Assembly: GCF_044704955.1 (NCBI RefSeq) | Contig: NC_091990.1 | Coordinates: 176,886,001 to 176,950,000 of the forward strand | DNA length: 64,000 nt | Origin: Pristiophorus japonicus | Taxonomy: Eukaryota | Direction: 5' to 3' | Shown: positions 1 to 64,000 of the stretch, in pieces | Position numbering within the stretch: position 1 is the stretch's first letter | Layout of the letters: every line of letters begins with the position of its first letter | The notes under the pieces: generated by a model | What the model saw: only the letters and a program-made list of their open reading frames with translations | What the model was told of the DNA's origin: nothing | The model's database searches: none | Position numbers and translations under genes: made by a program

Positions 1-2631
1 GTTTCTGGGCAGGAGGGTTGCTGCAGATGGGATTCGGCCCACCGAATCCAAAACAGAGGCGATTCGACGAGCACCCAGGCCCTGCAACACATCAGAGCTG
101 CGTTCATTCCTGGGACTGTTGAACTATTTTGGGAACTTTCTGCCAAACTTGAGCAGATTTTTGGAGCCGCTACACGTGCTCCTGCATAAGGGGTGCGATT
201 GGTTTTGGGGGGACTGTCAGGAACAGGCTTTCGATCGGGCATGAAACCTACTGTGTTCTAACAAGCTATTGACCCTGTACGACCCCTGTAAAAGTTTAGT
301 TCTGTCATGTGATGCATCGTCCTAAGGGGTTGGGTGCGTGTTGCAGCAGGGTAATTTTTTTTTTTTTTTTTGAAATTCGTAGCCAATCGTTCCAATTCTT
401 TGTCAAATCACAAACGCCAGAGGTCACCTTGGGCCCATTCAAGGATCACTCTGCGCCAATGTTCTTAGCCAAAAGGCCTAGAGCCACTGCACCATTCCTG
501 GAAGTACTGCAATACCAGGTTCGTGCCATGGAGGTGGATGGGTCAGGTCCCCCACACACCTCCGTGGACCCCTGTAAAAGTTTAGTTCTGTCATGTGATG
601 CATCGTCCTAAGGGGTTGGGTGCGTGTTGCAGCAGGGTAATGCTGAGGGTCAGCTACAACCTGTGGCTTATGCCTCCAGGTCGCTCTCTCAAGCAGAACG
701 GTGTTATGGGATGGTTGAGAAGGAAGCGCTTGCATGTGTCTATGGTGTAAAAAAAAATGCATCAGTATCTCTTTGGTAGAAAGTTTGAACTGGAAACAGA
801 CCATAAACCACTCACATCCCTGTTGTCAGACAGCAAGCCTGTCAATGCCAACGCATCAGCTCGCATACAGCGATGGGCTCTCACGCTGGCTGCCTATGAC
901 TACTCCATCCGGCACAGGCCCGGCACTGAAAATTGCGCTAACGCGCTCAGCAGGCTTTCACTGGCCACCACTGAGGGAGCAGCTGAGCAAAGCGCTGAGA
1001 TGGTCATGGTTGTTGATGCCTTCGACAGTGCAGGCTCCCCCATCACAGCCCGCCAGATCAAAATCTGGACAAACTATCCCTGATTGAGAAATGTGTCTTG
1101 ACTGGTGATTGGGCGTCCGCACACGGAGCGTGCCCTGAGGAGGTCAGACCGTTCCACAGGCGGATGGATGAGCACTCCATTCAAGCCGATTGCCTACTAT
1201 GGGGCAGCCGGGTAGTTATGCCCCAGAAGGGCAGGGAAGTGTTCATCAGGGAACTCCACAGCGAGCACCCAGGCATTGTGATGATGAAGGCCATTGCCCG
1301 GTCACACGCTTGGTGACCGGAATTGACTCAGACCTGGAACAATGTGTTCGCAGGTGCATGACATGTGCCCAGCTCGGTAATGCCCCCAGGGAGGCCCCGC
1401 TCAGCCCGTGGCCCTGGCCCACTAAGCCATGGTCACGCATTCACGCTGACTACGCGGGCCCGTTCATGGGAAAAATGTTCCTTATCGTTGTAGATGCGTA
1501 CTCGAAATGGATCAAGTGCATCATCCTGAATTCATGCACGTCATCCACCACCGTGGAAAGCCTATGTGCGATCTTCGCAACCCATGGCTTGCCAGACATC
1601 CTGGTTAGTGACAATGGCCCGTGTTTCACGAGTTATGAATTCCGGGAGTTTATATCAGGCAATGGCATCAACCATGTCAGGACTGCGAGTTCAAGCCGGC
1701 CTCCAATGACCAGGCGGAACGTGCGGTCCAAATCGTTAAGCAAGGGATGCTTAGGATTCAAGGACCCTTCCTACAATGCCACCTATCGCGCCTCCTGCTG
1801 GCCTACAGATCCCGCCCGCACTTGCTCACGGGGGTCCCGCCCACAGAGCTACTAATGAAACGGACGCTCAAGACTCGGTTGTCCCTCTTCATCCAGTCCT
1901 GACTGACATAGTTGAGGGCAAGCGCAAGTCACAAAACGAGCACCATGATCGTAATTCGAGGGGGAGATGTATAGAAGTAAATGATCCTGTATTCGTCCTC
2001 AATCACGCAATGGGGCCCAAATGGCTCGAGGGTACCGTAATAGACAAAGAAGGGAATAGAATCATTGTGGTAAAACTTAACAATGGCCAGATATGCCATA
2101 AGCATCTGGACCAAGTAAAGAAACGGTTCAGCAATGACGCGCAGGAACCTGAAGAAGACCATGAGATGGAGCTCACAACACCGCCAGTGAACGAGCAACA
2201 AGAGCAATCAGAACAATGTACAGTCCCTGCGGTCAGCCCGGACAGGCCGGAATCACCACAGGTGACAGACACTCTCGTCAGTGTTCAACAACCAGAGCCC
2301 CAACTGCGGCGCTCCACGAGGGAGCATAGACCACCTGAAAGACTGAACCTTTGATCCCTATAAGACTTTGCGGGGGGGAAGGTGATGTCCTGTTTGTAAC
2401 TACAATGTAACACCACTGCATTACTGTATGCACTCAACTAAGATGCACACTTTGACCACAGGGGGTGAACTTGTGGGAGACACTCCTTACCTGATCACTC
2501 AGGTATATAAAGGGAGGTCCCACGCAGGGTCATCACTTCTGAAGTACTGAATAAAGAGTTCAGGTCATGCAGTGGCCTTGTCCCTGGAATGTGCCTCGTG
2601 TGGTTTCATGCAGTAGAGTAAGGACTTTACA
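1..2631 (+). mobile_element. Gypsy/Ty3 LTR retrotransposon A (K02A2.6-like), 3' part: RT end, RNase H, integrase, PPT, 3' LTR (2386-2631); decayed
   Basis: Frameshifted ORFs carry FELETDHKPL, ELHSEHPG..CMTC, RIHADYAGPF and LVSDNGPCFTS. PPT gggggggaagg at ~2372-2382. LTR runs tgtcc..ctttaca with TATA and AATAAA. Confidence 0.95.
356..566 (-). mobile_element. U2 snRNA-derived poly(A)-tailed retroposed insertion (SINE or LINE 3' end) with 75-bp target-site duplication
   Basis: Minus strand reads ACCTGGTATTGCAGTACTTCCAGGAATGGTGCA (U2 3' stem-loop IV), then GGCCTTTTGGCTAAGA (U2 5' stem-loop I), a hairpin and an A16-17 tail. 281-355 is identical to 567-641. Confidence 0.85.
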
Positions 2632-2699
2632 GTGACAACCAAATCCAGATTTTTGTGTCTTTCTTTGAGAGAAAAGGGTGTGTTTGCCCCGATCAGAAC

Positions 2700-3178
2700 T
2701 AGAATCCTTGAACAAGAACAAGATTCCTAGTATGGATAATATAATTGGAGAGTTGTTCCGGGCGGATGAGGGACATACAGTGAAAGTGATGCAAAGGTTG
2801 TTTAACAAAATTTATTATTAAGAGCAAGTATCTGAAGACTGGGGAAAGGTGATAATACCAAAGTAGGCAAGGACATAAGAATGAATGCAGCAATTACAGA
2901 GGAATCAGCTTACCGACTATACCCAGGAAAGTATTTACTATAAGCACTGCAGATGAGAATGAAAAACTACCTAGAGGTGGCACTACATGAAGAACAAACT
3001 GGTTTTAGACCAGGATGAAGCTCAACAGATCAACTGTGATGACAAAATTTGGAGACATTTATGGATCACAACATCCATTGTTACAACAACTTCATAGATT
3101 TTAAGCAGACCATTGTCAGTGTATGGCGATAAGAGATATGGCATGTCTTGAGCATGTATAGTCAAACTGATAGAAAAC
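2700..3178 (+). mobile_element. Old RTE-like LINE ORF2 fragment, left half (interrupted by Gypsy B)
   Basis: Degenerate translation NKNKIPSMDNIIGELF, CSNYRGISL, EEQTGFRPG; continues after 17770. Confidence 0.7.
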
Positions 3179-3190
3179 TGTCATGTATGC

Positions 3191-3593
3191 TGTTAGTGAA
3201 ATAATTTATTTACCGGAATACGGAGTAAGCTTTGCGAATCATAAACGGTTTATTAAACAGAGCGCTCTGGGAGAGACGCCGTGAACTCCGCAGTCACAGC
3301 AGCCGACTTCTCGTTTAAGCAGAGCGGAGCAGAATCATTTTATACATTGAAGTAAACAAGTATAGAAAATCTCGTTATTGTACAGAAAATCTCATTATTG
3401 ATAAGAAATCACCTGACCCATGAGTCATATCACCGCCTTGTCTGTCTACATGACGTCTGTATATGATTATACGGTTAAATGGTTTATGCTAGAGTGTGAC
3501 CTTATCCCTAGTTGTGCAACTGGGGATTTTCCACACCCCTGCTGCCAAGCTGCCACACATCCGATCTCCCAGCAAGCTCTATTTACTCCAACA
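3191..3593 (-). repeat. ERV-1 3' LTR
   Basis: Direct repeat of 10478-10876, adjacent to the PPT; AATAAA on the minus strand. Confidence 0.95.
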
Positions 3594-3836
3594 GTCCCTC
3601 CTGTGGTTCATGGGGACAGGAGGAAGCTCCCACCCCTCTGAACCATTTTGCCCTGGACCCTTCTGCTGATGTAGTTCCTCTCACCACCTCTTCTGGTGTT
3701 TTGCTTGATGTTCAGCATGTATGGGGTTCGCCAATCCTGCGATCCCCTGCTCTCAGGCTGTGGTGGTCCTACAGCCAAATTCCTTTCTTGTGAGTGTTAG
3801 CAATGTTGGAGTAACGGGATCCGGCTGGATCACTCG

Positions 3837-5135
3837 TTAATATTCAGCGGCTGGAACTATCATTTCTCCCATTCTGGCACAACAGCACTTTACCAGCATA
3901 ACCAAGAGTTACAGCACTATTATGACAATAACAATTGTAACAAATCCCTGCATCAGGGTGGTTCCAATTGATCCCAACCAGCCGGTCGTCCATCCCCACA
4001 AGGAGGAATCCGGCGTTTGTCGAGCCTTTGCTGCCTCTGTTTGGATGTGGTTAGCTAAATCGTGGGTAGTCTCCGAGCTATCTGGGATGTAAGTGCAACA
4101 CTCTCTTCCAATTATCGCACATGTGCCTCCCTTCTCGGCTAAGTTAAAGTCTAGGGCCATCTTGTTTTGTAAAACCATTGTGCGTATTGCCACGGTTTCG
4201 GTGCTTATGCCTTCCAGCGCTTCAGCCGTATCATTGGCAACCTCTTTGAGTAGGGAGGCCAGGAGTTTTATTTCGTTTATTGCTTGGGCAACACCATAGG
4301 AGGGTGCTATGATAGCAAAGAATCGGGCGGTCTCACTTATATCTCTTTTTGCCAAATGAGGGTGTTGTGTCAAAGACCTCAGATGATGTACGTATGGGAC
4401 CACGTAAGCCAGGTAGCAAGACCCGGTCCGCTTCAGTGGTAGCCAGGGGTACGCCTTATGGCCACAGACAAAGTATGTCCCATTATATGGGCTGTATCGT
4501 GTTACCACCTCAGGGGCCCATGCGTCAGTCAGGTTGCTACCATCCGTAAGGTTCTGGAATATTATGCGACTATTATCAGCGTCATCAGTTACGTTAAAAT
4601 ACTGGGAGCCCTTACTACGCCCCATTGTTTGCCCTCCAGTATGGTTTCTAATGAAACAAACCGACCCGTGTGGTTTCCCCTATTCCTGAGGTATTAGTAA
4701 GAACCAGGAACGGGGGCTGACAACTTGTATTGTACTTGGGCTGGTACCATCCTGTGAAGGTTTTTAATGGGTGGCCTGCTTGTTTCCATTCTGCCGCACT
4801 TCCCTTCATACTAACTATATACCTTCCACCCCAGGTGGCTAGACTTCCTTCTCTTGTCTCATCCACGGAGGAGGCGTTCTGGTTGATGTACCATTCCGTC
4901 ACCTCCGACAGGTTGAGCGGTACGGGCCTCAGCGGAATACCTCCGTTAGCGTGAATTGGGACATATGCGCATACCAGCAGTTTGACAAATTTTTAGCTTT
5001 AGCATGCGTTTATGACATATACAAGAACATGTTAACATGTAATTCCCGTTTTCTCCGGAGGGCCGTACCTTTTCCCCATTGGCTAACGCCGAGGAAGCAA
5101 AACACAGATAAAGTGGACAGCACTTTCATTCTCAT
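3837..5135 (-). pseudogene. env: ERV-1 env (gamma-type, ~430 codons; stops and frameshifts)
   Basis: Signal MRMKVLSTLSVFCFLGV, RRKR, CW(V)C, HLAKR cleavage site, LQNKMALDFNLAEKGGTCAIIGRECC, TM anchor, KCCC tail. Confidence 0.93.
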
Positions 5136-5245
5136 TGTTACTTATTACTCTACACTTTAACAATCTCCCAAACCTGCGTGTAACTTGTTTATAGAAGATG
5201 TGTCAGGGCCTTCCTGTCAATGGTAATAACGAGGTTTGTTAAATA

Positions 5246-8200
5246 TTAGGGCCCATATACTTTAAGCTGGGACCAATGTTTCCATTGTCCCTTTCCCTTA
5301 ATGTCCACACAAGCACAAGTATCACTGCTAAGCATGACCTCATAGGGTCCTATCCATTTCGGGGCGAAGCCCGGTTTTCCCGGTATGATCTTGACCATTA
5401 CCCTTGTCTCCGCCGGGGGTACTTCAGGGAGAGTGGTCAACTTAAGGTTATCATCTCTTTCCTTTTGGTCAGAACGAACCGTTTTCCTCATATCTGCCAA
5501 TTGCTGACTCAATTCGATGAGGTAGGTTCGCATTCTATTTTTCAATGGGCCCACCTCCCGTGGCGATGCCCTCGGGCAGCAACATTGCCCGTCCGGTCAT
5601 CAGTTCATACGGGATAAATCCGGTAGTGCGATTGGGGGTCGCTCTTAATTTCATTAGGATTATAGGCAACACATCTACCTAGGTTTGTCCAGTGTCCCAG
5701 ATGGCCTTCCCCAGAGCCATTCGTTCTACCATACCCGAGCTCTGAGGATGGTAGGGAATGTGGAGCCTTTGTCTGATTCCCAATAATTTGCAGACCATTT
5801 TCATTACTGATCCTGTAAAGTGTGTGCCCAGGTCCGAATCTATTTGCAATGGTACCCCCCATCACGGAATTACCTCCTCCGCCAAGATTTGTGCCACGGT
5901 AGTTGCCGTGCAGTTTCTCGTTGGAAAGGCTTCTACCCAACGGGTGAATTGGTCTATCACCACCAAGCAGTATTGTTTTCCCCGGGAAGCTGGGAAGGGC
6001 CCAGTGAAGCCTATCTGGACGTTATCCCAAGGTCCCCGCGGGCGTGGCTGATGTGCCATCCGGACCTGTACCGGTTTTCCACTATTGTGCTGTGCGCATA
6101 TAATACATCTATGGTAATATCGGCTGACGTCCGGCCTCAATCCCGGCCACCACCAGTCTTTCATAATCGCAATTGCCATTGGGACTCGTGCGGTATGGCT
6201 CGCGCCATGGTGTAATTCCATTAACATCTGCCTTATGCAGGACGGTGCTACTACTCTCCCGTCTTTCCTCCACACATGGTCCGCTTCCATTTTTGCTCCC
6301 TTCTGTGCCCGTTCCCCTTTCTCGGCGGCGGGGATGTCCTTTATACATCCTTTATTTATCCTTTCCTGTTCTACTCTTGCGGCCGCCACTTGTTCCACCC
6401 GTTCCGACTCTAAGGCCGTCTGTGCGGCCTTGTCAGCCGCTTGGTTACCCTCCTGTTCTTTCGTCTTAACCTTTTGGTGTGCCTTAATCTTTATAACTGC
6501 TGCCTGTGTCGGTTTACTTGAGGCTTCTAATAGGTTCCTAACTCTTACTTGATGCTTAACGGGCTCTCCCCCTGTGGTGATAAAGCCTCTGCGTCCCCAT
6601 GCGGTCATATAGTCATGCACTACCCCAAATGCATACCGACTGTCCATATAAATGTTTACGGTTTTTCCTTCTGCTTCAATGCTTCCGTGAGGGCCACCAA
6701 TTCGGCTACCTGAGCCGACAGGCTCCCATTTATTCATCCCGACCTCTCAACGTCTAAATGCTCGTTCACCACAACCCACCCAGTCCGCGGGGCCCCATCT
6801 ATATATGTATGTGATCCATCTACGTAGAAGGTGAGCTGCAGGTCCTCCAACGGTACATCCTTCAGCCTTCCCATGTTCACTTCCTCATCCACTTCCTCAC
6901 ATTCATGGGGACTACCTTCCCCCATCATCCCCTCTGCTGGATTCTCCCCCGTGTCTCTGATTATCTTGACTGACTGATCGGCGGGTAGTAACACTGCCTC
7001 CCACCTTGCCCGGCGCATGTTAGAGACGGACCTCAGCCTTCCAGTGTTTAACATTTCCACAATGGTATGTTTGGTATGTAGGATAATATCTCCTGTCATT
7101 ACCACTGGTTCACTGACATTTAGTGCCCATGCAGCACAGTCCAAGATGGCTACACATCGCGATAGTCCCTCTTCTACCAGCGACATTTTTGTAGAGTAAT
7201 ATGCCACCGGCCTCTTTCTATCCCCATGATCTTGTGCCACTACTGCTGTGTAAAATCCTGCATGATTGTTACAGAATATATGGAATCCCAGTCCGGGTGC
7301 TGTAATGAGGGCCCGTTTTAACTCCATATAGGCTTCCTGTTGTTTCGGGACCCATTCTACCTCCGACTTGGCCAGAGGGGAGCCCCTCACTAATGCCTGT
7401 ATAGGTTCGACTATTTCTGCAAAATTAGGAATAAAGCTCCGGCTGTAATTAAAAAGACCCAGGACCTTCCTCACCCCCCTTACGGAGACCGGACGAGACA
7501 TTCGTTCTATGGCACTCCGCCGGTCTCCGGGCATGGTTCGTTGTCCCTGCGACAACTGTTGTCCGAGGTACGTGACCTGGGCCAACCTTATCTGTGTTTT
7601 CTGTGGATTTCCCTTAAACCCGCCCTCCAGCAGTGCTTGCAATACCACGACCAGCGCAGTGGCGTGCCCCCTTTCATCCTCTGAAGCGATTAGGAGGTCG
7701 TTTACATATTGTAAAACCGTACTGTGGTACGGTGTCAGGTCTACTTTTTCTAATAATGCGCTCATGGCCCGGTGGAAGATGGCTGGACTATTGTGAAATC
7801 CCTGTGGGAGTCTTGTCCAGTTATATTGCTTGGCCCCGACTGTGAAGGCGAATTTGTCCTGAGGCGTCCAGTCGAGGGGGATAGACCAGAATCCATTTGC
7901 TATATCTAAAACCGTAAAAACCTTATGAGTGGGGCTGAGCCGGTTAAATATTGTGGCTGGGTTGGCCACAATTGGGTGTACCTTCGAGGTGACTTTATTT
8001 AGGGCCGTGTAGTCGATCGTAAGGCGGTAAGACCCGTCTGGTTTAGACACTGGCCACACAGGGGAATTAGTAGTGGTTTCAGCGTGTCTCACTATTCCTC
8101 TTTTCTGCAGCTCCTTAACTATTTCTTTAACCGCCTGTGCTGCTTCCGTTTTAATGGGGTACTGTCTGTGGGCGGTGTGGGCTGGTCCCTCGACTGTAAT

Positions 8201-8721
8201 GGCCGGCATAACCACCTCTCCGCATCTTGCTTGTCCTTGGCCCAAACTGCAGACAAGGCACTACATACCGCTCGATAGATTCCCTTAATCTTTGTCCAAT
8301 CTTGTGCCAAAACTTGCACACTTCCTACCTTGGCCGTATGGCGGGTATATTTAGTGAGATGTGTCCTGGCCCCATTTGCTTCCGGCCAGTGCAATTTAGA
8401 CTGTCGGGCATCTATCAAGAGGTTGAGGTCCCTCATGAGGTCGAGCCCCATGATGGTACCCTCGTTATTTTTACACACATAGAACTGTGCAGGTATCATT
8501 TTCCCATCTATTTCTACCACCTGCACTGTGCTTTTGTACGCGTGGACTCGTTCTCCTCCTAAGCCCACTTTCACTATTTTATCCTTGGTTAACGGGAGGG
8601 GTATGTTGGTAAAAGAGACCGAGCATCCTGTGTCCACTAACATTTCACACTGTCTGCCTCCTATTAGTGCAGACACATACATTCGTTCATCTGACCCTCC
8701 TTCCCCGGGGACCGCAGACCG
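5246..8721 (-). pseudogene. pol: ERV-1 pro-pol (PR, RT, RNase H, IN with GPY/F), frameshifted
   Basis: LVDTGCS; LPQGFHNSP; YVND (mutated YVDD); YVDGS and YMDSRYAF; HHCC; PKWIGPYEV. Confidence 0.95.
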
Positions 8722-10083
8722 TCAATAGCTGCTCCCTGACTTCTTGAGGAATTCCAGGTATTTGCGGTACTCGTTGCTACCTATTTGTTGTTCGAGAGTC
8801 CCAGGGGCCGATGTTTTACTGGCCTCGGCCTGTCCCGCCCAACATTTCTCCGCTAGGTGTCCCACCTTTCCACAATTCTTGCAGACAGGTTTCGGGACTT
8901 TACAGGCCTTTGCCATGTGCCCGGCCTTACCACAATTAAAACAGGTTCGGGGTCGGGTACCCTGCGCCTGTCCTGTCGCCCCTCTCTCTTGTTTTGTAGT
9001 TGGGCCCCCATGTTCTCGCTTTGCCTCTTGGGCATCTACGTTACGAGCCCACCATACTACATCATCATAGGTGGCGGCGACAACCACCCCCATTTTCAAA
9101 ACCTTTTGGTGTTCGGATGATAATCCCTCCTTAAACATTTGGACAAAGGCTGGGTCATTCATTGCGGCATTTGGCTGTCCTGATGATTTCTCATAGGCGG
9201 CGAACAGTCGTTCCTCGTATTCTGACACCCCCTCTCCCTTTTTATCTGTTTGTATGTCATAATTTTTCCCCAATTAGTGGGAGCTGCCCCGAGGACGGTT
9301 TGTACGGAGGCCTTAAAGGCAGCAAAAGGTGCCCGTTGGGCAGCTCTGTCTGACGCCAGGACAACATTCGAGGCCCAAGTCCCGTCCCGATAATTTGCAT
9401 TAGCCTGGGCTCTCCACCGATCCTTCGGGCACTTGGCCCTGACCAGTTGATCGATGTCCCTGGGATGTAAGTCATGTACATCCCAGGTCTCGTCAAGGGC
9501 CTTCCAAAATTCTATGTTGTTACTCCTTGGTTTCAGAGACCCAAGGTCCTTCAGGATGGTTTGTTTCTCTAATGGCGTAAACGCGGCATATTTTGCAGTT
9601 GGGTTTGCCGCAGTTCCCCCCCCCCCCCCCTTCTCACTGGAGCTGCTTTTATTTCCGTGACGCCGTCACCCCTTCACCATTCTGACCCTCCATTTCGGGA
9701 AGGATCCGACGCCACGGGATATATTGGCGCATATGGGGCCGGTATTTCTCGTCCGAACATTTCTCCTGATGCACATGACCTATTTGGTGTACTGGTTATA
9801 TTTTCCAATTGTTTCTCTAATTCTCTGATTCTTTTTGTTTTATATCTATCGTTTTCTTCTGCTATTTCCTGTAACCGTATATATGCTTGGGCCAACATTA
9901 TCCCCGCCTTTTTTGTTCTTTGTTTTTCTGTTTTTCCCACCAGTCCCATTGCGCCGGCAGCAGTTTGGACGGGTCCCACCCGTCCCGATTCATTTTCTCT
10001 CTCACTGTCTTTCTTTCCTCCATAAACCATCTGGTCAAGGATCCTGATGGCCCCGAACTAAATGTAGAGTCCTTACCTGCCAT
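8722..10083 (-). pseudogene. gag: ERV-1 gag with two CCHC zinc knuckles, frameshifted
   Basis: Starts MAGKDST; contains [14 protein letters not shown] and [14 protein letters not shown]; ends in TGA in frame with the protease. Confidence 0.88.
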
Positions 10084-10456
10084 CGTAGTACGTCTACACT
10101 TATGTCCTAGTGGGTCCCGCTTATCCAGCTGGGACGCCTACTATAATCCGTTGTCAGAGGTGCCTCACTTGTAAACCCACACTTTCCGGGTCTCTCAGTG
10201 GTGTCTCACTTGCGACTAATACGTGGCATATCACGGACCTATTTAACGTTTAGTCTTCTGTAAATAAGAAACAATAGTTACGGAACCGCGGGTCGCGACC
10301 TATATAAGCCGTTTAAGTCACAAACCCACTCCCTTAGTTCGTTGGATCCGTCCGAGTGACCTATTCACCAGTCCCACGGTGTCAATCTATGGACGGTCAG
10401 AAATGTGACTCCTCGCCCGGTACCGCGGGCCTAGGTAGAGAGAGTCCTCGACACGG

Positions 10457-10474
10457 ATCCTGCCGACTATGCCA
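10457..10474 (-). other. ERV-1 primer binding site, tRNA-Ser(AGA/TGA)
   Basis: TGGCATAGTCGGCAGGAT, a 17/18 match to the complement of the vertebrate tRNA-Ser 3' end as I recall it. Confidence 0.88.
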
Positions 10475-10477
10475 AAT

Positions 10478-10876
10478 TGTTAGTGAAATAATTTATTCAC
10501 CGGAATACGGAGTGAGTTTTGTGAATCATAAATGGTTTATTAAACAGAGCGTTCTGGGAGCGACGCCGTGGACTCCGCAATCACAGCAGCCAACTTCTCG
10601 TTTAAGCAGAGCGGAGCAGAATCATTTATACATTGAAGTAAACAAGTATAGAAAATCTCGTTATTGTACAGAAAATCTTATTATTGATAAGAAATCACCT
10701 GACCCATGAGTCATATCATCGCCTTTGTCTACATGACGTCTGTATATGATTATACGGTTAAATGGTTTATGCTAGAGTGTGACCTCATCCCTAGTTGTGC
10801 AACTGGGGATTTTCCACCCCCCTGCTGCCAAGCTGCCACCCGTCCGATTTCCCAGCAAGCTCTATTTACTCCAACA
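10478..10876 (-). repeat. ERV-1 5' LTR
   Basis: Direct repeat of 3191-3593, followed on the minus strand by the PBS. Confidence 0.95.
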
Positions 10877-12248
10877 TATGCAAACTCTTTGTATTCACTA
10901 TGTAACTATGTACTATGTACCACCTGAGGGCGCTGCTGTTGGAGGCCCCAGGGGTTTCCTGCCCTGGTGTGCAGGGGTATATAAAAGGCAGCCAGCCATG
11001 CTGCCCCTCACTTTGCAGTCGTATTAAATGAACTGAAGTCACACAGCTCTTACTCACAGTACAAGGCCTCATGGAGTTATTCGATGGTAATTGCAGACAT
11101 AATAACTGGCGACGAGAATATGGACTTTCACACGATTATGGCTATCTTTGGCACACTAAAAGACTTCACAGACGGTGATGATTGGGATGCCTTCATGGAA
11201 AGGCTCGGGCAATATTTTGTGGCAAGCGACCTGGCAGGGGAGACCAACACATTAGCGGAGAAGCGCAAGGCTATACTGCTGACCAGTTGTGGGCCCGACG
11301 TCAGGGACTTGCTGGCACCCACGAAGGACAAGGATAAAACATACGATGAGCTGACTGAACTACTCCGCAATACCATACAGATGACTTCCTACAAGAATCG
11401 GAGCTCACTGGCAAGTAAAATAATGCCGATTGCAGGCAGAACTGTTGAACTAATAAGAATTGTACAGAGCAGAACCTACATGCCTGCTGCTGCTAGGCCG
11501 CCAAGGGGTGTAAATACAAAATCATTAACACAATGCTGGCGTTGCGGGAGTAATCATGGGCCCCATCAATGTAGATTTAAAGATTATGCGTGCAAAAGCT
11601 GCAGAACAAGGGGCCACCTCCAGCGAATATGCAAATGTACTGCGACTTACCACGGGGCAATGCAGTCGGCAGAAGAGTCCCGATCCAGCGTGGATCACAA
11701 AGGACATGCAAAGAGGCAACTCCGCCTGAGGGAGCGGGATGCACATCCGCTCCACAAAAAGTCCTCCCATGATGATAAATTAAATGGCGTTCCTGTATCC
11801 ATGGAGCCTGTTCATCACAAGGCTCGAGCAGTCCCCAACATGATGAGGGAGAAAGTGGAGATCGAATTGGACAGACTTCAACGTGAGGGAATCATATCGC
11901 CAGTCAAGTTCAACAAGTGGGCCAGCCCGATTGTTCCGGTACTAAAGAGCGATGGCACAGTCAGAATCTGCGGCGACTACAAAATAACGATCAACCGAGT
12001 CTCGTTACAGGACCAGTACCCACTACCCAAAGCCGATGACTTTTTCGCGACATTAGCAAGCGGAAAGGTGTTCACCAAGCTGGATCTAACCTCCGCTTAC
12101 ATGACCCAGGAGCTGGTTGAGTCGTCGAAAAAATGAACGTGCATTAACACGCACAAAGGACTGTTCGTGTACCACAGGTGCCCGTTCGGGATTCGCTCGG
12201 CTGCAGCCATATTCCAAAGAAATATGAAGAGCCTGTTGAAATTGGTTC

Positions 12249-15200
12249 TGTTGTGTAGGCATGCCGATTCACTGTGTGATGTCTGTAACACTGTTATGCA
12301 ACATTGAATGTACCCTTGTACTGTACACACCTTACCGGTACACTAGAGGGTGCTGTTCCTGGAGACCCAGGGGTTGCCTGCACACGGCAGGTAACCCAGT
12401 ATAAAAAGGAACTCACAGCTTGTTGTCACTCAGGAGCTGCTAATAAAGGACTGCAGGTCTGCACAGTTTAAGTACCATACCCTGCCTCGTGGAGTCATTA
12501 CTAAAGGTGCCTACATACACTACAACTGGCAACGGGAATACGGGATCACGAACTGCACGCTCAACATGTCTAACCTCAGCAACTTTCAGCAATTTACAGG
12601 AGGGGGAAGATTGGGACGCTTTTGTGGAAAGATTGGAACACTTCTTTATAGCCAACGACCTGGACGGGGACACACCGACCACATTACCGAACAAACACAG
12701 GGCCATCCTGCTTAGCAGTGTGGGCCCACCATCTACGGTCTCGTCAGGGACTTACTAGCCCTGGAGAAGACAACCACCAAGAGCTATGAGGAACTTGTAA
12801 CAATCATACAGGAACAACTAAAACCGAAAGAAAGCATTCTCACAGCCAGGCACCGGTTCTACACTTACCGGCGACCTGAGGGCCAAGAAATTGCCAAGTA
12901 TGCTGCACACTTAAGAAGACTAGCTGCACCGTGTGAGTTTGGCGACCACATAATGAAGCACTAAGGGACATATTTGTCATCGGAATCGGCCACGAAGGCC
13001 TCCTACACAAATTGCTCTCGGCTGATATCATGGTCACCCTGCAGAAAGCAATTCAAGTGAGCTAGGCCGACATGGTTTTGGCCAGCGACTCCAGGCGAAT
13101 ACTGACCCAGGACTCTAAACCGGCGAGCACAGTGCACCGCATGGGCACTTCTAAAGGCAGAAATGCTGCCCCAAGTCCCGCAACCCTGAGTCCGCCACAT
13201 GGGGGAAACCACAGGGCCACCAGTGCGGCTACAAAGACTATGCATGCAAAGGCTGAGAAGAAAAAGGTCACCTTCAGAGAATGTGCATGAAAGGCTGTAC
13301 TCGCTGTGTCTCTGATGAGTTGGCTAATCACCGGGTCTCCGACACAGATGAAGATAAAGCTGCTCAAACCCTGGAAGAAGAGTAAGGAATCTTTATCTGC
13401 TCCACCGGAAATTCTCCATGGATGATGGAAGTGGACATCGACGGGGTCCCAGTCTCCATGGAGATCGACACAGGGGCGAGCCAGTCTGTGATGAGCCAAA
13501 AGACCTTTGAAAAAATTTGGAGGAATCCTGCCACTCGACCAAAACTGTCTCCTGTCCAGGCAAAGCTGCTCACCTATACCAAAGGTAAAATCCAAATTGT
13601 TGGCAGTGTGGACGTCCAGGTCTCCCAGGATGGTGTGTTGCACAAACTCCCCCTGTGGATTGTAGCCGGCAATGGTCCCACGCTGCTGGGCAGGAATTGG
13701 ATGAACTGGGTCCACATCAGGCGAAGTGGTGCTGTGGAAGAAAAGAGCACCACAGCCTGCCTGCAGCAAGACCACAAAATGGCTACAGCACCACAAGCAT
13801 GTGGAAGAAAGGAGCACCATGGCCTGCCTGCAACAAGACCACAAAATGGTTGCAGCACCACTAGCATATGGAAGAAAAGAGCACTACAAAAATGCTGCAG
13901 CACCACAAGCAGCAGACCTGCATTCAAAATGGCCTCCTCTATGCCACGAGTCAACTTGGAGGAGCATCATGTGACATCGAGCGGTCAATCGGATTTGAAG
14001 GCTCCTTTAAAGAAGACCGGTAACCAAAAAAATTTAAAGGAGAAGTTTCAACAAGGAGGACTTTAAAGCTAAAGATGCAATTAAAGGGTGCAAGTATGAA
14101 AATGTATGCCATGTAACCATGAATTGTGATGCTGGTTTAACTAATGTGACTAATGAGATGAATGCAGGTGTCAGTAAGGTTAAGAACAAGTTTATTATGC
14201 TTAACAATAATGATAGAGATTGTGAAATGCCTAATGTAACCATGGCTGTTGAAACCAGGACACCCAAAAGTGATGCAAGTGCTAGAATGTATAATGCAGG
14301 CTCGACTCTGTGTGATCAGAGCCAAGGTGTCATGTATACCGGTAGGACACTGCTAAAGGACATTGGGTCCTACAGGGACCATGCTGATGCCAATGGAATC
14401 CCCCTGTGGGAGACCCCCAGGTCCAGCAGGCTACCTGACCATGTAGCCTGGACCTTTGGAATGAATGTGATGCCCCTTGCAGGACACACACACGGGCAGT
14501 GGGAGCAGACCCAGGGATAGGGACAGTGGTCAATGGGCAGCCCAGCCACCACCAAATGCAACCTGCACCAGACCAGTCCTACAGCCCCTGGCCACCAAGG
14601 CCAACACCAGAAGTATGAGGCTAATACCCTCCAGCTTCCCTGGCAAACCCTGGGATGACCTGACCCTCATCCCCATTGGTGGACAAGGAGCCCACCCAGT
14701 CTTGTGGCCCTGCCCACCACCCCACAACTACCCACATCAAGTGTATACACACTACCCCACCCACTGCTGCCGTGGCTACCTCCCCGAGGGATCCCACAAC
14801 AGTGACACCCACTTGGTTTGTGTGTGAGGGAGGGGAAACGTACGAGGCCAGCCTCAAGCACAGGGGTCACACCTGGCAACCACACAACTCTCACCACAAC
14901 CTCCCATAGCCCACCACTGATCACCTCCCCTGGTCATGACAACTAGGATATGAAAAATGCTCAGCGGGGGAGTATTGTTGTGTAGGCATGCCGGTTCACT
15001 TTGTGATGTCTGTAACACTGTTATGCAACATTGAATGTACCCTTGTACTGTACACACCTTACTGGTACACTAGAGGGTGCTGTTGCTGGAGACCCAGGGG
15101 TTGCCTGCACACGGCAGGTAACCCAGTATAAAAAGGAACTCACAGCTTGTTGTCATCACTCAGGAGCTGCTAATAAAGGACTGCAGGTCTGCACAGTTTA

Positions 15201-15253
15201 AGTACCATACCCTGCCTCGTGAGTCATTACTAAAGGTGCCTACATACACTACA
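12249..15253 (+). mobile_element. Non-autonomous Gypsy C (gag + protease only), nested in the RT of Gypsy B
   Basis: LTRs 12249-12524 and 14976-15253 (~4 substitutions); TSD GGTTC; PBS TGGCAACGGG; PPT GCGGGGGAG. Gag EDWDAFVERLEHFF and PR MEIDTGASQS present; no RT, RNase H or IN motifs. Confidence 0.92.
13734..13915 (+). repeat. 67-bp tandem repeat (~2.6 copies) inside Gypsy C
   Basis: Unit gtggaagaaaagagcacc..cagcaccacaagcat starts at 13734, 13801 and 13868. Confidence 0.85.
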
Positions 15254-17770
15254 GGTTCCATGCACCGTCGTATTTCAGGACGACATCCTCATCATTGGCC
15301 GCAACACCTCCAAACACCTGCACAACTTGGAAGAAGTTTTAAGTTGACTAAACAGAGTTGGACTCCGGTTGAAATGATCCAAATGTGTCTTCCTGGCACC
15401 AGAGGTAGAATTCCTGGGGAGAAAGATTGAAGCAGATGACATCAGACCCACAGACTCGAAGACAGAGGCCATCAAGAATGCACCTGCACCACGAAATGTA
15501 ATGGAGCTGCGCTCGTTCCTGGGACTCAACTATTTCGATAACTTTCTTCCAGGGTTGAGCACCTTGCTGGAATCGTTGCACAAGCTGTTACGCAAGGGAG
15601 ATGACTGGGCTTGAGGTAAAAATCAAGAGACCACCTTTGAGAAGGCCAGAAACCTGCTGTGTTCGAATAAATTGCTGGTATTATATGACCCATGTAAACG
15701 TCTAGTTTTAGCATGTGATGCGGCATCATACGATGTCGGGTATGTTTTGCAGCAAGCCAATGCAGTGGGCAAGCTCCAACCGGTTCCATATGCATCCAGA
15801 AGCCTATCAAAGGCCGAAAGAGGCCACGGCGTGGTCGAAAAGGAGGCTTTAGCCTATGTTTACAGTGTAAAAAAGATGCACCAATATTTGTTTGGACTCA
15901 GATTCGAGTTAGAGATGGACCACAAGCCCCTAATCTCACTGTTTTTCGAAAGCAAAGGCATAAATACCAATGCTTCGTCTTGAATCCAAAGATGGGCATT
16001 AACACTGCCTACGACTATGTGATCCACCACAGGCCAGGCACTGAAAACTGCACTGATGCTCTCAGCCGATTACTGTTGCCAACCACCAGGGTGGAAATGG
16101 CGCAACCCCCAGACCTGCTACTGGCCACAGATACCTTTGAAAGCGAAGGGTCACCCATAACGGCTCGCCAAAGTAAGACTTGGACCAGCTAGGATCCTCT
16201 GCTATCCCCTGTAAAAAGTTGCGTCCTCAATGGGAGCTGGTCAGCGGTCTCTAGAGACATGCAAGACGAGATCAAGCCGTTTCACTGTTGTAAAGACGAA
16301 ATGTCAATCCATTCAGATTGCCTCTTATGGGGCAACCGCGTTATCTTGCCAAAGAAAGGCAGGGAAACCTTCATACGTGACCTACACAGCACCCACCCAG
16401 GCATAGTCATGATGAAGGCTATCGCCAGGTCCCACGTCTGGTGGCCCGGCATTGACTCGGTCTTGGAGTCGTTCGTGCACCAGTGTAACACATGCTCACA
16501 ACTGAGCAATGCTCCCAGGGAGGCTCCACTTAGTCTCTGGTCTTGGCCCTCAAAACTATGGTCCAGGATCCATGTGGATTATGCGGGCCCCTTTCTGGGA
16601 AAGATGTTCCTGGTTGTTGTGGACGCCTACTCCAAATGGATTGAATGTGCAATAATGGCACCCAGCACGTCTGCAGCCACCATTGAAAGCCTCAGGGCCA
16701 TGTTTGCCACCCATGGCTTACCCGACATTCTTGTCAGCGACAATGGTCCGTGCTTCACCAGCTCGGAATTCAATGAATTCATGACCCGTAATGGCATCAA
16801 GCATGTCAGATCTGCCCCGTTCAAGCCCACATCCAACGGCCAAGCGGAGCAGGCAGTCCAAACCATAAAGCAGAGCTTGAAATATGTCAAGGAAGGCTCC
16901 TTACAAACCCACCTGTCCCGGGTACTGCTCAGCTACAGGACATGACCCCACTCACCCTGCAGCATTACTAATGAAACGAGCACTCAAAACCAGGCTCTCC
17001 TTAGTCCACCCTGACCTCATTGATCAGGTGGAAACCAGGCGTTATCAGCAAAACACGTGCCAAAACGTACCATGATCGCGCAGCTGTATCACGCGACATC
17101 ACTGTAAATTACCCTGTGTTTGTGCTGAATTATGGTCAGGGCCCTAAATGAGTCGCCGGCACTGTATTAGCCAAGGAGGGGAATAGAGTGTTTGTTGTCA
17201 AGCTGCTTTAACGGTCAAATGTGCAGAAAACATTTGGACCAAACCAAATTATGATTCATAGATAACCAGGAACCACCGGAAGAGGATCTCATCTTCAACG
17301 ACCCACCGACACACACCCAATCGACAACAGACCTCGCTGCCAACCACGAGGATGATCCCACCATCCCCAACAGTCCAGCCCAACCAGTCACGCTGCAAGA
17401 CAGCAGTGGCCCAACCAACTCACCCAGGCCAGAAGCGACACTCAGACGGTCAACCAGGGAGCGCAGGGCTCTGGGTCGCCTTAACCTGTAATCAACTCGC
17501 ATCAAAGACTTTGGGGGGGGGGGGAAATTATGTCATGTATGCAAACTATTTGTATTCACTATGTAACTATGTACGATGTCCCACCTGAGGGCGTTGCTGT
17601 TGGAGGCCCCAGGGTTTTCCTGCCCTGGTGTGCAGGGGCATATAAAAGGCAGCCAGCCATGCTGCCCCTCACTTTGCAGTCGTATTAAATGGACTGAAGT
17701 CACACAGCTCTTACTCACAGTACAAAGCCTCATGGAGTTATTCGATGGTAATTGCAGACATAATAAAAAC

Positions 17771-18170
17771 ATCTAAAGTCCCTGAATGCTGTTTGCGTGG
17801 ATTGGAAACTAACGGAATGGTTTAGATCTACAGTTGGGGTGAGATAAGAATGCAGTCACCTGATTAATTTAACCTAGTACTAGAAACTAAATAACTTTGC
17901 ATTAAAAGATGATATTGGAGGACTCTCCTTATCTGGCAAGGTTTTAAACAATCTCAGATTTGCTGATGACATTGACCTTACAGCAACATGTAAAATAGAT
18001 TTCAGAGACTAACTGTTCTATGTGGAGAGTAGAACATTTTGATTACACATTAACAAAAATAAGACCACGGTCATGTAATTTGGGAAGTATCAGGAAGATA
18101 TACACATAACAGTTGGAAGGGATGCAGTTGAACAGGTGAAAACATTTGTATACCTTGGTGGTTAATGGCA
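17771..18170 (+). mobile_element. Old RTE-like LINE ORF2 fragment, right half
   Basis: Degenerate STVGVR, LRFADDIDL, INKNKT, EQVKTFVYLG. Confidence 0.72.
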
Positions 18171-18194
18171 GAGAAGGGGAGTGGTGAAGACAAT

Positions 18195-19430
18195 AACAAC
18201 TTGCATTTATATAGCACCTTTAATATAGTAAAACGTTTCAAGGCGCTTCACAGGAGCGTTATCAAACAAAAGTTGACACAGAGCCACATAAGGCATAATT
18301 GGCCCATAATTTGCAGTCAGTGGCAAAGTATAAAGGCGTTCACGGCTAGTCCCGAGGAAAGCTGCCCACAAAGATCTTGTGATCTCTGTGGCAAGAAGTT
18401 CGATGTGCAGTTGAGATCAGTGTAGTGCAGTGGGAATCCCATAGCAGGATCTGCTGTGATGTCAATAAACTGTCTAAGCAGCCAATCACAGTGCAGAATT
18501 CTCACAGACAGGGAAGCAGTAAGTGGAGAAGTGCTTTTATTCTGACTTTTTAAAAATGCTATAGAGAGCAATCTAAATATTGGAGCTCTCACATGGAAAA
18601 AGGTAAAATGGAAATATGAAAAATCTTAAATATATAATAAAAAAAAAATGTCTTAAACATTATAATTTTTATTATAATGGAGAAATTTGACAAGCCACAA
18701 TATAAAAATTAGGTTTTCAGGGTGATAAAGTTTGTTTAATAGTCAATACGCTATTAAAACACGAGTTACACCTAATCCAACAAGGTCTAACTTTTAATGG
18801 AGTATTTAACAGATATTACTGCTGAAAAGCCCAATGTTTTATCAGTTTGATTACACTGATTGCTGGCTATGGGGGGGCCTGGGGTTGGGGGGGGTCGGGT
18901 GACTGGGGTGATGTGGAGATCCACAGCACAACCAGTGTCGGAGCAAAAAATGACTGATCGCAACTTCAGGATTTACGCGTGTGGATGCGCATGTGCTGCA
19001 TCCTGAAGTTGCGGTCAGTTTCAAAAGGGGAATAACAGCGTGTGCTGACAGTACACCATCATTACCCACCACAAATTCTAGGGCCATTATGACGGGTGAA
19101 AGAGGTAGGTTTTACAGAGTGTCTTAAAAGAGGAGAGATAGAGAGGCAGAAAGGTTTATGGGAAGAATGCCAGTGCTTAGGGCCTAGACAGCTGGAGGTA
19201 TGGCCACCAATGGTGGGGGCCAATCGGGGAAGTGCAAGAATTTGAGGAGCGCAGAGATCTCGGACGGTTGTAGGGCTGAAGGAGGTTACAGAAATAGGGG
19301 GGAACAAGGCCATGGAGTGATTTGAAAACAAAGATGTGAATTTTAAAATCGAGGTGTTGCTGAATGTAGGTCAGCGAGCACAGGGGTAATGGGTGAATGG
19401 GACACGGAGCAAGTTAGCAGAGTTTTGGAT
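18195..19430 (-). mobile_element. L2-type LINE 3' end, interrupted by a MITE; related copies at 28470-28830 and 30410-30680
   Basis: Terminus aacaacttgcatttatatagc and downstream sequence shared among the copies. Confidence 0.55.
18301..19085. mobile_element. PIF/Harbinger-type non-autonomous element (MITE)
   Basis: Imperfect TIRs ggcccataatttg / caaattctagggcc; 3-bp TSD ATT on both sides; flanking L2 sequence resumes after it. Confidence 0.65.
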
Positions 19431-19434
19431 GAGC

Positions 19435-20400
19435 TCCAGGATGTTGATGGTGTGGGATTTGATGATAATGCCGTTGAATGTCAAGGGGAGGTGCTTAGAC
19501 TTTCTCAGAGATAGTCATTGCCTGGCACTTTTATGGCACGAATGTTACTTGCCACTTATCAGCCCAAACCTGAATGTCATCTGGGTCCTGCTACATGCAA
19601 GCACAGACTGCTTAAGAATCTGAGGAGTTGCAAATGAAACTGAGCAATCATCCGCCAACATTCCCACTTCTGATCTTAGGTTGGAGGAAAGGTCATTGAT
19701 GAAGCAGCTGAAGATTGTTGGGCCTAGGACACTGCCCTGAGGAACTCCTGCAGTGATGTCCTGGAGCTTAGATTATTGACCTCCGACAACTACAATCATC
19801 TTCCTTTGTGCTAGGTATGACTCCAGCCAGTGGAGCGTTTTCCCCGTGATTCCCATTGACTTCAATTTTACTTGGGCTCCTTGATGCCACACTCAAGTCA
19901 ACAGCTGCCTTGATGTCAAGGGCAGTCACTCTCAACTCATCTCTGGAATTCAGCTCTTTTGTATATGTTTGGACCAAAGCTGTAATGAGGTCTGGGGCCG
20001 AGTGGAGTTGGAGGAACCCAAACTGAGCATTGATAAGCTGGTTATTGTGAGTAAGTGCTGCTTGGTAGCACTGTCCACAACCCCTTCTATCAGTTTAATG
20101 ATGATTGAGAGTAGGCTGATGGGGTGGAAATTTGCCGGATTGGATTTGTCCTGCTTTTCGTGGACAGGACATTCCTGGGCAATTTTCCACTTTGTCGGGC
20201 AGATGCTAGTATTGTAGCTTTACTGGAACATCTTGACTCGAGGCATGGCTAGTTCTGGAGCACAAGGCTTCAACACTACAGCCGGGATGTTGTTGTGACC
20301 TATAGCCCTTGCTGTATCCAGTATGCTCCGCCATTTCTTGATCTCATGTGGAGTGAATCGAATTGGCTGAAGACCGGCTTCTGTGATGGTGGGGACCTTA
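19435..20400 (-). mobile_element. CR1/L2-group LINE RT fragment
   Basis: Minus-strand PISLLS, AQFGF, RVTALDIKAA, GVPQGSVLGP, FINDL. Confidence 0.8.
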
Positions 20401-22930
20401 GGAGAAGAATGTTATAACTCACATATCAAGGACTCCATTTATGCAGTTGCAAGATTGCAAGCCTCAGCAAGACTAGACTGAAGTTCCCCAGCTGCTTCAG
20501 TGTGTTGTATCTCTTATTGGTTTAATTATGTAGAACAAATGTCTGTACCATATGGCTTCATGTTCGATGTGTATACTGCTGATACAACTGTTACCATTTG
20601 ATGTCTCAGGTTGTTTATTTCACTCTGGACATTCTACACGGGTGCCCATTAGTTCTCTGTAGCACTGAAGTCTTATCTCTTCCCAGTACATTCATAATAC
20701 AACCAATTTTCTCTGTAAGCACTTCAGGCATTCCACGCAACTGGCTTACCAGCTTTTCAATACAAAAACTGTGTATGCGTGGTATTTTGAATGGTACATG
20801 CAGTCTCTTAAAGGGGCTGCAAGGTGTCCAAAAAATTAGAGGGAACATTGAACACAACCGTTCTTCATATGAGATTACTCCCTTCAGTATCCTTGACGGA
20901 TTTACTATATTTCTTATCCCTTCTCATGGATGGTTAATGAGGTAATATGTCTCCTATATTCCAGGCCTGATCTTGTATAGTCATTACAACCACTATAGAA
21001 TCCATCTTTAATATTAGAACATATCATTTATATTAACAAAGGCTTATTATGACTATTCTACCGGTGCACCTATATTTACAAGTTGCTTGAAGGAGGAGAT
21101 GGTACCAGACGTATAGGGTGAGAGACCAAGATGATAAAAGCACACCACCACCACCTGGACTCAATGTCCTGCAAAATGCAAGTGCTTCGGTGGTATGTTT
21201 TTACAATAGATGGAAGAGAATATACAAAATGGCAATGCCTCTGAATAATTGGCTGCGAGAAGTGCAAGGGTATTGCCTGATCATTAATATTGAATTAAAA
21301 GATTCTCTGCAAAAATAATCCATCTGCAATCTGGGCTCTACACTGAAACCATTGAGAATTTTAAGTTGGAGCTGAATGAGAATCTGGAATTTTTACACCA
21401 GGGTAAAAACATGATTGCAGTCCATCTTTGTATCAAGGTTACTGTGCATGGAGGATGCCTTCATGCTGCACTGAGCAGTACTGGTGCATCCTGAGAAATG
21501 AGGTACGCTGCACAATCAGAATTCAGCTGATAGTGTCACAACTCCAAACAAAAATATCAAATCCAAGTGCAATCTTTTGTGAGGTTAAGGAAGTCAAGTG
21601 AAACCTTTGTGATATAAAAGACAATTCAATGGATAAATGTAATTTTTATTATGAAATATATTTTTAACATTTTGTTTAACCCCTTAGAAATGTTAAAACT
21701 GGAAATTTCAGTTACAAAGAAAACATGGCAGATGACAAACTTTCAGGTGAGAGATTGAAGCCAGTTTAGACTTCAAATAGTGTTGTTAGCCTTGTTTAAA
21801 GTGTTATTAATAAATAAAGTGCATGCAGATGAACACTATTCTTACACAGTGGCTGTATAAAATTGGCAGACCTATTATACCATACCTATCTTTTTCACCC
21901 CTGTACTCATTTTTAGCACAGTTTCTGAAAGGACTTTGTTTTCTTCTTCTGGTTCAAATTTCCTCTCAGTTCACCGAGAGTCTTGGATATCCTGTTTTAT
22001 CTTTGATTTTCCTTGTGTTCACATTGAATTCAACATGGGCAGAAAATGCAGAATTTTCTTACATTGATAAAAAACAGAAATTGCTGGAAACACTCAGCAG
22101 GTCAGGCAGAATATATGGAGGGAATAAACAAGTCAACATTTTGTTTCTGCACACTTTATCAAAACTGTCTTGAAACTATCTTGATTAGTTAATTCTCTCT
22201 TTGATAATCTCCAGTTCCAAAGCGGATGATGTAGATAATAGATTTGTTCACATCTCCGAAACAATGTCCTCTTGGCTCAGATAATGCATCAAACCAGCAC
22301 CAATGTCAAGAAGAAATAACATCTCCAGGTGACCAGATTAGCTGGTGCTGGTTGGTCTTCGTAAGGTTGAACTTGTTTTGTGATTTAAACAGAATGTATT
22401 TTACATATACATAGCTGTCCAACTCTTCTCTACCTCAGAGGAAAGAGTGCTAGCACTGAGCAAAGGCTGACACTTCAAATAATAAGTGAAGTAAAATGAA
22501 TTATACTAAATGACCACGAGGAGCAGCAACCAATGCAGATCAATTCTCGGCTTCTTCAACAACAAAAGAAATGTAGTGTGGCGAGTAAACAGCTAAATTG
22601 ACACGGTCAACAGGTTCATTTGATGCACTTGGGGTCTCTCTGACATCAGAAGTCCAACATGATCTTATAGTAGAAGATTATCTTCATGTGGTAGCAGTGA
22701 AACAGAACGTGCCGTAACACTTGAGGGTCTGCTATTCATGTGGATTCTCTGTGCAAAGACAACAAAACACCTTAACATTCAAGTATTGTTGTAGAATAAT
22801 TTAATTTTCGCATCAATGAATGTCATACACTTCGTGACCAAGGGGACTAGTAGCTAGTTGATTGCTAGTAATTTGTAAAGCCAATTATCTTGGTGCCGAA
22901 AGTCTAGGCATGAAGACTGCTATGGCCACC

Positions 22931-23240
22931 ATAAGAACATAAGAAATAGGAACAGGAATAGGCCATACGGCCCCTCGTGCCTGCTCCGCCATTCAATAAG
23001 ATCATGGCCGATCTGATCATGAACTCAGCTCCACTTCCCCGCCCGCTCCCCATAACCACTTATCGTTTAAGAAACTGTCTGTACCTGTCTTAAATTTATT
23101 CAATGTCCCAGCTTCCACAGCTCTCTGAGGCAGTGAATTCCACAGATTTAAAACCCTCAGAGAGAAGAAATTTCTCCTCATCTCAGTTTTAAATGGGCGG
23201 CCCCTTATTCTAAGATTGCGCCCTCTAGTTCTAGTCTCAG
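22931..23240 (-). mobile_element. CR1 LINE 3' end; further short tails at ~23962-24030, 25110-25275 and 29755-29830
   Basis: Tail cataagaacataagaaatagg plus a 3' UTR matching 36330-36420. Confidence 0.85.
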
Positions 23241-23629
23241 TGGAAACTTGCCTCGAGAGGGCATAGAATTCTATGGGCTTTGGAAATAATACACCCTCAA
23301 AAGGATTACAATGATGGTATTAAGTCCTCAGATTTCCAGTAGTACATCTACCATATCAGTATCAAATTTTTGTGCTTTTAATTTTCTCATTGCTTATATT
23401 TCAGTGTTGGGAGTATTCTCATTCGTAGTAGAATGCCTGTTGATTGGTAGCTGTGTGGGGAAACTTCTTGTGCAGACTGTTAGTGTCCTATTCTGAGCAG
23501 TTGAAATAGCAAAAGGTTCTCAGAGCACTCTTTTTGAAGAGGTTTTGGGGGTCATTTTTTTGTGCTCTTATCAGTTGGGCACCAGAAAATTTTTTTCAAT
23601 TTTGTCATCCCGTGCCAGCAAACGAACAC

Positions 23630-23910
23630 TCGTTGGATGTGTTTGCAATGGACTAAAACTCTTCTACTCTGCCCCAACACTGTACCTCACTATTCACCTC
23701 AGAGAGGTACCACTGCGCATCATTGTAAACTTCCAATTTCCCACACAGCATTCCTGCTGGTCTCGGGAGTGAGATTGCTAATTCTGTGCCAAAATTAAGG
23801 GCATTCATACTCATTTCACACATTCCGCTAGCAGACAGAGCGGAATCTGGACTGCATTCAAATCCAGACTTCATAGGTGAAAAGATAGTGCTAACCCAGT
23901 GAATCACCTA
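23630..23910 (-). mobile_element. Ancient tRNA-head SINE resembling LF-SINE
   Basis: Blocks tttcacct, tttgaatgcagtccag, tgtgaaatgagt, ttggcac and tgaggtacagtgttggggcag occur in the order of the LF-SINE consensus as I recall it. Confidence 0.5.
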
Positions 23911-24101
23911 TTCTATCGTGACCATGTTTATTTCATACCCTTTATGCTTAAATGTACTGAGAACATAAGAAATAGGAGCAGGATGTAGGCCATTTGGCCC
24001 ATCGAGCCTGCTCCGCCATTTAATAAGATCATTGTTTAGTGCTTCCCCAATCCAACAACTTAATACTGAGATCAACAACAGGTTACATTTTGGAGGCTTA
24101 C

Positions 24102-24443
24102 CTGACACCTGCATTTCTGAACTCTTTTCTATCTTATCAGGAGTGACAAATACAACACAAGTGTATTCTCCTTCTTCATTAAACTGTATGTTTGGAAGAT
24201 GAAGTGAAGCATCTCCTTTCTGTAATTCGGTTTCAGACATTTTTGCTCCAGGTCTTTTTGGGTCATGGGCTCCTCCATTAAAGACATAGATCAGTTTCCT
24301 TAGGGGCCCAAAGAATCACTGGACACCTATATTTGTTAGGTCGAGTGTTGATGCCTTATAGCCGGAAATTTTACATTCCAGGGAAACATCTTCATTCACT
24401 AACACATTCTTTGGTCTTGCAAATATGTTCACATCCAAGATTT
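24102..24443 (-). pseudogene. NCR3LG1: NCR3LG1 (B7-H6)-like Ig V-set exon with nonsense codon
   Basis: 342-bp phase 1/1 exon (tatttag| .. |gtaag). Translation ILDVNIFARPKNVLVNEDVSLECKISGY..IGVQ*FF..RPGAKMSETELQKGDASLHLPNIQFNEEGEYTCVVFVTPDK matches the B7-H6 pattern RPGA..GDASL.LP.IQ..E.GEY.C.V.VTP. TGA at 24316-24318. Confidence 0.88.
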
Positions 24444-26164
24444 CTAAATATCAACAGAAGAATGAAACATTAATAGTGCAGAAATTGCAGTCGGAGGCTT
24501 CCCTGAAAAATTTCTACGGACTTAACTGGTGGTCCGGAGACTTGCAGGCCTGGGCCTCTACTCGAAGGCCCGCATGGAGGTCCAAATATCCCAGGGACAT
24601 GGGTACTTCACACGCGTCCCTGGGATCACATGGGCTGGCCCAACCAATCAGAGTAGGGGTATTCCCATTCATACTTGTGGTGTGTTCCGTATATGCAGAA
24701 TCACCATAAGTATCAATGGGAATATCTAAAAAAATACACAAATACTTACAATAAATGTTAAAAAAAAATCATATTTAAAATTAATCAAAATGGTATTTCA
24801 TTAATTATATAAAATAACATTTTGAAAAATAAATTTACATATTTTAAAGGGTTTAAAAATAGACTTAGCTTATTTCTCAGGATTTTAAATGTTTAAACTA
24901 TTGGAAAAAAAATGTTTTTCTGTCCTTTCGCTGATAGAAACAAGCCTTACGCCTGCTTTTATCAGCTGTAAGAATTTCGCGGGAATTCGTTGGGCATAAA
25001 TTTGGCAAATAACCCAGTGCTCCACCCGCGGAGGCCCTTTACTTCTGGATATATGCGATGTATCAAGAGGATTCTTGACAGATCGCAAGTTCTGGGTTTA
25101 CGTGCACAGGAACGTAAGAATTAGGAGCAGGAGTAGGCTATTCGGCCCCTTGAGCCTGCTCCGGCATTCAATGAGATCATGGCTGATCTTCTACCTCAAC
25201 TCCACTTCCCTTCATTATCCCCATATCCCTTGATTCCCTTAATATCTCTGTCTTGAATATACTCAAAGACTGAGCGGCCGAAATTGCCCTCAGACCGAAA
25301 GGGAGCGCACTCACCGATCTTGAAGATTTTTCTCCGCCCCAATCCATGATGCATCACAATATTCCTCCCCTTCAGTTAAAGGGGAGGGCCGCTGCGAACT
25401 CTGCAGTTCGTTTAGTTTGGCCCAGTGGGCCACCAGGGAGGGTTTCGGCCGGGCCAGTTAACCAAGAGCGGGTGCCGGGTTGCCTGTTGGAGGTCTGACC
25501 GAACCCATGGGCACCATTGTCGGCCGACAATTAAAATAAAATGGCGGCCGCGGCAGAGCGCCCTCGCCAGCCAGCCACACACAGCTTCCCGCAGGGGAAA
25601 GCTGTCGGGGGCACCGAGCGGTGGCTGAACTGTTCCCACGGGGCAATTTCCCACACGTGTTGCGGAAAGGGGTCGCCGTCGGTCGGTGAGGATGCGGTGC
25701 GTGCTCGACGGGGCGGGAACACGAGCAGCGTGGTGACAAGCACCGCTGGTAAACAAATGGAGTGCAATTTCATAAATGTCGGTGACTCTGCACGTCCGTG
25801 ACTCTCCTCATCCACGTTTCTCTCTCTTCTCTCTCTCTCTCCCCCTCTCTCTCAGCATTATACACTTTCTGAAGTCTTACAGCTGAAAGCAAAAGATATG
25901 ACAGATGTATAATCAGTAGATTTATAACTGTGCTCAGATAGTCGGGTCGAAATTGCATCAGGACTAATTGCAACAAATAATTGAATAAATTTATAATTTG
26001 GACCAGAATATGGCACAGAAGACAAATATCCTTCTGATTTTAATTAAATACTTAACTCTAAATATTTTGAGAATAGCTAATATGTTTTGCTTTTTAAAAT
26101 GATATATTATAGCAATGAGACTACTGTACAATTGTTAGGTTGATTTTTAAAAAGTTTATTTTAA

Positions 26165-26330
26165 CCTGTTACATCTCTAACGTTTTCCAGTTCTGACAAA
26201 GGGTCATTGACCTGAAACATTAACTCTGTTTGTCTTCCCACAGATGCTGCCTGATCTGCTGAGTATTCCCAGCATTTTCTGTTTTTATTTCAGAGTTCCA
26301 GTATCTGCAGTATTTTGATTTTGTACTAAT
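26165..26330 (+). mobile_element. Penelope-like element terminal fragment with degenerate hammerhead ribozyme (26188-26225)
   Basis: cagtt-CTGACAA-agggtcattgacct-GAAA-catt-aact; inverted partner at 26745-27020. Confidence 0.6.
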
Positions 26331-26744
26331 AATATGCAATTGCATTTAACAGACTTTTTATAGAATTAACCTAGTGATTGATCTTCAGTTTGCATTTTAT
26401 TCTCAAATTTTCAGGATTTTGTTATCATACAATAATGACTTTTATCACTGTGCTCCAATCCTTTATCATTTTCAATTCCAATAAAAATCCTTTCCGTTTT
26501 ATCACTCCATTTTATACTTTCACCATCCACTCTACCTGAAGTTTTTCTTTGTATTCCACAGCTTTGTTTACTACTGTAGACCTACTTTCTTCCTCAGTCT
26601 GAGCTTTAAGGGTATTTTTTGCTTCATTGTCTCCTTTTGCTTCTCCCATATTCTTTGGCTTTAATCCTGCATTCACACGAAGGAAGGAGCGTGGAAATTA
26701 GCACAAACCCAGCACGATAGGGCTCAGAAATATTACCGATAATA

Positions 26745-27020
26745 ACAGAAAATGCTGGAAACACTCAGCAGGTCAAGCAGTATCTGTGGAGAGAGAAACA
26801 GTTAACATTTCAAGTTGATGACCTTTCGTCAGAACTGGAAATGTTAGAGATGTAACAGGTTTTAAGCAAGTACAGAGGTGAGGGGAGGAACGAACAAAAG
26901 GAAAGGTCTGGGATAGGGTGGAAGTTAGGAGAGATTACATGACAAAAGGGATGCTAGTACAAGGCAAAAGGAGATTGTAATGGGACAACTAAAAGGAACA
27001 AAAGATGGGTCTAGAGGATG
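26745..27020 (-). mobile_element. Penelope-like element terminal fragment with minimal type I hammerhead (26799-26837)
   Basis: Minus strand cagtt-CTGACGA-aaggtcatcaactt-GAAA-tgtt-aactg; stem I cagtt/aactg is intact. Confidence 0.65.
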
Positions 27021-28350
27021 GACCTTCGACACTGTCAAACATGAGGGATTATGGAGTGTCCTCCTCAGATTCGGCTGCCCTCAAAAGTTTGTCACCATTC
27101 TCCGCCTACTCCACGATGACATGCAAGCCATGATCCTGATTAACGGATCCACCACAGATCCATTCCACGTTCAGACCGGGGTCAAGCAAGGCTGTGTCAT
27201 CGCGCCAATGCTCTTCTCGATCTTCCTTGCTGCAATGCTCTATCTCTCCCTCGGCAGGCTGTCCGCTGGTGTGGAGCTAAATTACAGGACAAACGAGAAT
27301 CTGTTCAACCTCCGCCGCCTCCAAGCCAGATCCAAGGTCTCCATCATCGAACTACAGTACGCAGGCAAAGCCTGCGTCTGCGCACACTCGGAGGCTGAAC
27401 TCAGAGCTATCGTCAATATCTTCACCGAGGCATACAAGAGTATGGGCCTTACACCAATTATCCATAAGACAAAGATCCTCTACCAACCTGCCCCCGCCAC
27501 ACAGCACTGCCCCCTGGTTATCAAAATCCACGATGAGACCTTGGACAACGTGGACTATTTTCCATACCTCGGGAGCCTACTGTCAACAAGGGCAGACATC
27601 GATGATGAATTCCAACACCATCGTCAGCGTGCCAGTGCAGCCTTTGGTCACCTGAGGAAGAGAGTGTTTGAAGACCAGGACCTCAAACCCAGCACGATGC
27701 TCATGGTCTACAGAGCAGTGGTGATACCTGCCCTCCTATATGGCTCAGAGACATGGACTATGTACAGCAGGCACCTCAAAACACTGGAGAAGTACCACCA
27801 ACGCTGCCTCCACAAGATCCTCCAAATCCATTGGCCGGATAGGTGCACCAACGTCAGTGTCCTCGCTCAATCCCCAGCATTGAAGCACTGACCACACTCG
27901 ATCAGCTCCACTGGATGGGCTACATTGCCCACATACCTGACACGAGACTCCCAAAACAGTGCTCGAGTCGGAGCTCCGACACGGCAAGCGAGCCCCAGGT
28001 GGGCAGAGAAAACGCTTCAAGAACACCCTCAAAGCCTCCTTGAAAAAATGTAACATCTCCACCGACACTTGGGAATCCCTGGCCTAAGTCCGCCCAAAGT
28101 GGAGGAAAATCATCCGAGAAGGTGCTGAACATCTCGAGTCTCGTCGCCGAGAACAAGCTGAAGCCAAGCGTCAACAGCGGAAGGCATGCGTGACAACCCA
28201 GGCACCCCATCCAGCTGTTCCTTCAACCACCGTTTGCCCCACCTGTGACAGAGACTAGGTCCCGCATTGGACTCTTCAGTCACCTGAGAACTAATTTCTA
28301 GTGTGGAAGCAAGTCATCCTTGACTCCGAGGAACTGCCTATGATGATGAT
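27020..28350 (+). mobile_element. RTE LINE, 5'-truncated (RT, C-terminal C2H2-like motif, ATG-repeat tail)
   Basis: GVKQGCVIAP, FPYLGS, LLYGSETWT, CPTCDR; tail atgatgatgat. Confidence 0.93.
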
Positions 28351-30019
28351 AAAATGGGAATAGCAGAATCATCAACAGCTGAGATTGTAGCCATGCAGCA
28401 CATGGAGTGGCTTGGTGCTCTTCCTGTGGGAGTTGGCAAGATTGAAGGCAAAATGTCGGCACTTAAATAACAACAACAACTTGTATTTATATAGCATCTT
28501 TAACATAGGAGACCATCCCAAGGCGCTATACAAGTGCGTTACAAGACAAAACCTGACACTAAGCCACATAAGGAGAAATTAGGGCAGATGACCAAAAGCT
28601 TGGTCAAACAGGTAAGTTTTAAGGAGCATCTTAAAGGAGGAAAGAGAGTTAGACAGCTGGAGAGATTTAGGGAGGGAATTCCAGAGCTTAAGGCCTTGGC
28701 AGCTGAAGGCACAGCCACCAATGGTTAAGCAATTAAAATAGGGATGCTCAAGAGGCCAGAATTAGAAGAGCGTAGATATCTTGGGGGTTTGTGGGGCTGG
28801 AGGAGATTAGAGATAGGAAGCAGGAAGAATTCATGCAACTGCTGATGTGGGGTAAAGCTAGGTAGGTATGTTGAGGCAATTTGCCTCATGAACATTTTAA
28901 CAAAATCTGCTTATAATGGCACATGAATGTTCCCGATAATTTTGCTGCCAGCCACATCAATATTAAGGTTGAGTACATTTGGTATAATTATTAATGTTTC
29001 AGTATTATATCTATAAAGGTTTTGTGTATAGCTTGCGGATTCTGTCCATTTCACACTTGACTTATTTTGTTCTGATTTTGTCATGCTTACTTTCACCATG
29101 ACTGGGTGTCAAGGTTCTTTATCAAACTGTAAAATGCTTCTTTTCATTGTTTTATAGCTTCTTTATTTGTAGCTTTTATTTGTATATTTTGTTTGACCCT
29201 CCTGGTCATCCTAACTCCATCGACAGTCCTGCCACCAACTTTAAACTGTTTTGTAATATTTTAATCTAACTTTGACTCTTTTACTTTTAATGTCCAATGT
29301 TTAAGCTCCCATTTAATCAATTCATTAAATTGCATCAGGCCTGCTCTTGTTTATGCAGGTTTTATTTAATCATTTATTTTTTGTAAACCTGTTCTCTGAG
29401 GCTGATGATCAGTTTTATTTAATTAACTTGGGAAGGTGTGGCCACACTACTTCTCTCACCCTGATGTTTAAATGGTCAATCTACCATCGGCTCATTTTAG
29501 TTCGTTTTTGATACATGCTTGCTTTGTCTTTTGTTACAAGTCAGCATCCTGAATTAATTTGGATGAGGCCATTCTCTAGAACCAAAGGCCACTTTCCTGC
29601 TTGCTTGTTGGTCTTACTCCATTCCTTAGCTCCAGTCTGCTTCTCCATATCCAATCCTTTTCATTTCCATTTATTTATTTTATCTGATGACCTTCAACAC
29701 CCTTTTCACATTTATTTTACCTAGCTTCATTGCTTCCATTTATGTACTTATTTCCATGATCTTATTAAATGGTGGAGCAGGCTCAAGGGGCCATATGGCC
29801 TACTCCTGCTCCTATTTCTTATGTTCTTATGTAATATTCCCATGTGGGAAAATAGACATTTTTGTGCCAAATGTAACTATTTATCTGTAGCATTATTTAC
29901 TAATTGCACCCAAGGGCTATATTGATATATTTACTATGTTTCCAATAAGGGGCTATTTGTTGTGTTTCAGTTGTTACTTAGTTGAGTGGGCTGCCCTGAC
30001 CTGTGTGAGAACACCACCA

Positions 30020-30410
30020 CAGGTAGAGCTGGAGCGCCAGGCCCTGGAACACTGTGGGCGAAAGTGCGGCGAATGAGGGTACGGGGCCCAGAAGAGCCGA
30101 GGGCCCAGAGGCAGCACGGGCCTGCCCACATTGCGATGTGTGCGCACACTAGGACCGTGCAGCAGAGCAGGTCTCCAGTTGTCCCCTGGTTCAACCCTTG
30201 CCACTGGATAAAGGCCGAGCTCTGTCGAGCCTGTGTGGTGGATGATGTGCAACGGTCGCCACACGTTAAAAAAAATCCACGCACAGGCATCTTCCACCCC
30301 CTCAATTGGAGTTCAGGACTGGAACATCGGGTCCTTCATTGAAACATCTGTGAACTCTTGTGGAAGCAAGTCATCCTCGCTCGAGGGACCACCTATGATG
30401 ATGATGATGA
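30020..30410 (+). mobile_element. Bipartite non-autonomous RTE derivative (RTE 5' UTR end + RTE 3' tail)
   Basis: Shares ggtctccagt..cacgcacaggcatcttccac with 38200-38330 and gtggaagcaagtcatcct..(atg)n with 28300-28350. Confidence 0.75.
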
Positions 30411-31108
30411 AGGGTGACCGGGACTTGATGCGTGTTAGGAAATGGGCAGCAGAGTTTTAGATGACCTCAAGTTTACGTAGGGTAGCACATGGGAGTCCAG
30501 ACAGGAGTGTGATTGATTAGGTAAGTCTAGAGGTAACAATGGCATGGATGAAGGTTTCAGCAGCAGATGAACTGAGGCAGGGGCAGAGTCGGGCGATGTT
30601 ACAGAGGTGGAAATAGGTGGTCTTAGTTATGGCCTGGATATATGGTCAGTCAGAAGCTCATTTCAGGGTGAAATATGAATAGTGACTGAATGCGTACACA
30701 GTCACCGTGGCATCTCTATAAAGCACCATATAGCCACAAGCTTTCACTCCTACTCTAGCTCCTTAATCCCAAGGGACACGATCATCCACACTTCGCTTTT
30801 TTAAAAATTCGTTCACGGGATGTGGGCTTCACTGGCAAGGCCAGCATTTATTGCCCATCCCTAATTGCCCTCGAGAAGAAATTATGCACAGTATATTTTC
30901 ATGGCCAGTAAGCTTATAACTTATAGTATATGTTTTATAATATGCAGCAGTTCATCTAAAATAAATCCTGATCAGTTCAGTTCTACCTGACAGCAATTTT
31001 CATAATGCATTTATATGGATTTTCTCATGTGGGCAAGATCGGCAGGAGGCATGAAAAGCAAAAATTGTGGAAAGGGATAAGGGAGAGGGCATGGCCGGAA
31101 AAAGTTTC

Positions 31109-34100
31109 TGTTATGTATGCAATAAGGTACAAACTGAGTACTGTTTAACTAAGCAAGGTACAACTTTGCTTCTGCTTTGTTACGGCGCAAAGTGCCTGGC
31201 TTTTTATACCTGAGCAGGAAACACATGGGCCACTGCTCAGTGGCTGCCAACAATGATGCCATCTGGTTGCTACAAACATAATGTACACACATGACAATAC
31301 CCCCCTCAGATCTTATCACAGTTTTTCACAGGTTGAGATGGCCCGGTGCTTTGCGCTCCCGGGTTGACCGTCTCAGTTCGATTCCAGCCTTGGGTGATTG
31401 TGCAGGGTCTGTTGTTGCTGATGGCTGGATGACTGACTTGTTGAGGGTGGCAGTGACCATGTCAGGAATTGCAAGACCATTTTTATTGAACAAGTCCATG
31501 ATGGAAATTCCGGGTTCACTGATGAGCCTTGAGTCCACTGAAGGCTGCTAGTAGGTTGGTTGGTCGTCAACGGTTTCTCCGTCTGACTGTTCTAGCTCGT
31601 CTGTGTGCCTCAGCTTTGTTTGATCTATGTGTTTCCTGTAAATTTGCCCATTCTTGAGCTTAATTCAAATACTCTGTTGCCCTCCTTGGCCATGACCTTA
31701 CCAGCGATCCATTTGGGACCCTGACTATAGTTCAACACATATACAGGATCATTAACAGAAATCTCGCGTGACACAGTTGCGCGATCGTGGTACCCTTGTT
31801 GACTCTGTCTTCTGTATTCAACATGATTACTTAAATCCGGGTGTACAAGAGATAACTTGGGACCTAGCGATGGCTTTCATCATCACTATACCAGGATGTG
31901 TGCTGTGTAACTCACGCACCAACTTCTCCCTCCCTTTCTTACGCATTACAACACGATTGCCCCACAATATGCAATCTGCTTGAATAGACAGTTTGTCCTT
32001 GCGACGAATGTACGGCTTGGCTTCCTCGCACATTTGATTAGGTATGGCAGACCAATCCCCTTTGAGGATGCAGCCCTTTACCAACGATAATATCAGGTCC
32101 TGGCTGGTCCAGGTCTTAACTTCTTGAGCTGTGACGGGTACCTTCACTCTCAAAAGCATCCATGATTAACATTAAATCTGTCGGTTGTGGCGTTTCTACC
32201 TCCGGTGTGGGCAACGGCAACCGGCTCAAAGCATCGGCACAATTCTCTGTGCCAGGTCTGTGGCGAATGATATAATCATAGGCAGATAATGTCAGCGCCC
32301 ACCTTTGGATGTGGGATGAAGCGTTGGTATTGATACCTTTGCTCTTGGAAAACAACAAAATGAACGGCTTGTGATCGGTCTCTAATTCGAACCTCAGAAA
32401 GAACAGGTATTGATGCATCTTTTTAACACTGTACACACGTTAAAGCTTTTTCTACCATACTGTAGGCTCTTTCTGCTTTACACAAACTTTTGGATGCATA
32501 CATGACGGGTTGAAGTTTCCCCGACTCATTGGCTTGTTGTAACACGCAACCAATTCCATATAACGATGCGTCACAGGCCAAAACTAAATGGTTACATGGG
32601 TCATAATGTACCAGCAGCTTGTTCGAGCAAAGCAGATTGGTGGCTTTCTCAAAAGCTCTGTCTTGCAATGCACCCCACACTCAGTTGTTGCCTTTTTTCA
32701 ATAGCATGTGCAGTGGTTCAAGTAAGGTGCTCAGTTTAGGTAGGAAGTTATCAAAGTAGACCCAGGAACGAATGCAGCTCATGTTCTGCAGCTTGGGTGC
32801 ATTCTTGATGGCTTTAGTTTTCATGTCAGTCGGTCTGATGCCATCAGCGACAATTTTCCTGCCGAGGAATTCGATCACCGGTGCCATGAAGACGCACTTC
32901 GAGCGTTTAAGTTTGAGTCCCACTCTGTCCAAACGCAGTCGAACCTCTTCCAGGTTGTTTAGATGTTCCTTGGAGTCGCGACCGGTGATCAGGATGTCAT
33001 CTTGGAACATGACGGTTCTGGGAAAGGACTTCAGTAGACTTTCCATATTCCTCTGGAATATTGCTGCAGCTGAGCGAATTCCAAATTGGCACCTGTGGTA
33101 ACTAAACAGTCCTTTGTGCGTGTTAATGCACGCAAGTCTCTTCGTCTCGACCAACTCCTATGTCATATAGGCCAATGTCAAGTCCAGTTTTGTGAACGAC
33201 TTTACTCCGGCTAGCGTCGCAAACAAGTCATCAGCCTTCGGTAACGGGTACTGATCTTGTTTTAAAACCCTGTTGATCGTAGCCTTGTAGTCTCCACAGA
33301 TTCTGAGTGTGCCATCACTTTTCAGCACAGGAACAATGGGGCTGGCCCATTCATTAAATTCGACCGGTGATATGATCCCTTCAGGCTGGGGTCTGTCCAG
33401 TTCAATTTCGACCTTCTCCCTCATCATATACGGCACTGCCCAAGCTTTATGATGGACGGGTCTTGCATCTGAGTCCATGTGGATCTGCACCTTCACTCCC
33501 GAGAAGTTGCCGATACCCGGTTCAAACACGAGGGGAACTTGCTGAATACTTGGGCATATGTATCTTCCTCTGACGACAACGCCTTTATCTCATTCCAGTC
33601 GCAGCTGATTTTCTCCAACCAGCTCCTGCCGAGCAACGTTGGGCCATTGCCTGGAACAATCCACAGCGGTAACTCGTGAACCGCACCGTTATACGACATA
33701 TTAATTTGTGCACTGCCAATCACCTTTATCAATTCTTTGGCGTATGTGCGCAGCTTGGCATTAACAGGGCTCAGCCTGAGCCTCACAGTCTTCATTTCCC
33801 AAAGCTTATTAAATGCCCTCTCATTCATGATCGATTGACTCGCCCCTGTGCCCAGTTCCATTGATACCGTTATCCCGTTAAACTTCACATTAATCAAAAT
33901 TGGTTTACTCTTGGTTATGAAAGAGTACAGTCCATACACTTATTCCTCTGGCATCTCGGATTGCGTATCCGGATCCACACTAGTCTGACTCTCATCCTCC
34001 ACGTGCTGTGTCGCAGCACGCTTGCTCATCTGCGGACACTTGCACTGGAGATGCCCCACTCTCAGGCAGCCTTTGCAACTACATTGCTTAAATCTGCACT

Positions 34101-35043
34101 GCTGGTGCCGATGATTACCCCCACAATGCCAACACAGAGAAGTCGGATACATTCCCGCTAGTGGACTTTGGGCAGCCACACGTCTCGCGAACGCAGCCGG
34201 ATCGGCCCTGCCATGTGCCGCTCTGCCGAACGCCGAATCAATTGCATTTACAGTACTTGCCGAGGTTCGGTTCTTCACCGATATTTGCTTTAAACTCCTG
34301 TCTGTCGTCATAATGATTGAACGATCTGGATAGCCCTTTTTAAATCCAACTCCTCCACTGGCAGAAGTTTGCGCAGGATCACCTCGTGGTTGATACCGAT
34401 AACAAAGAAGTCCCGCAGCATGTCTGCCAACACGGTTCCGAACTTGCACGGTCCCGCTAGACGTCTCAGGTCGGCAATGAATCCCGCCGCGCTCTGGTCC
34501 TCCGATCGAACGTGTGTATAAAACCTGTATTTCGAGATGATGATGCCGTCGTCTGGCTTGAGATGCTCCCGTACCAATGTACACAACACCTCGTACATTT
34601 TCTTGTTGGATCATTAGGCATGAGTAGATTCTTTATCAGACTGTAGATCTTTGAACCGCACACGGTGAGGAACATGGCCTGGCGCTGATCTGCATCATCG
34701 GCCCCCTTCAATTTGTTGGCCACGAAGTACTGGTTCAAACGGCTCACAAAGTCTGCCCAATCTTCTCCCTCCACGAATCGCTCTAAAAATCCAATCGTGC
34801 TCATTTTGCAAACAAAGGTTCTTGTATTCTCTTCACCAAATGTTATGTATGCAATAAAGGTACAAACTGAGTACTGTTTAACTAAGCAAGGTACAACCTT
34901 GTTTCTGCTTTATTACGGCCCAAAGTGCCTGATTCTCAAAATGGCTGGCCTTTTATACCTGAGCAACACCATGTGCATGCTGCTCAGTGGCCTCCAACAA
35001 TGACGCCATCTGGTGGCTACAAACATAATGTACATACATGACA
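31109..35043 (-). mobile_element. Gypsy LTR retrotransposon D, integrase core deleted
   Basis: LTRs 31109-31296 and 34841-35043; TSD GTTTC; gag EDWADFVSRL; PR ELGTGASQS; RT FQDD; RNase H. IN jumps from ARS straight to its C-terminus at ~31850. Confidence 0.94.
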
Positions 35044-35699
35044 GTTTCCTAAATTAGACCTTCAAAGACATGGAAGGAATTAAATTCAAGTTATTGTGAC
35101 TGAATAAATACTCCCATGGTGGGGCAGACGAAGCAGGGCACATGCAGTGATTCAGAATCAGAGGAGGGGAGAATTCAGGCAAGTGTGTTTACCCACAGAA
35201 GTTTACTTAGGTCGAGTTGAGTCGGTCTAAGCAGGGTTTAGTTATTAGTTCCATGGGGTTAAGTGCGAGTAATAGGAGTACAAAGTTTCTCATTTACGCA
35301 AGTTATTTTTACTTTAGTTCCTCTGCATAAATTAATCATCTAATCTCTGAAGAGAGGCCCAGATAACAATGTAACTGATTTCACTGTAGCTTTTATAAAG
35401 TCACTTCATAGCTTCCTTTTCTTAAAAGTTTATAGTTTAGGAGCAGTATTTCTGCCATGTTATCATCTCTGATTTCAATTTTCAACAAGAAAACAGTGAA
35501 TGTCTTTGGGGTATCTCTCAGTAAAGTTTTTCCCAGCAAATTGAACTCCCTTTTTATTAGGAATTGACTTATTAATTGCTTAAATAGTGTGGAATCGATT
35601 TCTCATGATCGGTTTGGACAGATCGCCAGTTACAATAAGAGAATATTCACAAAATCTACAGGTGACAATCCCATGATGCTCCAACTGTCAAGACGGCGG

Positions 35700-36420
35700 G
35701 ACTGAGGGGTCCTGGTGCATGAAACACAAAAGATTAGTATGCAGGTACAACAAGTGATCAAGAAGGCCAATGGAATCTTGGCCTTTATTGCAAAGGGGAT
35801 GGAATATAAAAGCAGGGAAGTCTTGCTACAGTTATACAGGGTATTGGCAAGGCCACACCTGGAATACTGCGTGCAATTTTGGTTTCCATATTTATGAAAG
35901 GATATACTTGCTTTGGAGGCAGTTCAGAGAAGATTCACTAGGTTGATTCTGGAGATGAGGGGGTTGACTTATGAGGAATGGTTGAGTAGGTTGGGCCTCT
36001 ACTCATTGGAATTCAGAAGAATGAGAGGTGATCTGATCGAAACGTATAAGATTATGAGGGGGCTTGACAAGGTGGATGCAGAGAGGATGTTTCCACTGAT
36101 AAGGGAAACTAGAACTAGGGGGCATGATCTTAGAATAAGGGACCTCCCATTTAAAACTGACATGAGGAGGAATTTCTTCTCTCAGAGGGTTGTAAATCTG
36201 TGGAATTCGGTGCCTCAGAGAGCTGTGGAAGCTGGGACATTGAATAAATTTAAAACAGAGATAGACAGTTTCTTAACTGATAAGGGAATACGGGGTTATG
36301 GGGAGCGGGTAGGGAAGTGGACCTGAGCCTATGATTGGATCAGCCATGATCGTATTAAATGGCGGTGCAGGCTCGAGGGGCCGTATGGCCTATTCCTGCT
36401 GCTATTTCTTATGTTCTTAT
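35700..36420 (+). mobile_element. CR1 LINE 3' fragment
   Basis: RPHLEYCVQFW, LYSLEFRRMRGDLIE; tail ttcttatgttcttat. Confidence 0.93.
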
Positions 36421-36989
36421 AAATACCATCACTTTAAGCAGACTGCTGCCCGGATGGTAAAGTGCCTGCACACTGAATGATTGAAAGCTGGGCAGAGAGC
36501 AATCACATGTTAAATTGTAACTGAACTTTTAAAGCTTTTCTGTCCTACCAGCATCCAGAAGAGGACTAGGATCACAGTAGCTCCTTTATACTTGTTGCAT
36601 CAAAACAAATGCTTCATTTATTTTCTTGAATTGTAACAGCAGTTTAACCTGCAGATCAGTAAGCTGCCAAAACCCTAATGAACTGCTCAAGTTCTAACAT
36701 CTTGCTGGTGTATTGAAGTGAAGGAGAGTTCAGAAGACTACCAATCAGCTTTTAAAAATGTTACTACTCAGGAGACACCAGCTGGATTTTCGGCTTTGAT
36801 GTTTTTGGGGCGGTAATGACGGCGGGGCAATAAAGTTTGCGCCTCTGTAAGTATCATTGAGCAGCTGGGCCCCGAGTCAGGGGGTGCAGCGATAAGGGAG
36901 GCTTTGGACACCTCTCTTAGGGCATCAGCGTGGGCAACTCCCGAGCTAACTAAAGGAAGGTATCCAATTAAAAACAAGGGCATACAAGG

Positions 36990-37472
36990 TAGCCCAATCG
37001 CAATCACTAAGGAGGTGGTACTCAGTAATGGGACTAAAGGCAGATAAATCCCCTGGACCTGATGGCTTACATCCTCGGGTCTTAAGAGAAGTAGCGGCAA
37101 GGATTGTGGATGCATTGGTTGTAATTTACCAAAATTCCCTGGATTCTGGGGAGGTCCCAGCAGATTGGAAAACTGCAAATGTAACATCCCTATTTAAAAA
37201 AGGAGGTAGACAAAAAGCAGGAAACTGTAGACCAGTTAGCCTAATATCTGTGGTTGGGAAAATGCTGGAGTCCATTATTAAAGAAACAGTGGCAGGACAT
37301 TTGGACAAGCAAAATTCGGTCAGGCAGAGTCAGCATGAATTTATGAAGGGGAAGACATGTTTGACAAATTTGCTGAAGTTCTTTGAGGATGTAACGAACA
37401 GGGTGGATAAAAGGGAACCAGTGCATGTGGTGTATTTGGACTTCCAGAAGGCATTTGACAAGATGCCACATA
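36990..37472 (+). mobile_element. CR1 LINE RT fragment (left part of a CR1 that resumes at 39775)
   Basis: KSPGPDGLHPRVL, YLDFQKAFDK. Confidence 0.9.
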
Positions 37473-37479
37473 TGAAAAT

Positions 37480-39775
37480 GGCCGTCAGGGTAGCAGCCCC
37501 CTAGGGAGCTCCCCTGCTAAACAGATCCTCGACAACTTTTCACCCTCGACCTCCCCCCTCCCACTGTCTAAACTTCCCAAGCCCCAGCCCTAGCCCTAAT
37601 CTACCCTAATAGGGGGTCTTAAACACTTAAATACCCACTCTAACCCCAACCGCGCGAATCCCAAAGTTTGGGCCTACCTCAGGCCTCCCGCCACACCGTA
37701 CATTGGCAACTCGGCGCAACCTGGGCCTCCTGGCTGGACCTCCTGCGGTGACCCGACGCGACCTGGGCCTCCCGGCTGGACCTCCTGCAGCGACTCGACG
37801 TGACCTGGGCCTCCAGGCTGGAGCTCCTGCGACGACTGGACGACTCGGCGTGACCTGGGCCTCCCGGCTGGATCTCCTGCAGCAACTCGACATGACCTGG
37901 GTCTTCCGGCTGGACCTCCTGCGGCAACTCGGCATGACCTGGGCCTCCTGGCTGGACTTGGCTATCGGCCCCCCCCCCGCCCCCTCCCATCTGCACCTCT
38001 CCTTCCCCACTGATGGCCTGGTCTCCTCTCCTCCTCCTCCAGCACGTGGTGAGTACAATGGCTGTGACCCCCCTGTCCCCCCATTCTGAACCCCGGTGCC
38101 TGCCCCCAACCAAGCCTTGGACCACTTACCATCAACAGCGCTACCCAGTGCCGTGCCTGCGGCCAACATCTCGCCATAGGCAACTAGGCCTATACAGCAG
38201 TGCCTGGTCTCCAGTAGTCTTGGACTCCCTTGCCACTGGACCAAGACCTTGCTCAGCTTAGCCCATGTGGTGGCCGGTGTGCAACGACCACCCCATGTTA
38301 AAAGAAATCACGCACAGGCATCTTCCACATCTCTAACATGAAGTTTGGGACCTGGGACGTCAGGACCCTCATGGACAACCCCAACAGTGACAGACCGGAA
38401 CGCCGCACCGCCATAATTGCCCGGGAACTTAGACGCTTTGATATCGACATCGCCGCCCTAAGCGAGACCCGGTGGGCAGGGGAAGGCCAATTCAAGGAAC
38501 AAGGTGGAAGTTACACCTTCTTCTGGAAAGGGAAACCAGAGGCAGAACGCCGCCTCCATGGAGTCGGCTTCGCCACCAAAAACGAGCTGGTCAACCGCCT
38601 CAAAGACTCCCCCTGTGGGGCTAATGAATGCCTCATGACTCTTCGACTCACCCTATCCTGGAACCAGTGCGCCACAGTCATCAGTGCTTATGCTCCAACA
38701 CTCGATGCAACAGATGAGGCCAAAGAGGGTTTTTACTCCAACCTCGAAAAATCCCTAACCTGCGTCCCCACAGGCGACAAACTGATCCTCCTCGGCGACT
38801 TCAATGCCAGAGTCGGCAAGGACACAGACCTCCGGGGAGGTGTGATTGGCAGAGAGGGGGTAGGGAAAGCCAACTCCAACAGTACCCTACTCCTGACAAA
38901 ATGTCTAGAGCATGAACTTGTCATCACCAACACCTTGCTCCGACAGAGGGACAAATACAAGGCATCGTGGCAACACCCTCGCTCCAAACACTGGCACCTG
39001 CTCGACTATGTCATCGTCCGAGCCAGGGATCTCAAGGATGTACGCATCACCCGTGCCATGACAGGCGCTGATGACTGCTGGACGGATCAGCGCCTAATCC
39101 GATCCATCATTGACATCAACGTAGCCCCAAAGCAAAGGGGGCAGCAGAAGCAGTGTCGCAAAAAAGTCAATGCCAGGCCACTTAAGGACCCAGCTAAGAG
39201 AGCCCTTTACAGTCAGCGCCTCACAGCTAACCTGGCGTGCCTTGATGACCCCGAGACGCAGAATGCCCAAAGTGCTTGGTCTGTCCTCCAGGCCTCCATA
39301 ACCAGTGCCTGCAAAGAAACATTCAGTCACTCAACCAGGAAACACCAGGACTGGTTTGATGGAATGATCAGGAGATTCAAGCGCAGGGCATTTCTGAGCC
39401 TTAAACAGCAACCCAACTCGGGAGCAGCAAAGCAGCATTACAGACGGCTAAAGGCTAAGGTCCAACAAAAAACCTGGGACCTAAAGAACAGGTAGTGGAT
39501 GGAGAAAGCACAGGAGATACAGCAGCTGGCCGACAGCCATAATATGCGAGGATTCTTCATCACAGTCAAGGCCATCTACAGTCCAAACACCCAAGGCCCC
39601 ACCCTGCTGCTGGCCAAGAACAGGGAAATACTCATCAAGGACACTGAGGCAGTCAGGGCCCACTGGAAGGAGCACTTTGAAGATCTCCTCAATCGAGATT
39701 CTACCTTTGACTCGAGTGTTCTTGACTCCAATCCGCAGCATGCTACCCGCCACCACCTCAGTGCAACCCCGACAC
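37480..39775 (+). mobile_element. RTE LINE 5' half (long GC-rich 5' region and APE endonuclease ORF 38338-39495); 3' half deleted
   Basis: GTWDVRTL, ALSETR, ISAYAPT, LLGDFNARVG, LDYVIVR. Confidence 0.9.
37705..37960 (+). repeat. 42-bp GC-rich tandem repeat (6 copies) upstream of the RTE ORF
   Basis: cctgggcctcc recurs at 37720, 37762, 37804, 37854, 37896 and 37938. Confidence 0.88.
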
Positions 39776-40336
39776 TACAGTTATACAAGATATTGGTGAG
39801 GCCACACCTGGAGTACTGCGTGTAGTTTTGGTTTACATATTTACGAAAGGATATACTTGCTTTGGAGGCAGTTCAGAGAAGGTTCACTAGGTTGTTTCCG
39901 AGGATGAGGGGTTTGACTTATCAGGAAAGATTGAGTAGGTTGGGCCTCTACTCATTGGAATTCAGAAGAATGAGAGATGATCTTATCAAAACATATAAGA
40001 TTATGTGGGGGCTAGACAAGATGGATGCAAAGAGGATATTTCCACTGATGGGGGAGACTAGAACTAGAGGGCATGATCTTAGAATAAGGGGCCACCCATT
40101 TAAAACAGAGATGAGGAGGAATTTCTTCTCAGAGGGTTGTATGCCTCAGAGAGCTGTGAATAAATTTAAGACAGAAATAGACAGTTTCTTGAACGATAAG
40201 GGGATAAGGGGTTATGGGGAGCGGGCGGGGAAGTGGAGCTGAATCCATGATCAGATCAGCCATGATCTTATTGAATGGCGGAGCAGGCTCGAGGGGCCAA
40301 ATGGCCTACTCCTGCTCCTATTTCTTATGTTCTTAT
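39775..40336 (+). mobile_element. CR1 LINE 3' end
   Basis: LQLYKILVRPHLEY through to the tail ttcttatgttcttat. Confidence 0.92.
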
Positions 40337-40656
40337 AAAGAGCTGGGCCGGAAGACACCTGGGGCGCAAAAAACCCAAAAAGCCACAAAAACATTTCCAA
40401 AGCATTGCCCACGCCAGCACAACACAAATTGCAAAAGAAATTAAAACAAAAAACAACCACATCTACCTTAATAGTCCATTACTTACCTCTCCGCTGTTGG
40501 TATCGTTGGGCAGCCTGATTTCGCAGGTGTTCACTGCGGGTTGGGCAAGAGTCAAAACTTGCGCCGGTATCGCAATCAAGAATGTTGCGCACCGGCGCAG
40601 CTCTTCCAGGCAGTGCTGCTCCACGCCACCGCAAAACTGGATCCGAGGATCGCTGC

Positions 40657-41310
40657 ATCATCATCATCATCATCATAGGCGGTCCCTCGAAACGAGGATG
40701 ACTTGCTTCCACGCCAAAAAAAGGATGAGTTCACAGGTGCTTCGAATGAAGGACCCGAACGACATCCTCAAGGGTGGAAGATGCCTGTGCGTGGATTTTT
40801 TTAACATGTGGTGACCGTTGCACACCAGCCACCACACACGGGCTTGACAGAGCCAGGTCTTGGCCCAGTAGCAAGGATTACCCAAGACGACTGGAGACCA
40901 GCTTTGCTGCACGCACCTAGTGCGCACACATATCGCAGTGTGGGCTGGCCTGTGCTGCCCCTGGGCCCCTGGCCCCGAACTCACGCTTCTCCTGGGCCCT
41001 GATCACATCCTTCCACAGTCTCTCGCCGCCCCATCGCCCCGACCTCGCCACTCCTGCTGTATCTGCCCACACTCCCATACCGACCTGGACCTTGATGATG
41101 TCACACTTCGCTGCCGTCGCCCTCCTGCACCAGCTTGCACTGCTCCCTGAAGTGGCATGCCTCCATGCTGCCCATGGCCGCCGCTCGCTGCTCCTAATAT
41201 GGCCCCGACCTGCCACTGATGCTCTCTCGTAGGTCGAACACTCCCAGGGCTGCAAGGTGCTGGAGGCTGACACCCAGCAGAACACCTCACCCCTCTAGGG
41301 CAAAAAAACG
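40657..41310 (-). mobile_element. Bipartite non-autonomous RTE derivative
   Basis: (cat)n tail and homology to 30020-30410. Confidence 0.75.
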
Positions 41311-41729
41311 AGCGGAGAGGACCTGGAAATTCATCTCTCATGGTATATTTAAATGGAGACATTATGATCCTTATCTCTTTTTGAGCGATATATCAGGCTT
41401 TGAAAAAGTTAATTTACAAATTAGAGTGAGTGACTGCTGAACTGTTCAGCAACATTGCTCACTGGCAGATGAACAGCACTTTGCTCAAAGCAATGTTTTT
41501 TAATTTTAAAGCTGGTCCACAGGAAGTCTTTTGATTGCCACCTTCTTCCCCATGATAGATATATTCTGAACTGGATTTCCAGCACAAGCTGAACAATATA
41601 ACCAATGGGTGTAAAGAGAAGGTTTAATGTAAACAGAAAAATATTAAAGAATAATCTGCAAATGCTGGAAATCCAAACTGAAATAAAAACAGGATTTTAA
41701 AGATTTCCTCTTAAAGATGTGTAACAGTT

Positions 41730-43710
41730 TTTGGCACAAGATGCCAGAGAGAGGACCCCAAGGTTCCCTGACGCAGCACTGAAGGCATTATTGCAGGTGG
41801 TGGACAGGAAGAGAGAGGTCCTGCATCCACTAGGGGCCAGGAGACCCTCCACACAGACACTGTGAAGGTAGTGGGAACAGATAGCAGTGGAGGTAAATGC
41901 TGGCAGTGTTGCCACAAGTACTGGATACAGTGCCGAAAGAAATTCAATGTCCTCATATGAGTGGTCAGGATCAGTGAATGCCATATCCCATGAACTATAC
42001 CACTAGTCTCACACACAGCTCAATGCACCACACCAATATCACTCACCTACCAACAAGCTCTATCAATCATGACTTGGACCTCACATTTATAGTTCCACTC
42101 CATCCTCACACACTTACCACTGCTGCAAGCCTCACACCCACATCTACAGCTTCCACACACTGCCAGCGAAGCATACATAACAACCACATCAACCAAACAT
42201 ATTGCACAACACTCACTGACACATTTCTCTCTCTCTTGTAGGAGAAGGTGTCGCACAACCGCAGGGAGCAGTAGCTAACTTAAGGGGGACATCATCATCA
42301 TCATAGGAAGTCCCTTGAGTCGAGGATGATTTGCTTCCACGCCAAAAAGTTCACAGGTGTTTCAATAAAGGATCTAATATTCCAGCTCCAGAACTAAATA
42401 TTGAAGGATGGAAGATTTGTGAGCGTGGATTTTTTTAACATGTGGTGACCGTTGCACACCAGCCATCACATGAGCTTGACAGAGCTTGGTCTTGGTCCAG
42501 TGGCAAGGGTTATCCAAGACGACTGGAGACCAGCTGTGCTGCACAGACCTAGTGCGCACATATATCGCAGTGTAGGCTGGCCCGTGCTGTCCCTGGGCCC
42601 TTGCCTCTTCTGGGCCCCGAACTCATGTCTCTCCTTGGCCCGGTCACGTCCCTCTACAATCTCTCGTTGCTCCTTTGCCCCGACCTCACCGCTCCTGTAG
42701 TACCTACCCGCTCCCGCGCTCCAATCAGCGACCTGGATCTTGGTGACATCCAACCCAGTCGCCCTCTTCGCTGCCGTTGCTCTCCTGCTCCAGCACGTGC
42801 TGCTCCCTGGAGTGGTATGCTGCCACGCTGCTGCTGCCACACTGCTCCTTCCACTGCCCGGTCTGCTCCAATGGTGCTCGGAGGCTGGGGGCCGCGCAGA
42901 TCGCTGGACCAGGCTACCACGCTGCTCCTTTTACTCAGATGGCATGCCTGCATATCCCAACCTCGATTAAGGAGACGGTGCTTGGCATGATTGGAGCTGC
43001 CATGACTGAGCCCGTGGCCAGCGGCAGAGCTGAAACCATTGAAGATGATATTCTGATATGTTATCCTCCTTCTCACATTCCACTTCCCCCTCATCCAACA
43101 ATCCCTACTGATTTACAAACTGCACAAGGTGTAAGCAAAGGCATAAGCAAGGCAGACAGTAAGGGAATGCACAAGGGTGATTAGTTGACTTTGTTATGTA
43201 ATATTGAATGGATTGATGAGTAAAGTTGATTTGGAATATTTGTTTTGTGGTGGTTTTATTTTCGCATTGTGACCAAGAGGACGCTGTGATGGCCAATAAC
43301 AGAGGGAAAGTAAGGTGTGGGACTGTGAGTGAATGGGGAATTGGGGTTGCGTTCACTGGTACTGCAGTCAAATCAGTTGATCATGAGCAGAACAGCTAGA
43401 AAGGGGCTGTCATGGTTGCCTCCTCCCTTCCTCCTCCTCGTCCTCAGGTATTTGCCGTATATCTGGTGGCAAGACCTGTGCCCTCATGGTGGCGAGGTTG
43501 AGCAACATGCAGCAAACCACAACTAATCTTGAGACGCGCGCTGGTGAGTACAGAGGCTCCTCCAAAGTGGTCCAGACAGTGGAAGCGTAGTTTAAGTACC
43601 TCAACAGTCTGCTCGATCACATTCCATGCTGCTCACGTGTGCTGGGATTGTGCACCAGAATCCTGAGCCAGGTGGTCAGCAGATAGCCCATCACCCAGTA
43701 GCCACCCTGT
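41730..43710. mobile_element. Decayed PIF/Harbinger transposon: Myb/SANT gene (+, 41730-42290) convergent with DDE transposase C-terminus (-, ~43400-43710)
   Basis: Plus strand PRFPDAALKALL..WEQIAVEVNA..QCRKKFN with an acceptor at ~42241. Minus strand WLLGD, NVIEQTVEVLKLRFHCL, VVCCMLLN. Confidence 0.8.
42291..42940 (-). mobile_element. Bipartite non-autonomous RTE derivative inserted in the Harbinger remnant
   Basis: Same structure as 40657-41310. Confidence 0.75.
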
Positions 43711-43711
43711 G

Positions 43712-43960
43712 GTTTGTATAGCTGCAGCATAACTTCTACCCTGCTATATTCCAGTCCATTGGATATAAAGGACAGCATTCCTTGAAATAATTTCTGTACC
43801 TGTTCATGACATTTTAATGATCTATGTATTTGGACCCTCAAGTCTCTTTTGACCTCCACTGTTTTTAGCTTTTCACTATTTAGAAAGAACCCTGTTCTAT
43901 CCTTTCTAGGTCCAAAGTCAATGACCTCACATTTGCCTACTTTGAAATCCATTTGTCATA
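43712..43960 (-). mobile_element. CR1 LINE fragment
   Basis: FKVGKCEVIDFG, VMLQLYK. Confidence 0.75.
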
Positions 43961-44599
43961 GTTTTGACAATTAACTTTATCTATGTTTTTAATGTCTTTT
44001 CATTGTGGAATAATAAAGAATGAATCCTTGATTTAAATCAGATGGAAACCTCAGTAGAAAATCAATGTTAAACAATGGTCACAAGTCATTTTAAACAATT
44101 GTAAGATATAACAAAAGAACACTGAAAAATATTCCCATCTTATGAAAAGAGAACATATCTTGCACTGTGAGTTCAGTAACCAGTGAATGGCCATCAGGAA
44201 GTGATCGGTGATTCATGACACACCTGTACTTATTGAGAGGTGATCTTATCGAAACGTAGAAGATTATGAGGTGGCTTGACAAAGTGGATGTTTCCACTGA
44301 TAGGGGTGACTAGAACTAGGGGGCATGATCTTAGAATAAGGGGCCGCCCATTTGTTCCTATTTCTTATATTCTTATGTTCTTCCAAACCCCGACAAGGGA
44401 CATCGTTGGAGTGGATATCCAGAAGTCACAACACTGTCACTATTCACTTCATACCCAATAAAGCAGTATCAGTGAGGTTTTTCTCACAGAAAAAATTCAC
44501 TGACATTGCTTACATTAATTTACATTTATTAAATCATTATCGATTTTAACACGACAGAGAGAAGCTTTTGGGAATATAGCAGATCTCTTGTAGCATTGC

Positions 44600-45022
44600 T
44601 CGAGTTGAGTCACTAAGGCAGTGAGGAGAGCTATGCAGCGCGAGCCGGTTCAGAAGGGCGACGGCAGTGAAGAGGGCGACTGGATTGGATGTCACCATAA
44701 CCCAGGTCAGTGATTGGAGCATGGGCAGGTACAGCAGGAGCGGCGATGTCGGGGCGAAGGAGCAGCAAGAGATTGCAGAGCGATGTGATCGGGGCCCAGG
44801 AGAGGCGAGGGTCCAGGGGCAGCACGGGCCAGCCCACATTGCGATATGTGTGCGCACTAGGTCCGTGCAGCAGAGCTGGTCTCCAGTCATCTTGGTTAAT
44901 CCTTGCCACTGGACCAAGACCTAGCTCTGTCAAGCCCGTGTGGTGGCTGATGTGCGACGGGCATCGCACGGTAAAAAAAATTCATGCACAGGCATCTTCC
45001 ACCCTTCAACATGTAGTTCGGA
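44600..45022 (+). mobile_element. Bipartite RTE derivative split by ERV-2 (tail at 52651-52750)
   Basis: Joining 45022 to 52651 restores the sequence seen in the other copies. Confidence 0.8.
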
Positions 45023-45370
45023 TGATAGAGAATTCAAACAGGCTGCATTTAAACAGACTGTGAAAATTCACAGACCCCCAAGTCAAGGCTGCTACATGCA
45101 ATTCAGCATGTTGCATTAAGTCATCAATCAACTTGACATTTTAGGACTCATGGGTAGCGAGCCAATTAAAAGGTTAAAAGACTATTAATTGAGCCAATAA
45201 GGTCAAAGAAGGCGAGTTCTTTTCTGTAAATTGATCCAGGTATAAGTACATTTTGACCATGTGGTCCCAGAAGGTTAAAGCCAAGAACTTGTTACTGCTG
45301 TCTGCCAAAAATAAAGCAGTTAAAACTACAATCGGAGTTCATATTTCATTGGAAATTAAGAGATCTAACA
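45023..45370 (+). repeat. ERV-2 5' LTR
   Basis: TG..CA with CCAAT boxes, TATAA and AATAAA; direct repeat of 52283-52645. Confidence 0.95.
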
Positions 45371-45374
45371 ATTT

Positions 45375-45392
45375 TGGCGTCACGAACACGAT
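45375..45392 (+). other. ERV-2 primer binding site, tRNA-Ser(CGA)
   Basis: TGGCGTCACGAACACGAT, a 17/18 match to the complement of tRNA-Ser(CGA) as I recall it. Confidence 0.82.
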
Positions 45393-45645
45393 CGCTGAGG
45401 AAAGAAACTGAATTTTGGACATCGGACCTACATACTAAGGTAAGGACACCTCTTTTTTAAAAGTCCTCGGTCAAAAGTCTAAATTCGCCTCTCCTTCTAC
45501 GCGATTCCGAAAGCCTCCGGTTTGCGAACCCTCCGGTTGGTAGTCGGCTCGAGGTCCCATAGACGTCTAAACTTTGGCGGTGTGTTAGTTAATTAATCAC
45601 TGACCTATTGATCGGACTCGAGACCCCAGTAAACAAATCAGTATT

Positions 45646-47182
45646 ATGGCAGCAGGAGATAAGAGCAAAGAATTGCCTACAACTGTTAAAGGTGGGCAGG
45701 CACCACCTGAAGTTTCGCTAGATTTAATTCTCGAACAGTTGAAAGAATACATAGAGCAACAATTCAACTTATCTAAAACCTGTATTAAGATCGAACAAAA
45801 GTACGGAACCTCCAAAGGACAATGGTCCTTGGACGAGATTAAAAGGGTCTGGGGAAAAACGACGCGTATGAAAAATAAAGAGCGAACTAGATGGTCCCTA
45901 GCGGTTATGGACCAGATTCGAAAGCGGAATGAAATTATAATGCGTTCCCAACATGATCGAGAACTGACCAGTACAAAGGATCAATTGCAAGCAGTTTGTG
46001 CGCAACTGCGACAGAAAAAGCTTGAACTTGAAAAGCTGGAAGCGGAAGTTAAAGATCTTAAAGGTGAAATTAAAGAATGGAAAAAATCATTAGGTCAAGA
46101 GACAGTAATAGGAAAAGAAAAATGTATTGATCAATTCCCAGGGTACCCATGTTTGGATAAATTAAAAGCGCAAACCCGAAGACACGACCGAGGAATAGAT
46201 ACGAATTCTGAATCCTCTGACGATACAGGGTCGGAGGATGATGAATTAGGGGTGCGCTTTGCCCCGTTTAAAAAAAGATGAGTTGTAGTCAAATCAAAAG
46301 AGACTGCGGATGAGGGCGGAATCAAAAAAACAAAGAAAAGGGTGTACGAAAAATACTTAGTTCATGATCCGGCAGACCCAGAGAAAATTGATAAATGGTC
46401 CAAGGAATTGCCCAATCCAAAGAAAGGGGGAGTAAAAACGTGGGACCAATTGGGCCGCTTAAGAAATATATATCAACTTCATCCCTGGGACGGAGTGCAA
46501 ATTTTGACCATAATGGTGCCAAAAACACAGGGAAGAAAATTGCACGACAAGGTAGAAGAAGCTTTGGGGCAGGATGAGCAAGATTTAGATGCAGGATGGG
46601 AGGCGATTAAAGCTAAGACAGACTGGGGAAAAATTGCAGCCTGCTATCAGAAAGGAACAGGAGGTCCTGGAGTATGACGAGCAGTTTAGATGCACGTGGC
46701 TAGAACATTCGGGTATGAATAATACGGATGAGGAAATGGATGAACAAGTGTTTGGACCCCTGAAAGCAGCTTTCGTGGCAGGTCTAAAGCCAGAACTGTC
46801 CAAAATGCTGAAGGTAGTGTTACCGGACTGGGAAGGTAGAGGAACTACCTTTGCAGCATTGGTGGATCGATGTAACCAAATAGATCGGGATATGGGAGCT
46901 AAAGTCCGAGCTGTACAGGCTATGGGATGGAAATCCCAGGATCCCGATAAACAGTTATTTGGAAAATTACCCGGAAAATGTCATTATTGTGGGAAAGAAG
47001 GTCACTGGGCCAAGACGTGCAGGGCAAAACAGAAAGGTCGTGGCTGGGGAAGAGGACGCCGCCAGGGATACAATGCAGCCAACAAGCCAGGCTTGTCACA
47101 AGATAACGATCTCATAGAAGCATTTAAGCAACTGACAATACATCAACAGAAGGAGTTACTTGGGATAGCAAAAAACGATTAG
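45646..47182 (+). pseudogene. gag: ERV-2 gag (coiled-coil region, single CCHC knuckle), disrupted
   Basis: ORFs 45646-46281, 46342-46677 and 46589-47182; CHYCGKEGHWAKTC. Confidence 0.88.
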
Positions 47183-47256
47183 AGCCCACCCTGGCCTCCC
47201 TCCTCGCACTAATACAACAAAGGGGAGATGGGCTATATATAACTGTGAGGGTGGGC
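47170..47256 (+). promoter_or_regulatory. Putative -1 ribosomal frameshift signal (A AAA AAC + downstream stem)
   Basis: Heptamer at 47170-47176 in the gag frame; 7-nt spacer; GCCCACCCT (47184-92) complementary to AGGGTGGGC (47248-56); the -1 frame is open into LLDTGA. Confidence 0.78.
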
Positions 47257-50200
47257 GATAAGGATGTGGACTGTCTTTTAGACACAGGGGCAGAATTAAC
47301 ATGCTTACCCCTACAATATGGAGACTTTTTGCCGTTGGATGGTAGGGCACGTACAGCCTATGGAGTTGGGGACCATAAAATGGAAATTAAAAGGACAACA
47401 CCGGTACTTATAGGGCTGGGTCCACATGAACTAACCACGCCAGTCTGGATAGGTCCAGTAGATCAACCCCTTTTGGGAATGGACGTTCTAATCCAAGTAG
47501 ATTCATCATTGCATTTCGAGGATGGTCGGGTGACATGGTCAATTAGAACTTTGAAGAAAGAAGAATTGAAGGAACACCCGATATGGGCTAAAGATAAGAA
47601 CGATTGTGGCGTACTCCAAATGAAGCCTGCGTCATTTACAGGGACCAAGCCTCCATGCACTAAACAGTATCCCATCAGTCCAACTGCCATCGCGGAAATC
47701 TTACCAGTTATTCAGCAATTGGAGAAAAAAGGGGTGCTTATTAAAACGCATAGCTCCTCCAATAGCCCCGTGTGGCCGGTACAGAAATCTAATGAGTCTT
47801 GGCGTTTGACTGTCGATTATAGGAAAGCTAACCAGTGTATTGATCAAAAAGCTCCTTTGGTCGCAGATCCCTCCATTTTTAATGCCCTCAAACCGGAACA
47901 TAAATATTTTTCGGTTATAGATATGGCCAACGGATTTTGGTCGGTGCCTCTGGCACCGGAGGTTCGACAGTGGTTTGCTTTCACGGTCCAAGGACAACAG
48001 TATACTTGGACCCGGTTACCGCAGGGTTTCCACAACAGCCCTACGGTATTCCACATGGCTTTACAAAGCCATTTGCGAGAATTACCTCCCCTGTCATCCA
48101 GTCATCCAATATGTAGACAATATCCTGCTAGCTTCAAACACGGAAGAACAGCATGAACCAGATTTACGAGCTTTGCTGGATCACCTTCGGCTGAAAGGAC
48201 ATAAAGCCAGCATCGACAAAGCACAAATATCCCAAGAAGAGGTTGTATACCTGGGACAAAAGATTTCACAAGGAAAGAGAGAACTTACCCAGGATAGAAC
48301 TGCAGCCATTCGGGCTGCTAAAAAACCCACCACTATTCAGGAACTAAGGTCTTTTTTGGGATTGTGTAACTTTAACAGAAATTGGATTCACTCCTTCACA
48401 CAGCTTGCTCAGCCATTGAATGATATTTTAAAGGGGAAACGTGCCTCTAAAGAAGCCATCACCCTCACAAAAAAACAGCAAGAGGCCTTCCTGAGTTTGA
48501 AAAAGGCTTTGTGTTCGGCACCGGCTCTGGGAATCCCCGACAGTGGTAAGCCATTTACCCTGTTTGTACATGAGAAAGAAGGATATATGACAGCTATACT
48601 GACACAAGCACATGGGGATCGGCAAAGGCCTATTGGCTATTATTCGGCAAAACTGGATGCGGTAGCCCTCGGATGGGGAAGTTGCCTAAGGGCCATGGAA
48701 GCTACATGTCGAGCGGTAATGACCACTGCGGGTCTAGTCCTCGACCAAAAGCTGATTGTCAAGTGTCCCCACACCGTACACGCTTTGCTGTCTATGAATA
48801 GAATGTCTCAGGTGACAGCAGCAAGATGGACCCGATGGACAGCAGTTTTGGAAGCTCCTAATCTCCATATCGTCCGGGCCAGCCCGGTTAATCCCGCAAC
48901 TATGCTCCCGATGTCAGAATCGAGGGAGCAAGAGGGGGGAGAATGTGAAGAGCATGACTGCATGGAGATTTTAAAAGAAACAGAAGAAGCAGCCTTAGCA
49001 GCAGAGGAGCCTCTGCACAACCCAGACCTCATCCTGTTTACAGATGGTTCCTCCTTTGTTGACAATGGTACCAGAAAAGCAGGATGGACAGTTACAACCT
49101 TATATGAGGTAGTGGCAAAAGGATGTTTACCCTCAGGAACGTCAGCACAACAGGCCGAGTTACGGGCCCTGTCAGAAGCATGTCGAATAGCAGAAGGACA
49201 GACAGCTAATGTCTACACAGATTCGCGTTATGCTTTTGGAGTCGCTCATGACTTTGGTATGTTATGGCGGAAAAGAGGATTCCTCACTGCTGCTGGTACA
49301 CCTATCCGAAATGGAAAAGAAGTCCGAGACTTACTGGAGGCCATACAATTACCTCAGGAAGTGTCCATCCTGAAGTGTAAGGCCCATACCAAAGGAAAAT
49401 ACCACAGAAGCACAGGGAAATGCCCTAGCCGACCAGGCAGCTAAAGATACCGCCTCACAGGGCGTTCCTCCAGAAGAACCAACACAGATGTGCAGATTGA
49501 AAGCATTCAGGACTCTGACACGAGACCTTCAAACAATGCAAGGCGAGTGCTCCCGAGAGTAAAAATGGACATGGATTGAGGCAGGAATTAAGCTATGCGA
49601 AGATGGTGTCTGGAGACAAAGAGTTACCGACAAGCCAGTCGCGCCACAAGCGCTTATGCCTTTTTTAGCCCAACAGATCCACTCGTGGGGACACTTGTCC
49701 TCACAACAGATGACGGCATGGTTCCAGAAAAGCTGGTGGGGTCGGGGATTTAAAAAACATGCCCAGCTGGTAACAGACCGCTGTGTGGTCTGCCAGAAAA
49801 ATAATTCTGGACCCATCACGGTAATGCCCCAATTGAGGCATGCCCCTGCATCTGCAGGTTGATTATATATCTCTTCCTTCATGCCAAAGATACACTAACA
49901 TTCTTGTCATGGTCGACAGATTCTCTAGATGGGTAGAAGCTGTCCCAACTAAAAGAGCCACAGCTAATCACACTGCAAAGGTCTTGTGTAAGGATTACAT
50001 TCCCCGATGGGGAGTCCCGAGTAGTATTGACTCAGATCAGGGAACACACTTCACAGGTGCTGTCTGCCAAGAAGTCTGTAGGTTACTGAACATTACGTGG
50101 GATTTACACTGTCCTTATCATCCACAATCATCAGGACAAGTAGAGCGAATGAATCGAACTCTGAAACAACGGCTTGCCAAATATCACCAAGAAGGAACAC

Positions 50201-50630
50201 CATGGCCCCAGGCACTACCAATAGTGCTATGCAGCATTAGGGCAACCCCGAACAGAACTACAGGTCTAAGCCCATTTGAAATTATAACAGGAAGACTCAT
50301 GTCGCTGCCAGGAACGATCGATTTACGGAAAGCTGATGTTCACTTAATGAGTGACACTCTGTTATCATACTGTCAGAACCTAATGCTATTAGTTCTGTTT
50401 CCCGACAAGTATCGGCAGCTTGGGGTAATCCACCCGAAGGAGGACACGACATCATCCCGGGAGTCTGGGTGTATGTGAAAAAGTTGCATAAAGAACCTTT
50501 AGGTGCCAAATGGGAGGGACCTTATCAAGTGTTATTGACCACCCAGGCAGCTGTTAAAGTCCAAGGAAAGAAAGCCTGGATCCACGCTTCACACGTTAAA
50601 CGAGCACCCGTAACTGAAGCTGAAATCTAA
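47170..50630 (+). pseudogene. pol: ERV-2 pro-pol, frameshifted
   Basis: LLDTGAE; LPQGFHNSP; YVDN; FTDGSS; YTDSRYAF; LQVDY, DSDQGTHFT, GQVERMN; WEGPYQV. Confidence 0.95.
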
Positions 50631-50654
50631 TAAGGACAATTACTTTTTGCGAAA

Positions 50655-52007
50655 ATGTATAAATTTACTGTATTATTGATTGTAGGTATTATAGGCATAG
50701 GCCTACTTCTTACTAGCTGACCTTCTGCACCAAAGGGAAATAGTAGGGTAGCAAGGGAATTACATGTAAGTACCTTTTTATATATGTCATACATTTATGC
50801 CAAACAAGGTAACATTTCTAGTTGTTGGGTGTGTGCGCATATTCCTATTCACTCAAAGGGAGGGATTCCCTTGAGGCCAGTTCCCTTGAATATCTCAGAA
50901 ATGGCTGAGTGGATAATTAATCAAAATAAAACAGGCAATGCGTTTCAGGATGCGGAAAATTGGGCACGTAAATGGAAGTCAGCAGGTTACAATCTGACTA
51001 CCTTTGAAGGGGGATACCAATCGTGCTATAATAATTCCAAACGGCCCCCATTTTTTGTTATCACTAATACAACGGGAATAGGAAGACCGGGGGAATCAGT
51101 CTGTCTGATTAGAAACATCAAAGGAGGCCAAAATATGGGGTATAGTAACTGCTCCCGGAATTATAATATAATCAAGCCACGGAACCGTCCAAACTGGGCC
51201 GATGTGGGAATTTTTAACGTAACGGGGATTCTGAATAAAACAGATGGAAAAGCCTGGACAGGCCCCGGAGTGTTGCTGACAAAGAAACAGCTAACATTCA
51301 TTGCATATAATGGCACCTATTGGGTGTGTGGCCACAAGGCCTACCCTTGGCTGCCCCAGAATTGGATGGGATCCTGCTATTTAGCCTACATTGTGTCTTA
51401 TATGTATCATATAAAGTCACTGTCGGAACATTGACACCGTCCTAAGAGAGCTATCACAGAAACAGAGAGGTTCTTTGCCATTCTGATCTCTGGGTATGGG
51501 ACCGCCAAACTGGCAAGGGAATCCATTAACATGGCATCCGTTGTGGAACGAGTAGCCAAAGATACCTCAGAGGCCCTCGTTAAAATCAATGCAGAAATGG
51601 TAGCAATCCGCACAGTAGCCCTACAGAATAGACTGGCCCTTGATTACATCCTGGCTGAAAAGGGAGATACTTGCACCCTACTCGGAACTGAGTGTTGCAC
51701 ATATATCCCAGATAGCTCCGAAGAAATTACCCACTTAGCGGAGCATATCCAAAAGGAGGTAGAAAAACTTGAGCAACCCCCATCATTCACTTTGTGGAGT
51801 GGAGCCACTGAATGGCTAGGTTCAATAGGAACTTCATTGGTGGAAGGTTTAATTCTATTTGTTGTAATTGTTTTACTTTTATATTGTTTGTTTATGTTGA
51901 TTAAATGTTGTTGCGACCAGGCGGCTGTAGCTGCTGTCCCGCAGGTGAGACACCTTGCAGGTCCCAGCAGACCGTCTGTACGTGGCACAGGAGTATGTTA
52001 TGCTTAA
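50655..52007 (+). pseudogene. env: ERV-2 env (450 codons, two in-frame TGA, no frameshift)
   Basis: Signal MYKFTVLLIVGIIGIGLLL, RVAR, CWVC, RPKR, LQNRLALDYILAEKGDTCTLLGTECC, TM anchor. Confidence 0.95.
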
Positions 52008-52282
52008 GGGAAGGTTGTTTACTGGTTGAACTAAGATATTGATTTGGATTAAATTGGAATAAGGTTAATTAACCTACTAAAACCAGACTTCCATTGTGGC
52101 CACGATGGAATTCGGGTTGGTGTAAATTTGTGTGGAAGCTACTAGTCCGGACATGTGGCGAAACACATCAACAAATTTTGGAAGGAAACTCTATTAACAT
52201 GTATGAAATTATTTGGTAGAATGTTTAACCAGTGATACCTGATGTTTTATGATTCAGTTTGTGAAAGAATCAAAGGGGGGAT

Positions 52283-52645
52283 TGATAGAGAATTCAAACA
52301 GACTGCATTTAGACAGACTGTGAAAATTCACAGACCCCCAAGTCAAGGCTGCTACATGCAGTTCAGCATGTTGCATTAAGTCATCAATCAACTTGACATT
52401 TTAGGACCCATGGGTAGCGAGCCAATTAAAGGTTAAAAGACTATTAATTGAGCCAATAAGGTCAAAGAAGGCGAATTCTTTTCTGTAAATTGATCCAGGT
52501 ATAAGTACAGCCATTTTGACCATGTGGTCCCAGAAGGACAAAGACCTGGGTTAAAGCCAAGAACTTGTTACTGCTGTCTGCCAAAAATAAAGCAGTTAAA
52601 ACTACAATCGGAGTCGTATTTCATTGGAAATTAAGAGATCTAACA
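52283..52645 (+). repeat. ERV-2 3' LTR
   Basis: Follows the PPT; direct repeat of the 5' LTR. Confidence 0.95.
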
Positions 52646-52814
52646 TTGGAACCTGGAATATTGGGTCTTTCATTGAAACACCTGTGAACTCTTCCCTTTT
52701 TGGTGTGGAAGCAAGTCATCCTCAATACGAGAGATTGCCTATGATGATGACCCAATAAACCTATTAACAATCCATATACAATGCCCCATCTATGGGTGGA
52801 GGAGGGAGAATGCG

Positions 52815-53220
52815 CTTGGGTAAGGCACTTCAGCTGGGGGAGGGAAGTACTTGGACTGGGGTAAGGTACTTCGGCTGGGGGAGGCATGCATTTGGACTGG
52901 GGTAAGGCACTTTGAATGGGGTAAGGCACTTTGGCTAGGGAGGGAAATACTTGGACTGGGGTAAAGCAATTTGGCTGGGTGGCGCATACACTTGGACTGG
53001 GGTAAGGCACTTTAGCTATGGAGGGAAGTACTTGGACTGGGATAAGGCACTTTGGCTGGGTGGGGCATACACTTGGACTGGGGTAAGGCACTTTGGCTGG
53101 GGAAGGGATGCCCTTGGATTGGGGTAAGGCACTTTGGCTGAGTGGGGCATACACTTGGACTGGTGTAAGGCACTTTGACTGGAGGACGGATGCACTTGGA
53201 CTGGGGTAAGGCACTTTGCC
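52815..53220 (+). repeat. G-rich minisatellite, ~41-bp unit made of two ~20-bp subunits, ~10 copies
   Basis: Repeated cttggactggggtaaggcactttggctggg. Confidence 0.9.
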
Positions 53221-53806
53221 TGGCCCTTGCTGGCTTGTGGGGAGCTCTGTCCTCTGTTGCTTCCTGAAGTCAAAGTGGATCGAGTTACAATTTGGAAAGT
53301 CAATGAGTCCTTGGGATGGGCCGATCCAGTGATATATTCCTGTGAAACTTCAGGGTGTGGTTTATCCTCCAAGGGGACCAATCAGAAACAAGGGGTGGAG
53401 CCTGTTGGCCATTTTTGCGGTACAAATAAGCGCTTCCTTTTGAAAAATTAGAACGGGAAACTTTTTTGGAGTACTCAGCCCCCTAAAAACAAGCATAACT
53501 CTTGAAATACACCAAAAAACGGCATTGGGGAAAATTGAGCCCATTGGTGGGGATGGATTCATCAAACAAGATGTAATTTTCTAAAACTTAATTTTTTCCA
53601 CACAAAACTAGATATACCACCAGCATCACTTACAAGAACCGACAACAAACACACACACGAGTTCTAAGATTCCTTCAAATATACTTTTCCTGAGAAAGAT
53701 TCTGGAGGGGAAACTTTTAACTTGTCAGGTCTCCATGTTGTCAGCCCAAATTTTTCAAGTGTGTAATTGTCACCGGAGAAGTCAGACGACCGCGATGTTT
53801 CTTTAC

Positions 53807-53873
53807 CTGCGAGCCAGACGAGCCACACTGCGAGCAGAGCCCACACCAGGGTCCTGGGACCCCGAGCCCTCAT
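53807..53873 (-). CDS. NCR3LG1: Signal-peptide (leader) exon, probably of the NCR3LG1-like gene
   Basis: MRARGPRTLVWALLAVWLVWLA + G|gtaaag; phase 1, which joins in frame to the V exon at 24443. Confidence 0.72.
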
Positions 53874-53929
53874 CTGGGCATATTTCAATCCCAGTATACC
53901 CACCGCAATCATTTTGTAAAATAAAAAAC

Positions 53930-53975
53930 AACTTTACTTTCAGTTTCGTTCGTTCGTATTTTTTTTGTTCACGTG
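53930..53975 (-). promoter_or_regulatory. ISRE/IRF element (GAAACTGAAAGT, 53936-53947) and E-box CACGTG (53970-53975)
   Basis: Consensus GAAANNGAAA about 65 bp upstream of the leader ATG. Confidence 0.6.
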
Positions 53976-54401
53976 ATTCCTCCAGATAAACGGCTGCAAC
54001 ATTTTAATAAGTTCCTTGTGTCGCCAAGGTAGGGTCTAAACCCGACTCGCAACCGTAACATATTCCTGATGGTGAATAAATACATTGTTTTATATTCAAT
54101 TCAACAAAGATGTTTCGGGGGACGGCGGCTAAACTAATGTCTGTATTCCTGCGAGGGACCACCGGCAAATAGGGCTACATATAGTGACACCAGTATTCCT
54201 GGCCAGATTCGTAATTCCCCCGTTGGTCAGGCTCACAGACCACACTGCTGTCCGTCCAGCAGCTCTCAGTCTCGACCTTATCGGTGCCAAAAACAAACTT
54301 ATGGTCAGAGCCAACATCAGCCGCAAAGGATCTGCATAACACCGGATTTCCATCTTCTAGTTACAATGATAAATCAGTCGTATTTCTTATCTGCCCAGAA
54401 G

Positions 54402-54752
54402 GTGACAACCAAATCCAGATTTTTGTGTCTTTCTTTGAGAGAAAAGGGTGTGTTTGCCCCGATCAGAACTAGAATCCTTGAACAAGAACAAGACTCCAGG
54501 TATGGATAATATAATTGGAGAGTTGTTCTGGGCGGATGATGGACATACAGTGAAGGGACATGCAAAGTTGTTGAACAAAATTGTTAATAAGAGCAAGTAT
54601 CTGAAGACTGGGGAAAGGCAATAATAATACCAAAGTAGGCAAGGACATAAGAATGAATGAAGCAATTACAGATGAATCAGTTTACCGACTATACCCAGGA
54701 GAGTATTTACTATAAGCACTGCAGATGAGAATAAAAAACTATCAAGAGGTGG
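54402..54752 (+). repeat. Paralogous copy of 2632-2980 (non-coding stretch + decayed LINE)
   Basis: Near-identical from gtgacaaccaaatcc to agaggtgg, including shared lesions. Confidence 0.9.
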
Positions 54753-55258
54753 TCATCATCATCATAGGCAGTCCCACGGAATGGAGGAAGACTTGCTTCC
54801 ACTCTTAAAATGAGTCCTTAGGTGGCTGAACAGTCCAATCCGAGAGCCGCAGTCCCTGTCACAGGTGGGACAAATACTTGTTGAGGGTAAGGGAGGGAGG
54901 GATAGATTTGCCGCAAGCTCTTTCCACTGCCTGCGCTTGATTTCTGTCTGCTCTCGGTGATGACACTCGAGGTGCACAGCGCCCTCCAGGATGCACTTCC
55001 TCCACTTAGGGCGGTCTTTGGCCAGGGACTCCCAGGTGTCGGTGGGGATGTTGATTTTATCAAGGAGACTTTGAGGGTGTCCTTGAAACGCTTCCTCTGC
55101 CCACCTTGGGCTCGCTTGCTGTGGAGGAGTTCTGAGTAGAGCGCTTGTTTTGGGAGTCTTGTGTCGGGCATGCAAACAATGTGGCCCGCCCAGCAGAACT
55201 GGTCGAGTGTGGTCACTGCTTCGATGCTAGGGATGTTGGCCTGGTCAAGGACGCTAAC
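54753..55258 (-). mobile_element. RTE LINE 3' end, cut by Gypsy E
   Basis: (cat)n tail; CPTCDRDCGSRIGLFSHLRTH. Confidence 0.9.
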
Positions 55259-58200
55259 TGTCATGTATTCAACTGTCATTGTAACCCATGTATAAACTGA
55301 CCTAAGTTGTATACCGTGAGAATATTGACCACTAGGTGGTGAATTTGTGGGAGACACTCCTAACCTGGATTTTCAGGTATAAAAGAGGAAGCTCCACCCA
55401 CCTTCATCACTTCAGTGCTGGCTAATAAAGGTTACTGGTCACAGAGTGACCTTCTCTCAAGTATGGGCCTCGTGTGCATTTATACTGTATAGTAAGGATA
55501 TATTATTGGCGACGAGAAACTGGGATTTAAACCACGCGAGCATGGCCACTAGCAGCACAGATGAGAGGTACTGTGTTGGTGATGAATAGGACGATTTTAT
55601 TGAGAGACTACAGCAAAGTTTCGTCACCAAGGAATGGTTGGGACAGGATTCGGCCGACAAACGCAGGGCTCACCTCCTGATGGTTTGTGGATCCAGGACG
55701 CACTCCCTGATGAAGGACCTTCTAGCGCCAGAGAAGCCGGCGGACAAAACTTTTGAAGAGCTCAGAAAGTTGATCGACGAATAATTTAAACCGGCTAGCA
55801 GCATGCACATGGCGAGACACCGGTTTTACACACACCGGCAGCGAGAAGGGCAAAGCATTCCAGACTTCGTGGCAGACCTCCAGCGACTGGCGAGCCTATG
55901 TAAGTTCCCAGATGCATGCAGAGTGGAGATGCTGAGAGACTTTTTTATTGAGGGCATCGGGCACGCTGGGAATTTCAGGAAACTGATTGAGACCAAAGAC
56001 TTGACACTGGAAACGGTGGCTTTGATGGCCCAGACATTTATCTCAGGGGAGGCAGAGACCAGAATGATGTTTGACAAAAATCTTGGCTTAAATGCAGCAA
56101 ATGGACAGGGAGTCAACATTGTTAACACGGCACACAGTTCTCCAGGCAGGCAGGGGCAATTGGACATGCCCGAGCATGTAGTCGAACCCAAAGGGGGAAT
56201 TCAACAGAGACAATGGCTAGCTGAACGGCGATTCATGCCATCGCAGGGGACAATGCGGCCAATAATGGGGCCATCAACACCTGTCAATGGTGTGCTTAAG
56301 GACAGTTACAGAGACAGTCAGAGCCGATCGACTGGTAATGGACCTTTTGTTTCCAACAACGGCTCATGTTGGAGGTGTGGAGGCAAACACCCAGCCAGAG
56401 CTTGCAGGTATCAGCAATTTACCTGCAGAAACTGCAACGTCAGCGGTCACTTGGCACGTATGTGCAGGAAGCCTGCAGCCAGGTTGATGTACGAGGAGGA
56501 CGGGTCCGATTTAAGCCCGACGATGCCAAATGAACACTGGGGGAAATCGCTGGAAGCTGAAGTTCAGCAAGTTCATGTGGAGCACATATATAGTTCATAC
56601 ACCAGGACGCCACCGATAATGATGAAAGTGCTCCTCAATGGTATCCCAGTATCAATGGAGCTAGACACAGGGGCCAGCCAGTCCCTGATGAGTATCAAAC
56701 AGATCGACAAGTTGTGGGCGTCCAAGGCCAGGAGGTCAAAATTATTGCCGATTGACGCACAGCTACGGACATATACAAAGGAGATCATTCCGGTGCTAGG
56801 CAACGCTACGGTAGTCGTGACCCACAAAGATTCGGAGAACAGATTGTCACTCTGGATTGTCCCAGGGGACGGTCCCGAACTACTGGGGAGGAGTTGGCTT
56901 GCTGTCATGAACTGGAAATGGGGCGATGTCAATGCAATTTCCTCTATGGAGTGAGTATCATGCTCACAGGTCCAGGACAAATTTGACTCATTGGGCCCAA
57001 GTTTCCACATAATTCGCGCCGGATTTTTAGGAACAACTGGTGGAGAACGGACTATTTTAGAAATCGCAATTCTCCACATTTTTTTTTCTGCAGTTCTAGT
57101 CAGGTAGAACAGTTCTAGTTTAGAACAGAATTTTTTCTTCAAAAGGGGGCGTGTCCGGCCACTGACGCCTGATTTGAAAGTTTCCACAGTGAAAATGTAC
57201 TCCAAACTAAAGTAGAATGGAGCCAGTGAAGATTTTTGTAGAACTGAAAAAACCTGTTCTACAAGTTAAAAAATCAGGCGCAGGTTACAAATTAGGCGTC
57301 CAGAACGAGGTGGGGGGGAGGGGCGGGGGAGAAAAGGGAACTCATTAAATTCGACAATAAATCCTTATTTATACTTCTACAAATATTATACAAATAAATC
57401 CAACCTGAATAAACATTTATAAGCCAAGAAAAGATTAAATAAACCATCTTCCTACCTGTGTGAAAGTGCTTCAGCCAGGGAGAATTCTGCAGCCGTTNNN
57501 NNNNNNNNNNNNNNNNNNNNNNNNNNNNNNNNNNNNNNNNNNNNNNNNNNNNNNNNNNNNNNNNNNNNNNNNNNNNNNNNNNNNNNNNNNNNNNNNNNNN
57601 NNNNNNNNNNNNNNNNNNNNNNNNNNNNNNNNNNNNNNNNNNNNNNNNNNNNNNNNNNNNNNNNGAGAGGGGGAGGAGAGAGGGGGAGAGAGGGGGAGGG
57701 AGGAGGAGGGAGGGAGAGAGAGAGAGAGAGAGCGGGGGGGGCGTCGGGTCGGGGAACAGGAGCGCGGGTCGGGTCAGTCGGGAGGGGGGGGAGCGGGTCT
57801 CGGGTCGGGTCGGGGCTGGGGGGCGGGGAGCGGGGGTCGGGTCTCGGGTCAGGGCGGTGGGGGGAGCGGGTGTCGGGTCTCGTGGCGGGGGGGGGAGCGG
57901 GTGTCGGGTCGGGGCGGGGGGAACGGGTGTCGGGTCGGGGGGGGGAGTGGATGTCGGGTCTCGGGGCGGGGGGGGGGAGCGGGTGTCGGGTCTCGGGTCG
58001 GGGCGGGGTGGGGGGAGCGGGTGTCGGGTCGGGTCTGGTCGGCGGTGGGGGGGGCGGAAGCGAGTGTCGGGTCTGGTCGGGCGGGAAGCAGGAGCTGGCC
58101 GTGGGAGGAGCCTCATTCACGCAGCCCCAGTGAGGCCATTGGGCCAGGGCTAGGGGCTGCGTGCTTCGGGCCCCTCCCACACAGTTCGGCGCCTGGAGCT

Positions 58201-61200
58201 ATTGCACTTGCGTGCCGACTGTAGCGCGCATGTGCAGAGGTCCCGGCACTGTTTTTAGCGCCGGGACCTGGCTCCGCCCCCCCACAGCTCGTGCTGACTG
58301 CGCCGAGGGCCAGAGGACCTGTAAGTAGGTGGAGAATACCGAGGATTCTTTTAGGCGCCGTTTTAGGCGCGAAAAACGGGCGCCCAGCTTGGAGGGGCGC
58401 CCGTTTTTTTTCTTGTGGAAACTTGGGCCCATTATTCCAACCCGGCAGTGGCACTTTCATGGGGACCAAGGTAGTGCTTCACATAAACCCGGATGCCAGG
58501 TCAATAAACCACAGGCCAGAGCGGTGCCGTACGTGATGCGGTAAAAGATAGAAGGCAAATTGGACCACCTGCTGAGGGAAGGCATCATCTCGCCAGTCGA
58601 CTTCAGTGACTGGGCGAGCCCAATTGTGCCGGTGCTCAAGGCGGATGGGTCGGTCAGGATATGTGGCGATGACAAGGCCACCATCAATCGGGTGTCACTC
58701 CAAGATCAGTACCCGCTACCGAGAGCGGAGGACCTATTTGCGACGCTATCCGGTGGCAAACTTTTTTCAAAATTGGACCTGACCTTAGCTTACATGACCC
58801 AGGAGCTGGCGAGTGAGTCGAAGAAGCTGACCACCATCACGACACACAAGGAGTTGTTTGAGTATAACAGATGTCCGTTCGGGATTCGTTCGGCCGCCAC
58901 GATCTTTCAACAAAATATGGAAATCCTCCTCAAGTCGATTCCAAGGTCGGTGGTTTTTTAAGACAACATCCTCATCACGGGTTGCGATACTGAAGAACAC
59001 CTCCACAACCTGGAGGAGGTGCTATGCAGACTGGACCGGGTAGGGCTGCGACTGAAAAAGGCGAAGTGCGTCTTCCTAGCTCCAGAGGTAGAATTCCTGG
59101 GGATGAGGGTAGCAGCAGACAGGATCAGACCTACTGCGTCCAAAACAGAAGCGATCCAGAGAGCACCCAGACCCCGTAACACAACGGAGCTGCGTTCGTT
59201 CCTGGGGCTCCTGAACTATTTTGGTAACTTTCTTCCCAAATTGAGCATGCTGTTAGAGCCGCTACACGTGCTCCTACACAAAGGTCGCGATTGTGTCTGG
59301 GGGGACAGCCAGGAAAGGGCTTTTGATAGAGCACGCAATTTGTTATGCTCCAAAAATCTGTTAACGCTATATGACCCATGTAAGAAACTTGTTTCAACAT
59401 GCGATGTGTCGTCCTATGGGATCAGGTGTGTGTTGCAGCATGTTAATGTCAAGGGTCAGTTACAGCCGGTAGCTTATGCCTCCAGAAGTATGTCCCAGGC
59501 AGAAAGGGATTACGGGATGGTAGAAAAGGAAGCGCTAGCATGTATATATGCAGTAAAAAAAATGCACCAGTACCTGATTGCAGGAAATTTGAGCTGGAGA
59601 CTGATCACAAACCCCTAACGTCCCTTTTGGCTGACAATAAGGCTATAAATGCAAATGCATCGGCCCGCATACAGAGGTGGGCACTCACGTTAGCTGCCTA
59701 TGACTATACAATTCGGCACAGACCGGGCACTAAAAACTGCGCCAATGCATTCAGCAGGCTCCCACTAGCCACCACCAAGGGGGCAACCGAGCATGCTGCT
59801 GAGATGGTCATGGCTGTTGAAGCTTTCAAAAGCGAAGGCTCACCTGTGACAGCCTGTCAGATCAAAGTCTGGACAAATAGAGACCCGCTACTGTCTTTAG
59901 TCAAGAAATGTGTCCTGAATGGGGACTGGGCAGCCACGTACAGGGCATGCCCTGAGGAATTTCAACCATTTCACAGGCGCAAGGATGAACTCTCGATTCA
60001 GGCCAATTGCCTACTACGGGGAAACCGAGTAGTCATGCCCAGATGGGCAGAGAGGTGTTCATCAGAGAACTCCACAATGAGCACCTGGGCATTGTCATGA
60101 TGAAGGCAATTGCCAGGTCACACGTTTGGTGGCCAGGGATAGATGCAGACCTGGAACTTTGTGTTCGCAGGTGCAACACGTGTGCCCAGCTGGGCAATGC
60201 GCCCAGGGAAGCCCTCCTTAGCCCCTGGTCTTGGCCCGCCAAGCCATGGTCACGCATCCATGTGGACTACGCAGGTCCTTTCATGGGGAAAATGTTTTTG
60301 GTTGTAGTAGACGCCAACTCCAAATGGATCGAGTGTGACATTTTAAATTCAAGCACATCCTCTGCCACGGTAGAAAGTCTACGGGCAATGTTCACCACCC
60401 ATGGTCTACCGGAGGTCTTGGTCAGCGACAATGGCCCGTGCTTTACAAGCATTGAATTCAAGGACTTCATGGCAGGAAATGGTATCAACCATGTCAGAAC
60501 GGCACCGTTCAAGCCGGCCTCAAACGGCCAGGCGGAACGAACAGTGCAGATAATCAAACAGGGGATGCTCAGAATCCAAGGGGGTTCCCTACAAAGTCAC
60601 TTATCATGCCTCCTGTTGGCCAATAGATCCCGACCACACTCACTCACAGGGGTTCCACCCGTAGAGCTGCTAATGAAAAGGACGCTCAAAACCAGGTTAT
60701 CCCTTATACACCCCACCATGAAAGAAATTGTTGAGAGCAGGCGCCAGTCACAATGTGACTACCATGACAGGAATGCGAGGGCGTGATGTATTGATGTCAA
60801 TGACCCTGCCTTTGTCCTCAACTATGCTGCAGGGCCCAAATAGCTCGCAGGCACCGTGATTGCCAAAGAGGATTCTGGTAGTTAAACTTACCAATGGACA
60901 AATCTGCCGCAAACACGTGGATCAAACAAAAAGGAGGTTCAGCAACCCCATAGAAGAAGCAGAGGAAGTACACGATGTAGAGTTCACTCCACCACAGGTG
61001 ACCGAACACTGGAACCAAGTGGAGGAGAGCCCAGTCACTGTGGGCAGTCCGGACAGGCCTGAGGCACCGCAAACAGCAGACACTCAGGCCAGCACCCAAC
61101 AACCGGAGCCCCAACTCAGGCGCTCTACAAGGGAGCATAAACCACCAAAGAGACTTAACCTAATCCCAATAAGACTTTGGGGTGGAGGTGATGTCATGTA

Positions 61201-61239
61201 TTGAACTGTCATTGTAACCCATGTATAAACTGACCTAAG
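55259..61239 (+). mobile_element. Gypsy LTR retrotransposon E (same family as A); 3' LTR interrupted by CR1
   Basis: 5' LTR 55259 to ~55505; PBS TGGCGACGAG at 55507; gag-PR ORF 55803-56954; RT, RNase H and IN; PPT; 3' LTR start at 61192-61239. Confidence 0.95.
56993..58430. mobile_element. PIF/Harbinger-type non-autonomous element with GC-rich (GGGTC-type) core and an assembly gap (57498-57663)
   Basis: Perfect 17-bp TIR GGGCCCAAGTTTCCACA; TSD ATT; removing it restores Gypsy codons FDSLFQP. Confidence 0.9.
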
Positions 61240-64000
61240 CACATTGGTACCAACGACATAGGTAAAAAAAGGGATGAGGTCCTACGAAACAAATTTAAGG
61301 AGCTAGGAGCTTAACTAAAAAGTAGGACCTCAAAAGTAGTAATCTCGGGATTGCTACCAGTGCCACGTGCTAGTCAGAGTAGGAATCGCAGGATAGCGCA
61401 GATGAATACGTGGCTTGAGCAGTGGTGCAGCAGGGAGGGATTCAAATTCCTGGGGCATTGGAACCGGTTCTGGGGGAGGTGGGACCAGTACAAACCGGAC
61501 GGTCTGCACCTGGGCAGGACCGGAACCAATGTCCTAGGGGGAGTGTTTGCTAGTGCTGTTGGGGAGGAGTTAAACTAATATGGCAGGGGGATGGGAACCA
61601 ATGCAGGGAGACAGAGGGAAACAAAAAGGAGGCAAAAGCAAAAGACAGAAAGGAGATGAGAAAAAGTGGAGGGCAGAGAAACCCAAGGCAAAGAACAAAA
61701 AGGGCCATTGGACAGCAAAATTCTAAAAGGACAAAGGGTGTTAAAAAAACAAGCCTGAAAGCTTTGTGTCTTAATGCAAGGAGTATCCGCAATAAGGTGG
61801 ATGAATTAACTGTGCAAATAGATGTTAACAAATATGATGTGATTGGGATTACGGAGACATGGCTCCAGAATGATCAGGGCTGGGAACTCAACATCCAGGG
61901 GTATTCAACATTCAGGAAAGATAGAATAAAAGGAAAAGGAGGTGGGGTAGCATTGCTGGTTAAGGAGGAAATTAAGGCAATAGTTCGAAAGGACATTAGC
62001 TTGGATGATGTGGAATCTATATGGGTAGAGCTGCAGAACACCAAAGGGCAAAAAACGTTAGTGGGAGTTGTGTACAGACCTCCAAACAGTAGTAGTGTTG
62101 TTGGGAAGGGCATCAAACATGAAATTAGGGGTGCGTGCAAGAAAGGTGCAGCAGTTATAATGGGTGACTTTAATATGCACATAGATTGGGTTAACCAAAC
62201 TGGAAGCAATACGGTGGAGGAGGATTTCCTGGAGTGCATAAGGGATGGTTTTCTAGACCAATATGTCGAGGAACCAACTAGGGGGGAGGCCATCTTAGAC
62301 TGGGTGTTGTGTAATGAGAGAGGATTAATTAGCAATCTCGTTGTGCGAGGCCCCTTGAGGAAGAGTGACCATAATATGGTGGAATTCTGCATTAGGATGG
62401 AGAATGAAACAGTTAATTCAGAGACCATGGTCCAGAACATAAAGAAGGGTAACTTTGAAGGTATGAGGCATGAATTGGCTGGGATAGATTGGCGAATGAT
62501 ACTTAAGGGGTTGACTGTGGATAGGCAATGGCAGACATTTAGAGACCGCATGGATGAACTACAACAATTGTACATTCCTGTCTGGCGTAAAAATAAAAAA
62601 GGGAAGGTGGCTCAACCGTGGCTATCAAGAGAAATCGGGGATAGTATTAAAGCCAAGGAAGTGGCATACAAATTGGCCAGAAATAGCAGCGAACCCGGGG
62701 ACTGGGAGAGATTTAGAACTCAGCAGAGGAGGACAAAGGGTTTGATTAGGGCAGGGAAAATGGAGTATGAGAAGAAGCTTGCAGGGAACATTAAGACGGA
62801 TTGCAAAAGTTTCGATAGATATGTAAAGAGAAAAAGGTTAGTAAAGACAAATGTAGGTCCCCTGCAGTCAGAATCAGGGGAAGTCATAACGGGGAACAAA
62901 GAAATGGCGGACCAATTGAACAAGTACTTTGGTTCGGTATTCACTAAGGAGGACACAAACAACCTTCCGGATATAAAAGGGGTCGGAGGGTCTAGTAAGG
63001 AGGAGGAACTGAGGGAAATCCTTATTAGTCGGGAAATTGTGTTGGGGAAATTGATGGGATTGAAGGCCGATAAATCCCAGGGCCTGTTGGACTGCATCCC
63101 AGAGTACTTAAGGAGGTGGCCTTGGAAATAGTGGATGCATTGACAGTCATTTTCCAACATTCCATTGACTCTGGATCAGTTCCTATGGAGTGGAGGGTAG
63201 CCAATGTAACCCCACTTTTTAAAAAAGGAGGGAGAGAGGTAACAGGGAATTATAGACCGGTCAGCCTGACATCGGTAGTGAGTAAAATGATGGAATCAAT
63301 TGTTAAGGATGTCATAGCAGTGCATTTGGAAAGAGGTGACATGATAGGTCCAAGTCAGCATGGATTTGTGAAAGGGAAATCATGCTTGACAAATCTTCTG
63401 GAATTTTTTGAGGATGTTTCCAGTAGAGTGGACAAGGGAGAACCAGTTGATGTGGTATATTTGGACTTTCAGAAGGCTTTCGACAAGGTCCCACACAAGA
63501 GATTAATGTGCAAAGTTAAAGCACATGAGATTGAGGGTAGTGTGCTGACATGGATTGAGAACTGGTTGTCAGACAGGAAGCAAAGAGTAGGAGTAAATGG
63601 GTACTTTTCAGAATGGCAGGCAGTGACTAGTGGGGTACCGCAAGGTTCTGTGCTGGGGCCCCAGCTGTTTACACTGTATATTAATGATTTAGACGAGGGG
63701 ATTAAATGTAGTATCTCTAAATTTGTGGATGACACTAAGTTGGGTGGCAGTGTGAGCTGCGAGAAGGATGCTATGAGGCTGCAGAGCGACTTGGATAGGT
63801 TAGGTGAGTGGGCAAATGCATGGCAGATGAAGTATAATGTGGATAAATGTGAGGTTGTCCACTTTGGTGGTAAAAACAGAGAGACAGACTATTATCTGAA
63901 TGGTGACAGATTAGGAAAAGGGGAGGTGCAAAGAGACCTGGGTGTCATGGTACATCAGTCATTGAAGGTTGGCATGCAGGTACAGCAGGTGGTTAAGAAA
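61240..64000 (+). mobile_element. CR1 LINE: ORF1 SGNH-esterase end + ORF2 (APE, RT); runs off the window
   Basis: HIGTND, DGLHL; CLNARS, GITETW, MGDFN, SDH; YLDFQKAFDKVPH, GVPQGSVLGP, FVDD. Confidence 0.96.

Follow-up and report, generated by a model that had tools for sequence, protein, structure and literature searches.

We analysed a window of 64,000 nucleotides from Pristiophorus japonicus (NC_091990.1, forward-strand positions 176,886,001 to 176,950,000), and found that its two endogenous retroviruses, ERV-1 and ERV-2, are defective proviruses from two class I (non-gamma) lineages of pol that separated long ago, and that their env genes are far too close for the distance between their RTs. 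Envelope exchange in this genome is well supported, because RT and env distances disagree, env rejects pol clade I, and swaps are found between other families. In the explanation that we consider very probable, each of the two separate pol lineages carries a compact env of gamma type that belongs to a single young env radiation common to at least four host pol lineages, with swaps by template switching; the two envs would resemble each other more than their ancestry allows as a result of repeated env swapping among retroviruses of this host. The features of the two proviruses are as follows.

3191-10876, minus strand: whole ERV-1 provirus with LTRs and a 5-bp target duplication (GCATA/GCATA in the flanks); broken
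10478..10876, minus strand: ERV-1 5' LTR (TG...CA), 94.8% identical to 3191-3593
10456..10474, minus strand: ERV-1 primer-binding site, TGG-start, just inside the 5' LTR, which we take to match tRNA-Ser
8722..10083, minus strand: ERV-1 gag, frameshifted, with two zinc knuckles, ending in an in-frame TGA-CGG, a readthrough-type junction
5246..8721, minus strand: ERV-1 pro-pol (PR, RT, RNase H, IN) in several frames with stops; Pfam RVP, RVT_1, RNase_H and rve
3837..5135, minus strand: ERV-1 gamma-type env, SU interrupted by stops and frameshifts, membrane span by a stop; TLV_coat E 6e-12
3191..3593, minus strand: ERV-1 3' LTR, preceded by a purine tract
45023-52645, plus strand: whole ERV-2 provirus with LTRs and a 5-bp target duplication (TCGGA/TTGGA in the flanks, one mismatch); broken
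45023..45370, plus strand: ERV-2 5' LTR (TG...CA), 93.2% identical to 52283-52645
45375..45392, plus strand: ERV-2 primer-binding site, presumably also matching tRNA-Ser
45646..47182, plus strand: ERV-2 gag, broken, with one zinc knuckle
47170..47258, plus strand: ERV-2 gag-pro junction, a probable -1 frameshift signal (A AAA AAC heptamer with a stem-loop downstream)
47170..50630, plus strand: ERV-2 pro-pol in several frames; pol clade II
50655..52007, plus strand: ERV-2 gamma-type env (CWVC, furin site, ISD, CX6CC, membrane span) with two in-frame stops
52283..52645, plus strand: ERV-2 3' LTR, preceded by a purine tract

Both elements have the order LTR-PBS-gag-pro-pol-env-PPT-LTR of an endogenous retrovirus, with target-site duplication. 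In the RT tree, ERV-1 pol was placed in pol clade I (support 100/99) and ERV-2 pol was nested among teleost ERV pols in clade II (support 100/100); in the same tree, the ERV-2 pol clade sits between clade I and gamma-like reptile pols. Class I placement is indicated by the matches of a clade I pol, with an E value of 6e-120 against MLV/XMRV RT, compared with 1e-59 for foamy virus and about 1e-18 to 1e-26 for HIV. The envs of both appear to be gamma-type, judged from ISD and CX6CC in the translations, TLV_coat matches and a CXXC motif in SU. ERV-1 retains ISD and CX6CC in TM, and its SU CXXC motif straddles a frame break; the accessible text of PMC9967133 describes an N-terminal CXXC position for some gamma-type Envs. 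An env homologue of the ERV-2 family matches syncytins. Neither element is a gammaretrovirus proper, the RTs lying outside the clade of gamma-like reptile pols, and no Gag_p30 domain was matched in five gag pieces searched with Pfam. Epsilonretroviruses proper (WDSV-like) were likewise rejected on the basis of the gamma-type env and the lack of an accessory ORF, none of at least 120 aa being found between env and the 3' LTR. A search for a named exogenous fish retrovirus as reference gave 0 loci in viral contigs, and protein searches returned only host-annotated or unnamed proteins.

We then compared the two proviruses region by region, largely in profile columns; profile-column identities are somewhat high because insertions are excluded. 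Identity was 183/346 (53%) in env and 364/981 (37%) in pol. An earlier note, made from the sequence by eye, had put the SU N-terminal block at about 70%, TM at about 55% and the RT core at about 50%, and these estimates held: the block gave 17/28 and 25/33 by tblastx, or 42/61 (69%), and 36/53 (68%) in profile columns, the TM ectodomain gave 68/121 (56%), and the RT core gave 50% over a comparable 126-aa segment and 95/206 (46%) as a whole. The block is the best-conserved part of SU and contains the CXXC motif; middle SU gave 32/84 (38%) and whole SU 102/190 (54%). In the RT thumb/connection, identity was 71/216 (33%). As the same note observed, the gags are barely alignable (two weak matches, 31/128, 24%, and 37/129, 29%), zinc knuckles number two in ERV-1 and one in ERV-2, and the LTRs are unrelated, their local score of 23 being reached by 21 of 300 shuffles. 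The path length between the pair was 1.50 for RT and 0.85 for env, an env/RT ratio of 0.57 against 1.65-3.09 among pol sisters. In SU, ERV-2 is at a path of 0.93 from ERV-1, and at 1.10 and 1.16 from its own pol sisters, for which the RT paths are 0.24-0.29.

A further 80 ERV loci were sampled from the same genome; the sample was built on four protein queries, with a bias towards neighbours of these. Locus L072 was left out of RT comparisons, since its RT rows belong to an unrelated element (about 25% to all). Across nine families (36 pairs, with Da and Db as single copies), RT distance followed IN distance closely (rho 0.94, Mantel p 0.0002), but not env distance (rho 0.19, Mantel p 0.13), SU (rho 0.09) or TM (rho 0.04). 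Env rejected the monophyly of pol clade I, that of ERV-1 (p-AU 1.7e-67), and pol clade III (p-AU 6e-149); pol clade II was not rejected (p-AU 0.20). The strongest rejections were driven by the swaps of families B1/G and F, not by the ERV-1/ERV-2 pair. When B1, F and G were removed, env still rejected A+B2 (p 0.028, under a simpler, more error-prone model), while TM alone (0.074) and SU alone (0.143), tested with smaller sequence sets, did not. These results show that env history is decoupled from pol history across the nine families.

Vertical descent, in which env was inherited with pol and stayed at about 50% because a small SU and the TM core are constrained, is improbable and largely refuted. 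The block of about 70% corresponds to the CXXC region, a conserved, TM-pairing element of gamma-type Envs according to the available part of PMC9967133; the env of most family pairs falls within a narrow band of 45-61%; and the IN core, at 77/148 (52%), is conserved as much as env. All three would fit such constraint. However, env diverges 1.65-3.09 times faster than RT within pol clades, and there is no floor at 50%, since named teleost envs are 31-40% and named ray envs 35-44% identical to that of ERV-2. Named teleost RTs are 56-58% identical to ERV-2, database pols and envs not being linked per element. The earlier note had named congruent RT and Env trees, with env generally this conserved, as counting against exchange; the trees that we built and tested were incongruent, and the teleost envs are as distant as given above. 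In addition, swaps are directly visible in other families.

The clearest env swap in the genome, between families B1 and G, lies outside the window. In loci of 8.7-9.2 kb, the single DNA match between B1 and G was an env block of 1.2 kb with clear boundaries and 80-84% identity (4/4 pairs tried), and reached 89-97% across SU in the pair L108/L045, whereas RT identity between the families is 34%. The membrane span and tail of G are unlike those of B1 (5/42, 6/43) and F (8/44, 9/43), which bears on whether recipients keep their own span and tail. Families F and G share a common pol (RT 90%, IN 97%) but differ in env (SU 49%), so that one pol family carries two envs. Family C belongs to the pol clade of ERV-1 (RT 63% and IN 77% to A); none of its five copies matched a gamma-type env, no Pfam family was recognised, and a PDB comparison with the family C env gave no real match (one hit, E 0.31). 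Such combinations could in principle be assembly chimeras or products of post-insertion recombination between proviruses, given a repeat-rich assembly of 5.9 Gb and evidence consisting of assembled sequence only. We consider this very improbable, as the pol-env combinations recur at independent loci on different contigs (A 5/5, B1 3/3), the G combination occurs in five copies with RT and one LTR-bounded copy with IN, that of F occurs in four with RT, and a pair of LTRs with a target duplication is present in each of the two window elements.

Under repeated env swapping, exchange would have proceeded by template switching in reverse transcription between co-packaged genomes, with crossovers probably close to the pol/env junction, around the site of SU/TM cleavage and upstream of the membrane span. 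Donor and recipient viruses would have shared the host during periods of activity that overlapped; LTR identities overlap among families (88-99%). An ancestor of ERV-1, of ERV-2 or of each probably acquired its env from the shared pool long ago.

A special case of this explanation, in which env, or just SU, passed once and directly between the lineages of ERV-1 and ERV-2, appears unlikely. In the env tree, the rows nearest to ERV-1 outside its own family are those of the ERV-2 family (path 0.92), the SU tree groups A with D/Da/Db at 74/88, and AU tests did not reject sisterhood of the two envs for whole env (0.084 in a first set, 0.155 in a later one) or for SU (0.49, later set). In contrast, TM rejected A+D (p 0.019, later set), and ERV-2 TM is 72-78% identical to B2, Da and Db, compared with 56% to ERV-1. 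Named shark envs are about as near to ERV-1 (50-51%) as is the ERV-2 env (53%). The env DNA of the pair carries no breakpoint signal, its identity of 35-71% per 100 nt overlapping a shuffled baseline of 47-70%. The deep env tree is a star-like polytomy with 12 of 40 inner branches open, and for this reason no breakpoint was mapped for ERV-1/ERV-2; those of B1/G are clear. The two envs are not supported as sisters. The earlier proposal was that one env module moved between the two lineages; our data support a history of env separate from that of pol in this genome, but do not support the single transfer.

A broader reading, which we hold tentatively and at slightly below an even chance, is that env forms a shared, host-restricted pool in which SU and TM are exchanged as separate modules. 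One env radiation would then serve at least four deep pol lineages (RT 31-41%), one pol family would have two envs, one pol clade would have both gamma-type and fusion-protein-like envs, and the ERV-2 lineage would have replaced readthrough by -1 frameshifting at gag-pro. If so, the dated swaps in this one genome are numerous enough for exchange rates and crossover preferences to be measured, and would suggest that env is the seat of adaptation to the host, with pol lineages moving between classes of fish.

The ERV-1/ERV-2 case is a real, well-documented new instance of a process already published for retroviruses of fish and amphibians. Anamniote ERVs with gamma-type Env (ERVs-GTE) were reported by Chen et al. 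(bioRxiv 10.1101/2021.11.23.469661) to have incongruent Pol and Env, read as frequent recombination, in a screen that took in cartilaginous fish; in the portion available, they resemble ERV-1 and ERV-2 in having an epsilon-related class I pol, a gamma-type env and no accessory genes seen. That study, as far as its accessible text goes, compares clades across hosts, whereas ours compares nine families of one genome and gives block boundaries for recent swaps. RD-114, XtERV-S, TgERV-F and PyERV likewise combine the gag-pol of one lineage with the gamma-type env of another, but are described in the accessible sections of PMC10536682 as single tetrapod events; here, a single genome contains many reciprocal combinations, and in some of these SU is affected more than TM. 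Several independent epsilon-related lineages in one cartilaginous fish are also known from the elephant shark (CmiERV lineages II/III), classified on Pol only in the available text of PMC4422223, while env was compared here. ZFERV has gamma-type Env motifs (PMC9967133, available part), as do ERV-1 and ERV-2. For ERV-1 and ERV-2 themselves, no report was found in a literature search of titles and abstract openings outside subscription journals, and the accessible text of PMC8672886 contained nothing relevant. The gain is in resolution (module boundaries, frequency, SU versus TM) rather than in a new principle: this is an unusually clean within-genome env-swap data set with visible block boundaries, and it confirms that classification by RT overlooks much of the history of fish retroviruses.

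Finally, the two proviruses differ at the gag-pro junction. TGACGG at the end of ERV-1 gag was kept in all three family copies spanning the junction, and resembles, by published motifs, the UGA readthrough-type junctions of zebrafish ERV (UGACGA) and SSSV (UGAAGA) given in the review PMC13517186, the accessible text of which assigns readthrough to gamma- and epsilonretroviruses. Unlike ZFERV and SSSV as described there, ERV-2 has its protease in the -1 frame relative to gag. A search of titles and abstract openings, outside subscription journals, found no report of -1 frameshifting in a fish class I ERV, and a probable case in a class I lineage gives a minor lead of its own. Judged from the junction sequence, ERV-2 gag-pro is probably made by -1 frameshifting: of the 22 family copies that cover the junction, 18 have the heptamer and 13 have the same frame offset, and the fold at the junction gave a z of -3.27, with 3 of 200 shuffles equally good.

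The two proviruses of the window were both bounded by LTRs:

3191–10876, minus strand, ERV-1, LTR identity 94.8%
45023–52645, plus strand, ERV-2, LTR identity 93.2%

Each carried TG...CA ends, a 5-bp target duplication, a purine tract and a primer-binding site, putatively for tRNA-Ser, and Pfam domains were arranged consecutively in both as knuckle, protease, RT, RNase H, integrase and TLV_coat, with gag, pol and env disrupted by stops and frameshifts. Protein searches of the 5.9 Gb genome gave 26 matches of ≥82% to ERV-1 among the 150 matches listed, and at least 150 to ERV-2, with 150/150 of those listed scoring ≥94%. Sharks were the source of nine of the ten best named env homologues, which points to a cartilaginous fish as the host.

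Comparison of the two elements bore out the identities estimated in the earlier note, about 70% for the N-terminal SU block (42/61, or 36/53 by a second count) and roughly 55% for TM (68/121 in the ectodomain). The 70% figure represents the best env block, surrounding the CXXC motif, and the middle of SU was only 32/84 identical. The whole env (183/346, 53%) was closer than the RT core (95/206, 46%) or the whole pol (364/981, 37%), in which thumb/connection, RNase H and the IN core gave 71/216, 59/145 and 77/148, respectively. Gag matches were weak (31/128 and 37/129) and, as also noted earlier, the LTRs were unrelated, an equal score being reached in 21/300 shuffles. Such conservation of env is not general: to ERV-2, named teleost RTs were 56–58% identical and the RT of ERV-1 39%, but named teleost envs were 31–40% identical and the env of ERV-1 53%. 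The pols and envs from the database are unlinked per element.

For context, 80 loci from the same genome were picked via five protein searches and grouped by identity into families A (that of ERV-1; 5 copies), B1 (3), B2 (18), C (5), E (1), D (that of ERV-2; 26), Da (1), Db (1), F (6), G (6) and H (8). The RT tree, built from 26 of the 82 genome rows and 26 database pols, resolved four lineages: I (A, B1, B2, C and E; 100/99), II (D, Da and Db; 100/99), nested in a clade with teleost pols (100/100), III (F and G; 100/100) and H. Lineage III (L095–L099, L105, L102, L104, L107–L109 and L111) formed a long branch near gamma-like pols, its RT being just 30–36% identical to clades I and II. A tree of env, built from 23 rows of the genome and 20 database envs, was star-like, with B1+G as the sole starred link between pol lineages (100/100).

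Path lengths were compared across 16 rows of nine env-bearing families, giving 36 family pairs. RT and IN paths were concordant (rho 0.94, Mantel p 0.0002), and no correlation over the same pairs was detected between RT and env (rho 0.19, p 0.13), SU (p 0.30) or TM (p 0.34). For the six pairs inside clades I and II the env/RT path ratio was 1.65–3.09; it rose to 13.5 for F–G and lay at 0.25–0.92 in all 29 cross-lineage pairs, including 0.57 for ERV-1/ERV-2. In the tree incongruence test called for earlier, env rejected pol clades I (p-AU 1.7e-67) and III (6e-149); clade II was not rejected (0.20). With B1, F and G left out, under a simpler model, A+B2 was still rejected by the whole env (p 0.028), but not by TM alone (0.074) or SU alone (0.143).

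For the pair itself, the SU path from ERV-2 to ERV-1 (0.93) was shorter than those to the pol sisters of ERV-2 (1.10 and 1.16), which is hard to explain other than by exchange. Env exchange is very probable, in line with that part of the original proposal. Direct transfer between the ERV-1 and ERV-2 lineages is not supported: A and D were unsupported as env sisters (p 0.084; whole env 0.155, SU 0.49, TM 0.019) and no breakpoint was visible along the ERV-1/ERV-2 env. A fair reading is that a shared pool supplied both envs and that their ancestry includes one or more old exchanges.

Env swaps were directly visible between other families, most sharply between one G and one B1 copy:

L108 6252–7482 and L045 6097–7337, SU 89–97% identical in DNA, family RT 34%

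Between B1 and G, the DNA match was confined to about 1.2 kb of env (80–84%). L108 and L045 were at baseline (54–66%) upstream of env, 89–97% identical between the start of env and the cleavage site and 69–80% in the TM ectodomain, then again at baseline; L108 matched F at 84–93% as far as the pol end and dropped thereafter. The remaining G copies were 75–93% identical over SU, which suggests exchange in more than one round. F and G had a common pol with different envs, two envs on one pol family in lineage III. Since the F SU was 74% identical to that of Db, a clade II element, and B2 resembled clade II in TM (72–76%) but not in SU (merely 45–48%), the histories of SU and TM are partly separate. 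Many copies (L055–L062, L080–L082, L096, L100, L101 and L108) were internally deleted in gag-pol, with env and both LTRs kept; this stems partly from env-based locus selection.

Family C (L050–L054), with a pol in the clade of ERV-1, carried a non-gamma env, a 750-codon frame at the env position:

L051 6308–8560, example of the family C frame

A Pfam search of this frame returned no family, and among its nearest feature matches were clusters of fusion glycoproteins, with a score of 0.93 and Fusion_gly assigned to 21% of the members, which offers only a lead towards a fusion-glycoprotein-like env. LTR matches of 97–100% in 4/5 copies indicate that the family is recent. A gamma-type env match was likewise not found in L049 (family E).

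Retroviruses are established to recombine by template switching between co-packaged genomes, and env exchange may have occurred here in this way. LTR identities (A 89–96%, B1 95–97%, B2 88–96%, D 89–99%; H 96–97% in five copies, one more weak 72% match being disregarded; single copies of G, 98%, and of F, 97%) support activity of the families overlapping in time. Env would appear to follow the host group, and pol to move across fish classes. The exchange is a further instance of an already known process: Chen et al. describe ERVs with a gamma-type env from six cartilaginous fish, with Pol and Env widely incongruent (bioRxiv 10.1101/2021.11.23.469661), a review names env recombination as a major driver (PMC10536682), gamma-type Env is reported on many fish ERVs with epsilon-like RT (PMC9967133), and three shark ERV lineages are defined on Pol (PMC4422223).

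The gag-pro junction was an in-frame TGA-CGG in ERV-1; in ERV-2 it involved a −1 frame, A AAA AAC being accompanied by a stem-loop (z −3.27):

47170–47258, plus strand, probable −1 frameshift site of ERV-2, a class I ERV

The heptamer was kept in 18/22 ERV-2 family copies and also in Db. A one-base gain directly past the gag stop was common to three copies, the remaining indels being scattered. According to PMC13517186, gamma- and epsilonretroviruses use readthrough as a rule; if it is normal for class I elements, the −1 junction would be unusual.

The window also contained other repeats:

1–2411, 15256–16945, 31855–33460 and 54402–61218, several related remnants of Gypsy-type LTR retrotransposons (integrase, RT-RNase H, gag-protease)
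26929–27891, 38302–39495 and 61554–63131, LINE fragments (RT; endonuclease)
52774–53271, tandem array of ~41 bp units, directly past the 3' LTR of ERV-2
37667–37998, tandem array of ~42 bp units
57292–58224, G-rich degenerate repeat within a Gypsy-like region, including an N stretch at 57498–57664

The Gypsy-type remnants were 67–75% alike. A match of 93% joined 2632–2980 to 54402–54752. ERV-2 split an older dispersed repeat (flanks 44635–45021 and 52653–52750), which recurred near 30079–30409, 40661–41171 and 42290–42831.

Follow-up and report, generated by a model that had tools for sequence, protein, structure and literature searches.

Is the −1 offset between gag and protease in ERV-2, a decayed provirus of Pristiophorus japonicus, a programmed recoding signal, or one more lesion in a dead copy? 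Expression of Pol by −1 frameshifting is usually attributed only to the HIV/MMTV/HTLV branch. Analysis of the 64,000-nt stretch of DNA that carries the provirus (the window) indicates, with a probability of about 90%, that the site at 47170 served programmed −1 ribosomal frameshifting to yield a Gag-Pro-Pol precursor. Sequence comparisons further suggest that the trait is shared by a clade of ERVs from sharks and bony fishes, with a reverse transcriptase (RT) outside both class I and class II.

The gag/pro junction of ERV-2

ERV-2 (45023-52645) and its features read on the + strand, between copies of a 5-bp target-site duplication (left 45018..45022, right 52646..52650) that differ by one mismatch. 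Aligned over 346 columns, the 5′ LTR (45023..45370) and 3′ LTR (52283..52645) differ at 6 positions, with gaps in a further 19 columns. The primer-binding site directly after the 5′ LTR (45375..45392) we take to be of tRNA-Ser type, and the polypurine tract lies at 52263..52282. Gag (45646..47182) comprises a coiled-coil N-terminal part, a capsid and a nucleocapsid with a single CCHC zinc knuckle (46973..47023; Pfam zf-CCHC); it is interrupted by a stop at 46279-46281 and changes frame near 46655-46660. The −1-frame ORF encoding protease and the first part of RT (47128..48156; Pfam gag-asp_proteas/RVP) is followed by the remaining pol (48101..50627: RT, tether, RNase H, integrase), with frame changes near 48075-48101, 49395-49417, 49811-49849 and 50385-50409, and by gamma-type env pieces (50721..52007; Pfam TLV_coat and motifs) with a stop at 51432-51434. 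The RT of this copy reads YVDN, where its relatives have YVDD. The copy itself is dead. An ORF at 55785-56954 in the window, with gag and protease in the same frame, looks like a gypsy-type element and not an ERV.

The 3′ portion of the gag ORF (46589-47182) ends GCA AAA AAC GAT TAG, placing the heptamer A AAA AAC (47170..47176) in X XXY YYZ phase one codon upstream of the stop. The original prediction had described this ending and an open −1 frame leading into the protease, and both are confirmed: the −1 ORF runs through the junction to the active site (DTGA, 47281-47292). Two marks of a canonical signal, a heptamer in phase and an essential −1 ORF with no start of its own, are present. Readthrough of the TAG in the gag frame would run into a TAA nine codons on, and the class I plan, in which gag and pro-pol share a frame and are joined by readthrough, does not describe ERV-2, whose offset is −1. 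Among control junctions, 12/12 gamma/epsilon-type references lie in frame 0, and 17/17 beta/delta-type references lie in the −1 frame with a heptamer.

A 9-bp stem had been proposed 7 nt past the heptamer, and folding agrees. After a 7-nt spacer (47177..47183) that includes the gag stop (47180-47182), a stimulatory stem-loop is predicted at 47184..47256, with a base stem pairing 47184-47192 with 47248-47256 (pair probabilities 0.74-1.0), a 13-nt 3′ bulge, inner stems of 5 bp (47193-47197/47230-47234) and 6 bp (47200-47205/47222-47227) that prolong the base, and a 16-nt loop. The predicted free energy of segment 47183-47260 is −34 kcal/mol (z −3.9), a stability that none of 200 shuffles reached and the lowest value among 314 78-nt segments across 45643-52000. 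Of the 25 sites in the internal region that resemble such a heptamer, this one also has the most stable downstream fold (−34.0, the next being −26.6). When segments are ranked by z-score (25 shuffles), the junction, at −3.3, lies outside the top eight (best −4.4); the z-score by itself does not pick out the gag/pro junction. An alternative pairing (AGCCCA/TGGGCT, CTCCC/GGGAG) suggested alongside the stem can form, at −13.6 kcal/mol, but takes a probability of about zero in the nested ensemble, and we reject it as the dominant structure; it may instead contribute stem 1 of a candidate pseudoknot, the partner pairing being 47201-47208/47244-47251. In close contigs, the listed differences at 47197 (X1, X5) and 47233 (X12, whose 5′ arm is unaligned) preserve the predicted pairs.

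The slip, how often it occurs and what the stem does are inferred as follows. Most ribosomes would terminate at the TAG at 47180 and release Gag. A minority would stall at the stem, where tRNA-Lys and tRNA-Asn would together slip one base back on A AAA AAC, and these shifted ribosomes would read through protease, RT, RNase H and integrase.

Conservation of the offset and of Gag ends

Relatives of the gag C-terminus were found by profile search; a word-index search with the C-terminal piece gave no match. Among the 14 best-scoring relatives, 10 have Gag proteins ending in [GKL]N or [GKL]Nx, against a background of 2.6%, and the hosts of these signature-bearing relatives are sharks, a chimaera, cyprinids and pike. 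KN, GN and LN are the dipeptides encoded by A AAA AAC, G GGA AAC and U UUA AAC, respectively. KN is found in ERV-2 and three other families and GN or LN in seven, so that these protein ends suggest G GGA AAC or U UUA AAC sites in the relatives concerned. The signature is absent from P0159, P0142, P0232 and P0157; P0159 is a run-on model and P0157 has a sibling, P0361, with the signature, while P0142 and P0232 come with no such explanation.

These ends bear on whether the offset could be real and the heptamer incidental, with Pol translated from a spliced mRNA or from a start codon of its own, as in foamy viruses. The RT clade does share a supported group with spumaviruses, whose pol is described as having a separate start (PMC8278194). 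However, the −1 frame of ERV-2 holds no Met before the protease active site, its first Met lying 3′ of DTGA. In intact relatives, protease, RT, RNase H and integrase form one ORF, and the called starts of relatives are scattered from 2 to 51 residues upstream of DTG. Splicing would moreover leave the conserved KN/GN/LN ends and the stem 7 nt past the heptamer unaccounted for, and we consider this route to Pol very unlikely. Membership of the spumaviruses themselves was rejected on the lack of an own pol start, the presence of a zinc knuckle and the separation of the clade from spuma references.

Post-insertion damage is the more familiar source of such offsets: were the family in-frame with readthrough, a one-base change in the A run would mimic a slippery site. 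At least five further frame changes and two stops disrupt ERV-2, decay produced 17% apparent −1 junctions among gamma ERVs in the account of Jern et al. (2005), and SnRV, SSSV, ZFERV, XtERV-S and Ovex1 are all described as in-frame. An in-frame family consensus is what the original prediction had named as the sign of such an indel, but other copies point the other way. Their contigs have indels listed at the gag break and none at 47160-47260 in three runs covering or bridging the junction, the comparison being of listed rows, beyond which lie 18 rows of substitutions and 66 of loose ends. One record (X5, record 17) covers 47131-47460 with 0 gaps, a diverged one (X12, record 9) leaves the length between 47031 and 47198 unchanged, and a minor contig (X1, record 7; 47169-47274) has 2 gap letters.

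The same offset recurs beyond the family. In the Heterodontus model P0023, the homologue of the ERV-2 −1-frame peptide continues directly into protease, and a distant family whose Pol is 44% identical has the same −1 gag/pro overlap. There, when set against the pro-frame peptide of P0100 and P0021, the last 11 gag codons of P0052 match in a single position, which lies in a −1 relation and forces A AAA AAY followed by a stop; the overlap site lies 36 residues upstream of DTG, compared with 35 in ERV-2. Searches for DNA of the distant relatives gave three epsilon-type loci in one search of viral contigs and none in another, only six weak matches (19-28%) in metagenome contigs, no match in genome contigs, and one unrelated locus in a motif scan; an Atlas search with P0052 returned generic Gag clusters only. 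Against the −1 pattern of the clade, P0010 carries gag and pro in a single ORF, although it passes into the −1-frame peptide about 8 codons upstream of the heptamer, the pattern expected of a copy with an indel. Since frame and slippery site are kept both family-wide and clade-wide, and the KN/GN/LN ends with them, the indel account fails, and we regard it as highly improbable; it would stand only if gene calling had created the overlap seen in the relatives. Transcriptional slippage on the A6 run, alone or mixed with a ribosomal slip, might restore the Pol frame in some RNAs and would suit the A run of ERV-2 and the three other KN families, but the seven GN or LN families have no long homopolymer and the asparagine codon and the stem at its set distance are typical of tRNA slippage, making it scarcely credible.

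Placement of the RT and of Env

In RT trees built without SnRV, alpha or lenti rows, the clade has 100/99 support and joins the spuma, ERV-L-like and ERV-1 rows in a larger group supported at 99/99; this group contains 24 rows (spuma, ERV-L-like, SnRV-like), and placement holds at the level of the group. The RT had been called non-class-II from sequence, and it indeed forms its own clade, for which grouping with beta/delta RTs is rejected (p-AU 0.011). Class I (gamma/epsilon) RTs are split from it by a 99/99 branch, ruling out a class I identity in favour of the spuma/ERV-L/SnRV-like grade. Scored against RT structures, P0001, a Pol of the clade, reaches 458 bits with the best p80 entries and no more than 112 with HIV-type ones. 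Class II elements are described as having two zinc knuckles and a 6-bp target duplication (PMC4299795); class II membership was rejected on the separate RT, the one knuckle and the 5-bp duplication. By the ERV3/ERV4 criteria of Chong et al. (2014), ERV-2 has the 5-bp duplication, but its Gag carries a zf-CCHC where these groups have none.

The frameshift had also been thought surprising in view of the gamma-type env. The Env of ERV-2 is of this type, with CxxC, an RPKR furin site, an ISD-like LQNRLALD and CX6CC, but it is a type also found in class II viruses, and references with a −1 gag/pro junction (L010, L048, L051, L057, L058) match its TM. Moreover, the neighbouring ERV-1 in the window has an env 46-51% identical to that of ERV-2, yet its gag and pro lie in one frame. 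The surprise is therefore misplaced, and the unusual feature of ERV-2 is its Pol lineage, not its gamma-type env.

Translational strategy has been treated as a "global" retroviral marker, frameshifting being assigned to alpha, beta, delta and lenti groups and readthrough to gamma, epsilon and SnRV (PMC1224870, PMC13517186, PMC3835772), and a frameshifting basal fish clade contradicts this strategy-by-group rule. With no tie of the clade to class II, and with readthrough or splicing in its described neighbours, at least one recoding switch beyond the textbook split would be implied. The frameshifting junction of this clade did not appear in the literature searched, whose scope lay outside Repbase/Dfam and subscription papers. 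It seems reasonably probable that we are dealing with an unnamed, undescribed and still-invading lineage of chimaeras, sharks, gar and teleosts, which makes Pol by a single −1 frameshift, has swapped heptamers while keeping the mechanism, and adds a further switch of recoding mode. If so, frameshifting arose twice, or was ancestral with repeated origins of readthrough. The clade would offer a second contrast for studying conversion between readthrough and frameshift signals, as well as natural −1 signals of cold-blooded hosts, assayable as short reporter cassettes. For annotators, a −1 gag/pol offset in a fish ERV is not always decay, and a Gag ending in KN, GN or LN serves as a protein-level marker of the clade.

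Comparison with known systems

Because the RT falls in the spuma/ERV-L/SnRV-like grade, the apt comparison is with SnRV, whose Gag, like that of ERV-2, has a coiled-coil, XtERV-S and Ovex1, all three described as readthrough elements. SnRV and the SnRV-like/clade Huo ERVs, as reported, resemble ERV-2 in fish host, a non-class-I/II RT with NGFWS and YVDD, and one zinc knuckle (PMC13517186, PMC1224870, PMC8922424, PMC4977317, PMC4422223). The in-frame gag-pol with readthrough that characterizes the SnRV-like/clade Huo group is not found in ERV-2: SnRV has gag and pol in the same frame, separated by UAG-GGC, whereas ERV-2 has the −1 offset. XtERV-S (Yedavalli et al. 2021, PMC8278194) shares a gamma-type TM with ERV-2, and has a serine PBS as presumed for ERV-2, and both XtERV-S and chicken Ovex1 share its class III-like pol and 5-bp target duplication, but, unlike ERV-2, both are described with an in-frame gag/pol stop and no zinc knuckle (PMC8278194, PMC2717909), and XtERV-S carries a dUTPase (PMC8278194).

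Members of the lineage seem already catalogued. Mamb.ERVi.1, Oste.ERVi.1 and Eluc.ERVi.2 are recently invading fish ERVs with identical LTRs (Wang and Han 2023, PMC10435555), and their RT rows show the clade motifs by eye; the main text of that paper contains neither "frameshift" nor "readthrough", and the supplements searched do not contain "frameshift". Supplement 1 of Han 2015 gives three elephant-shark proviruses with no AAAAAAC, although line breaks could mask a match, and one GGGAAAC, within gag of another lineage; these proviruses seem not to belong to the ERV-2 clade.

The signal itself resembles class II gag-pro sites, where A AAA AAC serves MMTV, IAP, BLV and HTLV and G GGA AAC serves MPMV/SRV, JSRV and HERV-K, as described (PMC3835772). 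ERV-2 shares with these their heptamer types, the 7-nt spacer, the GC-rich stem downstream and a stop 0-1 codon past the heptamer (as in L021 and L035). Its predicted stimulator, a 73-nt bulged stem-loop, differs from the compact pseudoknot of class II, where two zinc knuckles go with a second, pro-pol shift. ERV-2 has one knuckle and would need one shift, on the single-shift "−1/0" plan of the lentiviruses.

The gag-pro junction of ERV-2

ERV-2 is a full-length plus-strand provirus (45023-52645). Its LTRs (45023-45370 and 52283-52645) differ at 6 of 346 columns, with a further 19 gap columns, and the two copies of its 5-bp target duplication differ at one position. Internally, on the same strand, it comprises a primer-binding site (45375-45392), which we take to be of serine tRNA type, gag, pro-pol, env and a polypurine tract. 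A serine primer-binding site is also described for XtERV-S. This copy is dead: within gag, a stop lies at 46279-46281 and the frame changes near 46655-46660; pol has four frame changes, and env one stop.

The gag gene ends GCA AAA AAC GAT TAG, in which A AAA AAC (47170-47176) is phased X XXY YYZ with gag. The protease ORF (47128-48156) is open in the -1 frame, with no Met upstream of its DTGA, and readthrough of the TAG in the gag frame runs into a TAA nine codons on. A spacer of 7 nt separates the heptamer from a predicted 9-bp stem (47184-47192/47248-47256), which is topped by two further stems. Heptamer phase, open -1 frame and stem are thus as the original prediction described them. The fold of 47183-47260 (-34 kcal/mol, z -3.9) is the most stable among 314 windows of the ERV-2 coding region, lies outside the top eight when these are ranked by z-score, and ranks first among the folds downstream of 25 heptamer-like sites in ERV-2 (next, -26.6). 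The alternative pairing proposed for this site (AGCCCA/TGGGCT, CTCCC/GGGAG) contributes almost nothing to the nested ensemble and is not retained as the junction fold; a pseudoknot could possibly be built on it. Among the substitutions listed is one at 47197, within the inner stem, where nearly all other contigs from sequencing runs X1 and X5 differ in letter, and the predicted pair is kept.

Most likely, ERV-2 Pol was made when ribosomes slipped by -1 on A AAA AAC, with the predicted downstream stem as the driver. Under the established rules of -1 frameshifting, tRNA-Lys and tRNA-Asn would slip simultaneously on the heptamer, producing a single Gag-Pro-Pol precursor. Protease through integrase form one ORF in the relatives, and therefore one shift would be involved, not two. 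The observed frames, the heptamer, its conservation and the tree position all support this reading, which was the central claim of the original prediction; the slip itself and the role of the stem are deduced from the rules just named. Supply of Pol from a foamy-like spliced mRNA is very unlikely, as there is no start codon and the conserved Gag ends would be left unexplained.

The -1 offset in other copies and families

Because the copy is broken at other places, an indel was the main rival explanation for the -1 offset, and we consider it extremely unlikely. Logan contigs from four sequencing runs were compared over 46560-47460 (5957 from X1, which may be the window's own sample, 11 from X5, 0 from X9 and 1 from X12). 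The resulting indel table has two rows, neither of them at the junction: one is at 46610, the other at 46658, where gag is already known to be broken. In the short contigs of X1 indels appear mostly as loose ends, and none of the loose-end rows listed falls at the junction; one minor X1 contig (47169-47274) has 2 gap letters. Record 17 of X5 covers 47131-47460 with 6 other letters and 0 gaps. The diverged X12 contig keeps the window's spacing from match end 47031 to match start 47198, and therefore the same frame offset.

Related families also argue against an indel. In the Heterodontus gene model P0023, among the nearest named relatives with 71% identity across half of the ERV-2 protease-RT query, the homologue of the ERV-2 -1-frame peptide (containing VTWCSKKL) leads directly into protease. 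P0020 is an intact Pro-Pol (1166 aa; cluster of 3937 members) with 44% identity to the ERV-2 protease-RT, and its family's Gags terminate in QDQEKN. When a script was used to find the possible shared-DNA placements of this Gag tail and the pro-frame peptide, 2 of 3 proteins (P0100 and P0021; not P0106) gave a single placement, in the -1 relation, which forces A AAA AAY followed by a stop; the catalytic Asp lies 36 residues away in this family and 35 in ERV-2. One family member, P0010, does run gag and pro together in a single ORF; however, its entry into the -1-frame peptide lies about eight codons upstream of the heptamer, as expected of an indel copy. The post-insertion indel envisaged alongside the original prediction is thus not borne out, with the same offset found in the X5 and X12 contigs, Heterodontus and the P0020 family, and the heptamer conserved in the last.

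Gag ends and Pol lineage of the clade

At E 0.001, a Gag profile search gave 279 proteins; among the best 150 of these 279, 60 feature a zinc knuckle. These 60, with P0361 added, were ranked by similarity to ERV-2 Gag without its tail. Among the matches listed, 10 of the 14 top-ranked Gags end in [GKL]N or [GKL]Nx, as do 4 of the 47 lower-ranked (3 of them the P0052 family); the background rate from the same tails is 2.6%. These ends include QGN (Pimephales, Onychostoma), EGN (Esox), KNY and KNC (Scyliorhinus) and KNA (Callorhinchus), with PGN, QGN, SGNQ, LLN and EKN in further carriers. KN, GN and LN are what the paired codons of the heptamers A AAA AAC, G GGA AAC and U UUA AAC encode; read from the protein ends, the relatives would carry these heptamers. 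On a weakly supported Gag tree built without tails, the end label clusters (6 changes versus 12.7 shuffled, 0/500), and the Callorhinchus and Scyliorhinus Gags are nearest to that of ERV-2. Taken with the Heterodontus match, this makes a cartilaginous fish the probable host. Four of the top 14 lack the signature: P0157, whose sibling P0361 ends in GN; P0159, a run-on model; and P0142 and P0232 (Boreogadus). The latter two stand close in Gag and have the C-terminal helix, with no KN/GN/LN end; they would be either decayed copies or members with another junction. The link from Gag to the Pol clade, a lineage of shark and bony-fish ERVs, is direct for ERV-2, the P0020 family and Heterodontus; by similarity, the other signature Gags would belong with it too. 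In two ORFs (P0259, P0145), gag, either its beginning or the greater part of it, is joined to pol sequence from further downstream, which suggests internally deleted clade members.

Against RT structures, one clade Pol (P0001) scored 458 bits for the best p80 and 224 for Pr125Pol (foamy type), versus at most 112 for HIV-type and other Gag-Pol RTs. In RT trees, the second with 16 rows removed and one added, the ERV-2 piece and 9-11 fish Pols (Coilia, Alosa, Astyanax, Lepisosteus and other records) form one clade (support 100; 100/99). It is nested with spuma references, an ERV-L-like row, SnRV-like rows and ERV-1, the second ERV in the window (96; 99/99). Gamma/epsilon and beta/delta rows fall elsewhere in these trees, which contain no rows of alpha, lenti or SnRV and no gypsy outgroup. 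Grouping with beta and delta was rejected (p-AU 0.011), which upholds the non-class-II assignment of the RT as far as beta and delta are concerned. As a control, junction frames were scored on 29 reference loci, whose genus labels we assume from length and motifs: 12/12 gamma/epsilon-type loci are in frame 0, and 17/17 beta/delta-type loci are in -1 with a heptamer. Outside this count are the spuma loci, five with no pol call, two that are partial, and L052 and L056, whose calls are unclear. L014 is also outside it; this gamma-type locus has its knuckle and protease in differing frames and is probably a defective genome or sequence error.

Env, ERV-1 and known retroviral strategies

The env of ERV-2 is gamma-type (CxxC, furin site, ISD, CX6CC), which had been held to make a frameshift surprising; however, its TM also matches frameshifting reference viruses, and a related env occurs in ERV-1 with in-frame gag-pro. 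ERV-1 (3191-10876, minus strand; LTRs 3191-3593 and 10478-10876, 94.8% identical), also broken, is a natural contrast inside one window. Its gag, with two knuckle-like motifs, and pro share a frame on either side of TGA-CGG (8724-8719, minus), a readthrough-type context. It is of the same non-class-I/II grade as ERV-2 in a different RT subclade (with P0028, P0029 and P0030), and its primer-binding site (~10458-10475, minus) is presumably of serine type with a different isoacceptor. The two envs (3909-4679, minus; 50721-52007, plus) share 46-51% identity and the Pol pieces about 33% across the compared stretch; on these comparisons, env was probably exchanged between the lineages. These data support a shift of emphasis: the Pol lineage matters here more than env, and a clade more than one copy.

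Elsewhere, an ORF with zinc knuckle and protease in frame (55785-56954) is by appearance a gypsy-like LTR retrotransposon gag-pro. Tandem arrays of about 41-42-nt units and a G-rich low-complexity array occupy 52774-53271, 37667-37998 and 57734-58081, and several LINE fragments are also present.

In the open-licence PMC and bioRxiv literature, as distinct from Repbase and most subscription journals, we found no description of this junction. The accessible parts of PMC5210030, PMC8922424, PMC4299795, PMC8672886, PMC4977317, PMC5009743, PMC7947760, bioRxiv 2024.07.05.601823 and PMC4422223 report no frameshifting non-class-II fish ERV. Some of the ERVs that Wang and Han 2023 (PMC10435555) list as recently invading have clade-like RT rows; frameshifting goes unmentioned in that paper's main text and in the supplements searched. 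XtERV-S and Ovex1 are described with in-frame stops (PMC8278194, PMC2717909). Readthrough is credited to gamma, epsilon, SnRV, SSSV and ZFERV; alpha, beta, delta and lenti are the groups credited with frameshifting (PMC13517186, PMC1224870, PMC3835772). Frameshifting itself is known; what stands out is the lineage that would use it, an unexpected one.
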